Of a DNA stretch of 60,000 bases, positions 1 through 60,000 are shown one piece after another (the first letter of the stretch is position 1; each line of letters begins with the position of its first letter). The notes under the pieces are model-generated. The model searched no databases and was not told the DNA's origin. It saw only the letters and a list, made by a program, of their open reading frames with translations. A program made the position numbers and the translations under genes. Source of the stretch: Malacoraja senta (taxonomy: Eukaryota); assembly GCA_038087875.1 (NCBI GenBank), contig CM075990.1:14882001-14942000 (forward strand). The letters run 5' to 3'.

Positions 1-1338
1 AGCGCCCATTACTAGTTAAAAGCAGGCTGTAGATCAGAATGTTGTGAAGTGGTCTAAGGAGGATAACTGTGGCAGATAGAAATTATAAACAATGAGAAAA
101 TGTATTCGGGTTAAATAAATTCAAACTCTGCGTAATGCCTCTTTGTGAAGCCAGTTTGCAATCAAACATGTAATCTTGTCGCACCTTCACTGCAGATAAT
201 CATCGCAAGAAGTTAAATGCGCTCTTTCTAATTATCAGCCTTTCATTTGCAGCTTGTATTAAATGCTGACGTGTTAATGTAAAAAAAACAGTATTAAAAG
301 TAACTTGCATTTCTTTCAGTGGCTCGTGGAGCCACATACTCAGCAACCACACAACTGTCCTACATGTAAAATGTCACAACAAATTAAGATGATCTAGCTA
401 GTGAGAAGTATAATTTGCTTGTTCCATAGTTAAGAATTAAAAAAAAGCTGGCAATTATCTACAGACTGGTGAGATTTAATTGTATGATATCTGAGTTATT
501 TTGATGGTACAGTGGAAATGCAGTACTAATTAAAGCTGTACATCTTTGAATTATATACATTTCTTTACACATTAACAAAAATAATTGCTACATCTATATT
601 GATATGTTTAAATAAAATTGCCCACCGTACTGTTGTTTACCAGATAATGTTTTTATTTTATTTTTATATACTTGACTGCATATTTGAAATTGAAACCTTC
701 ATCATTCTGAGCAATGCCTCATTTATCAGGATGCATTTAAAATAATAGATAGTCTTGTGGAACCAGGGAAGTAGTTGTGCAGGGAATTCCGCAAATTCTC
801 CCAGATTCTGTGGTAGTTTAAGGAAGTTGGTTTGTTCTGATGAATTCCAGGTCAATGTAGGTGGCAAGACGCCCTCACCTCAACTTGACCAAATGGCTCT
901 GCTTTCCTGCAACAGTCCATCACAAGGAACTGTGTCCCCAGGCAAACAATGACACCAGTTTGAGAATGTCGTCACTGATGCTGACATTGAAGAATACCTC
1001 CTGGTGAGCTGTCAGCTTTCAAGATTCATGCTACGTGTAATTCCTCCAGTGTACGCATGCACATCCGGGGAACCTGAACAGATTATACCACCCCACTTTC
1101 ATTGGAGTTGTCCTATTGCTGAACCTCATGGCTAAAGAGACTGGGAACATTTTCCCAGCACCGATTCTGGTTGTGCCCTTTAGAAATATGAAATGAACAA
1201 TATGACACCATGTATATCACCTGGTAAAGTCACAAATATATTGGATCAGAGTATCTTTCAATGCAACTATGATGATATTATTGCTACAAGTAAGGAGAAG
1301 ATGAGAGGATAAATGCAGATTTTTATCTTTTCCTGCAC

Positions 1339-1632
1339 TTCAGAGATACAGCACGGAAACAGGCCCTTCGGCCCACCGGGTCCGTGCTGACCAGCGATCC
1401 CCGCACATTAACACCATCCTACACCCACTAGGGACAATTTTTGCATTTACCAAGCCAATTAACCTACAAACCTGAACGTCTTTGGAATGTGGGAGGAAAC
1501 CGAAGATCTCGGTGAAAACCCACGCAGGTCACTGGGAGAACGTGCAAACTCCGCACAGACAGCACCCGTAGTCGGGATCGAACCCGGGTCTCCGGTGCTG
1601 CATTAGCTGCAACTCTACCGCTGTGCCACCAT
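1339..1632 (-). mobile_element. HE1-type tRNA-derived V-SINE
   Basis: Reverse strand reads GGTGGCACAGCGGTAGAGTTGC (A box), GGTTCGATCCC (B box), the core GGTTTCCTCCCACA, and a CR1-like tail GGGCCGAAGGGCCTGTTTCCGTGCTGTATCTCT. Confidence 0.85.
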
Positions 1633-1790
1633 AACTGCTGCATTCTCTTCGGAGCCCCATGGCTCACTCCTGACACTTATTTGGAAGACATTAGTTTCCA
1701 CTTTATATTGGCAGTGAGCTTTATCTCTCAACCCCTTCATTGCCTTTAATGTGTTATGTGTTTTGGCAATGACCAGGTTTGGTTGAGTAG

Positions 1791-2010
1791 GCAAAATGTT
1801 TAAGAAGGAACTGCAGATGCTGGAAAAGCGAAGGTAGACAAAAATGATGGAGAAACTCAGCGGGTGAGGCAGCATCTATGGAGCGAAGGAAATAGGCAAC
1901 GTTTCGGGCCGAATCGTCTGAAGAAGGGTTTCGGCCTGAAACGTTGCCTATTTCCTTCGCTCCATAGATGCTGCCTCACCCGCTTAGTTTCTTCAGCATT
2001 TTTGTCTACC
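1791..2010. mobile_element. Palindromic Penelope terminal-repeat mini-element
   Basis: Arms match the termini of the element at 45097-46633. Perfect 13-bp TSD TTTGGTTGAGTAG at 1778-1790 and 2011-2023. Confidence 0.9.
1915..1950 (+). ncRNA. Minimal hammerhead ribozyme motif
   Basis: CTGAAGA-A-GGGT(TTCG)GCCT-GAAA-CGTT: core, stem II and palindromic stem III. Stem I is weak. Confidence 0.55.
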
Positions 2011-2049
2011 TTTGGTTGAGTAGACTTTTTTTGGTTTTATTTTACATTC

Positions 2050-2545
2050 AAGGGTCGTGGGCTTCAGAGGCTGAACCAGAATTTTGATTGTTCATCCCTA
2101 ATTGTCCTTGAGAAGGTGGTAGTGAACTGTCTTCTTGAACTACTGCAGTCTATGCAGTGTGGGTGCACCTGCAGTGTTGTTATAGAAGGGGTTCCACGAC
2201 AATGACCCAGCAAGGGTAAAGGAATTGTGATCTATTTTCAAGTCAGGATGATGCGTGGCATGGTGAACAACTTCCAGGTGGTGGTATTCTCCATGCTCAT
2301 GCTGTCCTCCTAACTGCCAGAGGTTGCGGTTTTGTGGTTGTGGTTTTCTGTCTAAGGAATCTTAATGAGTTGCTGCACTGCGTCTTGTACAAACTGCTGG
2401 TACTGTGTTGGAGTGAGTGAGGAGTTGTGGATCGGATCCCTATCAAGCAGACTGTATGGTGTTGATCTCCTTGAGTGATGTTGAAGCTACATTCATCCAG
2501 GCAAGTGGAGAGTGATGGAATACTCTTCATTATTCCTTCACACTC
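2050..2545 (-). mobile_element. Old CR1-group LINE 3' fragment
   Basis: CATCCCTAATTGTCCTTGAGAAGGTGGT...CTTCCAGGTGGTGGT resembles the reverse strand of a chondrichthyan CR1 3' end (recall). Degenerate. Confidence 0.55.
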
Positions 2546-2572
2546 CTCATCACGCTCCAATACTCCAACACA

Positions 2573-2734
2573 TATACTCGCAGCATGGTCGTAGGAGGTC
2601 GTAGGTAGGTAGGTCGTGATGCTAGTCGTAGGTACTCGTGGCATCAAGTAGGTCGGGGCGTTTTTCCAACATGGTGAAAAATGTCCATGAGTAAAAAAGG
2701 TGGTGAATTAGGTCGTGAAAGTGGGACAGGCCCT
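2573..2734. mobile_element. Harbinger-type MITE, right half only
   Basis: Ends GTGGGACAGGCCCT followed by TTA. Aligns by eye to the right part of the complete copy at 56352-56577. Confidence 0.85.
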
Positions 2735-3100
2735 TTAGGAAGTTCATGTTTCACATTCAAATATTAAGCATGTGCTTATCATTTACATTCACCATTCAGA
2801 TCTCATATGTGATTAGCCACTACGGTAAATGGTGAAGCCAGCCCTTCTTGGTTTTGTGGTTTGTCTCTTTGCTGGTTTCGAAAATGAAGAGGAGGAAAAC
2901 CACAAAGGAAATTTGACAGATTTTAGTTGTTGAGTTTTCAAATGATGCACTGTACATGATGCTATTATTGGAAAGTTAAATGTGATGTGAAGTACAATGC
3001 TGTAAAACTTCCTTGGTCCATTCCCATTAGGTCACAAGCACCAAACTTCCTCTCCGGTTAGATAGGCTGACATTTTCGTGATACAAGGAATAGCAGGAAA

Positions 3101-3467
3101 AGGGCCTGTCCCACGAGCATGCGACTGCATGCGGCAAGCGCAACCTAACGTGGTCGCTTGAGCCGTACGGCCTCGCGGGGCCGGTCCCACTTCGATCGCC
3201 GGAGCTGGTCCCGACATCCCGCGGGGCTCCGAAAAACTGACACTGTTCAAAAATTCCACGCGGCCACGGCCTGCCGGCCCGCAGCCGCCCCGACGCCGTA
3301 CGCACCGCCTCGACGGGCATGCGCAGCATCTCGATGCCGTACGTCACGCGCGATCTTCCTGCGGACTTCGCTCGAACTTCACGTCACTCACTCGACCTCC
3401 GCGCGGCCACCGCTTCCGATTTGGTCGCGCTTGCCGCATGCAGTCGCATGCTCGTGGGACAGGCCCT
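3101..3467. mobile_element. CpG-rich Harbinger-type MITE
   Basis: Perfect 41-bp terminal inverted repeat AGGGCCTGTCCCACGAGCATGCGACTGCATGCGGCAAGCGC. Right flank TTA, left flank AAA. Confidence 0.9.
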
Positions 3468-3470
3468 TTA

Positions 3471-3783
3471 GGTCATAAAGTCATAATTGATCAGAGTAGA
3501 AGTTAGGCCATTCGGCCTATCATGTCTACTCCACCATTCAATCATGGCTGATCTATCTCTCCCTCCTAACCCCATTCTCCTGTGATTTCCCCATAACCTC
3601 AGACACCTGTACTAATCAAAATATCTATCTGTCTCTGCCTAAAATTATCCACTGACTTGGCCTCCACAGCCTTCTGTGGCAAAAATTCCACAGATTCACC
3701 ACCCTCTGACTAAATAAATTTCTCCTCATCTCCTTTCTAAAAGAGCGTCCGTTAATTCTGAGGCTATGACCTCTAGTCCTAGA
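3471..3783 (-). mobile_element. CR1/HER1 LINE 3' end
   Basis: Reverse complement of the RVVNLWNSLPQK-encoding end and 3' UTR seen at 53043-53366. Confidence 0.85.
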
Positions 3784-4082
3784 AACGTCTAGTGGAAACG
3801 TCCTGGGCCTATTTGACTGGATGCTGCAATCTTGAGGAAATCACTGCGCTGGAGTAATCAATGGTTGAAGCAGCATCCGTGGAGGGAATGGACAAACAAT
3901 GTTTTGAGTTGGGACCCAAGGAGGAATTTATTTAGTCAGAGGGTGGTGGTGAATCTGTGGAATTCATTGCCACAGAAGGCTGTGGCGGCCAAGCCAATGG
4001 ATATTTTTAAGGCAGATATAGATACATTCTTGATTATTACATGTGCCAGAGGTTATGGAGCGAAGACAGCAGAATAGGGTTA

Positions 4083-4613
4083 TGGCTCTGTCCCACGGGT
4101 TTGCGGTCGTTGGCGGTGAAGCGCGGCGTCGCCGGAAGAGGGGACCACACGGCAACCACGAGAGCGCCGCATGGATGCTGCGCGGGGGGCCAAGTACGGC
4201 CGGTTCAACGAGCTTGCGGTTTCGGCTGATGACGTCTTTCGGATCGCGGGGCTGTGGCGGCGGCCGTGCCGCACACGTACCTCACTGGCGGCGGCTGTGG
4301 CGGTGACCGTGCCGCACTCGTGCCTCACTGGCGGCGGCTGTGGCGGTGCAGGTTCGACTCACGGCGCTCGTGCCTCACTGGCGGCGGCTGTGGCGGTGAC
4401 CGTGCCGCACTCGTGCCTCACTGGCGGCGGCTGTGCGGTAGGAACATATTTTTGGACAGTGTTGTTTTTTTTTTAACATCGTGCGGTGTTGGGAACAACG
4501 CCGCACGGCCCCGGAATTGTGCGTTTGACCGAGCCCGCGGTCTCTGGCGGCCCAGGAACGGTAGATAGTTCCTGTTTCGCCGCCAATGACCGCAGACTCG
4601 TGAGACAGGCCTT
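4083..4613. mobile_element. Harbinger-type MITE with internal GC-rich tandem array
   Basis: Imperfect ~40-bp terminal inverted repeats and TTA TSD (4080-4082, 4614-4616). Removing it restores the CR1 sequence GGGTTAGGAGGGAGAGATAG seen intact near 53276-53295. Confidence 0.9.
4249..4439. repeat. Minisatellite-like array with 43/50/43-bp spacing
   Basis: CCTCACTGGCGGCGGCTGTG starts at 4280, 4323, 4373 and 4416. Confidence 0.9.
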
Positions 4614-5057
4614 TTAGGAGGGAGAGATAGATCAGCCATGATTGAATGACAAAGAAGACTTGATGGGCCGAATGGCTTAAATCCGCTCATCACTTATGAA
4701 CTTGACAAGTACTTCACCATATTACTGCCAAATAGGTTCAGGACGTCAGTGTTTGTTGGAAGTCTTGAAAGTAATACAGACTAAATAATTAGGGCTTGTA
4801 AACTACTATTACAATGTTTTGCCTCTTGCAGTTTATTTCCCCCCGTGGTATAGATTCTCCTCAACAATTTAACCAAGTATATTTCTTTTTTCTGCCCTGG
4901 CAACATTTGTTATTGTAGCTACAGTGTCTACTTTTCATTCTATTTAGCCTTTCAAAATATTCCGGAATAGTTCCGGAATAGTTAGTTCCCAACCTTTGTT
5001 ATGACCTTTATTAGATCAATTTTATTGTCAGCCGCATGCTTTCATTTATCTCTATTA

Positions 5058-5387
5058 TGGGCCTGTCCCACCTAGGCGAGTTTTTAGGCAACTACAGGCG
5101 ACTAGTTTGTCGCCACGTGTTCGCTGTTGGTCGCCGGGAGTAATCGCCTCAGTCGCGCAAAAACTCGTAGCGTCTTTCTGGTCGCTGCTAAATTTTCAGC
5201 ATGTTGAAAAATTTTCTGCGATGGTGGGTTTGATGCCAATGAGTGTAGCTTGACTTCTCCTGATGTAGATGCTGTCATAGGTTGTCGCCAGGATGACGTA
5301 GGTTATCTCCGTTTTTTTACGGCGACCTGCTACGACTGTGACAGTCGCCGGAAGTTGCCTAAAAAATCGCCAAGTGGGACAGGCCCA
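5058..5387. mobile_element. Harbinger-type MITE
   Basis: TGGGCCTGTCCCAC...GTGGGACAGGCCCA with perfect TTA TSD (5055-5057, 5388-5390). Confidence 0.92.
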
Positions 5388-6501
5388 TTAGACTATTAGT
5401 TTGTATTGGTATTGAATTGTTGTTATCAAAATGCGGCGAGATGCAGTGAGATACATTTGGTTTGCGCACTATCCCGGCTAAGCATACCATACATGAGCAC
5501 ATCAGCTGTGCAAAAGAGAAAATTGAGTGCAGAATATAGTGTATAGAATATGCTGATAAAATAAAACGCAGTGAGGTAGATTGGAAGATGAGGAGTTTAT
5601 CCTTTTGTTTAGTTTTCACTGATTCTTGCATCAGTTTTCTTTCACGTTTAGATTATCACACATTCATGTTCATTGTTTACATACATTAATGGTGTTTAAA
5701 TGCATGATGTGGGAGAGTGAGGCGCAGGAAATCCTAGTATTGATTTTTGTCCACTATCACAGTCTTGGCACTTGTTGTGGAACTGTTCAACAGTGGCATT
5801 GGGCCATTGAAAAAAAAAAACTCATCCATTTTAATCCTTTTATGCTTTCTTGGAAATACGGAAGTCTCCACCATTTTCAATGAGATTGACAGAGTCGATT
5901 TGGACATGGGTGATGTGTAATCCATGGACCATTGTTTCCCATTACCATCTAGACAATTACCAGGAAACTCATTTGCTACATACAGAAGATGCAGGTTGGG
6001 CAGCAACTGTGAGGCGAGGATCAGTTGACGATAACTCCATTTCGCAATCCATAGATGTTGCTTGACCTGCTGAGAGTTCCCAGCATTTTCTGCCTTAATG
6101 TATTCCAATATCTGTGGTCCCTTTGGTTTTCATGAAATTGATTAGTTGATCTGTGCAATGGGTACATGAGCAGACTTAGACTGTGAAGTTTTCTGGCAAG
6201 GGGATGCCTTAGAGTACATGTCAAATGGACTTTAGAAGTATGACGGCAAGTCGAAAATGCTATGAATGAGGCAAATAGGCTTCAGGGGCATTGAATTTTT
6301 AAGCAGTAAAGCAACATGATATTAGTTAGCCTATAGTTTGAAAGCTTGAATATTTGAATAGTTTGAATATCTTAGATTTCAAGCATTTGCAGTTCATAGA
6401 TCCACTTTAATTACTGCTTTGTGATAACTGAGTAATTTTCCATGCTGGGGTGCTGCGATACAAGATTTTTTTGTGGGTGCTTTCAGAGACAGACTATTAA
6501 A

Positions 6502-6820
6502 GGGCGTCACAGTGGCATAGCGGTAGAGTTGCTGGCTTACAGTGCTTGCAGCACCGAAGACCTGGGTTTGAATCCGACTATGGGTGCTGTCTGTACAGAG
6601 TTTGTACGTTCTCCCTGTAACCGAGTGGGTTTTCTCCGAGATCTTCGGTTTCCTCCCACATTCCTAAAGCTTACAGGTATGTAGGTAAATTGGCTTGGTA
6701 AAATGTAAAAATTGTCCCTAGTGTGTGTAGGATAATGTTAATATGTGGGGATTGCTGTTCGGCGCGGACACTATGGGCCAAAGGGCCTGTTTCCGCGCTG
6801 TATCTCTAAACTAAAGTAAA
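6502..6820 (+). mobile_element. HE1-type V-SINE, full length
   Basis: tRNA-like head, core GGTTTCCTCCCACA, tail GGGCCTGTTTCCGCGCTGTATCTCTAAACTAAA. Confidence 0.85.
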
Positions 6821-8957
6821 CCCTTGAGAGCAAATTGAGAAAATAGTTTAATAATAAATAATAAAATATGTTTAATCACCCCTTTCCTGGGTTTTAGTAG
6901 CTTTCATATTTTTTGTAGACCCTGTGAGAAAGTTTAAAGTGATGAAAACAACAGTTTTAAGTGTATACCATTACTCCAATGTCTTAAAATAAGCTTTCCG
7001 TCAAGGTTTACAGTTCATGAACCAGCATTACTATGAAAAGAAATGTATAACATGATGGCGCATTATTTGTTAAATAGTCTGTAGTAAGATCATGTTCCTT
7101 AAAACACATTGGTGCTGTTTATATAAGGTACTTGAAAGTGACAACGTCATATAATAAAAGTGTTGACACATTGGAATTGGAGTATGTTTTAACATGTGTC
7201 ATTTGAGTTAATGTAAGAGTAATTTGGGAGTAGTTATTGAACACTGCATCCATTGTCATGGTGGTGAGGGCTTATGTGTTCAATCCAATAGCTACAGTAT
7301 TCTATTATATAGTGAGTTGGAATAGGGTGCTACTAATTTTTTAAGTTGTTATCTGCATTTTGCTCCCTGACTCAGTAATATAAATTATACAATGACATTA
7401 GAAATAAGTTCACCCTGAAGTGAAAATAAACCTCTTCTTCAATTTTATGTCAGTAGCGATATTTATATTGTGTATTGCATTTACCATGTGAAGCCTTCTT
7501 CATTACTCTGAAGACTTGTTGGTGTTTTTGTAAAATTAAATTTGACATTCAAAATGAGGGAAGGATGTTTTTGGTAATTTTGATTTATTTTTTTGCAATT
7601 GCTTTGTGTAAATCACGCAGACAATTTGTAGAAGTGGCTAATTTGAGTTCTAGCTACCAATCTAAAAGAAAATCCCTGATGATATTACACCACAATATAA
7701 TATGATTTGAAGACTTTTGCATTTGTATTGTATGGACTGGTATAATAATGATGTGTTCACTGATTTCAGTTAAATGCCACCATTACTGATCATAGAACTA
7801 AATTAAAATATCTCAAATGGTTAATCTTTGACCTGATTAGTAAGTCTGGGCATGTAACAGTATACTTTTTATTGCACTTTACAATCTGCATTATTATGAA
7901 GCATTAGTATAAAATGTAATTTGAATAATAAGGCACATTACAGTTATATTATGGGAAGATCACTGTAGTTACAACCATGTAATTTTGAGACTTGCAAGCA
8001 TAATAGAAACTTAATAAGCAATGCAGCTTGACATACAAAAATACTCATTGCTGTAACCTATGACAGAGCATAGAATGTTTATAGTTTCAACAGAAATTGG
8101 TGTGTCTTTTCTTAATCCTTGTTAGGTATTCTGTTGCAATTAAATAAAGATTAATCATTATAGTTTTGAAAATGTTTTTCACGTTGAAATCATTCATTAT
8201 AGACATTGAATGATCTACTGCAGTGAAGATGACGTGCACTATCTAGTGGAGTTTTTCATTAAATAATGTTTTCTTATTTTCATCAGGTGCTTGTGTAGGG
8301 GTTGATAGTAAATCATTTTAATTCTTCTCCATGATATAGTAAAGTGTTAATAAATCCTAAATAAAGAACAGGTTTATTGACTGATCTGCCGCTTTTATGG
8401 GATAGTTTGTTGAAACAGAATTAAAACCCCCCAAAAAAGCACCAAGTGCTGGAGGAACTCAGTGGGTCGGGCTGTTGCTGTGGAGGCAATGGACAGATGA
8501 CATTTCAGGTTAGAACCCTTTTCAGAAACTTTATACATTTTAGAAATAAGTACTTTCGGTCAACCCATAAGTTTAGAAAAACTGAAGTTTCATTTTAGGA
8601 AATAAAATTATTTCAATAACATTCACAATGGAATATACCCATAGATCACTGCAATTGAAACCCAGTTCCATGGATTTATTTAGTTGGGTGTCATTTATAA
8701 TACGAATTTAATACCGCTGGCAAATGTTCTAAGATATTACTATATATTTATGCCCTTTGAAAACATCATAAACACCAATTTAAAACTGCACAATGATAAA
8801 ATTTAACATTGTGCAATAAATTTAATGTCACCTTAAATTTGTTGTGTTTCTGCACCTCCAGCAAGGAGTTATCTTGTTTTTGCATTTTACAAGTTTTCAA
8901 TGTCCAAGTATTTTGGATTTTTGAGTAATTTAATTTCCTAAAAGTAAATGAAGATTT

Positions 8958-9135
8958 GGTCATAGAGTCATACAGTGTGAAAACAGGCCCTTCGGCCCAA
9001 CTTGCCCAACCTACCAACATGTCCCATCGACGCTAATCCCACCTGGCTGCATTCTGCCTATATCCCTCTAAACCTGTACCTGGCAATGTTTCTGAAACAT
9101 TGCGATAGTCCCTGCCTCAACTACCTGCTCTGACA
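8958..9135 (-). mobile_element. CR1 LINE 3' tail
   Basis: GTCATAGAGTCATACAG...AAACAGGCCCTTCGGCCCAAC, the same tail type as 19829-20180. Confidence 0.7.
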
Positions 9136-9621
9136 GCTTTTCATGTTGAAACAAACAACAAAACTAAGAAATAAAATTTGATCAGGTTATCAGATAGCAA
9201 TGTTATGCTAAGTGATAATTTGGTAGAGGGAATAATTTTATCTGTGAGTCATGAGACTGATGTGAATTATGCTTGCAGCTTCCTAAGATTGGCTATTCAG
9301 CAAGAGCTTTTCACAAAGCATTTATTCCCTGAAAATTGCTGGTTAAATTTTGGGAATTAATTTCCATCTTGGAGCAGAGCCATATAACTCATTCAAGCAC
9401 CACCACCCTCTCCACTATCAGCCCTGTTGCAGGGATTCAGCCCAAAATGTCAACCATTCCTTTCCTCCCACGGATGCTGCTCGACCCTCTGAGGTCCGCC
9501 ACCAGATTACTATTGAGCAAGTGTTATGTCAGGCACTCAGCTCACTCTGTCAAATGTTCTTCTTCCTTGAATTGAGCACGCCAACAAAACAACTTTGCAA
9601 ATTGAAAACTTAAATTTAATA

Positions 9622-9853
9622 ATAAGTTCATAAGTGATGGGAGCAGAATTAGGCCATTCGGCCCATCAAGTCTACTCCGCCATTCAATCGTTGGTGATCT
9701 AGCTTTCCCCATTGAACCCCGTTCTCCCACCTTCTGTCCATAACCCCTGACACCCGTACCAATCGAATCTGTCAATCTCCGCCTTAAAAATATCCATGGG
9801 CTTGTCCTCCACAGCCTTCCGTGGCATTGAATTACAGAGATTCACCACCCTCC
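9622..9853 (-). mobile_element. CR1/HER1 LINE 3' end
   Basis: Matches 3471-3783 and the reverse of 53043-53366. Confidence 0.8.
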
Positions 9854-12092
9854 CACCATCCGAAGAAACACAGTGGACGGTTCAGTCACCATTCCAATGC
9901 AGCCGTGCATTTAGCTGGAGTTTTGTCGCATGCTGACAACCTTTAATGGCGAGCAGCTCTGTAATTTTGCTTCACACATTTTCAGGCTGTGAGCTCAAAG
10001 GTTAAGATGTCCAAACACCTCCCACAATTTCTCTCGCCAATTTGGTTACCTTGATTGGTTCAGAGAACGGAAGGAGTGTAGCCTTCCCGTTTGTCTCTTT
10101 CAATGAATCTAGCCTGATAAATTATTCACATTATATCTGTGTCATTTGGTGAGTGGTCTTGATATGTAATTTTTACCTTGTTATTTTATTTTAAAACATG
10201 CCTTGTTTTGGTTGGAAGGCAGATTCATTGTGGTGCCATACTATAATTGATAAAGGCATTAGAATCGCCCCTCTGGTACTGGAGCATAGAGTGGTGTTGA
10301 GATAGTTAAAGATAAATGAGTGAGTGAGTGACTGGACGGGGTGATTATATTGCTCTTGGGTTTGACTGAAATTGAATGAATTTTCCTGATAGTAAATATG
10401 CTTTCATCTGCTTCCATTTCATGCTTCTTGTACTTTTATTTGATAAATGCACTAAGACCATATGGAGTCTATCTGCATGTATTCTTCTTATAGACCATGG
10501 CCAGGCCTCTGAGCCCCAAGGGCCCGAAAAAGCAGAGCTAACCTAGTTGCTGCTTGGTGTATGTCATTGTTGGTCGACTACCTGTCAGTTCTCAGTTTTG
10601 TTGATGTGTGGAACAATGTCAACCTGATGTCTAAAGTCACTCACAATTATCATTAACCAGAGATGCTGCCAGAGTGAGTCTGGTCATAAAGATGCTGAGG
10701 ACATTATTGTACACTGAGTACTTACAGGGCTGAGAAAGTGGGCAGGCTTCACCAGCAAGTAGAATTTCAGAACCCAGCTGTTTAACTTGGGCATTGCACA
10801 AGTGCTGAAGATCAGTAAAATATTTTTTTCTCTGCAATGAGTTTTAAGAACAATTCCAGTTTTCATGATATTTCTTTATGCTCTAATTTTTTCTATTAAT
10901 CTTAGATTAATCTTTGGTCTGCATTATTCCATTATTATGTTGAAATAACCCACTCATTTATTGCATTGATAACAAATGAATATTCCTCTTTTATTAATGG
11001 TGACTACCTAAAATTGTTTTAGTTGAATTCAAATCGACCTTAGCTTCAGAAGGTTGGGTTTTACCCACCCTGGTGACTCTTTCTCTGTTCTCAATTCACA
11101 TTTAAGTTTGAAACGCTGGTTGAGTAAATGCACAATGAACTTCAAAACCTGGTAATTGTGTTTATTTTTTACCGGAAAGAATGAAACTCGTGAATTGTAA
11201 AAGAACAGTGGGAGCGTTTGTCGTTCGTTAGGTTTGTTTTGTGCCCGGCTCTGACGCCTGTCTTCCACCTTTCCCCGTAAATACCATGGCTGGTCGTCTA
11301 CCCGGCCGCATGTCACATGGCAGGCGGAGAGAAGTCATGGGTGGGAATTAAAAGACTTCGAACGAGCCTTGTCAGAGATGGGTAACCCACACAACAGCTT
11401 AAAAGGCGACGTTAAGTAGAGGAGGAGAGTATTTACATGTACGCTGAGGTTATTTGTGGTCTATTGAAGCAGGTCACAGGTTTGGGGGGTATGGGGGGGG
11501 GATTAAAAAGTTACTGTGTACGTGTTATGCTGCAGCTGTAAGACATGAATAATGACTTAAACCTGACTAGAGATAAAGGCAAACTTTATCTTGCTGTTTG
11601 AAGCTGAGTCTGCCTTTGGGAGACAAAAAATCCTTTTTCATTTGAACCATCTGGTTACTTCTTGTTTACAGCAAACTATGTCAGATTGTGCTTATTAATC
11701 ATGCTTACACAAGTATCTTAATTACTCCCTGCGTAGCTGCTCCGTCTTGAACTCAGAAGTTGACCTTTCTCTTTTTATTCCTTTAAATCATTAATCATAC
11801 ATAATCAACGCCATCGGGGCAGTGCTACAGAGAAGTCTGGCCAGCCTTATTCAGCACGCACTATCCCCAAACAGGCACGTAGAATGAGCCCGTTGCTAGC
11901 AGTCAGGCATATCTTAATTAATGACTTGCACACACCAAAAGAGTTATGTGAGTTGACTGCCTTTTTCTTTTGCGCTCTCTCAAGTTCCTGTTGTAGTGCA
12001 GTTTGTTATCTTTTTCTCATAAAGTGCTACTGCCTTTCACTTTTCTCAATAAATAGAGGTGTTGTTTTTAGGAAACACTAAACCTGAGCAGT

Positions 12093-12290
12093 TTAGGTTG
12101 AGGTTCAGATTTATTAACGTCACCTCTACCGAGGTACAGTGAAAAGCTTTGTTTTGCGTGCAATCCAAACAGATCGGACATACATCAATGCAATCAAATT
12201 AAACTCAAGTACAATAGATAGAGCAAAAGGGAAGAAACCGAATCGAGTGCAGAATGTAGTTCTCAACATTGTGGTGCAGTTTGCCCATAA
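12093..12290 (-). mobile_element. Rex/Babar-type LINE 3' tail
   Basis: Shares TACCGAGGTACAGTGAAAAGCTTT with 13461-13855. Confidence 0.6.
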
Positions 12291-12331
12291 ATATTATCTT
12301 TATGTTGTTGTCCTAACATAAACATTTGGTG

Positions 12332-12458
12332 TGTAAGAAAGAACTGCAGATGGTAGTTTAAATCGAAAGTAGGCACAAAATGCTGGAGTAACTCAGCGGG
12401 ACAGAGAGCATCTCTGTGGAGAGAAGGAATGGGTGACGTTTCTGGTCGAGACCCTTCT
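12332..12458 (-). mobile_element. Solo Penelope terminal-repeat mini-element
   Basis: Perfect 13-bp TSD TAAACATTTGGTG (12319-12331, 12459-12471). Terminates inside the hammerhead motif. Confidence 0.85.
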
Positions 12459-13053
12459 TAAACATTTGGTGGTTGGACATTCAAAATTATATATTTTTCA
12501 ATGTAATCAAAAGATTATGACTACTGTGATTATCCATTTTAATTGATAGTTTATTTTTTTAAATGAACACAAATTGAGTGCACAATTAATCATTCTTTTC
12601 ATAGTCACCTCCACCTCAATCAATCTAAGCATTCAAGTTTAAGCATGCTATTTCCTTTACAATTTATTTTCTGTAATTTATATTTGACTGTGGATCTATT
12701 AACACATTCTTTCTGATTTTTATGACCAGAATAATTGATTATTAAATGGTTCATTAAAAACTGCTTTTACCACAACACGTGAAATCAGCAATGATTAGTT
12801 TTGTCTCAATGTCATTATAATATACATTGTCTTCAATGTGATGTCGACAAAGAGGTATACTTTGAGGTACCGAAGAATACATTGAAAGTAAATATATGAG
12901 TGAGGGCAGTGTAGATGGGGCATCTTGGTTGGCACAAGCAAGTTGGGCTGAAGGTCCTGTTTCCCTGCATTGTGACTATTGATCTTTCCGTGATGTTTGG
13001 TACTGAAACTAATTCTAAAAATGCAATGCAGTGGTTTGACTCGTTAATTTTCT

Positions 13054-13278
13054 AGTGTTGGAAGGAACTGCAGATGCTCGTTTACACCGAAGATAGACAC
13101 AAAATGTGAGAATATCTCAGCGTGACAGGCAGCATCTCTGGAGAGAAAGAATGGGTGACGTTTTGGGTCAAGATGTAGTCAGAGGGAGGACCTTGACCCA
13201 AAACGTCACCCATTCCTTCTCTCCTGAGATGCTGCCTGTCCCGCTGAGTTACTTTAGCATTTTGTGTCTATCTTTAGC
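13054..13278. mobile_element. Palindromic Penelope mini-element
   Basis: Inverted arms. TSD TTAATTTTCT (13044-13053, 13279-13288). Confidence 0.85.
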
Positions 13279-13460
13279 TTAATTTTCTGTTTGAACAAAC
13301 AGGGAGAGCTTGTGGAATATTTTGTAGTAGTTGTGCTGGAGATGGAATATTGAAACATTTTTACTTGGGTCAACATTCCTGAACGAGTTGTAGCATTAGT
13401 CACACCACCGGCAAGTAAGATCTAAGCTGCTCATTAATTTGCTATGTATAGCTGACATCT

Positions 13461-13855
13461 TAGTTAGTTAGTTTAGTTTATTGTCACGTGTACCGAGGTA
13501 CAGTGAAAAGCTTTTGTTGCGTGCTAACCAGTCAGCAGAAAGACAATACATGATTACAATCGAGCCATTTACAGTGTATAGATACATCATATGGGAATAA
13601 CGTTTAGTGCAAGGTAAAGCCAGCAAAGTCCAATCAAGGATAGTTTGAGGGTCATCAAAGAGGTAGATTGTACTTCTTCAGCACTGCTCTGTGGTTGTGG
13701 TAGGTTGATCTAGTTGCCTGATATCTGCTGGGAAGAAACTGTCCCTCAATCTGGTGGTGTGCATTTACACACTTCTATACCTTTTGTCTGATGGGAGAGG
13801 GGGGGAAGATGGAGTGGCCAGGGTGCGACATCCTTGATTATGCTGCTGGCTTTGC
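13461..13855 (-). mobile_element. Rex1/Babar LINE 3' end
   Basis: Minus strand encodes PLPSDKRYRSV, similar to the Rex1 LPSGKRYRS motif. Ends in a (CTAA/CTAAA)n tail. Confidence 0.75.
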
Positions 13856-14406
13856 ACTTTCAATTTGGAAGCTGGGTTTCTTTTCTGCGATGGTTGTGCC
13901 ATAAAAATGCAAGATGTCGGAATGGAAATCGGCCATTTGGCCCCTTGTGCTGGCTTGGTCATCCTCCAAGAGGCCAAAATGCCCATTCTGCTTATGGTTG
14001 TTGGTTGCTGCTTCTCATTGTTCACTGTTTCTTTATAACATGTTAATTGGTGGAGATAGTCTTATCATCCTGTAATCATGTTTAACCACCTACCCAGCCA
14101 GCGACCTCCTGGATCCCTCTACATTCAGCTCTGTCATTGACTAAGATCACAGCTGATCTTTTATCTCCGAGCATCTCTCCTGCACTAACTTGCTTTCAAT
14201 TTACCGCTTGATCCCATAAAATTATTAATCTCTGAATATGCCTCGTGACAGTCTTGCATCGAGAATTCAAATTATTGAATCTGTTTTTCCTTTGTATGAC
14301 ATAAAATTCGGAATTGCAACTTGAAACGTATTACTACAATTAAAGGAGAGAAGTAAATTAAAGGACAGATCTCATAACACTGTTCTTTGGGGAAGAGGGG
14401 AGATCT

Positions 14407-14525
14407 TTCCCCCCCCACCCTCCCCCCACCATCCTCCATCTCCCCTCCCCCCCATCTTCCCCCCCCCCACTCATCTTCCCCCCTGTCTCCTCCTCCTCCC
14501 CCCCCCAATCTCCCACCACACCACC
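14407..14525. repeat. C-rich low-complexity tract (G-quadruplex potential on minus strand)
   Basis: Multiple runs of 5-9 C separated by short spacers. Confidence 0.8.
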
Positions 14526-14789
14526 TCTTTGCACTTGTTGCATTTATTGTTATATTTATCATTACTATTTGTATGCTGTTTATTTTGCAAACTTTATGTG
14601 AACAAGGATTTCATTGCACCATGGTGTGCCTGACAATAAACTAATCAAATTTAAAGGTAATTGAAGTTGGAATTGCTATGATGTTGATTCTACTGTGGAG
14701 GTGACAAAGATTGGACAGTTTTTTTACCCATTCTGCAGATTAGCTTCCCTTTAGTTAAATGCATGTTGGAGATGAGGTGAAGCTGAAAA

Positions 14790-15212
14790 GAGAGGTTGGA
14801 CAAACTTGGATTGTTTCTTGAAGCATCAGGGGCTGATGGGAAACCTGACATAAGTATAAACAATTAAGAGAGGCATAGATAGGGTAGACAATCAGTACCT
14901 TTCTCCCAGGGTGGAAATGTCAGGGGACATGAGGGCACAGCTTTAAGGTGAGAGGGACAAAGTTTAAGGAGATGTGCCGGGAAAATTGTTTCATGCAGAG
15001 TTGTTGGTGACTGGAAAGTGCTGTCGGGGGTGTTGGTGGAGGCAGGTATGAGAGTGACATTCGAGTGCCCTTTATATATGCGCATGGATATGCAGGGAAC
15101 AGAGGGATATGGATCACATGCATGCAGATGAGATTAGTTTTACTTGGCGTTATGTCTGACATGGACATTGTGGATTGAAGGGTTTGTTCTTGTTCTGTTC
15201 CATGTTCTAATG
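14790..15212 (+). mobile_element. Degenerate CR1 LINE 3' end
   Basis: AAACTTGGATTGTTT...GGGCACAGCTTTAAGGTGAGAGGG followed by a CR1-type tail. Confidence 0.7.
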
Positions 15213-15673
15213 CTACGTGGCAGCAACCAAGTGGGATTTTTCCACATGCTGAATCAGCCTCCGTTGGGTGGGAAGCATGCCCTGGGACCCATCCACTGAC
15301 CACAAAGCCCCAGAGTGCAGTGGCCTGATGTTTTCCACATTCTCTGAAGGAAGACCGGAGTGGGCCTGTCCTCGACCGTCAAAGCTCAACCAGCGTTGTA
15401 CTGTTCTCTGCAAAATAGGGGTACACTTGACATGTAATGATCAAACCCAACATAAAACCTTAAATTAGATTTGGCACAATTTATTCATAATGAGAGTTAA
15501 GGAGTTATAGAGTAATACAGCATGGAAACAGGCCCTTCGCCCCGCCTTGATGCAGACCCAGATGGCAAATTGAGCTAGGCCCAATTGTCCGCATTTGGCC
15601 TCTACACCGTGAAACCTTTCCTTTCTCTATTTGTCCAAATCACTGGATCCATCCAAATGCACGGATAGGACAG

Positions 15674-16010
15674 TGTAGGACCCATTTATGTTTAGGTTAG
15701 CTACTGTTGACATATATTATTTTGTTTAGATATATCTTGCAGTATTATTTTGGACACTTGGGGGCGGTCATTAGATGCACGGGGTGATGTATATATAAGG
15801 GCATAGGGCACAGGAAGTGGCAGGCACAGGGAGGGAGAGCATACAGACCAGGGACAGAGCAACCAGCTACAACTTGCATGCAGAATAGGGAAAGCCTGGT
15901 GCGTTCATCGCTTTGTATGTACAACTACTTCTATAAACAACCAATTAAACTGGAAATAACGACTGGAAGATCTGTTCTCGTAGGTCTGCATAAGATCACT
16001 CCTACTTACA
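15674..16010 (+). mobile_element. Possible solo LTR
   Basis: Starts TGTAGGA and ends TCCTACTTACA, with an internal TATATAA and ATTAAA. No clear TSD. Confidence 0.3.
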
Positions 16011-16677
16011 AGTGTGGTAATGACAACTGGAAAAGAGACACTGGAAAGGTTGGAAATTTGCCATTACAGACAGGTTTAGTGGGATATGGGCCAAACGCAG
16101 GAAGGTGGGACTAGTGCAGATGGGACATATTGGTTGGTGTAGGCAAGTTGGGCTGAAGGGCCTGTTTCCACGCTATAAGCCACGATGACTCTATAACTGT
16201 TAATTTTGTAGATGGTGGGTCTTCAAACCTCCGCTATTTATTGGGTAACAATTGATTTGTTTCATTGTTTGCTTGCCTGTTTGCAATTTTTAATAATTTC
16301 AATTTAAACAGAGAGTATAACCTGTTTGGGAATTTATAAAGCCTTCTGTGAACAAATAAAGGCTGATTTACAGCTTCTACTCACTAGAACTTAGCAGCAC
16401 ATAAACTTGCGGTTAAGCTAAATGTTATAAAATTGAATCACTCTAAGGGCCTTGTATAAAATGCTATTAATTATGTTTCTCATGGCGATGAATTATGTTT
16501 CTAATAAGTAAAGACTTTTAAAAGGCTGACAGTGACAGAGATGCTTCATTAAAATGCACCAAATAATGTGATGCAAAAACAATAGATTAATAGATTAATG
16601 TTGAAACACCCAGGCGGCTTCAATTGAGGAGAACTGGGAAATGGTGCTCTGTATCAAGAGATCATGAATGTGAGTAC

Positions 16678-16864
16678 AGTAACAAAAAGCTGGAGTAACT
16701 CAACGGGTCAGGCCAGCATCTCTGGAGAAAAGGAATAGGTGACGTTTCAAAAGAACGGTCTCAACCCGAAACGTCACCTATTCCTTTTCTCCAAGAGATG
16801 CTGCCTGACCCGCTGAGTTACTCAAGTCTTTGGTTGAAACCAACATCTGCAGTTCCTCCCTACA
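16678..16864. mobile_element. Palindromic Penelope mini-element
   Basis: 15-bp TSD CATGAAT(G/A)TGAGTAC (16663-16677, 16865-16879). Confidence 0.85.
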
Positions 16865-16992
16865 CATGAATATGAGTACTGTTCTTTCACTATGTTTGAT
16901 GTGGCCTATTTTCATTCTTCCACTTCCCTTCCAAAAGTTAGAACAAAGAACATAGAAGAGTTCTAAACAGGAATTAGACCTGCATGATGCAT

Positions 16993-17127
16993 GACCCTTC
17001 TTCAGGCATCGGTCTCGACCCGAAACATCACCCATTCCTTCTCTCCAGAGATGCTGCCTGTCCCGCTGAGTTACTCCAGCTTTTTGTGTCTATCTTTAAA
17101 CCAGCATCTGCAGTTCCTTCCTACACA
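16993..17127 (+). mobile_element. Penelope terminal-repeat mini-element
   Basis: GGTCTCGACCCGAAACATCACC...CAGCATCTGCAGTTCCTTCCTACAC. Confidence 0.8.
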
Positions 17128-18325
17128 TTTGTGTTGCTGATGGTTGCAGTACCTATGTTTTTACTTCAGGTCTTGACCTAGTGACTCTTCTGTAAACAAC
17201 ATTTACTAGTTTCTCACCATTTAAAGGGCATTGAGTTTGATTCAAAGGGCAGTGCCTCGTATTTGATTATCTTTTGTATTGCTTGACAGAACTCGTGTAT
17301 TCTTCTTTCATCCACTTTACCTTCTAGCTTCATATTATCTCTGGATATGAGTGTTTCAATGAAAAGTACCTTACCAAAGTCACTGACAATGGTTTGATGC
17401 AACTTGTGTTCAGTTCTGATCTCTGATGGGATCTGTGTGGACTGTGTGTGTTCTCCTGGTGACTACACTGGCTTCCTCTGGTTTCCTCCCACTTTCCAAA
17501 GATCACCCGGTTGGTTGGCTATCGGGCTATCTTCACCCCCAGTGAAGACGGATGAATGAAGAATCAGTGTGAAATTCATTGACTTGTGAAGGAATAGGTT
17601 ATAGGAAAATAAATGGGAGAATGGGAATGCTCTGAGATATGGCCATGACTTGATGAGCCGAATGACCTTCTCAAATGTCATGAGAAATTGTGAGAATAAT
17701 TCAGAATATAATGACCATGGGATAAGCCGTTATTCTGACCATGATTAATGCTTCCAGTTGGCTACAATTTCTTCTTTTACATGTCAATTGTGCGTTCTTG
17801 TAGAATTTATGTGGAGACCTGTGATTCATTGTATTCCAAGACCTTTCAACATTGTGCAGTCAACTGCACCTGAGGTTGCGGTGGATGTTTCACGTTTATT
17901 GTATATTGGTGAGAGGACTTCTATTCCTGTAGTCTGACATCTCTAGTACATCGATGGAATGAAATCCATATCAATGAATATTGTAATACTGTTGCTGGTG
18001 ACCTTGAGGATCATTGGTCTCGACAGGGCATGTCAGTCAATGTGATGGTTCTGTACAAGTCCTCACATCTTCCAAAGCTCTAGGCTTTATAAGTTCAAGC
18101 TTCACCAAAAGCTTAAGGGTGGAAACAAGATTGACTTTTTTGTGCAGGACATCAATCTGGGCGAGTGAGTCAAGAGTACGGGTGACTACTTTGGCATCTG
18201 TACAATAACGATCCCTATTGCAGCATTGATGGGTTGGAGTGAACCAACAGGATTCACAGCAATAGTCAATATTTCTTCCCATCACTTTCATCTCCACATG
18301 TAGAAAGTGATTGAGGGTTTACAAT

Positions 18326-18346
18326 GTATGTGTGTGTGTGTATACA
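18326..18346. repeat. (TG)n microsatellite
   Basis: TATGTGTGTGTGTGTATA. Confidence 0.8.
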
Positions 18347-19486
18347 TATAAATTTACACCCTCCCCCCCCCCAAATTACACGCATTGAAAGTGTAGATTT
18401 ATGCACTTAAATTAAAAACATTGCCTGCCGTATAAAAACGATGATCACACGTGATATCGAGCAGCCATGGTAAATGCACCATATTAAAGGACATCAATTT
18501 TTAGAGAGGAAAAAAAGTGAGAAGGCTAAAGAGATGAATGCCCTTGTGTTTTGGAACATTTGAATTAAGATGCAGATGGCTTCTGGAGTTTGTTTACTCT
18601 TCTTGGAAACAGGTTGAAGTTTGTTTTTGCATAAGTTCACAATGATACAAGATGTGTGAGTTTGTTACATTTGCCTTGTGCGATTATTCCCATGTGCAAA
18701 TGGTTGTCCACCCTGAATGTTGGCAGGCATTTCCTGTTTGTTTGGTTAGTTGGCAAATGAAAGCTGCTTCAGTTTTGTATGGTGTTCTGAATACATTCTT
18801 AAGAGGTGTAAAACTGCTTCAGCTTAATTAAGAATAATGAACTTCACTACTGCTTAGAGGAGCGAACAGTTAATTAACAACAAATGCTGCTATTTTAGAA
18901 AGATTTTTGGAATTACCCTAAAGAATTATAGTCTATGAATGGAGAAAAGGAGTTAATAAATGGAACTAATGAGATATTGCAAATTAAATGTAACACATGA
19001 CATGGAAACTGTAATCCAATATCAAAGTATGAATATTGTTGTATAGTTTATTTAGAACAGACTGGCTTAATGAAGCTTCTGTTCCATATAAACACAATTT
19101 AAATAATTAACATTTTAGCAGTGGAATTTCTATGTGAAGAATTACTTTTCAATCGTTCCTTTTGACATTCTATTTCGAATGCTCAAACATGACTATTCAT
19201 GTAAGTAACTTTAATCAATTAAATTGGGGGGGGGGGGGGGGTTCTCTCTCGTTCATTGTAATTTGAAACTACCTTTGACCTAAACTGTGGTCATGATGTG
19301 TGGACTTTCTTGATTTAATTCCTGTCCTTTTGATGCCATAAATCGAGCCAAAGGGAAATTGCACTTTCTATTAAGCTGACGGGTAAATCTAAAACTATGT
19401 GAGGTCTGGCTGTAAAGATTTTCCTGTCCTGTGCTGTACAAGGGCATTAGGCATGTGCCCCCTTGCTCCATGATGCGTTCTTTGCC

Positions 19487-19690
19487 ATAGAAGGCTGTAG
19501 AGGCCATCAGTGGATATTTTTAAGGCAGAGATAGATAGATTCTTGATTAGTATGGGTGTCAGAAGTTAGGAGAAGACAGGAGAATGGAGTTGGGAGAGAT
19601 AAATCAGCTATGATTGATTGGCAGAGTAGACCTGATGGGCCGAATGGCCTAATTCTACCCATGTCACTTATGACCGTATGACCTTATGAG
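19487..19690 (+). mobile_element. CR1/HER1 LINE 3' end
   Basis: AGAAGGCTGTAGAGGCC...GATGGGCCGAATGGCCTAATTCT with a (TATGACC)n tail. Confidence 0.8.
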
Positions 19691-19828
19691 TTCCCCTGAA
19701 ACTTTAGGTTTACGATTGTCGTTCAGTGAACTTCCTATTTCTCTATGTTTGGAGGTCTGCTGCTTTTCTGTGAAGTTTATGTCACTGTGTATGTGAAGGT
19801 GGTTGCCCACAGGAATAAATAAACAAAT

Positions 19829-20180
19829 GGCATAGAGTCATATATAGAGTGATACAGTGTGGAAACAGGCCCTTTGACCCAACTTGCCCATGCCGGCCAT
19901 CATGTCCCAGCTACACAAGTCTCATCTGGTCCATATCCCTCCAATCCATGTACCTGTCTAACTGTTTTTTAAACGTTGGGATAGTCCCTGCTTCAACTAA
20001 CTCCTCTGGCAGCTTGTTCTATGCACCCACCACCCTTTGTGTGAGTAAGTTACTCCTCGGATTCCTGTTAAATCTTTTTCCCCTTCACTTTAAACCTGTG
20101 TCTTCTGGTCCTCGATTCACCTGCTCTGGGCAAGAAACTCTGTGTGCATCTTCCTGATCTATTCTCCTCATGATATTCTA
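19829..20180 (-). mobile_element. CR1 LINE 3' end
   Basis: Reverse strand has CACAAAGGGTGGTGGGTGCATAGAACAAGCTGCCAGAGGAG (RVVGAWNKLPEE-like). Confidence 0.8.
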
Positions 20181-20580
20181 CACATATTCCACATTATCTT
20201 TGGCTGCAAGGAATGTTGTTAAATGGGTGACTATTGCTGGCAAAATGTGAACCATTTCTGTTGTCCCATATCATACATTGGACACCAATGTGGTTAGTTT
20301 AATATAATAAATTAAAATGACTGGCCTATCTTCCACCAAAGTACCAGTTCAGAACCAGTCTACATTTATGATAAAATAATACATCAGTTTGGTCTCCAGA
20401 AGCCATTTGAGTGGGTCTATGTACTTTTCTCTGAGGTACATATTATTATGATGGCTTTAAATATACTCAATGGTTCATCAGCAAGGTTTAAGCCTCGTTC
20501 TATTAATGTTTGAACATTATTGATTTAGTACAATAGTAACAGACAATGCGATTTCACTGGTTTATATTGAATATTGCAAT

Positions 20581-20783
20581 TCTTCTTGTGTATGGCGTGC
20601 GCAGCCTAAAGTTGTAGATCAAGGGTAGACATCCAGGCCAGGACAGCATCAGTTACTGGGTGGATGGCTTTGATGCCACCAGGGAAAAGCCTCAGTGGGC
20701 GGTCATTCACGATGTGTTGGGTGGTCTGGCCTGGATGTCCGCAGTCGCAAGCAGGGCTGTCTGTCATCCCCCACTTCTGCAGG
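20581..20783 (-). mobile_element. Vingi/Ingi-type LINE 3' end
   Basis: Minus strand translates LQKWGMTDSPACDCGHPGQTTQHIVNDRPLRLFPGGIKAIHPVTDAVLAWMSTLDLQL* (zinc knuckle with the last Cys lost). Ends CCATACACAAGAAGA. Perfect 13-bp TSD TGAATATTGCAAT (20568-20580, 20784-20796). Confidence 0.85.
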
Positions 20784-22792
20784 TGAATATTGCAATCAAA
20801 CCCAGCATATTAAAATATTAACAATGGGACATTTGCTCTGTGTCAGAGACAGATTAACTATCTCAACAAATCAGTTGCCTTGTAGGTTGCAAGCTACAAA
20901 TAGGCGCTGGCAAATAGCATATTATATCAGAGTGAGGCCTATTTGACATTGAAAGGGAAAAAAATAAGTCACAGTTGCATAGCACCAATCACATTCTCCA
21001 GTCTTCTCAAACAGTTCCATCATTAGACACCTACAAAATGTCATCCCTGTAAGCTCATGCAGCAGCCAATTTGTGGGATACAAACAGCAATGAAATAAAT
21101 GAGCAAGTCCATCTCTTTCAGTTGAGGTTGCTCAGGCTTAAATGTTAGGTAGGATAACAGGATAATTCTACTTTTCTTTGAACTATGCCTTGAGGTTGTT
21201 TTGAAACTTTCATCACAGTGATAGTGCGGGAAGAATACGCGTTGAGAGATGAGCTGCAAGATTTTTGTTTCTTAGCATCAAAGGGTTGAGTTACAGGAAC
21301 ACCTGGGATCGTACAGGTAGATGATTGAGAAGCAATCTTCTTGCGGTAAACAAGATAATGATTGATATGGAAAAAGTTTAATCAGCCGCACTAATACAAA
21401 TTAAACCATTGGAACAAGGAACTCAACCGAAAATCAGCAAATTGAAAAGCCTCAATATCAGATTTTCCCAAGAGAATTAACAGCAGGGTGCTGGAAGCTG
21501 AGAGCTTGAAATCTATTACATTTATCTGTCCTTGCAATATGCAAAGCCATTCGGCCTATGAAGTCTGTGCTAGTTCTCAAAACATTCTTATCTGTCCCAT
21601 TCCTCCCACATATTTCTCTGTGATGCATTCTCTCTCCTTTGTCCATCAACCCCATCTGATTTTCTAGCCACCTACCCATGCAAGGGTCAACGTACAATGA
21701 CCAACAAATGTACCCATGGGCTGTGAAGGAATCGAAAGAGCGCTCTGGTTGAATCCATGTAATCATATTGAAATTCCAGTTCAGGATCGCTGGGACTGAG
21801 AGGTGTTGCGTCACTGTGGAGTGTGCTCACTCCTCCACCCTCCCCCACCCCACTAGAAAGTTGTGTTACTGAATTCAGTAATGCAATGAGGAAAGTGACT
21901 GTATAAAATAGTCAATCGTTGTACAGCCCCAGGGCGACTTCACTCTCTTTCTCACGCAAACAGTGCAATGTTTTGGTATAACCTGTAAATCTCCAAAAAG
22001 CTTTTCCCAATTAATCCCAATCCCGAACTCTGATCCTTAACACTTGAATTTTCTTCTTAATGAATGTTTATCCAATTCTCTGCTTAATTTGCTGGAATCA
22101 TCATTTCAGGCAGAGAATTCCACAGCAGAGTGGCCCTCCTTTGTAAAATAAACTTGCCTAGTATCTTCTAAATCTAGAAGATTACAGATTACTAACCCTT
22201 CAGTAAATGAAGGATTCCTCCCATTTACTCTATCAAAGCAATTTGTAAACCATTAACTTTCAACAAATCAACCCTTAAGCCTCTCTGCTTTAAGGCTTTG
22301 GTTCTATCCATGACTCTGACCAGTATCTGGTGGAATCAAAAAGTCCAAAGCATTCCACGATGCTTTCTTAGGGTAGCTAAACATGCAGTTGATACAGTTC
22401 TGCTCAGGGCAGCTGCATAACATTGGAAAGGAAACATGCAATAACACCCAACCAGACACACATGCGCTGGCACCACTTGGATAAGGAGTCAAAGCCATGA
22501 TATAGGCCCTTCGGCAAATTTCATCCATGTCGACGAAGATGCCCATGGATGCTAGTCCCATTTGCCCACGTTCGAACCATATTCTCTTTACCCACACTAT
22601 TAATTGACCTGTCCAAATGACTTCTAAACACTGTTATTGTATTTGTCTCATCAACCTCATTTATCAGATCATTCTGTATTCGCACTAGTGGCTGAATGAA
22701 TGAAGAAGAATTGCACAGCTATTGTCTTTTGTTAAAGTTGGGAAATATGGCTAAGGAGAATGATGAACGATGAAGGAAATAATTGAGATATA

Positions 22793-22944
22793 CAGAGCAT
22801 TCAGAAAGTATTCAGACCCCTTCACTTTTCCACATTTTGTTACGTTACAGCCTTATTCTGAAATGGATTAAATTCATTTTTTTAAATCATCAATCTACAC
22901 ACAATACCACATAATAAAAAAAGCAAAAACAGGTGTTTAGAAAA
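22793..22944 (+). mobile_element. Tc1/mariner transposon terminal fragment
   Basis: TA followed by CAGAGCATTCAGAAAGTATTCAGACCCCTT..., resembling teleost Tc1-like termini (recall). Confidence 0.75.
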
Positions 22945-23235
22945 CGTTACCTATTCCTTCTCTCCAGAGATGCTGTCTGTCCCGTTAAGTTACTCCAAAG
23001 TTTAATGTGGATTAAGCTACGCAAAAACTCACCTCTGTGAATAGCACTACAAATCCAGTACAAAATATGAATGGAAATAAAGAATATTGGTTCAATGACA
23101 TTTGGTTTGGGACCTTGAAGAAAGATCCATTCTCTCCCCATAGTTCTACATTGGAGTATACAGCTTAGATAGATACAAAAAGCTGGAGCAACTCAGCGGG
23201 ACAGGCAGCATCTCTGGAAAAAAGGAATAGGTACT

Positions 23236-23860
23236 TTAAGTATAAGAGCAGGGAGGTTCTACTGCAGTTATACAGGGTCGGGTCTTGGTGAGGCCACACC
23301 TGGATTATTGCGTACAGTTTTGGTCACCAAATCTGAGGATAGACATTCTTGCCATAGAGGGAGTACTGAGAAGGTTCACCAGACTGATTCCTGGGATGGC
23401 AGGACTTTCATATGAAGAAAGATTGGATAGACTCGGCTTGTACTCGCTAGAATTTAGAAGATTGAGGGGGGATCTTATAGAAACTTACAAGATTCTTAAG
23501 GGGTTGGACAGGCTAGATGCAGGAAGATTGTTCCCGATGTTGGGGAAGTCCAGAACAAGGGGTCACAGTTTAAGGATAAGGGGGAAGTCTTTTAGGACCG
23601 AGATGGGAAAATCATTTTTCACACAGAGAGTGGTGAATCTGTGGAATTCTCTGCCACAGAAGGTAGTTGAGGCCAGTTCATTGGCTATATTTAAGAGGGA
23701 GTTAGATGTGGCCCTTGTGGCTAAAGGGATCAGGGGGTATGGAGAGAAGGCAGGTACAGGATACTGAGTTGGATGATCAGCCATGATCATATTGAATGGC
23801 GGTGCAGGCTCGAAGGGCCGAATGGCCTACTCCTGCACCTATTTTCTATGTTTCTATGTT
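23236..23860 (+). mobile_element. Young CR1/HER1 LINE 3' end
   Basis: Open ORF 23285-23767 (VRPHLDYCVQFWSP...RVVNLWNSLPQ) and (TTCTATGT)n tail. Near-identical to about 47672-48296. Confidence 0.95.
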
Positions 23861-23861
23861 T

Positions 23862-23977
23862 CCCTCGAGCATGAAGGAGAGTTCCAGTGACCTCATCGGA
23901 CCTCCTAGGCCCACGTGTCAACCATGCTGCGAGTTTGAGTCGAGGGCAGATTAGGTCGCCGCAGTGGGACAGCCCCT
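23862..23977. mobile_element. Harbinger-type MITE remnant (one end)
   Basis: Ends GTGGGACAGCCCCT followed by TAA. CATGCTGCGAGTTTGAGTCGAGGGCA is a near reverse complement of about 56399-56424. Confidence 0.75.
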
Positions 23978-24214
23978 TAAACCTCATAAACAGCAGCTCA
24001 ACAAATATCCAGCCAATCGCTCTTCAAACTTCCCTGAGGACCAAACAGTTGTCAATAGGTGTGAGAATTGTTTTGGAGATCTTTGAATCATACTGTGTGA
24101 TATTTTATTCTCGCCTGTGCAGACAACTGGTGACTAGGTTTCATGTCAACAGCCCAGATATTTGCCCACTGTGGGTAGCACTAAACATTTTATATAGTAA
24201 AGGCAAAGCACTGT

Positions 24215-24625
24215 AAATGCTGGTTTACAAAGATGAATCAAAGTGCTGGAGTAACTCAATGGGCCAGGCAGTATCTCTGAAGATTTACTCCAGCACTTTG
24301 TGCCGCTAAATTACTTCAGCACTTTGTCTTATTTTGTACTCCAGAGATGCTGCCTGAACTACTGAGTTACTCCTGCACTTTGTATCTTATTTTGTAAACT
24401 AGCATCCGCAGTTCCTTTTATTGAAATTGTACAGCTCCACTGCCAAATCTCTTCAAAATATGCCTGCTTTGAAGAATTTCTCCTGCTCTCTTTGACAGTC
24501 CTGACCAAAACTATCGTCTACTCATACTGATCAGCCTGAAGAAGTGTCTTGACCTGAAACATCATATATCCATGTTCTCCAGAGATGCTGTCTGACCCAC
24601 CGAGTTACTCCAGCACTTTGTGGCC
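24215..24625. mobile_element. Cluster of degenerate Penelope terminal-repeat pieces
   Basis: GTGCTGGAGTAACTCA / GAGTTACTCCAGCAC motifs in both orientations, and CTGAAGAAG near 24536. Confidence 0.7.
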
Positions 24626-26859
24626 TTTTAATGCTTTACAGTAACATTAGTACATTGTGGTCATCCTTCAAAATGTATTTCATTGGAGTATCACACTACC
24701 TTTAAACATTGAAAGCCTGGATATGGTAGATCCCTGGGGTATCAAACCAAGAAAATAATATTGGTATTATGTTAACTACATCGATTCTCCATGCATTGTA
24801 CTTGAATCCAATAGCAAGTGGTTCAAGATGCATGCAGCATGAAGAGTCATCAGCCAATTTTTAAAACAGTTGGACAGGGTAAGCTTTTATCAACCTTATT
24901 TTCTTTGTTCAATGCATTTCAATTTTAATCAGTTGACCTTCTTGCAAAGCTAGGCCTCTGTTTCATTCACCCTGCCAATAAATAAGGTGGGTTAAGACCT
25001 TATCAGAACAAACGCTGTTCCCTTTCATTCACCAGTATATCTATTGGGATGATTTTTTTCACACTGCTTGTGAGGAGGGGTGAGTGCACTAGGATTACAG
25101 TAGTCTTGTTCACTTATTTTGTACTTGCATTCCATCAATTAAAACCGGCAAGAAAATTTGCATTCAAAGTTGAGAACAACGCATTTGGTTGCAGGAACTT
25201 CTTTCTCCCGATGATACATCAAGCATTTGACTTTGAGTTACCAGATAAGTTGTGATGGCTAAAATGACAACAGTTGTGCTAAAATATCACATGTCTTGTT
25301 CTTAGTTTGTGTAATATAATTCTCTCTGAATGCTGTAATTATTTCTAATGATTTGTAACATGATTTTTTTTTTCACGGAAGAGTGAGGATATTTTAGGGA
25401 GATCTTTTTCTAATGTGTTTTTGTATTAATACTCAACAAATCAGCATGATAATAAATAAGGTGACCCTTTAATGATTTCCACCTTAATTATTGAGGGATC
25501 AATATATTCCGCAGTCTAGAAGATGGAATGTTTTCAGTGGCAAAGGCTAAAGACAATGTAATCTTCCTTGAGGTGCTTTTATGTCTGGAAATACCATTTT
25601 TATGCACAATCTGATGAACTTTGCCTGCCCAATTATTCTGACATGTATGTTACAAAGTAAGCATCTGGCAGTTGCACTTTTCAAAAGCTAAACCTTTCTT
25701 CTGCTCATTTTGTAAAGAGAAAGCAATTAAAGCAACCTCCCTCTAATCTTTCACATTCAAGTTTTTATCTTCAATGCTGGGTTTGGTTTCATAATACTGT
25801 TCTTCACTTAATCTTGATTTTGATCCATTATTTATTTCATGCAGGTAACATTGCAATCAGAACAATTGCTCCTTTTTCAATTCTGTGCATATTTACAATA
25901 TTTACACAATTTGAACCAGTTAGTGATCTTGTAGCTACTTTACCGATCAGATTTTGTAGATCTGCTTTTGCTCTCAACGTTTCATTGCCCCTTTTGTAAT
26001 AAGCTTTATATTCTAGTATCTATGCATACCTCCTACGTTCCTCTTATTTTGATGTTAAACTTGCCAAGGTTAAATATGACTTTGCCTTTAATCATTTATT
26101 AAGTGTGGCTTTGTGTGAATATTGCAACAAGAGAATGCACATTAAGAACACAATAACGATGTACAAAACCTTTGCAACTCACTGGAGAGGATTAATATAA
26201 AGTATAAATACAATGGAGATCATATAATGGATTAATTACCCCTCATAATAAATATTTGGATTCATCAACAGATGTAGTTGATGAATACTGCCTACTTTGA
26301 TCACTTTCTCAATTTATCATTTCTGAAGATAGCATTTGATGTGCCTTCTGTGTGCTTGCATTGATGAAGTGATGGATTGCTCACTAACCAGAACCTGGAA
26401 GAAAACTTGAACTGATTTTAACATGTAATCTGGCCAGTTTGCGTTTGCCAGACCATGTTGGTGGTGATTCATCTTAATCCATGAGAATAGGAAGTTACCA
26501 TAGATGTGATTCTACAAGCAGAACATTTTCTGCAATCCAAATGTATAAAATCTGCAACAATTTGATAAGATGGCACTATAGTTGGTGCCGCTGCCTTGCA
26601 GCTCCAGTGATTCAGGTTCCATTCCTATCTTGGATGATGTTTGTGTGGTCTTTGCATGTTCTCGTGTGGGTTTTCCCCATGTGCTCTGGTTTCCTCCCAC
26701 ACCCCAAAGATGTGCGGGTTGGTAGAACTGTGAGCCATCACCGATTTGCACATAATATCTTTGTGGATTTGAGGGTTGGGCTAATGTTAGAAGGAAGTGT
26801 GTAGGCCAGTGGGTGTGATGGGAATGTCATGGCAATGTTCTCACCTCTTCCCTTTAAAC

Positions 26860-27190
26860 TAGAACATTAATGCTGAAAGATTTTCTCCCAGAGTAGGAGA
26901 ATAAAGAACTAAAAGGCATAGGTTTAATGTGAAAAGTGGAAGATTTAATAGGAATCTGAGATACAGCTTTTTTCCGCACAGAGGGTGGTGGATATATGGA
27001 ACACACTGACATAGGATGTAGTTGAGGCAGGTGCAATAGCAATATTAAAAAGACTCTTGGACAGCTACATGGATAGGAAAGATTTAGAAGGACATGGACC
27101 AAACACTGTTAACTGGAACCATCTTAGATGGGGCATCTTGATGGACGTGGAAGAATTGGGCCAAATGGTTTGAATCCATACTGTGTGATG
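26860..27190 (+). mobile_element. Degenerate CR1 LINE 3' end
   Basis: GGCATAGGTTTAATGTG...CACAGAGGGTGGTGG. Confidence 0.7.
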
Positions 27191-27244
27191 CTAGTGTCCA
27201 TAAAATTCAAACAGTTTCAGGTAATTTCATGCAAGTTCATGAAA

Positions 27245-27670
27245 AGATGCAAAATACTGGAGTAACTCAGCAGGTCAGGCAGCATCTCTGGAGAACATGA
27301 ATAGGGGATGTTTCGGGTTGGAACCCTTCTTCAGACTGATGGCATGGATGCGGAAAAGGACAAAGCATGACAGGTCATAGGTGAACACATACATGGGGGT
27401 GTTTAATAGGCACATGGTTGGACCAAGGCATGAGACAAAAGGATGAGAGAGTTGTGAATTGTGTAGCTAGAGGATTGATGAGATAAAAAATGTTTAGGAA
27501 GTTGCAGGAGAGGGGGGAGATAGATGCAAGGTCCAGCAGGTCCCAGGGAGGGGGTCAGGGAAAAGAAAGGGGTGACTTTATGGGGGGGGGGGGGGTTGTA
27601 AAGGTTACCCAAAATTGGTGAATTCAATGTTCATACCGTTTGGTTGTAAGATACCCAAGCAGAATATAAC
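27245..27670 (-). mobile_element. Penelope 3' region (terminal repeat plus endonuclease end), degenerate
   Basis: GAATTCAATGTTCATACC is the reverse of the GMNIEF-coding sequence. Terminal repeat at 27245-27338. Confidence 0.75.
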
Positions 27671-28098
27671 CCTTTGAAGTATAAGCTTCCCCATAGTTAA
27701 CCATCCTGTTGAGAAGATTGATTGATGTTTAATCCCAGAAAAACTCAATCAATGTTGGAGACATGGGCACCATACTTTGAATTAGAAGATTGCATGCTTA
27801 GAGTTAGATGCCACCTCTAATCCATTCCCAATTTATTGCATTGACTACTTAAATCCATGGATTATGAATTTCTAAATTGATTTAATTAGACACCAATCAG
27901 GAACAATTTTCATGCTGCCCTACTGGGTTAAATTATCCCAGGTTTCTTCCTCAAAAGCTCATTTGTTTTTCTATTGAGTTCATCTAAGCTGAGTTGCCAC
28001 TCTGATGTAGAGGGGAGTTACTGGTGGTTGCCGACTTTGTATCCTTTTGCAGAATATAATCTGCTGTTTCTGGAAGTACAGAATGAGAGCAATCAACA

Positions 28099-28407
28099 GG
28101 TCGGCAAGGTGGTGCAGCGGTAGAGTTGCTGCCTTGCAGCACTTCCATCACCTGAGATCCGGGATCGATCCCTACTATGGGTGCTGTCTGTACGGTGTTT
28201 GTACGCTCTTCCCGTGACAGCATCTGAGATCTTTGATTTCCTCCCATACCCCAAAGACATGTAGGTTAATTGGCTTGGTATAAATGAAAATTGTCCCTTG
28301 TGTGTAGGATAGTGTTAGTTTGCACGAATAGCTGGTCGGCATGGACTCGGTGGACTGAAGGGCCTGTTTCCTCGCTGTATCTAAACTAAACTAAATAAAC
28401 TAAACTA
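28099..28407 (+). mobile_element. HE1-type V-SINE
   Basis: GGTGCAGCGGTAGAGTTGCTGCC head and (CTAAA)n tail. Confidence 0.85.
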
Positions 28408-29399
28408 CATCTGAAGGAATCGGTGCGAATGTTAAGAGGAAAATCGCTTTATTCTGTGAAAAATCTGGAGCCTCAATATCTGGTATTCTCTCCATAAGTC
28501 TCTGCTTTGCTATCTCCTCCTTTAAACCACTCTTTAAAAAAAATGTGGCTCTTCGACCAAGCTTTTGATTTCTTGTCCTGATATCACTCCATTGACAGCT
28601 CCAATGTTTGGTTGAGAACACTCTTGGAAAGCAAAACCCTATGTAAATGGAAACTGTTATTGAATTTCCGGACCAATTTAAGAACTGGCAGCATAGACTT
28701 CAGAGCAATGGGGCTTTGAGTCCTTTACTCAAATTCTGTTTCCAATAAAAATAAATTCCAAAACATTGATTTTCTTTACAGTGATGAATTTGTATGAAGC
28801 TGAAAATGAATATTGTTCTTTCAGATAATCATTAGTTGTTGTGGCGAACTTGCTGAAGTGATGTCTTCAAGTTTATTCTGCTGTAAAAATGCTAACCTTT
28901 CTTGTTTGTCAGTCATCGAGCCGATTAGATGTTTGGTTTGATTCCGAGATATTGTCCTATTAACACTTGAATGTAACTGGTAGTTGATTGATCGCTGTCT
29001 CAGACTTGTCAGGAATGTTGAGAAGCGGAACTCCAATCTGAAGGACATCTTGGCACTTGGCGTTGTGCTCTAATGAGTTCGGATATCGCTGATAGGAAAG
29101 CAAAATACTGCTGGAAATCCGAAGTGAAAGAAGGAAAACTGCTGGAGATGATCATGCAGCCAGTCAGCTTCTGTGGAGTGGGATGAAGGGCCAATGTTTC
29201 ATATCCATGGCCCCATGATGGGTCTGGGAAATGCTTTGCGTTAATAGAGTCAGGAATGGACCAGGAAGGTGGTAGTTGTGAAAAAGGTGGAGGATGATTC
29301 ATTTAGTATGGGGGATAGTTAAGATCCAGCCTTTTGCTGTCACCAATGGCAGCTTTTTCTCCTCCTTCATTGTTTCAAAGGGACTTTTATCAGCAATAA

Positions 29400-29579
29400 A
29401 AGAAGGTGGACAAAAATGCTAGAAAAACTCAGCGGGTGAGACAGCATCTATGGTGCGAAGGAATAGGCGACATTTCGGGTCGAGACCCTGACTCCATAGA
29501 TGCTGCCTCACCCACTGAGTTTCTCCAGCATTTTTGTTTACTTTTGATTTTTCCGGTATCTGCAGTTCCTTCTTAAACA
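29400..29579. mobile_element. Palindromic Penelope mini-element
   Basis: TSD TTA(T/C)CAGCAATAA (29387-29399, 29580-29592). Confidence 0.8.
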
Positions 29580-29900
29580 TTACCAGCAATAACCTCATTT
29601 CCCCCCTTGTTCTCTCCCACCAAATGCACCACTTCCTCCCAATAATGCAGGTGATACAACTAAGCCTTAATTGAAGCACACGTTATCTGCATTTGACCTG
29701 CCCGCTTGTCTTTTCCAGATTTTTCTCACTTTAATCAGTCTGAGAAGGGTTCTGACCTGAAATGTCACCTATCCATGTCCTTCAGAGATTCCGCCTGACC
29801 CGCTGAGTTACTCCAACACCATGTTGTACTCAAGATTCCAGCATCTGCAGTTAATTGAGTCTTTGTCTTCTCTTTCATCATTCCAATTGTCCAGGTTTAC

Positions 29901-30080
29901 TTCGGAGATAGACACAAAATGCTGGAGTAACTCAGCGGGACAGGCAGCGTCTCTGGAGAGAAGGAATGGGTGACATTTTGGGTTGAGACCCTTCTTCAGT
30001 CTGAAGAAGGGTCTCGACCGGAAACAATTTTGTGTCTATCTTCGATTTAAACCAGCATCTGCAGTTCCTTCTTACACATT
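29901..30080. mobile_element. Palindromic Penelope mini-element
   Basis: Centre CCCTTCTTCAGTCTGAAGAAGGG. TSD TTGT(C/T)CAGGTTTAC (29887-29900, 30081-30094). Confidence 0.85.
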
Positions 30081-30589
30081 TTGTTCAGGTTTACATAATT
30101 TCTTACAGGTAAAATGTAATTCATGTGCATGGATTTGCCTCACTTTGCCCTATTATCCACCCTTTAAAATATAGACAAGATGACTGATTTGCAAAGCATC
30201 TTCATACAAGTGGTTGCATGATCAAGCATTTGGTCTTTTATTCTTCCTGCCAAATACTTTTTGTTTCACTCTCTCAATTCATTATCTTGGTACCTGTAGA
30301 ATGTTGTCATGAATAATAACAATTCCATTGGTATATGCTGTTGTTATTCCATGAACATCTATGCAGGAATTTAGCTTGCACAGAACTTAAACCCAGAAAG
30401 CTTGAAATCAAATTATTCAGCCCCTCTCTCTAGCTGTTGGAAGCTTTCTCCAACAAAGAATTTACTCAAAGAGAGGTGAACTTCATGAATTAGTTTTGCT
30501 GACAGTCTCTGGGTTTGTAATGGTGTACTTAGTGGAATTACCTTTTAGTAATTTGTGTCTTTTTTTCCATTCGTCTGACAAAGAATACA

Positions 30590-30932
30590 TGACATGACAT
30601 AAAAAGAGACTGTTTGGCTGATTGAGTCCATAGTGGCTCTCAGAGCATTCCCTGCAATCCCATTCTCCCATTTATATTCCTACGAAACTATACCCTGTCC
30701 CATCAACTCCACCCTGAATCTCCTGCTGTCTACCTACAACAGGGGTAACGTACACCGGCCATTAATCTACCAATACGCATATTTTTGGGGATGTGGGAGG
30801 TAACTAAAGCACCAGGAGAAACTCAAACTATCACAGTAAGAACATGTAAACTCTGCACAAACAACACCTGAGGTCAAGATTGAACCCAGGCCACTGGAAC
30901 TGTGGGCAGCAGCACTAACTGCTGCACCACTG
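30590..30932 (-). mobile_element. Degenerate V-SINE
   Basis: TGTGGGAGG...GATTGAACCCAGG...GCTGCACCAC is the reverse of a SINE head and core. A similar copy lies at about 17410-17680 on the plus strand. Confidence 0.65.
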
Positions 30933-31427
30933 ATTCTAAAAATAATCAATCTTATACGTCTGAATTGTGATTTGCACATGTAAATGTTGGGGGTGGGGCG
31001 GAGGGAGAAGGTGTTTTATTTTATTTTTCTTTCAATGTTATTTATAATATTTTGGCTTATTTAATTGCATTCATTTTCCAGTCTTTATTACTGCTCTAAA
31101 CAGTGTTTTAAAAAGTTAATTAAAATGTTGCATTTTGCTTCTGGGCATAGTGTCAGTGAAAATGTTTTAACATGATAGGCTACTCAGCCATTTGGATGAC
31201 ATTACAACTGCTATGCAACAAGGGATCCCTGGAAGAGAGGCTGTTCCTGCCTCTGAGCTGGTTGGAATTTTATGGAGACTCTTTTATGCCATCGGAAGGA
31301 AACAACTTTGTTTTCCTTTTGACTTCATATTCTCTATGTCATGATTTTTTCAATTCTACTGAAAGATTATTGACTTGTAACTCATATTTCCCTCTACAAC
31401 TGCTAACCTGACCTGTTGAGAACTTGG

Positions 31428-31661
31428 ACACAAACTACTGGAGAAACTCAGCGGGACAGGCAGCATCTCTGGAGAGAAGGAATGGGTGGTGTTTCAGGAC
31501 GAGACTGAAAAAGGGTCTCGACCCGAAACATCACCCATTCATTCCCTCCAGAGATGCTGCCTGTCCTGCTGAGTTACTCCAGCGTTTTGTGTCTACGATG
31601 TAAACCAGGTCCTTCCTTTCTCTAACTGCTCCCCCTCTGTGTTCTCCTCCTTCCTACACAG
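31428..31661. mobile_element. Palindromic Penelope mini-element
   Basis: Perfect 14-bp TSD TGTTGAGAACTTGG (31414-31427, 31662-31675). Confidence 0.9.
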
Positions 31662-32113
31662 TGTTGAGAACTTGGTAATAGCAGAGGTTAAGGGGAAACC
31701 TGATAGAAGAGTATACAATTATGAGGCATATATAAGGTAAACGGACCCAAAGCACAATTTTTTAAAAAAGATTTGAGGGCACATCTTTAAGGTAAGATGG
31801 GCAAAGTTTAAAGGAGATGCGCAGCACAGTTTTTACTCGGTGGGTGGGCGACTGATTTGAGCATTTTTCTATTTGAATAATGGTGATTGTCTCCCAAGAA
31901 CAAAATAAGAACTGTTTCACACCAGAATTGACTTTGTGTTTTTTGTGATTTTAATCTGTGCTGATCTCTCTTTGTGACATTCCATGTTTCAGTAGAAATT
32001 CAAAGGTAATGCCAGAATAGATTGTGGTAGTGTTTAATTTTCAGTTTTGTTGATGCCAGGCAAGGTGGAAGTTTACTTGAAGTTTCAAGTGAAGGCAGTA
32101 CCAGCTTATGACT

Positions 32114-32351
32114 GCAGCACGGTGGCACAGCGGTAGAGTTGCTGCCTTACAGCGAATGCACCGCCAGGAGACCCAGGTGCGATCCCGACTACGGGTGCTT
32201 TCTGTACGGAGTTTGCACGTTCTCCCCGTGACCTGCATGGTTTCATCCGAGATCTTCGGTTTGCTCCCACACTCCAAAGACGTGCAGGTTTGTAGGCAAA
32301 TGTAGGTTGGTAAATGTAAAAATTGTCCCTAGTGGGTGTAATATAGTGTTA
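32114..32351 (+). mobile_element. HE1-type V-SINE, 3' truncated
   Basis: GGTGGCACAGCGGTAGAGTTGCTGCCTTACAGC head and core. Confidence 0.85.
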
Positions 32352-32549
32352 AAAAAGTGCTGAGTGATGCTCTAACTAGAGCTTTTCAGCGTACTACATC
32401 CAGATCCAGATACACAATAAGAGGCAGTGAGATATTGAAAGTGAAATTGTGGCTAGGCAATTAAGTTACGTGAAAAGAAGAGTTGATTTGAAGATGAAAT
32501 GAGAATAAACAAAAGTGAATGTTGCCTGGCTAAGAGGGCATTGGCAAAA

Positions 32550-32940
32550 ATGGACCAACTTGGTTTTCTATGGAGCATCTAAGGTTAAGGGGAAACCTGA
32601 GAGAAGTGTACAACATTATGAGGGGCGTGTATAGGGTAACCAGCCCCAAGGTAGAAATATTAAGGTTTGAGGACATATCTTTAAGGTGAGAGGGCCAAAC
32701 TTTAAAGGAGATGTGTGGCATGTTTTTTTTTTTTGCAGAGTGGTGGCTAGCTGGTACGGGCTACCATGGGTGGTGGTAGAGGTAGAGGCAGATGCAATAG
32801 GGGCATTTAAGAAACTTTTTGATTGGCAAAGGGATAAGGATCGTATAGTAGAGGAGATTAATTTAACTAGGCGTCATATTTAGCATGGACATTGGGGGCC
32901 AAAGGGCCTATTCTTGTGCTGTACTGTTCCATATCCTATG
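32550..32940 (+). mobile_element. Degenerate CR1 LINE 3' end
   Basis: Similar to 14790-15212. Confidence 0.7.
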
Positions 32941-35900
32941 ATCTGTATATGGGAATCAATCAGCTGGTTGTAACTCAGTTTAATTTATAGCTTTAGCAGT
33001 CCTGAAAAGAATAACTTTGGACATTGCAGGAGAAAAGGCTTATACATGTATACCCTCAGGACACATTATTGACTGATGCTTGTTAATGTCTTACATGTGA
33101 TCTTGATTCTGTCGCTAAGTATATTTGTCCTTGTTGGCAACTTGCTGCACCGAACCCATTATCTTATATTTGGGAGAAAACTGAGAGATATGGAACAAGG
33201 TTGTGTCCTGAGCAGACTGGGAAATTGAGTTTGGGAATTGGTGAAGGGTAAATACTTTGGGTTAAATTAAATTAATTAAAAATATTTATTTTTAATTGGA
33301 CAAAGCTTTTTTAAAGTTAAAAAAATAAGTTTGGATAAATAGCTTTATGTGTTATGCCATTATACTTGGCATACAGAAAACTGAGTACATAACTATGATC
33401 TTTGGTGACCCCAAGCGTAACAGGGGAATATTCACCTCAAAGTTGGATATTCACCTCAAAGTTGTTGAACCATAACAAGGGATCTATCAATCCGCACATT
33501 TGGAGCCAAGAAGCACTGGCTACCCTTTGTCGGATGGTGGTGCATATCTGATTTTTGACCAGTGTTAAAAGTGTGTGATAGTGATGTTGCATTAGATCCT
33601 TGCTCTTTGCACTAGAGGTATTTGCCCTTGGAACTGGTAAGGATGAAGCATCAAGGGAGGATGGCCAAATTGATTATGTCAACATGCCAAAGGGGGCCAT
33701 TCATATGAAGATGGTGAAGTGAAAGGGAATGTGTTTGTGGTGAAATGAGGTGGTCATGTACAGTTACTATCTTCAGCTCCCTGGACTGAATCACAATAGC
33801 TCTGATACCTGTCTGTCTGGCCAGAGTTGAGCAGATGTTCGGCTGGAGCTGAATTCGGAGAAGAATGGGAACCCAACTTTTTTGGTCCTTGTTGAAGCAT
33901 ACAGCTTCAAAAGAATGAAGTTCTGCCAAGGGAGTTTGGCGAGCTTAAGATACTAATTTCCATCTGTGTTGTCCTTTTACCTTACAGACCCACTTCTTTC
34001 CCAGTCAATAATTGAGAAAAGCTCAACTTGCTCAAGTTGCTTGTACTTTCAAATTCTGAGCTAATTACTCTAGTTCACAATTTATATTGCCATTTGATGG
34101 AACAGACTTGAGTTATTTGGCTGCCTTCTGCTTCCATTTCTTATACAGTATGTACTTACAATTGTGTGTGTGTGTGTATGAGATCCAAATATTGGAGTTG
34201 TCAACTTGAATAATGGAAATAACTCATTTGTTGAATTGAATGGCAGACATTCCCATGATGAATAGAACTTGGGTTTTCAGCATAGAAAACTTTCCTTTTA
34301 TCTTTCAGGCACATCTGCCTAATCATAGCGAAGTTCTCATACGTCATTCTCAGAAAATCGCTTGTATTGCTCCATTAAGACTTTTTGTTCTCTGCAACGT
34401 ACCTCCTAATTATCGCTGAAAATGTTAAATCTGCCAGTTTAGGAATGAATTATGGATAGCATTGTGATGATGAAGTGATGAATTGGAATTTAGATTGAGT
34501 CTGCTGAAACATAGCATCCCTTTATCATAGTGAAGATATCATATCGTATTTGTAACTGATTGGTACCTAAAAGAGATGAATATCTGCATAGTGCTCCATA
34601 TCGTGGAACTCGAAGGGAAGGGTAGTGTTCTTAAATCACTCTTCTGGTTGCATCAATGATCCTGCAATGGTGCAAAATTTGGTGGCTTTGTTATCAAATT
34701 GTATTAATGTTTTCACTCTTTAGCTGTGATGTATTTTGCAATGGAGACATTGAAACAGTAGAATATACTCAATCATCGGTTAAAAATCTAGATATCTGTG
34801 CTCATGGAAGGATTAGATCTGCCATCTAATGTCAGTTGTTGTAGAATTTTCTTAGTTGGTTTGGTGCAGTCAGTTGTAAGAAGTAGTAGTATTAAGGTAC
34901 GGAGTCACGAGGAATGGCAGATGCTGAAGTCTTGAGCAAAACACAAAGTACTGGAGTAACTCAATGGGTCAGGCAGCATCTGTGGAGGGAATGTATGGGC
35001 GATGTTTTAGGTCAGGAACAGGATATGGCTTTGTTATTCTTCGCGTTCTGTTGGAATCTTGATTTCAGCTTTGCTGCCGCGGGAGTCTCTGAATTAAGAC
35101 ATGACCGCTTCATTGGAGAAGAGGTAAAATCAGAGGAAACAGCCATCTGGGGGCTTGCGTTGTGTGTCATTTACCGGTACTGATGAATAAGGCTAGTCCA
35201 AACTTAGCTGTAGGATATGTTCCTCATCTCTTCACTGATGATACTTTGTGATATTATACAGTTGGGAAAAAACACATGGATTCATAATTCTGAATATCAA
35301 TTGGCTGTTCTTGCAAGGGTAACCTTGCAATGAAGCTTAACAAAATTGCATTTTACTGAATCATGTCAATTAAAACAAATGTTGTTGAGATACCTTATAC
35401 AATGCTCAAAGTATTCCAATTAGAACTGATAATAACAAATTGTATTTCATTATGTTGTTGAAACCTAACCTGATAGTGACAAAGGCACTTTCAAATCTTC
35501 AGCTTGAAATTCCTTTGTAATATCTGGGTAAACCTGCTTTCTTGCTATCTTACCAATTTAAAAATGTATATTATTTCTATTTTGTAGTTTCCCGAAGTTG
35601 ATTTCAAGTTTCAGTGGCACGCATTGAGCTCTTATGAGTTTAATTGCAAAGAAAATGGAATTTACAAAAGGGGAAAAAAAATAATGTTTTTAAAGTACTT
35701 GCCTGTCGTCAGGCTGCTATTTTATTCAAATGAGCAGTTAGAGAGATGGGTAATGGCCATCATTTGTGATGTAATTGTTACAGCTAAAAGGTTTACGAAG
35801 AGCGAGCAATCATACTATTTCGAAGCATCTGTCATCTTCTTGTACCACAGGTGTTTTTTCAAAAAGTCCAGAGCATGTATTTTATGTAGGGTTTGCTATT

Positions 35901-38900
35901 GAATATTAACATCGAGCATTCTGTCAGTTTTAACACTGCCTTGCACTGTGTGTGGATAATAAGGAAGTACAAACTTTTATTCAACACCATTCGAAAATGT
36001 TATTGAAAAGGAGGATGAGCACTTGAGAATTTAGTGGATTATTTGTAATTAAATTGCATAATTACATGGATGGAAGTTCACGAGTCAAATTCGACAATTC
36101 TTTCAGAGCAAATGTGAGCATTGCAAGATGCATTTTTGCTTTAATCTACTTTAAGCCATGGTTAGCCTATCTTTTTACAGTCTTTTGTTTTAAGAATGGC
36201 TCTATTCTCATGTAGCAAGACAACAGAACATGGTTGAAGGAATACAAGTTTGTGTGGTTTTCTGAACCTTGACCAGCCTGGATCTTTGAAACTGTTACCA
36301 TTAATTTCAATAGTTAAGCATTTTCTGTTTGTTTGTGGTGCCAATTTAAACACTGGAGCTTGCTATGTTTGTGAAAAGTAACGCAATGCTTTCTTTTTTT
36401 TCCAATTAGCTGCCATCATTCGTGGAGTATCCATATGGGAGCACTTTCTGTGATCTAGAGCACTTGCTGCCATAATTCTGATTTAGAAAACAAACTGCTA
36501 GGAGCTGAGAGTTAATTAGTTGCAAACCACGAGTATTTCATGCCATTGAATAAAGTCTAGAAAATAAATCATCTCCTATTTGTGCAATGCTTTATGGTTG
36601 TCAGTTGCTAAAGGACCACAACAGATCCAAATATTTGTGGCACTTTGCCCTGCCGTGGTTTGTAAAAGTCAATTATAGGACAAGCTTTGTGACAACCCAT
36701 GTACCTTCCTACAACCAATCAGTTTTTGCCACTACTTTTCAAAAATTATTATATTAACCTGATAGCAATTAACAGATTTATGGTGGAATTCCCTGATACC
36801 CTTTAATGAGGGAACATAAAACTACAAACTGAATCTGCTGATTGTATTTGCGTGATAGGCAATCTATCTGTGGCAAGGTTTGATTGATAGGATCATATGA
36901 CGTTCTTGCCTTGTTTTATACGAGCTGTCAAATCTTAACTGGAACTGAAGTATCTGGGTAACAAAAATTGATATAATGACTTAATGCTCCTTATTCTCTT
37001 CGAGCTGCATCAGTTTAGTGCACTTCTAAGAGAAGAATGCCTGCCAACACCAGCGAGTCATTCATCAACCTGCTTTCATTAGTATCCTGACTATAACCTT
37101 ACAAGATCACAATAGAATCCAGGATAATTTTCTCTCAAAGGCTTAAATTTTTCAGCATTGAAGAAAACAAGTTTAATGGTTTTTAACGTTAACTCGTAAA
37201 GAAAGAAGAAAAGGAGAAATGTATGTGCCTTTATTCCTTCTCGAGCATGCTCACCAGAGGCTGTTCTCACAGTAGAAGCAAGCCGCGCGGGCTGCACCAT
37301 CTCAGAATGCTAAAACGCTTCGTGGAGAATCAGCAGACTCCTTTTGCTGGCACAATTAGAGGTTTATTGCCTACTCTGCATTCCCATTGTCAGGCATTCA
37401 AACTGTCCCAGGTGTGCAGAGGTTAAAACGAGAAGTACCCAGTAGTTATGAAGCAGCAATAATGAGTTTCCTCCTCCTTACCATGGATTTGTGTGATATA
37501 CAACTTGCAATTAAGCATGGCTTGGTGATTCAGTGATTAATGTTTATATGACTCCTAAAGGAACGCACAGGCCTCCCTGTCACATCCTTCATGATGTTTA
37601 CAGCTATATACCTATTAACAGTAAGATGGAAAGGGCCATTTACAATTCAGTAACCTTTATGACAGTGGACTCTTTAATCAGCATTTTATTTCCTTTGTAA
37701 CACTTAAGTCATCTACAAATGTCAGAATAAAATAGAGCCATGAAATATTTAGGATCAGCATGTTGAAAGTCACTTCTGTGATTTAGCAGAGTGTTTCAAA
37801 CAGAAGGTGAAGGCAGCTCTTGTTTTTATTACGGAGTTGTTTATAATCAAATGCCAAAATTGTGGGTGGTGGGAGACTCAAATATTTAAAATAAATCCGA
37901 GCTCTGAAGTTACAAAGTTTTGCAATATGATTTCACCTTCCATTCTATTCACATTGATGTCGAGGAAGCTACAGAAATGTTTTTAGTAATTATCTGGATA
38001 TTAACCATTTATAATGTGTCCAAATTGCATCTGTTCCCGCCTGAAGGATGAGGGTTTGATAAATCCCATCGCGAACTCGAATAATATTTGTCGCGTTTAT
38101 TTGCAATATGTTTAACACCGCACTTTGTGACCTTTCCCTCCAGCCCCCAGTTTGGTGCCGTGTCTCCCAAGTTTCACGAGCTCACAAAACCGTGGCCTTC
38201 AATTCCTTGTTCCACTGTTTTCAGTTAAGGTCAGGAATGATGCGCAAAAGGTTTCAGGCTCAGTCCTTGAGCAAAGAGCCACTATGACAGGGATTATTAT
38301 TTATTTGTCATCTTGGATGTAATAAGCTGTAGGTACAGCATTGCCAGCCCTTGATTTATTGTTCTGTCGACCACCACTAGCAGGACGTCTGCTGTTCCAT
38401 GCAGGATGAATACTGTCCTGTCAGCTCAGTCCATTTGTCTCTGCCGAAGCTTTCTCATAACATGTTCCCATTTCATGCCAGAATACATAAACAATCTTTC
38501 ATTATTTTGATGCCTTTTTCATATTTGTTCACAGAACATAAAGCTTAAATTTATGTGTTTCCTTTACATTATTTCAACACAGTATAGTATTTTGCAGGTT
38601 TGCAGTTTAACAGTAAAAAATCAGCTGCAAGGTGATTCAGTAATTTTTTTTCATCACTGGTTTTATGGTTTTTTAATATCTTTGTGCTTCACACCACTGA
38701 GATATTTGCCAAATTTATACAGTTAAATATATTTTTTAACCATCATATTACAGGTGATAATTTAACACTAATCTGGGTATTTCTTTGCTCTTGTAGATCT
38801 TGTCCTAATCTTTGTGAGGAACTTAAAATAACATTTTCCCAAATTATGCTAACAGTGGGATTTAATTTCTTTCCTGCAGCATGCACCTAATAGTGAAACA

Positions 38901-40648
38901 GAATCACGTTGCTATCAGCACTTCTGCGCACACGAGCGCAGAATTCCGGATGGCAGCTGGGATAAGCACAGCTCACGTTTTGGAAAGATTTGTTCTGGCT
39001 GGACTGTGGATCTGTGACATGCATTAATTAATACGAGAAATTTGTTTTGCGTCCTGTTAAAAAAACAGACAGGTTCAAGTTGTTGTCAAGACTGTTTGTT
39101 GCTTTGGACTGCTAAGACGCAGTTTGAAGCATTTATTCTGTAATCAATAAGTAACACATGAATAGAAATTTCACAGACTGCAAAGCAATAAACTTATTAA
39201 CTAAGGGTGTTGCTAATTACATATCAGAATGTAATTCTTAGTTTGAAAATGTATTAATGACAGAGAAGCAAATAGCAGTCTCTTACTTGTTCCTGCAGGA
39301 TAAAAACTGCCATTTATTATTTCTCAGCTGGGTATCTATCAAGTTTATGGGTTAATTTTTTTCCCGGAGATTGTTATTTATGGGTTTTTGTTTGTTTTTA
39401 GCCATCATTACTAACAATACGGTTAATAGCAATCATTTGTTATCTGGCACCAGTGGCGATACTTCAGATGTGGTCAGTGAACTGAGAATACTCATTTGGT
39501 AGCTGAATAAGGCTTTGACAGGGCCCATTTATAACAAGCTCATTCCATAATGTCCATCCTATTAATAAAATTTTGTTGCTATCTAATTAGACTTGTCTAA
39601 TGTAAATGGCCTCACAGTGGAGAACATTCTTTTTTTTCGCTGTGCTTTTATCATTCTGTAAGTGCTGCCTCCATTTAAAAAAAAAAAGTCCATGCAGGTT
39701 TTAATACTCACCATCCAAACTGCACTTGACATAGAGCTTATCAACCCTTAATTAGTGATGCATTTTCTCCCTGTGATTTCTATTGATATATGGGAGAAGA
39801 GAAGACAAATTGAGTTGCAGCTTGACTCGTGTAAAAATTGTTTTCGAAATTCAGTGAGTGTACTTTGTGCAAGGTGAACTGTGGCATCGAGAAATCAGGT
39901 CCAGTATTAGTGTTTTTGCTGGTCTGTGCAATAGAAAACGACAAGCATCAAACCCTCAGTCAGCAGATTGGGGAGACACAGATGGGAGTAGAAAAGCTCC
40001 CAAGTGGCAGTAGGATAGCTTGGACGTGATTGCAAACGCCAGGATGAAGTCAACACTGACAAAGTGCTGGGATTGATGGATGGACAAAGCCAGGAACTGG
40101 ATGTGAGAATGGATGAGGGCAGAGGGGAATTTAACACAGACAAACAGAATGAAAGACAGAGAGGAATTGCCTGCTAAAGTATTCAAGTACTCTGATCCCA
40201 CAGCAATTTAGTTAGTGCTAACAGAACATGCATCCGTGCAAAAAATGAATAGATTTCAGTTTAGTCACTAATGATGGTATGTACTATTTCTATAATTTTT
40301 GTTCAATGTTTTGTTATTACAAATGTTGGAAAAAAAATTGTTTGTGTGAAGAACCTGCTATCATTTCCTTCATTTGACCTTCGAGAAGACTGCTGACAGG
40401 GGCATTGAAAAGTATGATATGAAAAATGGGTGAACAGAGAGGTGAGCAGTGAATCAGTCTTGTGTGTGATTAGCTGTGAAATTCTCACAAACAGGTCTCA
40501 GAATCGCTTTTTTGCCATGTTTCATTTGCAGTTGGTTCTGCTGTGGTCAAAATAACCATGGTCGACATGGTAAAGAGCAGGCATGAGGTGCAGAAAGAGC
40601 CAATTGAGCCATTTTAATTATCAATTGCAAAAGAAATATTGATTGTCT

Positions 40649-40950
40649 AGAGTTTATGGAAACAGGCTCTTTGGCCCACTGGCCCCACGGCAACCATCCA
40701 TCACACATTCACACTAGTTCTATGCTATCCCACTTTCGTATCCACTCCCCACGCCTGTTTTTTGCAATTTTGAAGAGGCCAATTAACTTTCAAACCCACA
40801 AGACTTTGGAATGTGGGAGGAAACCAGAGGACTCGGAGCAAGCCCGTGCAGTCACAGGGAGAACGTGCAAACTCCACACAGACAGCAGCCGAGGTCAGGA
40901 TAGAACCAGGGTCTCTGGCGCTGAAAGGCAGCACCACGACCACTGTGCTG
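40649..40950 (-). mobile_element. HE1-type V-SINE
   Basis: TGTGGGAGGAAACC...GTCACAGGGAGAACGTGCAAACTCCACACAGACAGC. Confidence 0.8.
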
Positions 40951-41059
40951 TACATTGATCATTAGGAAATATCCAAACTTTCTCAAGTCACCATGATAAG
41001 CTGGGTGAAATTCAGACCTGTTCCTTGAATATGTAAATCATTGTGTGTTGTTGATTGAC

Positions 41060-41545
41060 TGTCAGCTTTGACTCTAAAGGAGCACACTTCCCTGACTCAG
41101 AAGGTTGTGGGTTAAGCTCCATTCACTTGTACACCATCTGGACTGACATTCCACTCGAGTATAGAGACAAGGAACCACAGATGCTGGTTTACCAAGGAAA
41201 GGCACAAAATGCTGGAGTAACTCAGCGGTGATACATCATCCCTGAAGAACGTGGGTAGGTGATGTTTTGGGTCTGAGGAAGGGTCCTGACCTGATGCGTC
41301 ACCTATCCATGTTCTCCAGGGATGCTGCCTGACCCGCTGAGTTACTCCAGGCACTTGGTGTCATTTCACTGTAGTACTGAGAGAAAGCTCCACTGTTAAA
41401 GGTACCACATTTTGAGTGGAATGTTAAATTCAGATTCCACCAACAATCTTGTGTCTACGGAAGGCATTTCTGGCATTATGTAAAGATAGATAAATTCTCC
41501 TGGTGTCATGGCCGACATTTATACCTCAAGTGACTTCTTTAAAAT
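41060..41545 (+). mobile_element. Ancient Deu-domain SINE (SacSINE1/AmnSINE1-like), interrupted
   Basis: CAGAAGGTTGTGGGTT head and TTCTCCTGGTGTCATGGCCGACATTTATACCTCAA, which resembles the Deu domain (recall). Confidence 0.65.
41162..41361. mobile_element. Palindromic Penelope mini-element inserted in the Deu-SINE
   Basis: Inverted arms. Degenerate TSD CATTCCACTCGAGTA / CATTTCACTGTAGTA. Confidence 0.8.
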
Positions 41546-41562
41546 CATGCACTTAATGGTTT

Positions 41563-41655
41563 GTACACAAAAATGCTGGAGAAACTCAGCGGGTGCAGCA
41601 GCATCTATGGAGCGAAGGAAATAGGCATCGTTTCGGGCCGAAACCCTTCTTCAAA
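41563..41655 (-). mobile_element. Solo Penelope terminal repeat, young
   Basis: Nearly identical to 45135-45225. TSD CACTTAAT(G/T)GTTT (41550-41562, 41656-41668). Confidence 0.85.
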
Positions 41656-41897
41656 CACTTAATTGTTTTGTGTACTCCTGCAGTGAATAAAATGGGTACT
41701 GTGTTTACCCTCACTATAATTATTTTCTCCCGAGAACAGGAAAATAATTGTTAGAAACCTATTTTCCTTTTTGCTTTGCAAGGCAAAAACTACAAACGGT
41801 ACAGGAAAATGAAGCATATTGGCCTTATATTCCAATGTACATTCATTAAGGTTGTGCATCTGCAAGTTGGCCAAAGAGTGTACCATAAAGCAAAATA

Positions 41898-42468
41898 CAG
41901 TACACCCTCGTTATAATGGACCATGGGAAAGGGGAAATGGTGTCCATTATTGCCGATTGCCTACTCTAATCGAGTTAGGGATTCTCATTGTATAAGTAGT
42001 AGAAGCAAACAGCTGCAGACGCTGGTTAATTCACAGAAGGACACAAAGTGCTGGAGTAACTCGGCCGGCCAGACAACATCTCTGGAAACCATGGATAGGT
42101 GATGTTTCGGATCGGGACCCTTCTTCAGAATCCCAGTCTGGAACTGGGCCTGAAATATAGGTGAGTTGATGGCCCTGGCCTGCTGCCGGCAAGAGAGGAG
42201 GCGAGGATTGGCAGAGTCGACGGTCACGGCCCGTGAGCAGCCAGAGTGCGGGTTATGGTCGGCGGTTGCAGCAGGCATGGTTTGGAAGTGACTGAGGAAG
42301 GTGTGTGGGACTGGTGGCGGCAGTCGGCCCGGCATGGAAGCGGCTGAGAGATGGTGTGGGAAGGGGTGGGGAACACAAGCCCAGTCTGGCGGTGAAGGTC
42401 AGTCTCTCCATCCATCCGCTACAACAGAAATCTGTTAGAAAGAGGTCCGTAAAAACGAGGGTTCACCG
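41898..42468. mobile_element. Tigger/pogo-like non-autonomous DNA transposon containing a Penelope terminal repeat
   Basis: TA|CAGTACACCCTCGTTATAATGGACC ... GGTCCGTAAAAACGAGGGTTCACCG|TA: imperfect 25-bp inverted repeats with TA TSD. Penelope piece at about 42005-42128. Confidence 0.8.
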
Positions 42469-45194
42469 TATTAATTTGTATTAAAATTATATTTTCATTT
42501 AGTCCCATGGGCAGTCTCAATCTCTGCTATGATTAAGCATATTGTTGCAATGATTCTGAATGCAAATTTCCTTTTTACTTGTTATTCCGCAAGTATGTTT
42601 TATTTCAGAAAGGTGACATCGGAATGAGCATGAAAATCTGTCGAGTTGCATTACACTGTTGAAATAAATAGAGGAAGACGCTGTAGGCTTTGAAAGCGAG
42701 TGCTATATTTTTCACGTTGTAAGATGGATGTACAGAAGCAAAGTCATTAACCAAATCTCTACTCAGTGGGTAATAGTCTTTCACTTGTTAGTTTTCAATG
42801 GTTATCGGATGTAAATTTGCTGAATCTGACATCAACTTGACCTTGTCGGTAACCTAGCTGTTAGTGGGCGAGGCAGCCTGGGTTCAGCATTTTAGAGTGA
42901 TTCTGTCTAATACAAAGACCTTTCTTCTTGGCCAATAAATCACATTATATTCAAAAGTACACTTTCAAATAATTTACAACTTAATTTCCAACCCCAATCT
43001 GAAAACTGGTACTATAATGCTATTTGCAGAAGTATTGAAATGTCAGTAAGTTTTATTGTGGTAATAAAGAGAATTCTATATATCATTCACTCGATAGAAA
43101 TCCTTGCTTTTTGCATAGCACCAATCCCTGCTAAATGCTGGCAATCATCAATTTTTTTTTTTAGAAGACACAGCCATGATGGGCTTGAGAAATTGGAGCA
43201 TTGATAAAGAATGGACTGAAATACTGACATCCCTAGTTTGCTGCTGCAGGATGCTGTTACAGGCAATGAATAATGAGTGCAACTCCCAAGTTACTAATAC
43301 TTAAAATACTGTCTGCTCGTAAAAGATTTCGGGTAAAGTGAGACCATCTTCTTGGTTCTTTTTACAAATGGGTATCAGTGGGCCATGAAATAATCAATGT
43401 CGATAATCCATCCTCAGACCTGTCAATATGTTAATGAGTCTTCCCCATCGTTATTACAACAAGCCCATAAATCATTCACTGCACCAGACTGTTTAGTTGT
43501 GAAAGACACAAACCCTGGCCTGGAATAAAATACTGACTCTTAATGAATAATGTCTGAACATTTTATTGTAACGTGTCTCGATTGGCTTAAAATGTCAAAA
43601 CGTGGAAAAGACTGTTAATCATTAAAACAATAAGATGAATTGTTTTAATAATAGGAAATAGGAGAGTAAATCAGGCTGGTGTTCTTTGTTACACAGTAAA
43701 TAATTGCGTACCTAGTGCTGAACTGTGTTTTATTTGGATGTACCTTTCCCTTATATATACAGGATGCTAAAGCAGGAAAGAGACAAAGAAACTCATGCTC
43801 AGTATAGACATCAAGACAATTAAAACAGATATGACTCTTAACAGAAGTGCCAGCAGCAGCCAGGATGGAAGTAATTTATTTAACCAATTGTCTAAATACA
43901 CAAGCTGCACAAATGCGGTTTACATCAATGGTAGACTGGAAAAATTGAGAGCAGTTTCCTCTCTCTGAATTATTTGGGCAGGGTGCCTGTGTGAACTACT
44001 GTGGATGTTTAATGTCCCGATAACAATTTAGATCCTGTTATGGTTATTGCAGTGTAACATGTTGTAAAAAAATTGAACATGACAAACAAGCAGTTTATAA
44101 TTGTGCATTTTTAACCTTGAGTAGCAGATTGCTTAACCGTATCTTAATTCAATGCAAAATTATTTTTGATAAACCGATACACATTTCCTTGCAAACAAAT
44201 GAATTTACGTGCAAACCACATACTTAAAACATAATGAAGGGAAGTTGGAGCGCAGAGCGTGACAGGTAAACTCATGACATTATTTGGTAGTTTACCAGGA
44301 TAGAATAATTATGGCACTCTGTTTTGTGCTGTCACGCAACTGTGTGAGGTTTAAATCACTGCGGGGCCAAGTTATCTTCAACAAGGTTGTCAGCCCACTG
44401 TAACTCGAAGGAGCAATTTGTGGATGTTGCACAGAATATTAAAAGAGATTTTAAATTTGGATATTAGTTGTCCAGAAGGGAAAGTAGCTAATGGTAAGTA
44501 ACTCAGTGGGTCAGGCAGCATCTTTGGATAGGTGACATTTTGGGTTGGGACACTTTTTCAGACCCTAATGATAAAATAGTTTAAGAGCATTAAATGTAGA
44601 CCCTTTTCGGGCAGTCTTGAATTCTCCTTGCTGTTTATGAAACTGAACAATGGTGAAAAGAATGAGGGGTGATTAGAAATGAGAGGTTGTTGAGCAAACT
44701 TCAAATCTATTTTTCTCTCAAATTTGGTGACTTTGCATCAAACGGGCTGACTTTAATCGTAGTTCTGCTCATTTCTTCATCTGACGTGAAAATCTAGTAA
44801 CACAGCAAGGCTTGCCCCATTGTGGTATGATACTCAATTGTGCTTGATCCCCACGCTGAGCATGTTTTGTTTTTGACAGTGCAGTGTAGAGAGGCATTCA
44901 GGTGATCTCGAGTATTGCAACACGAAAGAAGAGGAAATTTAAGATTCAAGATTCAAGACTCAATTTAATTGTCACATGTACCAATTAAGGTACAGTGAAA
45001 TTTGAGTTGCCATACAGCCATACCAAGTAAAAAGCAAAATTACACACAGCACATAAAATAAAGTTCAACATAAACATCCATCACAGTGGATTTAACGTTT
45101 TAAAGAAGGAACTGCAGATGCTGGAAAATCGAAGGTACACAAAAATGTTGGAGAAACTCAGCGGGTGCAGCAGCATCTATGGAGCGAAGGAAAT

Positions 45195-45229
45195 AGGCAA
45201 CGTTTCGGGCCGAAACCCTTCTTCAGACT
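45195..45229 (-). ncRNA. Minimal hammerhead ribozyme motif (inverted arm)
   Basis: Reverse complement of 46541-46575. Confidence 0.65.
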
Positions 45230-45588
45230 GATTGGGGGTGGGGAGAAGAAAGGAAAAAAGGAAAAAAGGCGGAGGAGGAGCCCGAGGGCTGGGGGATGGG
45301 AGGAGACAACCAGAGGGCTGATGAAGGGGAGGGGACAGCAAGGGCTAGCAGAGTTGGGAGAATTCAATGTTCATGCCCCCAGGATGTAGACTGCCCAAGC
45401 GGAATATGAGGTGCATTTCCTCTAATTTCCGGTTTTGCTCGCTGTGGCCATGGAGGAGACCCAGGACAGAGAGGTCAGATACGGAATGGGAGGGGGAGTT
45501 GAAGTGCTGAGCCACCGGGAGGTCAGGTAGGTTATTGCGGACTGACCGGAGGTGTTCGGCGAAACGATTGCCAAGCCTCCGCTTGGTT

Positions 45589-46425
45589 CCTGCTTCCTGT
45601 AAGGACTCTATCCCCCACTCCCAATTCCTCCGTCTATGCCGCCTGCTCCCAGGATGAGGCATTCCACACCGGGGCATCCGAAATGTCCTCATTCTTCAGG
45701 GAACGGGGGTTCCCCTCCTCCACCATAGATGAAGCTCGCACCAGGGTCTCTGCCATACCCCGCAACACTGCTCTCTCTCCCCATCCCCCCACTCGCAACA
45801 AGGGCAGAGTCCCCCTAGTCCTCACCTTTCACCCCACCAGCCGTCACATACAACAAGTGATCCTCCGTCAGTTTCGCCACCTCCAACGTGACCCCACCAC
45901 TCGCCACATCTTCCCATCTCCCCCCATGTCTGCCTTCCGCAAAGACCGCTCCCTCCGTAACTCCCTTGTCAATTCTTCCCTTCCCTCCCGTACCACCTCC
46001 TCCCCGGGTACTTTCCCTTGCAACCGCAAGAGATGCAACACTTGTCCCTTCACCTCCCCCCTCGATTCCATTCAAGGACTCAAGCAGTCGTTCCAGGTGC
46101 GACCCAGAGGTTCACCTGCATCTCCTCCAACCTCATCTATTGCATCCGCTGCCCTAGATGTCAGCTGATCTACATCGGTGAGACGAAGCGGAGGCTTGGC
46201 GATCGTTTCGCCGAACACCTCCGGTCGGTCCGCAATAACCTACCTGACCTCCCGGTGGCTCAGCACTTCAACTCCCCCTCCCATTCCGTATCTGACCTCT
46301 CTGTCCTGGGTCTCCTCCATGGCCACAACGAGCAACACCGGAAATTGGAGGAAATGCACCTCATATTCCGCTTGGGCAGTCTACATCCTGGGGGCATGAA
46401 CATTGAATTCTCCCAACTCTGCTAG
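45589..46425 (+). pseudogene. Penelope polyprotein C-terminus: RT thumb, Cys linker, GIY-YIG endonuclease (frameshifted)
   Basis: PASCKDSIPHSQFLRL, FPCNRKRCNTCPF and NLIYCIRCPRCQLIYIGETKRRLGDRFAEH...GMNIEF. Frameshifts near 45642 and 46103. Confidence 0.92.
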
Positions 46426-46540
46426 CCCTTGCTGTCCACTCCCCTTCATCAGCCCTCTGGTTGTCTCCTCCCATCCCCCAGCCCTCGGGCTCCTCCTCCG
46501 CCTTTTTTCCTTTTTTCCTTTCTTCTCCCCACCCCCTATC

Positions 46541-46575
46541 AGTCTGAAGAAGGGTTTCGGCCCGAAACGTTGCCT
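46541..46575 (+). ncRNA. Minimal hammerhead ribozyme motif in Penelope terminal repeat
   Basis: AGT-CTGAAGA-A-GGGT(TTCG)GCCC-GAAA-CGTT-GCCT: CUGANGA and GAAA core, UUCG-capped stem II, self-complementary AACGTT. Confidence 0.7.
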
Positions 46576-46923
46576 ATTTCCTTCGCTCCATAGATGCTGC
46601 TGCACCCGCTGAGTTTCTCCAGCATTTTTGTGTACAGTGGATTTAACATTCCTCACTGTGATGGAAGGCAATAAAGTTCAGTCTTCCTTCCTCCTTTGTT
46701 TGGTCATCTTCCTCCTTAGATTGCAAGCTACAGAAGGTACCCCTGTGTAAAGACAAACAACTCAAACACTGATGACTTTTGAGGGAGAAATAGATTCCCC
46801 CCTGCAAAAAAGCAGGTGCCTGAACTCACAAACTCTAGTTCAGGATCAGTTGATTCCTCGTCTTTTATATGAGTCTCCTTTGTGTGGCTGAATCACAAGC
46901 AACATGAATACTTGAACATCAGT

Positions 46924-48296
46924 AGTGGGGAAACTGCTAGAGTCAGTTATTAAAGATGAGATAGCAGCACATTTGGAAAGTGGTGAAATCATTGGACAAA
47001 GTCAGCATGGATTCACGAAAGGTAAATCATGTCTGACGAATCTTATAGAATTTTTCGAGGATGTAACTAGTAGCGTGGATAGGGGAGAACCAGTGGATGT
47101 GTTGTATCTGGACTTTCAGAAGGCTTTCGACAAGGTACCACATAAGAGATTAGGATACAAACTTAAATCACACGGTATTGGGGGTTCAGTATTGATGTGG
47201 ATAGAGAACTGGCTGGCAGACAGGAAGCAAAGAGTAGGAGTAAACGGGTCCTTTTCACAATGGCAGGCAGTGACTAGTGGGGTACCGCAAGGTTCAGTGC
47301 TGGGACCCCAGCTATTTACAATTTATATTAATGATCTGGACGAGGGAATTGAAAGCAACATCTCCAAGTTTGCGGATGGGGGGCAGTGTTAGCTGTGAGG
47401 AGGATGCTAGGAGACTGCAAGGTGACTTGGATAGGCTGGGTGAGTGGGCAAATGTTTGGCAGATGCAGTATAATGTGGATAAATGTGAGGTTATCCACTT
47501 TGGTGGCAAAAACGGGAAGGCAGACTATTATCTAAATGGTGGCCGATTAGGAAATGGGGAGATGCAGCGAGACCTGGGTGTCATGGTACACCAGTCATTG
47601 AAAGTAGGCATGCAGGTGCAGCAGGCAGTGAAGAAAGCGAATGGTATGTTGGCCTTCATAGCAAGAGGATTTGAGTATAGGAGCAGGGAGGTTCTACTGC
47701 AGTTGTACAGGGTCTTGATGAGACCACACCTGGAGTATTGCGTACAGTTTTGGTCTCCAAATCTGAGGAAGGACATTATAGCCATAGAGGGAGTGCAGAG
47801 AAGGTTCACCAGACTGATTCCTGGGATGTCAGGACTTTCATATGAAGAAAAACTGGATAAACTTGGCTTATACTCGCTAGAATTTAGGAGATTGAGAGGG
47901 GATCTTATAGAAACATACAAAATTCTTATGGGGTTGGACAGGCTAGATGCAGGAAGATTGTTCCCGATGTTGGGGAAGTCCAGGACAAGGGGGTCACAGC
48001 TTAAGGATAAGGGGGAAATCCTTTAAGACCGAGATGAGGAAAAACTTTTTCACACAGAGAGTGGTGAATCTCTGGAACTCTCTGCCACAGAGGGTAGTTG
48101 AGGCCAGTTCATTGGCTATATTTAAGAGGGAGTTAGATGTGGCCCTTGTGGCTAAGGGGATCAGGGGGTATGGAGAGAAGGCAGGTACGGGATACTGAGT
48201 TGGATGATCAGCCATGATCATATTGAATGGCGGTGCAGGCTCGAAGGGCCGAATGGCCTACTCCTGCACCTATTTTCTATGTATCTATGTATCTAT
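46924..48296 (+). mobile_element. CR1/HER1 LINE, 5' truncated, reverse transcriptase pseudogene
   Basis: [38 protein letters not shown], and ISKFAD followed by a deletion/frameshift near 47378. Second frameshift near 47990. (TCTATGTA)n tail. Confidence 0.97.
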
Positions 48297-49417
48297 GGGA
48301 AAAGACACATCCTCTGGGATCAATTGTTTGGCAAATTTGGCAAACGTTTATTAATTATGAGAATGCAGTGAGGTCCTACAAACAGTAAACATTGATTAGA
48401 TAGTCTATATTGGTGTTCGTGGTTCGGATGCATATCTTATGACTTTGGAGACATATCTTGGATGTTGATGAGACTTCAGATTGCTGCTTAGAACCTCACT
48501 CCTTGGAACATCTCTTCTCTCAAGACTTTGGTATTTCAATGAATGGAACCCACACTCATTACTGCACAAATTATCACCATTGAAGTGTTGCTCATATATT
48601 GGCATAGAGTTTGAAACTACAAACCTCCAGTTTACAACTGAGCCAAGATCATGCAAAGATGATTGAAGACATCACCAATGATAAATTAATCCCAGGTGGC
48701 TCTTAAAAACTCTCTGCACTTAAATTTTAATTATTTTGATATGCAATGTGTATAACTGATTTAAGGTGCTGTTCTAATGAACAGCCTGAAACAAACAATG
48801 CTTCTCTTTCAATAATAGGTGATTAATACGCATTTTCTGCTTACAATTTCCGATTTCCAGCACCTGCAGTATTTTGTTTTTGTAAACCCCTATAATTTTC
48901 CTGTTTCATAGCTATATCTCAATCTTAGAAGAATAGATTTTATATTTTTACCATATTAAGTCATAATTACATTCAATTTCCCAATAACTTCATCCACTCT
49001 GCCAATACTTTATGCCATGGGGAATTAATCATCAGCCCCATACTGCAGACTTGTTTGTGGGCAAAACATTTAAAGATGGGTAAACTAATTTCACCTTGGG
49101 CCTACAATTGCATGAATTCATTTTTTTTAGGCAAAATAACTGATTTGATCTTCTGTGCGTATGTAAAATCATTATCTCTTTGATGCACTTGTTACTGCGT
49201 TTAAAATGAATTTTGACACTTCATTAGTTCAAGGTTTTTTTGGAGGGAATTGAGGGTGGTGTGGTGGAGACATGTTAGTTTTATTCTTCATTGTAAAGGA
49301 CACCCAACCGCTGAGATGAAAAGGCAAGTTTAATGCAAGCCAAGTGTGCAACTGAGTTCTCCACATACTACCCAAGCAATGTTTCTTGTGTAAAGCTCCA
49401 TCCAATTCACAATCTAA

Positions 49418-50036
49418 AGGGCCTGTGCCACTTGGCCGTCATTCGCGCGCCATTTACGCGACCTGCTAGCATGTGGGTAGCGTGTGGGTAGCGCGGGACG
49501 GGCGCATGGAGTGGCGTGGAGGAGTGTGGACTTCGTCCTGCACGAAATCTTCGCGCGCCACCGGCCTGTCGTGTAACTGACGGCCAAAGTGGGACAGGCC
49601 CAAGACCCTGGCGCAGCGCAATGTCTCACCTCCAACAGCAGCAGAAGCAGGAAAACGATCACCGAGCTCGGCCTGGGGCTCACGGCCGTTGTGGATCCGG
49701 ATCCGCCCCCACTCCTACTCCCAGAGCGGGACCAAGATGATTGGAGATAGACACAAAATGCAGGAGTAACTCAGCGGGACCGGCAGCATCTCTGGAGAGA
49801 AACAATAGGTGATGTTTTGGGTTGAGTCCCTTCTTCAGACTGAAGAAGAGTCTCGACCCGAAACATCATCCATTACTTCTCTCCAGAGATGCTGCCGGTC
49901 CCGCTGAGTTACTCCTGCATTTTGTGTCTATCTTCAAATGACGTCACGTGCTCCAGACGGGTGTGCGGACCCATGATGACGCGCGACAGTCACTACCGGC
50001 CTGTCGCGTAAATGACGGCCAAGTGGGACAGGCCCT
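49418..50036. mobile_element. Composite Harbinger-type MITE
   Basis: TAA|AGGGCCTGTGCCACTTGGCCGTCATT ... AATGACGGCCAAGTGGGACAGGCCCT|TAA. A third, internal terminus lies at about 49560-49601. Confidence 0.92.
49741..49937. mobile_element. Penelope terminal-repeat palindrome inside the MITE
   Basis: Arms of about 98 bp centred on 49839 (CTTCTTCAG-A-CTGAAGAAG). Confidence 0.9.
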
Positions 50037-50174
50037 TAAACCTATCCATTTGCAACATTGCTATCCATGTGGCCAATGTCAGTCTGGAAGATTAATGACA
50101 ATTGGTGTTGGATTGTGGGCAGATTTACACTGCAGACCTGACCTCCTCAGAAACTGCTTAAACAAATAACATTT

Positions 50175-50297
50175 GTCTGAAGAAGGGCCTCGACCCAAAA
50201 CGTCACCTATTCCTTCACTCCATAGATGCCGCCTCACCCGCTGAGTTTCTCCAGCATTTTTGTCTAATTTCAATTTTTCCAGCATCTGCAGTTCCTT
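50175..50297 (+). mobile_element. Solo Penelope terminal repeat starting at the hammerhead core
   Basis: Begins GTCTGAAGAAGGG. Flanking direct repeat CTTAAACAAATAA (50157-50169, 50298-50310). Confidence 0.85.
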
Positions 50298-52002
50298 CTT
50301 AAACAAATAAAATTGTTCAATTTCTGTGTATACATCTTGAAAACTTAATGATCTCAAGTTCAATTAGATATTAACTGATTGAAACATAGGAGCCAATACA
50401 TTATGTGGTTGACCAATAATTTATATTTCTCAGAATTCATATATGGGTTTTTTTCATTTTTAAAACATCATTACAAAGCAGCACATTGGTAATAATAATG
50501 AATCATACAGCATCACCGATTTTCAGTAAAAGTTGATTACAATTTTGTTAGCTTTATAAAGAGGGTTCATTCTTAAAATGTAATTGTAAGGATGGGCAGT
50601 ACAAAACACTGAGTCAAGAGTCATACAACATGGAAACAGGCTCTTCAGCCCACCTTGCCCATGCGGAGCAAGCTTCTCCATCTACACTAGTCCCACCTGG
50701 CTTTATCCCACTAAATCTTTCCTGTCCATGTACTTGTCCCAATGTCATTGAAGAGATCTGGCTCTGTGTCTGGTCATGAGGTTGATGTATCCATACCTAT
50801 ATCCCTTCTTCTGGCATCACATTTCATGCCTCTTCTCTCCTTATCTCATTGTCTTTTGTCTTTTGATGTCTGGCCTTCTTCCAACTGTCTGCCAATCAAA
50901 CTCTTCTCGCCTACATCCGCCTATCACTTGCCTGGCTTTGTCTAGCCCCCACCTCGCATCCAGCTCTCCCCCCCCCCCCTCCCCACAGCTACAAATATTC
51001 TGAAGAAGGTCTCAACTTGAAATATTGCCAATTCACATCAGGTTGTATCTTCAGGCCGTGGTGTCTCCATTAATATATTAATTGTTTAATATTGTTTCCA
51101 CTTAAAAGTTGATGCTGTAATTATTAGTGTACATTGCAATATGGTTTCCTAAAAATATGTTGTTATTCAGAATGAAATTTGAACCATATTTTTTCTCTTT
51201 CCCTGGCGATGCTCTTTGTTGTGTAAAGGAATTCCTTATTGCCAGGTCTGTGCCAAAGGTTTGAATGCAAGTAGAGCTGGATTCCTCCTCCAATTTAATT
51301 CCTAATACTCTGCTGAGCAGTGATGGATAACCATGTGGACCGAAAACGTGTGCGGCATCGACGGCTGCTTCACAAGGGACCTCTGGGATGCTGCTCTTGT
51401 GACCCGAGCCCTTGCATAACTCGGCACTTGATGAAACTGATTCTAATCTTCAATTTAGGTTCAGATTTCAATCGGGACTCGCGTCGCACCTTCCCCATTT
51501 ATTTGTTTATTCAGCGTGACAAACGAGTAATTTGTTTACTCATGGGCTCTGTAGTAAAATGAGGTTGGTGCTTTTTGATTATTAGATTTCAAAATGTCTA
51601 ATTTATTCTTTATCTCATTCATAAATAATTCTGGACCTGAATATTATTTAAACGGAAAAATAAATTGTTTTGAAGAGAAAATTGCCTGTATCTGTTGAGG
51701 AGTCCAGTGAGTGCGATATTGCTGAGTTAATGATTTACAAGAGGAAGCTAACCTGTGGGATATGTTGGACTATTAGTGGCTATGCATGAGTAGCCAGGCA
51801 GCTGATCTGGTGGCCACAGGTAAATGTTCTCATTTCTCATGAGCAAAGTTCCTGCTGAGATAGGTAATGATCTTCATAGCAGGGCAAAGAAAGGTGTGGA
51901 GAATTGAATGAAACAGTAAAAAAAATGCCAACAATAGACTGAGCAGGGCAGCTAAGTATGCACGGTGCAGAAACTGCCAATAGATTGACGTTCATCAAGG
52001 GA

Positions 52003-52124
52003 TTTTGGGAAAAAGCAGGAACGGGGTACTGATTTTAGATGATCAGGCATGATCATATTGAATGGCGGTGCTGGCTCGAAGGGCCAAATGGTCTACTCCT
52101 GCACCTATTTTTCTATGTTTCTAT
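52003..52124 (+). mobile_element. CR1/HER1 3' tail
   Basis: Same tail as about 23725-23860. Confidence 0.8.
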
Positions 52125-52746
52125 CACTTGAAACCTCCGTGCTCGACTGAAGTACAGGCCCTAACCAAACCCACTTCTTTGCAGCTTACAACTCTCGACA
52201 ATACCGTTTATTTTGCATTCCAATTAAATTATAGCTGCTAGTGCTCTTGCCTGGAATTGGTGGCTTTGGTATATCAGTGTCAAACAGAAAACAATTACTT
52301 TCTTTTATTGCTCAATAAGATTCATAAATGTAGCTTTGATTCCTATTTCTCATCGATATTGGGCTCATGGTTTTAATGTGCACATGGCAGAAAACATTGG
52401 GGGTTTAGATGTGCGACTGGTAAAGGTGAGCGGACTGATTTTGCGTTATGGCATATGTTGTGATTCTGCATAGGTGATTGATGGTATATCAGATGTGTTT
52501 GGATGGCATGAGTTTAAAATTCTCTTGAGCAAACCTTTTGCTGCACACTATGTATGTGATTTAGGAAAACACAAGGGTTGACAGTATAATGTAATAGATT
52601 CCAGCAGTTGAATTCACCAAGAGGTGGGACCCCTGGTAGTTAGTTCATCTCACTTCTTTGTCACTAGAATCTTCTCCTGAACTGCTTGTCCCCCCTAGAC
52701 CTCCAGCATGGCCTTTGCTATATTAAAACCCAGAGAAGCAACTCAA

Positions 52747-52885
52747 TTCATAAGACCATAAGTTCCAGAGGCAGAATTAGGCCATTCAGCCTATCAAATT
52801 TACCACCATTCAATCATGGCTGACCTCTCTTTCCCTCTCTTTCCCTCTCAACTCCATTCTCCTTTCTTCTCCCCATAACCTTGAT
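52747..52885 (-). mobile_element. CR1/HER1 3' tail
   Basis: GCAGAATTAGGCCATTCAGCC...CTCCCCATAACC. Confidence 0.75.
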
Positions 52886-53042
52886 AAAATCCCCATTGGA
52901 TGGAGTCAAACATTGCATCAAGGTAGAAAAAGAAAACTGCAGATGCTGGAAATCTGAAATAAAAGAAGAAAATGCAGAAAACACTCAGCAGGTCTGGGAG
53001 CCTGGGAAATGTTAACTGTTTCTTTCCATAGATTCTTCCAGA

Positions 53043-53366
53043 CATGGATGTGGAGAGGATATTTCCATTAGTGGGAGAGTCTAGAACTAGAGGGCATAGC
53101 CTCAGAATTAAAGGATATTTTTTTGGAATTTCTTTAGTCAGAAGGTGGTGAATCTGTGGAATTCTTTGCCACAGAAGGCTGTAGAGGCAAAGTCAGTGGA
53201 TATTTTTAAGGCAGAGATAGATAGATTCTTGATTAGTACAGGTGTCGGAGGTTATGGGGAGAAGGCAGGAGAATGGGGTTAGGAGGGAGAGATAGAACAG
53301 CCATGATTGAATGGCGGAGTAGACTTGATAGGCCGAATGGCCTCGTTCTACTCCTATTCCTTATGA
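53043..53366 (+). mobile_element. CR1/HER1 LINE 3' end
   Basis: GTGGTGAATCTGTGGAATTCTTTGCCACAGAAG followed by the 3' UTR. Confidence 0.85.
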
Positions 53367-53947
53367 CATGCTGAGTGTCTCCAACATTTTCATCCTTACA
53401 TTGCACACAAACATGCATGTTGCCAGCATCAACTCCAGGCCAGGACATGGCTTCTGGAGTTCTGTAGGCCTACGTCCTACTCAGTCACCTTTAGGTCCTT
53501 CATCAAAAGCCTTTGCTCCATCGTAAAATCAGAGTGGAGTTGTTTGCTGATGATTGCAACCACTCAAACGATGAAGCACCCAATGTACAAGTGCAACAAG
53601 ATCTAGAAGGCAGACAAGATAGGACAACCAGGTGGAAAGTCATGTTAGATTATTGCAAAAACAACTATTTCCAACAAGGGAGAGTCAAACAACTCGGAAT
53701 TGCATTGCCTTTGATTCACTCCTCCACCATTTTAGTTCTGAGGTCAACACTGCTCAGAAACCTTAACATGGCCAACTTAACATGACCAGGATTGTTATTG
53801 GTAGAATCATTAGGAGACAAATAATTATTTCATGCAAAATATTTTTTCATTTCATATTGCTGACTATGTGATCAATGGAGTCAAAGTAGACATGGCATTT
53901 AAGAAGGAATTAGATACACAGTTTAAAGACAAACTATGGAAGAGATA

Positions 53948-54240
53948 GGTGGCAGCATGGTGACACAGCGGTAGATTTGCTGCCTTACAGCGTCAGAGAC
54001 CTGAAATCGATCTTGGCTATGGGTGCTGTCTATATGGAGTTTATACCTTCTTCCCCTGACCGCATGGGTGCTCCAGTTTCCTCCCACATTCCAAAGATGT
54101 TCAGGTTTGTAGGTTAATTGGCTTCGGTAATTTGTAAATTGTCTGCAGTGTGTGCTAGTGTATGAGGTGATCGTTGGACGGGCACGGACTTGGTGGGCCG
54201 GAGGGCCTGTTCCGCACTGTATCTCTAAACTAAGCTAAAA
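53948..54240 (+). mobile_element. HE1-type V-SINE
   Basis: Head, core and CTGTATCTCTAAACTAA tail. Confidence 0.85.
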
Positions 54241-55344
54241 GATAATAGAGAGACGTAGGTTCCTCGAGTAAAGGGGTTTCCAGAACAGACGCTGGTTGAC
54301 CTCTGCTTGGAAGCTATCTCCTTCATTTGGAATTGCCACCTGCAGTCTCCATTGGATGGAGTCCTACCTCAGGCTGACCACCTTTGTGTTGTCTGCACGC
54401 AGGACTATATCCCGTTCAGCCATCCAGAGCATAGAGGTCAGCATCTGAGACCTTGAGTAGTGGCGTGATCAGGCCCTGCCTCTGAGATCCCACCAACAAC
54501 TTTACACACCTGGCAAGGATAGGGCCAGGGCTTTTCAGATGGGAGGAACATGTTTATTTTTAGTAGTATTGACTGCTGAAGGTTGGGGAATGACGTTTTC
54601 ATGGCTGAATGCAGTGCTTCTGAGTAAAACACCAGCAATAACCTGCTGTCTTTGTCCTTGTGTTTTTACAGTATAAAAATATGTTTTCATCTATAAATCC
54701 TACCATTCCCTATATCACCAATCTAGTTTTGCATTTGTTTAACACTCCACATCCCTTGATGTTTTCTTTGAGGCATTTGTGTGACTCGGACATTGTTTGA
54801 ACTTAAAGCATCACTAAGCCACGCTTGTCCACCTCGAGGCTAAACTTGCGATGCACATCCCAATTTTCCTGCTTTATTATCCATCAGTTCAGCTTTTAGT
54901 GAAAGAGGTTTTCAGGTTTATTGTTTTCCTACACAGTCACATGAGAAAATATCAGAATTACTCTACAACCTGAGCAGGGGAAGATAACATCATTGATATT
55001 GCCAGTGGCTGGGCTGGAGAAGACAGACACTGACTGACTTTACGACTAGAAAGAGTCACTGCAGTGCACTTCACATAAAGATGATGTTGGTGACCGAGTC
55101 CATAATGGAGTTGAGCTCCAAGGCCTTGATTAGCAATACACCGAACCATATAACAGTGACATGGGTTTGGCCAGACCAAACCCCACTGAGAAAATCCCTC
55201 TGAAAATCTTTAAGTACAAAGTCACCCTTGGTTTGTCTTCCCGCTCATGTTGTGGAAGCTTTTAATGTTGCTGAATTCCCCAGATATTTGAAAGCATTCA
55301 AAATTTACTCATAAAAAACAATTAAAACAAAAACGACATTTTTT

Positions 55345-55985
55345 TTTTAAATTATTTTTTTATTAAATTCTTTTTTTATTGAACATGTTAAAAAAAATAC
55401 AAACACAAATAAACTTATAAGCAGTAAAAAAAAGAAAGAAAGAAAATAAAACACAAAGGAAAACAAACAAATTAAGTACCTCAAATAATACAAATAATAT
55501 CGTTCATGTTCAAAAGGGGTAAGAAGAAGTTCGAAAACTTTTCTGGTCCTACCCCCTCTTATTTTCTATACATTTTCATGGAAAAACAAAATAATGGGAA
55601 CAAATGGACCCAAAATCTGTTGAACAGTCCACAAACAAGAAATAACCAAACAGAAAAGAAAATGACTGGTCCAGCTCATAACCATTCAATCTTTTGTTTC
55701 TGAAGAGTGTTTTTAGTTTGAATAGAGTCTTACATTTTTTCATCTCATCATGGCAGTTATTCCAGAGACTAACACCCTTTGCTGGAACACAATGGAGTTT
55801 TGCATTAGTTCTTATTGCCGGTTTTTTCGAATATATCGGTTCCTCTCAGGTTGTGTTTGCTTTCTCTCCGTTGGAACAACCCCTGGATATTACAAGGCAA
55901 TTGCTGATTTGCTGCTTTGAACATAATTTGGATAGTTTTATAATCCGTCAGATCTTGAAATGTTAATGTTTTAAGTCAGTCATTA
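55345..55985 (-). mobile_element. Crack/Daphne-type (L2 group) LINE 3' end
   Basis: Minus strand encodes LKTLTFQDLTDYKTIQIMFKAANQQLPCNIQGLFQRRESKHNLRG (frameshift) RTNAKLHCVPAKGVSLWNN, then an AATAAA/poly-A tail. Confidence 0.7.
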
Positions 55986-56142
55986 AACAATGAGACATTG
56001 TAAATAATTACTGCCAATACAATTAAGTCTGAAGAAGGATCCCAATCTGAAACATTGTCTATCCATTCCCTCTACAGATGCTTCTTGACCTACTGAGTTA
56101 TTCCATTACTTTGTGCTTTGCTCAAAATTCCAGTATCTGCTT

Positions 56143-56600
56143 ATGTAGGAAAGAACTACAGATGGTGGTTTGTACCGAAGATGGGCACAAAATTCTGGAG
56201 TAACGCAGTGGGCCAGGCAGCATCTCTGGAGAAAAGGAATAGGTGACATTTTGGATTGAGACCCTTCTTCAGACTGAAGTCAGAAGAGGGTCTCGACCAG
56301 AAACGTCACCAATTCCTTTTTTCCAGAGTTGCTGCCTGACCCGCTGAGTTAAGGGCCTGTCCCACTTTCACAACCTAATTCACGACCTCTGCCGAGTTTG
56401 CCCTTGACTCATACTCGCAGCATGGTAGTCACGAGGTCGTAGGAGGTCGTAGCAGGCCGTGGTGCTAGTCGTAGGTATTCGTGGCATCAAGTAGGTCGGG
56501 CGATTTTCTAGCATGATGAAGAATGTCCCCGAGTAAAAAAAGGTCGTGAATTAGGTCGTGAAAGTGGGACAGGCCCTTGACTCCAGCATTTTGTGTCTAT
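56143..56600. mobile_element. Palindromic Penelope mini-element interrupted by a MITE
   Basis: Right arm CCGCTGAGTTA|CTCCAGCATTTTG is split between 56351 and 56581. An older copy lies at about 56025-56140. Confidence 0.85.
56352..56577. mobile_element. Harbinger-type MITE, complete
   Basis: AGGGCCTGTCCCACTTTCACAACCTAATTCACGACCT and its near-perfect inverse. TSD TTA/TGA. Confidence 0.92.
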
Positions 56601-58039
56601 TTCCAGTATCTGCAGTTCATTGTGTCTCCATCAGGAAAGAAAATCAATTTGAATGGATTTAAGTCATAATTATGGACCTGTTCAAATTATCTGTAGACCT
56701 CCAGAAGGTAACTCTACTACTACATAGAAATGATGGATGATCACAGTAAAAGGATTGCAATAATCCTGGATGACAGAAATCTTCATATAATGTGGGCAAT
56801 TATATTAGATAATGTGATCTTCACAAAAAGTTTGCAGAATGCATTTGATTTACCTGCTAGGCCAATAAAATGTGGACCTGGTCAGGATGCAGTATGTCAT
56901 AAGACAGTATTAAATCTAAAACCTCGTGATTCTTTAGGGAAGAGCAATCATAATATGACAGACTCTCCAATTTTTTAAGGGAATCTTAAGGTAATTTAAA
57001 TTCTTTGTTATAATTTTCTGGTCTTAAAATGTTTACAACTTTGGTTTATATAACTTTAGAAGCATTGAGGAATAACTAATAAGTTTATAAAGAATGTAGA
57101 AAGAGAGCCAAATAACAAGAAAGATAAACATAAGTTGTGAGTCAAATAATGCAGGCATTCAGTACCAAAGTAAATACTAGTCCCTATAAACTGAGGCACA
57201 TGAATTTACAATAGGATAAACATATTAATCAAATGCTTTGCAAGTACCATCACAATAGTAGACATTGATAGTATTCTGATTAAATATCAAATAAACGAAG
57301 AGAGGCAAGGATCAATATTGTCAGCAAAATCATAGTTGTTAAATGAAAAGGACTTGGGATTCCTTGATAATTCTTCGAGTACATGTGAAATGGCTGAATT
57401 GGAGTCTGTAGTTTACAAAGGCCTAAGGCAATAGAAAATAGCAACATGTAATACACAAATTATTGTTTTGATGTCAGCTAAAACCAGTATGGTTACTTTG
57501 TCTGAAGGGTCAAGACAGCAGTTCCTGGATAGAAAGAGAAGCTAATTAGGATTTCTGTTGCTTAATGCAATCACTATTGGAAGTATATGTGCAGGCATCA
57601 ATTGAAGACCAGATTAAGATGGGCGTTGGGAGATGTTTCCAACATTCACATCCTATAATACCCATGGTCCAAGGCAAAGAGATCCCATCATCGCATACAA
57701 GGGAGTTTTATCTCTTGCCTTGCATTAAAAGGGCTTGTTGCACCAAACTAATGGAGCCATTGGTTATGGCAAATAAAAACAATGATGTAAGGATGTATTT
57801 GCGATGTGGATGAGAGAATTTCTGGTAAGGTATAGAATTGGTTCTTGCAATTCCTGAACCAGACCTATTCACTTTGCAACCTCATTTGATGAGTATTCTT
57901 GTATTTGATGGATTACAATGAGTAGTATGGAGAATATGACCTAAGCAGCTAGTGTTGGATCAAATGTTCACACTCAGCAACTTAAAGCATCTTTAGCATG
58001 ACATACAACCAACCTAGTGAACAAGATCATTGTAAATAA

Positions 58040-58285
58040 TAATGTAGGGAAACAAGAAACTTTAAAACTGGTTTCACTAAAAGCTAAGGAGATATCGTGA
58101 TTAGTAACTCCACGGGTAACTCCACAGGTCAGGCAGTATCACTAAAGAACAAGGATAGGTGATGTTTTGGGACAAAACCCTTCTTCAGATCCATGGTATC
58201 CAGAGATGCCATCTGACCTGATTTACTCCAGTATTTTGTGTCATTCTTTGGTAAACCAGCAAATCTGCAGTTCCTTGTTTCTGCA
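58040..58285. mobile_element. Degenerate palindromic Penelope mini-element
   Basis: AAAACCCTTCTTCAGA centre with diverged inverted arms. Confidence 0.65.
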
Positions 58286-58487
58286 AGATATCAGGAGTGT
58301 TGGCCAAAGTTTGTGCGGCTTGGGAAAGATAAGAGATACAGAGATTTAGAGAGGATATTAAGAGCTTGGAGCAAATACTGATTAAAGTTGGCGGCTTTGG
58401 TTACTCAAACAAGATGTGCATTTTTGTTTAAGTCATTGTTTTCTTCTGGAAGGAGTGGAAACCTAATTGGGGAAGTTGAATTCAACT

Positions 58488-58975
58488 GGGTGACAACCAA
58501 GAATAGTTTGGTGACTACTGGAGAGACAGTTGACGGCACGGAAAGACGGCACCCGGGACAGGCTGGGTTAGCACCCCAGTCTGTGTCTTTCGTGAGAAAG
58601 ACACCCAATAAAGCTACGGAAAGGCCTAATGAATCACCGTGGCCTAAAAATCCACCAGACGAGAATGAAATGCTCGGAGAAGGAGAAAGAAGTGCAGCGC
58701 ACAGGTCTTGAACCTGGTGAGACGCAGGAGGAGCCCAGCCAGGACTCACCCCACAGAGCCCAGTCCCTCCACGAACTAGAATCTCCCAACCTCTGCAGAG
58801 TAGTTATTAAGATGGCTGATCCGTGGGCGGATGCTGCTGGGACGCAAGTCGGGGCCTTATCAACCCCGGCTGGGTGGCCTGGGCGAGGGTGTCTGATGTT
58901 GTGAGACCCCAAACACTCGATGACCCCCAGGTCAAATCACTGAGGATGCGTCCCAGCGCATCTAGAAGATGTATA
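58488..58975 (+). mobile_element. Internally deleted HERO-like non-LTR retrotransposon (restriction-like endonuclease class)
   Basis: 5' UTR-like CAACCAAGAATAGTTTGG...GCTACGGAAAG, N-terminal NHRGLKIHQTRMKC...PGETQEEP, fused to C-terminal IKMADPW and 3' UTR TCAACCCCGGCTGGGT...CACTGAGGATGCGTCC. Family assignment is by recall of fish HERO elements. Confidence 0.75.
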
Positions 58976-60000
58976 TTTTTCACACATAAATTTGTGACAA
59001 ATTCAGATTTTAAGAAAAGTTTTATGGATGCAATTAAGAGCAAGGTTAGTAGTTGTTACCTAAACTACGACCAACAGATATTACTATGCTCTGATGCTCA
59101 GTACTACCTCGGCAAGTCTTGAGGTTTAGAATTATTTGTCAACTGAAAAAATACCAGCAAGTAGTTTGAGGTACATGGCCAAAGAGGTTAGATTTTTGTT
59201 TTAATTGGTTTTTGTTCGATAAAATTCCACATTAGGTCAAACAGAAATGTCACTGTGCAAGATTTATTGGCTTCAGTTGTTTTGTACTTGCACCAGTGGT
59301 TCTTCAATACTTGTTTAGTATTTGAACTGAAAAATTCTTTACTGAAAATCAATCCTTGCCTTTCGTTGTTCAAATCTGGTAACATTTCCAGGGTTTTAGG
59401 GGGGTATTTATAGGCTGTTTGTGGAAGGAGAAAAGATGTTGAGTTTCTTATTTATCTGGAAACCTAATGCAGACAAGTTGCTAGCTATGAACTAACTTTT
59501 TCAGGACTGTTGTATAATGTATCAGTCTTGAACTGCCAGCCATATTGTACTCAAGTGTTTTAGTGAGGTTCATTTTTTTTTGTTATGAACTCAATCACAT
59601 GCCTGTGCATATTAGAAGCTTGATTCAGAATTGCAGCCTGCAATGTGCAAACCTTTGTACTGAGTGCTAATTAAGAATATATGTACTGGTGAGGTAAGTA
59701 TTATTTGACTTGGTATTGTCTCCTGTTGTTGCCACATAATGGACGTGGTTCCGGTTGATTGTTTAAGTGGGTGGAGCGGTAGACAATCACCATTTGTGTA
59801 TTTTCACTTCTGGACTTTCCACATTGGAAAAAAGGTCGAACTGACATTTCTCATCTACTGCTTTGAATTTGCCTGAGAAATAAATTAGACCATAATGCAG
59901 TATACTTAGGTGGAAAAAAGATTCAGAGAAAAAATATGTAATACAAGAACAGAAAATGAAAGAAAATGTGTTCTTGATGCAGTAGGGGTCCTCTTAGCAC

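Follow-up and report, generated by a model that had tools for sequence, protein, structure and literature searches.

Short copies of the terminal sequence of a Penelope-like element (PLE) are scattered over a 60,000-nt stretch of Malacoraja senta DNA (GCA_038087875.1, CM075990.1, positions 14,882,001-14,942,000, forward strand; referred to here as the window), and they raise the question of what sets their ends. The original prediction counted about 20 such elements, derived them from the 1.5-kb copy at position 45097, and regarded them as a non-autonomous family that is delimited by a hammerhead ribozyme and mobilized in trans by the PLE protein. The swarm is real; besides the 1.5-kb copy we counted 28 short loci.

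The swarm and its 1.5-kb copy

The 1.5-kb copy (45097..46635) is a 5'-truncated PLE insertion with inverted arms, a long sense arm (45588-46635, + strand) and an inverted arm (45587-45097, − strand) that bears the tail, flanked by a target-site duplication (TSD; 45083-45096/46634-46647). Its ORF fragment (45961..46425, + strand) is C-terminal and comprises a CX4CxxC linker (CNRKRCNTC in the translation) and a GIY-YIG endonuclease (EN) in which the CCHH residues (C-x2-C, H, H) are visible, with a frame break near position 46100. PF01541 (GIY-YIG) matched it with an E-value of 0.00028 and 21.6 bits, just under the gathering cut-off of 22.6, and its best Atlas matches were GIY-YIG as well (0.96-0.97). 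No RT domain is present in this copy, and no PLE copy within the window extends to the RT. The copy is a truncated sibling of the short elements (stubs), with an ORF reduced to its endonuclease end. The window holds inverted pseudo-LTRs (pLTRs), an optional 30-40-nt tail and TSDs, all features of EN+ PLEs, and the linker suggests an element of the Neptune type, a trait common to Nematis too; in Craig et al. (2021; PMC8557442), a CX2-5CxxC linker before EN defines Neptune, is shared with Nematis and is absent in Penelope/Poseidon.

The copies fall into about three subfamilies, and stubs are present in each of them next to long copies. The proposed derivation from the 45097 copy was not confirmed: only the copies at 1791 and 41563 are 92-97% identical to it; those at 50175 and 29400 reach 86-88%, and the rest (72-88%) belong to other subfamilies. 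TSDs were evaluated at 29 loci by comparing boundary match scores with those of 3000 random position pairs. Nine loci passed (1791, 12332, 13054, 16678, 29400, 29901, 41563, 50175, and 45097), three were borderline at p 0.05 (29733, 44497, and 58100), and 17 failed. Ten distinct TSDs had been claimed; the eight that stood are 10-17 bp long with 0-1 mismatch (p 0.0007-0.0023), and those at 31428 (best near-boundary p 0.78) and 41162 (8/9 bp, p 0.16) did not. Long, AT-rich TSDs mark the stubs as insertions that arose independently, and their attribution to the RT/GIY-YIG protein of a PLE is supported, with ends that are non-random.

In the coordinates used below, +1 is the C of CUGAAGA at 46544 (+ strand) in the 45097 copy, and the predicted hammerhead cut falls at +28/+29. 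Single stubs lie at 12332..12459 (− strand; tail end to +4; TSD 12319-12331/12459-12471), at 41563..41656 (− strand; young and tail-less, from the A end at +92 to -2/-1; TSD 41550-41562/41656-41668) and at 50175..50306 (+ strand; -2 to the tail end, which the TSD 50157-50173/50298-50314 overlaps). Inverted pairs with a significant TSD are found at 1791..2010 (young; inner ends +13/-2; tail on the left; TSD 1778-1790/2011-2023), 13054..13278 (about +12/-3; TSD 13044-13053/13279-13288), 16678..16864 (+21/+4; TSD 16663-16677/16865-16879) and 29400..29579 (+8/+43; TSD 29387-29399/29580-29592). Two symmetric palindromes are centered on -1, one at 29901..30080 (center 30000; internal deletion in the right arm; tail on the right; TSD 29887-29900/30081-30094) and a tail-less one at 49741..49937 (center 49839; inside a MITE-like element; TSD not significant), whose arms have private variants in common. 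Further inverted pairs comprise 31428..31625 (+11/+1; TSD unconfirmed) and three old ones, 24229..24420 (filler separating two inner ends near +43; no TSD found), 41165..41361 (the 41162 element of the original prediction; +16/-2, joined at a GTC microhomology; TSD not significant) and 58100..58285 (-1/+44; borderline 7-bp TSD). At 16994..17128, a stub from +10 to the tail is accompanied by a short inverted piece (+13..+1; TSD not found), and at 56023..56351 an old stub starting from -3 (56023-56140) abuts an inverted pair (56143-56351; inner ends -5/-3) that is interrupted by a MITE-like element. Decayed fragments with no significant TSD (3850, 6041, 9412, 22942, 23175, 24530, 29733, 34910, 42013, 44497, and 51000) span 3848..51033. 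The old-subfamily copy at 27251..27688 (− strand) is longer and served as a control; it crosses the boundary described below into its own 3' UTR and reaches the end of its ORF (27611-27688), and its upstream sequence is common to the copy at 51000. Several seeming free ends of old copies are, as in this example, no ends at all.

A fixed inner boundary

Ends were counted only in the 15 boundary-defined elements, whose limits are given by an internal junction or by a TSD that passed the test; this leaves out the decayed fragments and the loci at 27251 and 56023, 13 short loci in all. Among the resulting 27 ends, some of the inner ones set by hand, 16 fall at -5..+4, and 13 of the 15 elements have an end there. 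The per-base stop rate in this interval is 17 times that at +5..+60 (16/145 vs. 11/1695; Fisher p 6e-12) when seven long arms, from five left-out loci and the two arms of 45097, are entered as passers. The boundary corresponds to TCAGTCT (46539..46545, + strand), the center of a TCAG-T-CTGA micro-palindrome in which a 3' splice-site-like CAG follows a pyrimidine tract, and it also forms the base of a predicted terminal stem. The outer ends of the stubs lie at two sites, about +92 and +127 and 35-38 nt apart; stubs from both 3' ends and from all subfamilies have the same inner stop, and ATCAG(T/C) is retained across subfamilies whose upstream UTRs do not align. Between the 3' ends A and B lies the optional tail of about 38 nt (+93..+130; 45097..45134, − strand), which pairs with +2..+10 in the predicted fold of the head RNA and is marked in contigs by loose ends before 45103 and 45133/45134. 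The head was rejected as conserved coding sequence because the subfamilies differ in it by indels of various lengths.

Ordinary random 5' truncation, with the cluster arising as an artefact of divergent 3' UTR alignment or from selection against longer copies, is a scarcely credible account of this pattern. The UTRs do differ among subfamilies and create false ends at about -6 (row 45232), but the cluster persists for ends defined by a TSD or a junction, including those of young copies with a known UTR, and selection against long copies cannot lift -2 over +10. Breakpoints are far from uniform along the element, and within the window the stop-rate test refutes random truncation.

The same boundary appears in contigs from four runs representing four organisms (X2, X3, X5, and X18, the last probably DNA), surveyed for matches at 90% likeness to the head. 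Among the loose ends listed, whose ranking is not by count alone, those with AT-rich mixed flanks number 51 and 92 at -1/-2 in X2, 138 and 117 at -2/-3 in X3, 180 at -2 in X5, and 10 and 20 at -1/-3 in X18. These piles are 2.6-6.6 times as large as ends spread evenly over the head would give and near the size of the tail-end piles (168, 279, 271, and 41); the long, AT-rich loose ends at -1..-3 contrast with short, G-rich ones at -6, again at odds with random truncation. Summed over contigs and with subfamilies pooled, depth is 6.5-10 fold higher over the head than over the ORF end in all four runs. A shared spliced exon 1 before the CAG at -2 was rejected, since the loose ends are mixed and AT-rich and no such joint occurs among the 15 of 103 joints listed. 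Motif scans for stray copies in contigs from metagenomes, viruses and prokaryotes gave 0 matches.

Could the hammerhead set this boundary? The 45097 copy carries a minimal type I core (46544..46571, + strand) consisting of CUGAAGA, an extra A, stem II and GAAAC-GUU, with a predicted cut after 46571, and a mirror core in the inverted arm (45226-45199, − strand). Both arms have the elements of the minimal PLE hammerhead, namely CUGANGA, the extra base, G10.1-C11.1, GAAA and a palindromic ACGU replacing helix III, and in the window they alone hold the intact core (CUGANGA-N-G...C-GAAAC-GUH); a relaxed core is matched by eight copies, and the core has decayed in stubs. Rfam yielded no match at gathering in the whole window, and over 45000-46800 with E up to 10 it gave chance-level matches only, none to a hammerhead family. 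Helix I consists of 2 bp, a 2x2 loop and 2 bp, as against 4-5 bp in the PLE definition, with 75% of cells paired and covariation not above that of shuffles (326/500).

Self-cleavage after GUC/GUU as the event that delimits the stubs is improbable in the extreme and is largely refuted by the end positions, even though the minimal core is intact in a young long copy and the TSD-less fragment 23175 starts near +29/+30. None of the 27 defined ends lies within +25..+33, around the predicted cut, and in the contigs the corresponding position (45198/45199) has no loose end among those listed and no depth step. The clustering of ends at the CTGAAGAAGGG motif held, though at the 5' edge of the motif, with the predicted cut lying about 30 nt further downstream. 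This boundary lies within the 5' strand of the short helix I, whose outer part the stubs lose. In PAc, a Poseidon element of Anolis carolinensis (Frangieh et al., 2024; PMC11167929), insertion is indifferent to HHR mutants and does not require HHR cleavage. The hammerhead, a predicted ribozyme, would be a passenger in stub formation.

Proposed run-off at a fixed RNA 5' end

In retroviruses, minus-strand strong-stop DNA is primed close to the 5' end of the RNA, where RT runs off and leaves a short cDNA of fixed length that covers the terminal repeat. The stubs are probably by-products of autonomous PLE replication formed in a similar manner, through RT run-off at a fixed RNA 5' end; they would be primed at nicked chromosomal DNA and integrated, so that strong-stop is an analogy and not a membership. 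The RNA 5' end would be fixed at -3/-2, most likely by a Pol II start at TCAGTC. TCAGTCT resembles the initiator (Inr) consensus, with the A at -3 (46541); since 1.2% of positions match YYANWYY, the motif by itself is a weak pointer. PLE transcription starts have been located in the pLTR (PMC2377424; PMC8557442). In D. virilis Penelope, 46 nt and a 75-nt intron separate the start from helix I further downstream, and so not every PLE starts at the boundary site.

In PAc, the PLE protein nicks both strands and reverse transcription initiates internally on the RNA, at two positions that delimit the tail (PMC11167929). Here, the transcript would bear the head of about 130 nt twice, and RT would start internally near +92 and +127. 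Primed in the downstream head, it would yield long, randomly truncated copies (45097 and 27251); primed in the upstream head, it would reach the 5' end of the RNA after 95 or 130 nt and run off. One run-off cDNA would give a single stub; two cDNAs, one per nick, whose 3' ends are joined via trimming or microhomology, would give a head-to-head pair in which one arm is complete and the other lacks 8-44 nt.

Extra letters at the boundary speak partly for and partly against a capped RNA end there. The loose consensus after -2 begins with C in 3/3 runs having that row (agreement 0.34), and after -3 it begins with T in X3 and C in X18; two contig joints have one extra C at -3. Among window ends at -2/-3, the extra C (G in the RNA sense) is seen only at 44497 (borderline TSD) and 41162 (microhomology). 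A C after -2 is an extra G in the RNA sense, as expected from a copied cap.

A structure-driven stop of RT on a longer RNA at the stem base (+2..+10/tail), or fold-back of the cDNA at TCAG-T-CTGA and at the self-complementary stem II, seems unlikely. The predicted fold of head plus tail does pair its two ends (z only -1.6), symmetric junctions exist (two in the window, 122 records in X5), secondary ends at +8..+21 lie in stem II, the arms of 49741 and of 13054 cluster together in the tree, and self-priming has been proposed for rotifer PLEs (PMC3846280). However, fold-back is not needed for the single-arm stubs with TSDs (12332, 41563, and 50175) or for the AT-rich loose ends, RT reaches the stem at its 3' side and not after it, tail-less stubs share the same stop, and the two arms of most inverted pairs resemble each other no more closely than other copies do. 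If RNA processing left an uncapped 5' end at the base of the stem, the outcome would look just like run-off at a transcription start.

We regard it as quite unlikely that a non-autonomous family accounts for the swarm, with some stubs or palindromes being transcribed and re-inserted in trans by the PLE protein or carried inside another element, as 49741 is within its MITE-like host. Such a family was not evident in the window: subfamilies of stubs are those of long copies, no separate stub clade is seen, there is no tandem head array, and a stub lacks upstream promoter sequence. Ten of the 12 two-arm junctions are unique; the only one to recur, the symmetric junction of 29901 and 49741, lies on the native TCAG-T-CTGA micro-palindrome, which provides the microhomology. 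In favor of amplification, trans mobilization of pLTR-flanked DNA and non-autonomous PLE derivatives have been published, joints with the same extra letter reach a depth of 567-2425 compared with 11-29 for long single-copy-like X5 contigs, the joints 45218/45186 and 45218/45187 occur in two organisms, and one contig joint connects the tail end to -4 (strand not given). These multi-copy joints indicate that a minority of stubs may amplify as units.

It is highly improbable that the stubs represent a SINE-like unit read by Pol III on the antisense strand, from the A end towards -1. An exact antisense A-box is present in the middle and old subfamilies about 20 nt inside the A end, but no copy has an exact B-box, the young subfamily makes stubs without the A-box, tail-bearing stubs begin 35 nt further out, and trimming is on the hammerhead side. 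With an antisense A-box only, lost in young copies, a tRNA-type SINE was rejected.

Run-off from the 5' head may, more tentatively, be a normal PLE step that builds the pseudo-LTRs and inverted ends, with aborted products integrating here en masse and a subset now spreading as its own non-autonomous family. The head would then be an R-like region at both RNA ends, and integrated stubs would outnumber ORF-bearing copies several fold and mark the start site in the genome. With the start inside helix I, only read-through (downstream) heads could form the ribozyme.

Relation to known elements

Short inverted PLE copies with tails are already known; their fixed 5' boundary is apparently new, as we found no description of it in the literature. 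Neptune-clade EN+ PLEs share the C-terminal GIY-YIG domain with its CX2-5CxxC linker, the pLTR hammerhead, 5' truncation, the inverted copy at the 5' side, a 30-40-nt tail at one end and TSDs; the copies here are mostly 95/130-nt heads with a fixed inner end, whereas the excerpted text of Craig et al. (2021; PMC8557442) describes no truncation hotspot. PAc is alike in its two internal RT starts bracketing the tail, AT-rich targets, priming of both strands and a dispensable hammerhead. It differs in clade and in an ORF that starts in stem II, where the window element has no ATG, and the text consulted (PMC11167929) makes no mention of short copies with a fixed 5' end.

Non-LTR retrozymes (Cervera and de la Pena, 2020, PMC7229834; bioRxiv 10.64898/2026.07.22.740005) are likewise short, non-coding, pLTR-derived, hammerhead-bearing and dependent on PLE protein. 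Theirs are head-to-tail tandem units that the ribozyme cuts to monomers, whereas the stubs are solo or head-to-head, with ends off the cut; the window holds no head-to-tail tandem units, and the X3 contigs have one tail-to-head joint. Penelope pLTRs of Adineta vaga resemble the stubs in their inverted arrangement, junction palindromes, 8-10-bp TSDs, tail, Inr-like motif and solo pLTRs, but have a low copy number and were explained by self-priming on an antisense template (PMC3846280).

Insertions fixed at both ends are a natural record of the PLE reaction. They place the 5' limit of the template 30 nt upstream of the ribozyme cut, speak against cut RNA as the usual template, and bear on the formation of pseudo-LTRs and head-to-head repeats and on the role of the hammerhead in PLEs. 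Genomes already available, CAGE and the published in vitro system offer ways to test the run-off-and-join model. Palindromes of this kind can be mistaken for MITEs or SINEs.

Short copies of the head of a Penelope-like element

Besides the 1.5-kb Penelope-like element (PLE) insertion at 45097-46635 (the 45097 copy; other loci are likewise named by their start positions), a BLAST search of the window with 45097-46633, together with local alignments, revealed 28 short loci, so that the swarm of about 20 short PLE-derived elements in the original prediction was borne out with a higher count. Stubs, short copies of the ~130-nt terminal unit (head) alone, are a real feature of a known element class. 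In the accessible parts of the respective sources, truncated, inverted and tailed PLE copies, junction palindromes, solo pseudo-LTRs (pLTRs) and mobilisation in trans are described (PMC8557442, PMC3846280, PMC8969392), as are retrozymes as non-autonomous PLE derivatives (PMC7229834; bioRxiv 10.64898/2026.07.22.740005); as presented there, retrozymes are tandem and ribozyme-cut, whereas the stubs are neither. Neither a fixed 5' boundary nor strong-stop-like PLE stubs were described in the literature that we searched, in which subscription papers and Repbase were sparsely represented; figure S2 of PMC11167929, on the coverage of genomic copies, may show a step of this kind.

Target-site duplications (TSDs) were tested against a null of 3000 random pairs, and nine of the 29 loci passed, with TSDs of 10-17 bp and an AT content of 70% vs 59% for the window. 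Eight of the ten TSDs proposed originally are among those passing this test, but those of 31428 and 41162 failed it. In the TSD of 50175 (50157-50173 / 50298-50314), the first 8-9 letters are the same as the tail end of the element, and hence the target was homologous to the region of the RT start.

The 45097 copy is built of two truncated arms, 1048 and 491 nt long, that meet head to head, and it bears a tail on one side. It contains the GIY-YIG end and a CX4CxxC linker, which according to the available text of PMC8557442 marks Neptune/Nematis; the RT is absent from this copy. The copies in the window form roughly three subfamilies. Near-identity to the 45097 copy is limited to 1791 and 41563, and that copy is a sibling of the stubs and not the source from which the swarm had been thought to derive. 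The window itself appears to be cartilaginous-fish DNA.

Positions in the head are numbered from the C of CTGAAGA as +1 (46544 on the plus strand and 45226 on the minus strand of the 45097 copy), with no zero position. Outer ends of the stubs lie near +127 or near +92, the latter group extending up to +99 among middle-subfamily copies. In the contigs of four organisms, 168, 279, 271 and 41 loose records (loose contig ends) fall at the +124 end, before 45103, and an end at +93/+94 is among the records listed for two of these contig sets (X3 and X18). The gap between the two outer ends is the known PLE tail (the optional ~38-nt outer piece, +93 to +130), which PMC11167929, in the part available, identifies with the interval separating two internal sites of RT initiation.

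The inner boundary and the predicted hammerhead cut

Inner (hammerhead-side) ends were counted in 15 elements in which a TSD or an inversion junction defines them. The insertions and their ends are directly observed: of 27 ends, 16 fall at -5 to +4 (two symmetric palindromes being counted twice, and some ends being set by eye), seven at +8 to +21 and four at +43/+44, and an arm ending in -5 to +4 is present in 13 of the 15 elements. If seven long arms are treated as read-through cases, -5 to +4 has 17 times the stop rate of +5 to +60 (p 6e-12). A check for an artefact of diverging UTRs showed that old copies with free ends are indeed affected, and these were excluded from the count. Among them, 27251 and 51000 have a common UTR (score 46 vs a 99% null of 33), and 27251 extends to the ORF end.

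The contigs of the four organisms were surveyed in four runs with the stretch 45085-45504 at 90% likeness. Among the records listed, all four runs had long loose ends that lead into mixed, AT-rich sequence at -1, -2 and -3, 2.6 to 6.6 times the mean expected if partial records ended evenly over the head; UTR variants separate at -6, with short G-rich ends, and X5 yielded 122 symmetric junctions at -5. Head depth, as summed contig depth and not copy number, was 6.5-10 fold above that of the ORF end.

The original prediction had placed the palindrome centre or free end of most copies at or next to the hammerhead motif and regarded the family as ribozyme-delimited. A sharp cluster does exist, but the predicted cut lies after +28 (GAAAC-GTY) when placed according to the minimal layout for type I hammerheads in the accessible part of PMC4209133, and none of the 27 inner ends falls at +25 to +33. 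No contig record among those listed ends at the cut, and depth has no step there; delimitation by the ribozyme is thus unsupported. Both arms of the 45097 copy, and no other copies in the window, retain an intact ribozyme core. Stem II is paired in 86% of cells and helix I (2 bp, a 2x2 loop, 2 bp) in 75%, helix covariation is no higher than in shuffles, and the outer part of helix I is missing from stubs starting at -3 to -1. As far as the available text of the sources goes, the minimal hammerheads of PLEs have weak activity and cleave as dimers (PMC4209133), and in Poseidon of Anolis carolinensis cleavage requires protein, insertion is independent of cleavage and no reads ending at the cut are reported (PMC11167929). 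The stub ends are compatible with uncut RNA.

Run-off from a fixed RNA 5' end as a possible origin

That the inner boundary is so sharp and reproducible suggests run-off at an RNA end of fixed position. Initiators have the consensus YYANWYY; the boundary site reads TCAGTCT and fits it with the A at -3, and ATCAG(T/C) is retained where the upstream UTRs diverge. According to PMC2377424 and PMC8557442, PLE start sites are located in the pLTR. In all three runs listing -2, the consensus of the loose sequence beyond it has C as its first letter, and a single additional C is present in two contig joints at -3; together these hint weakly at a cap having been copied, to which the window lends little support. 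We infer a start site, run-off and joining of cDNAs: transcription starting at TCAGTCT would give a fixed 5' end; given internal priming and extension of both strands (PMC11167929), priming within the 5' head would produce run-off cDNAs of 95/130 nt, and the joining of two such cDNAs would create a pair in which one arm is complete and the other trimmed. Eight of the 12 pairs in the window have this composition.

The boundary site additionally forms a micro-palindrome, contains a CAG resembling a splice acceptor and lies at the foot of a predicted terminal stem, so that a structural stop or a processed RNA end, instead of a start site, may explain the boundary; in Drosophila virilis, helix I is where an intron ends (PMC4209133, accessible part). 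A long pyrimidine tract ending in CAG at 46500-46543, just upstream of the hammerhead, forms a strong 3' splice-site-like signal positioned where the intron of D. virilis Penelope ends, and sense copies with the UTR could serve as exon traps. The unit from -3 to +130 (45097-45229, minus strand) is predicted to fold with +2 to +10 paired to the tail end (z -1.6) and with an internal stem, AGAUGCUG/CAGCAUCU, that keeps its sequence from one subfamily to the next; this fold is a candidate protein-binding or priming structure.

Paired arms, contig joints and neighbouring elements

Whether identical palindrome junctions recur at different loci, a check proposed in the original prediction, has a mixed answer: 10 of the 12 two-arm junctions in the window are unique, but the symmetric junction is present at two loci, where it sits on native microhomology, and some contig joints recur. 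In most cases the two arms of a pair resemble each other no more closely than they do other copies, with 49741, 13054 and 45097 as exceptions. Among the joints listed, those with a fixed extra letter reach depths of 567-2425, which suggests tens of copies, and two of them are found in two organisms each. These joints count against a reading without a separate non-autonomous family. They could reflect real re-mobilisation, recurrence at a hotspot, or cargo in another element, as 49741 itself sits within a MITE-like element. A joint of 45230 to 45103 in X3 (depth 777) links the tail end to position -4; it may be a head-to-tail dimer of a unit-length stub and possibly the seed of a retrozyme-like array. 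An exact Pol III A-box is present on the antisense strand in the middle and old subfamilies (12389, 29928, 41218, 49767 and other old copies) and is lost in the young one.

The MITE-like family has terminal inverted repeats with GGGCCTGTCCCAC (2721, 3099-3469, 5059-5390, 49416-50040 and 56346-56583) and resembles Kolobok-type non-autonomous DNA transposons. Some copies adjoin TTAA; besides the one containing the 49741 palindrome, another interrupts the 56143 pair. Non-LTR LINE fragments, presumably CR1-like, lie at 46916-48293 and 23235-23862 (RVT_1 match, E 7.6e-22), and the LINE RT adjoining the 45097 copy is not the PLE's own. A GC-rich 43-bp tandem repeat (4.4 copies) occupies 4246-4439.
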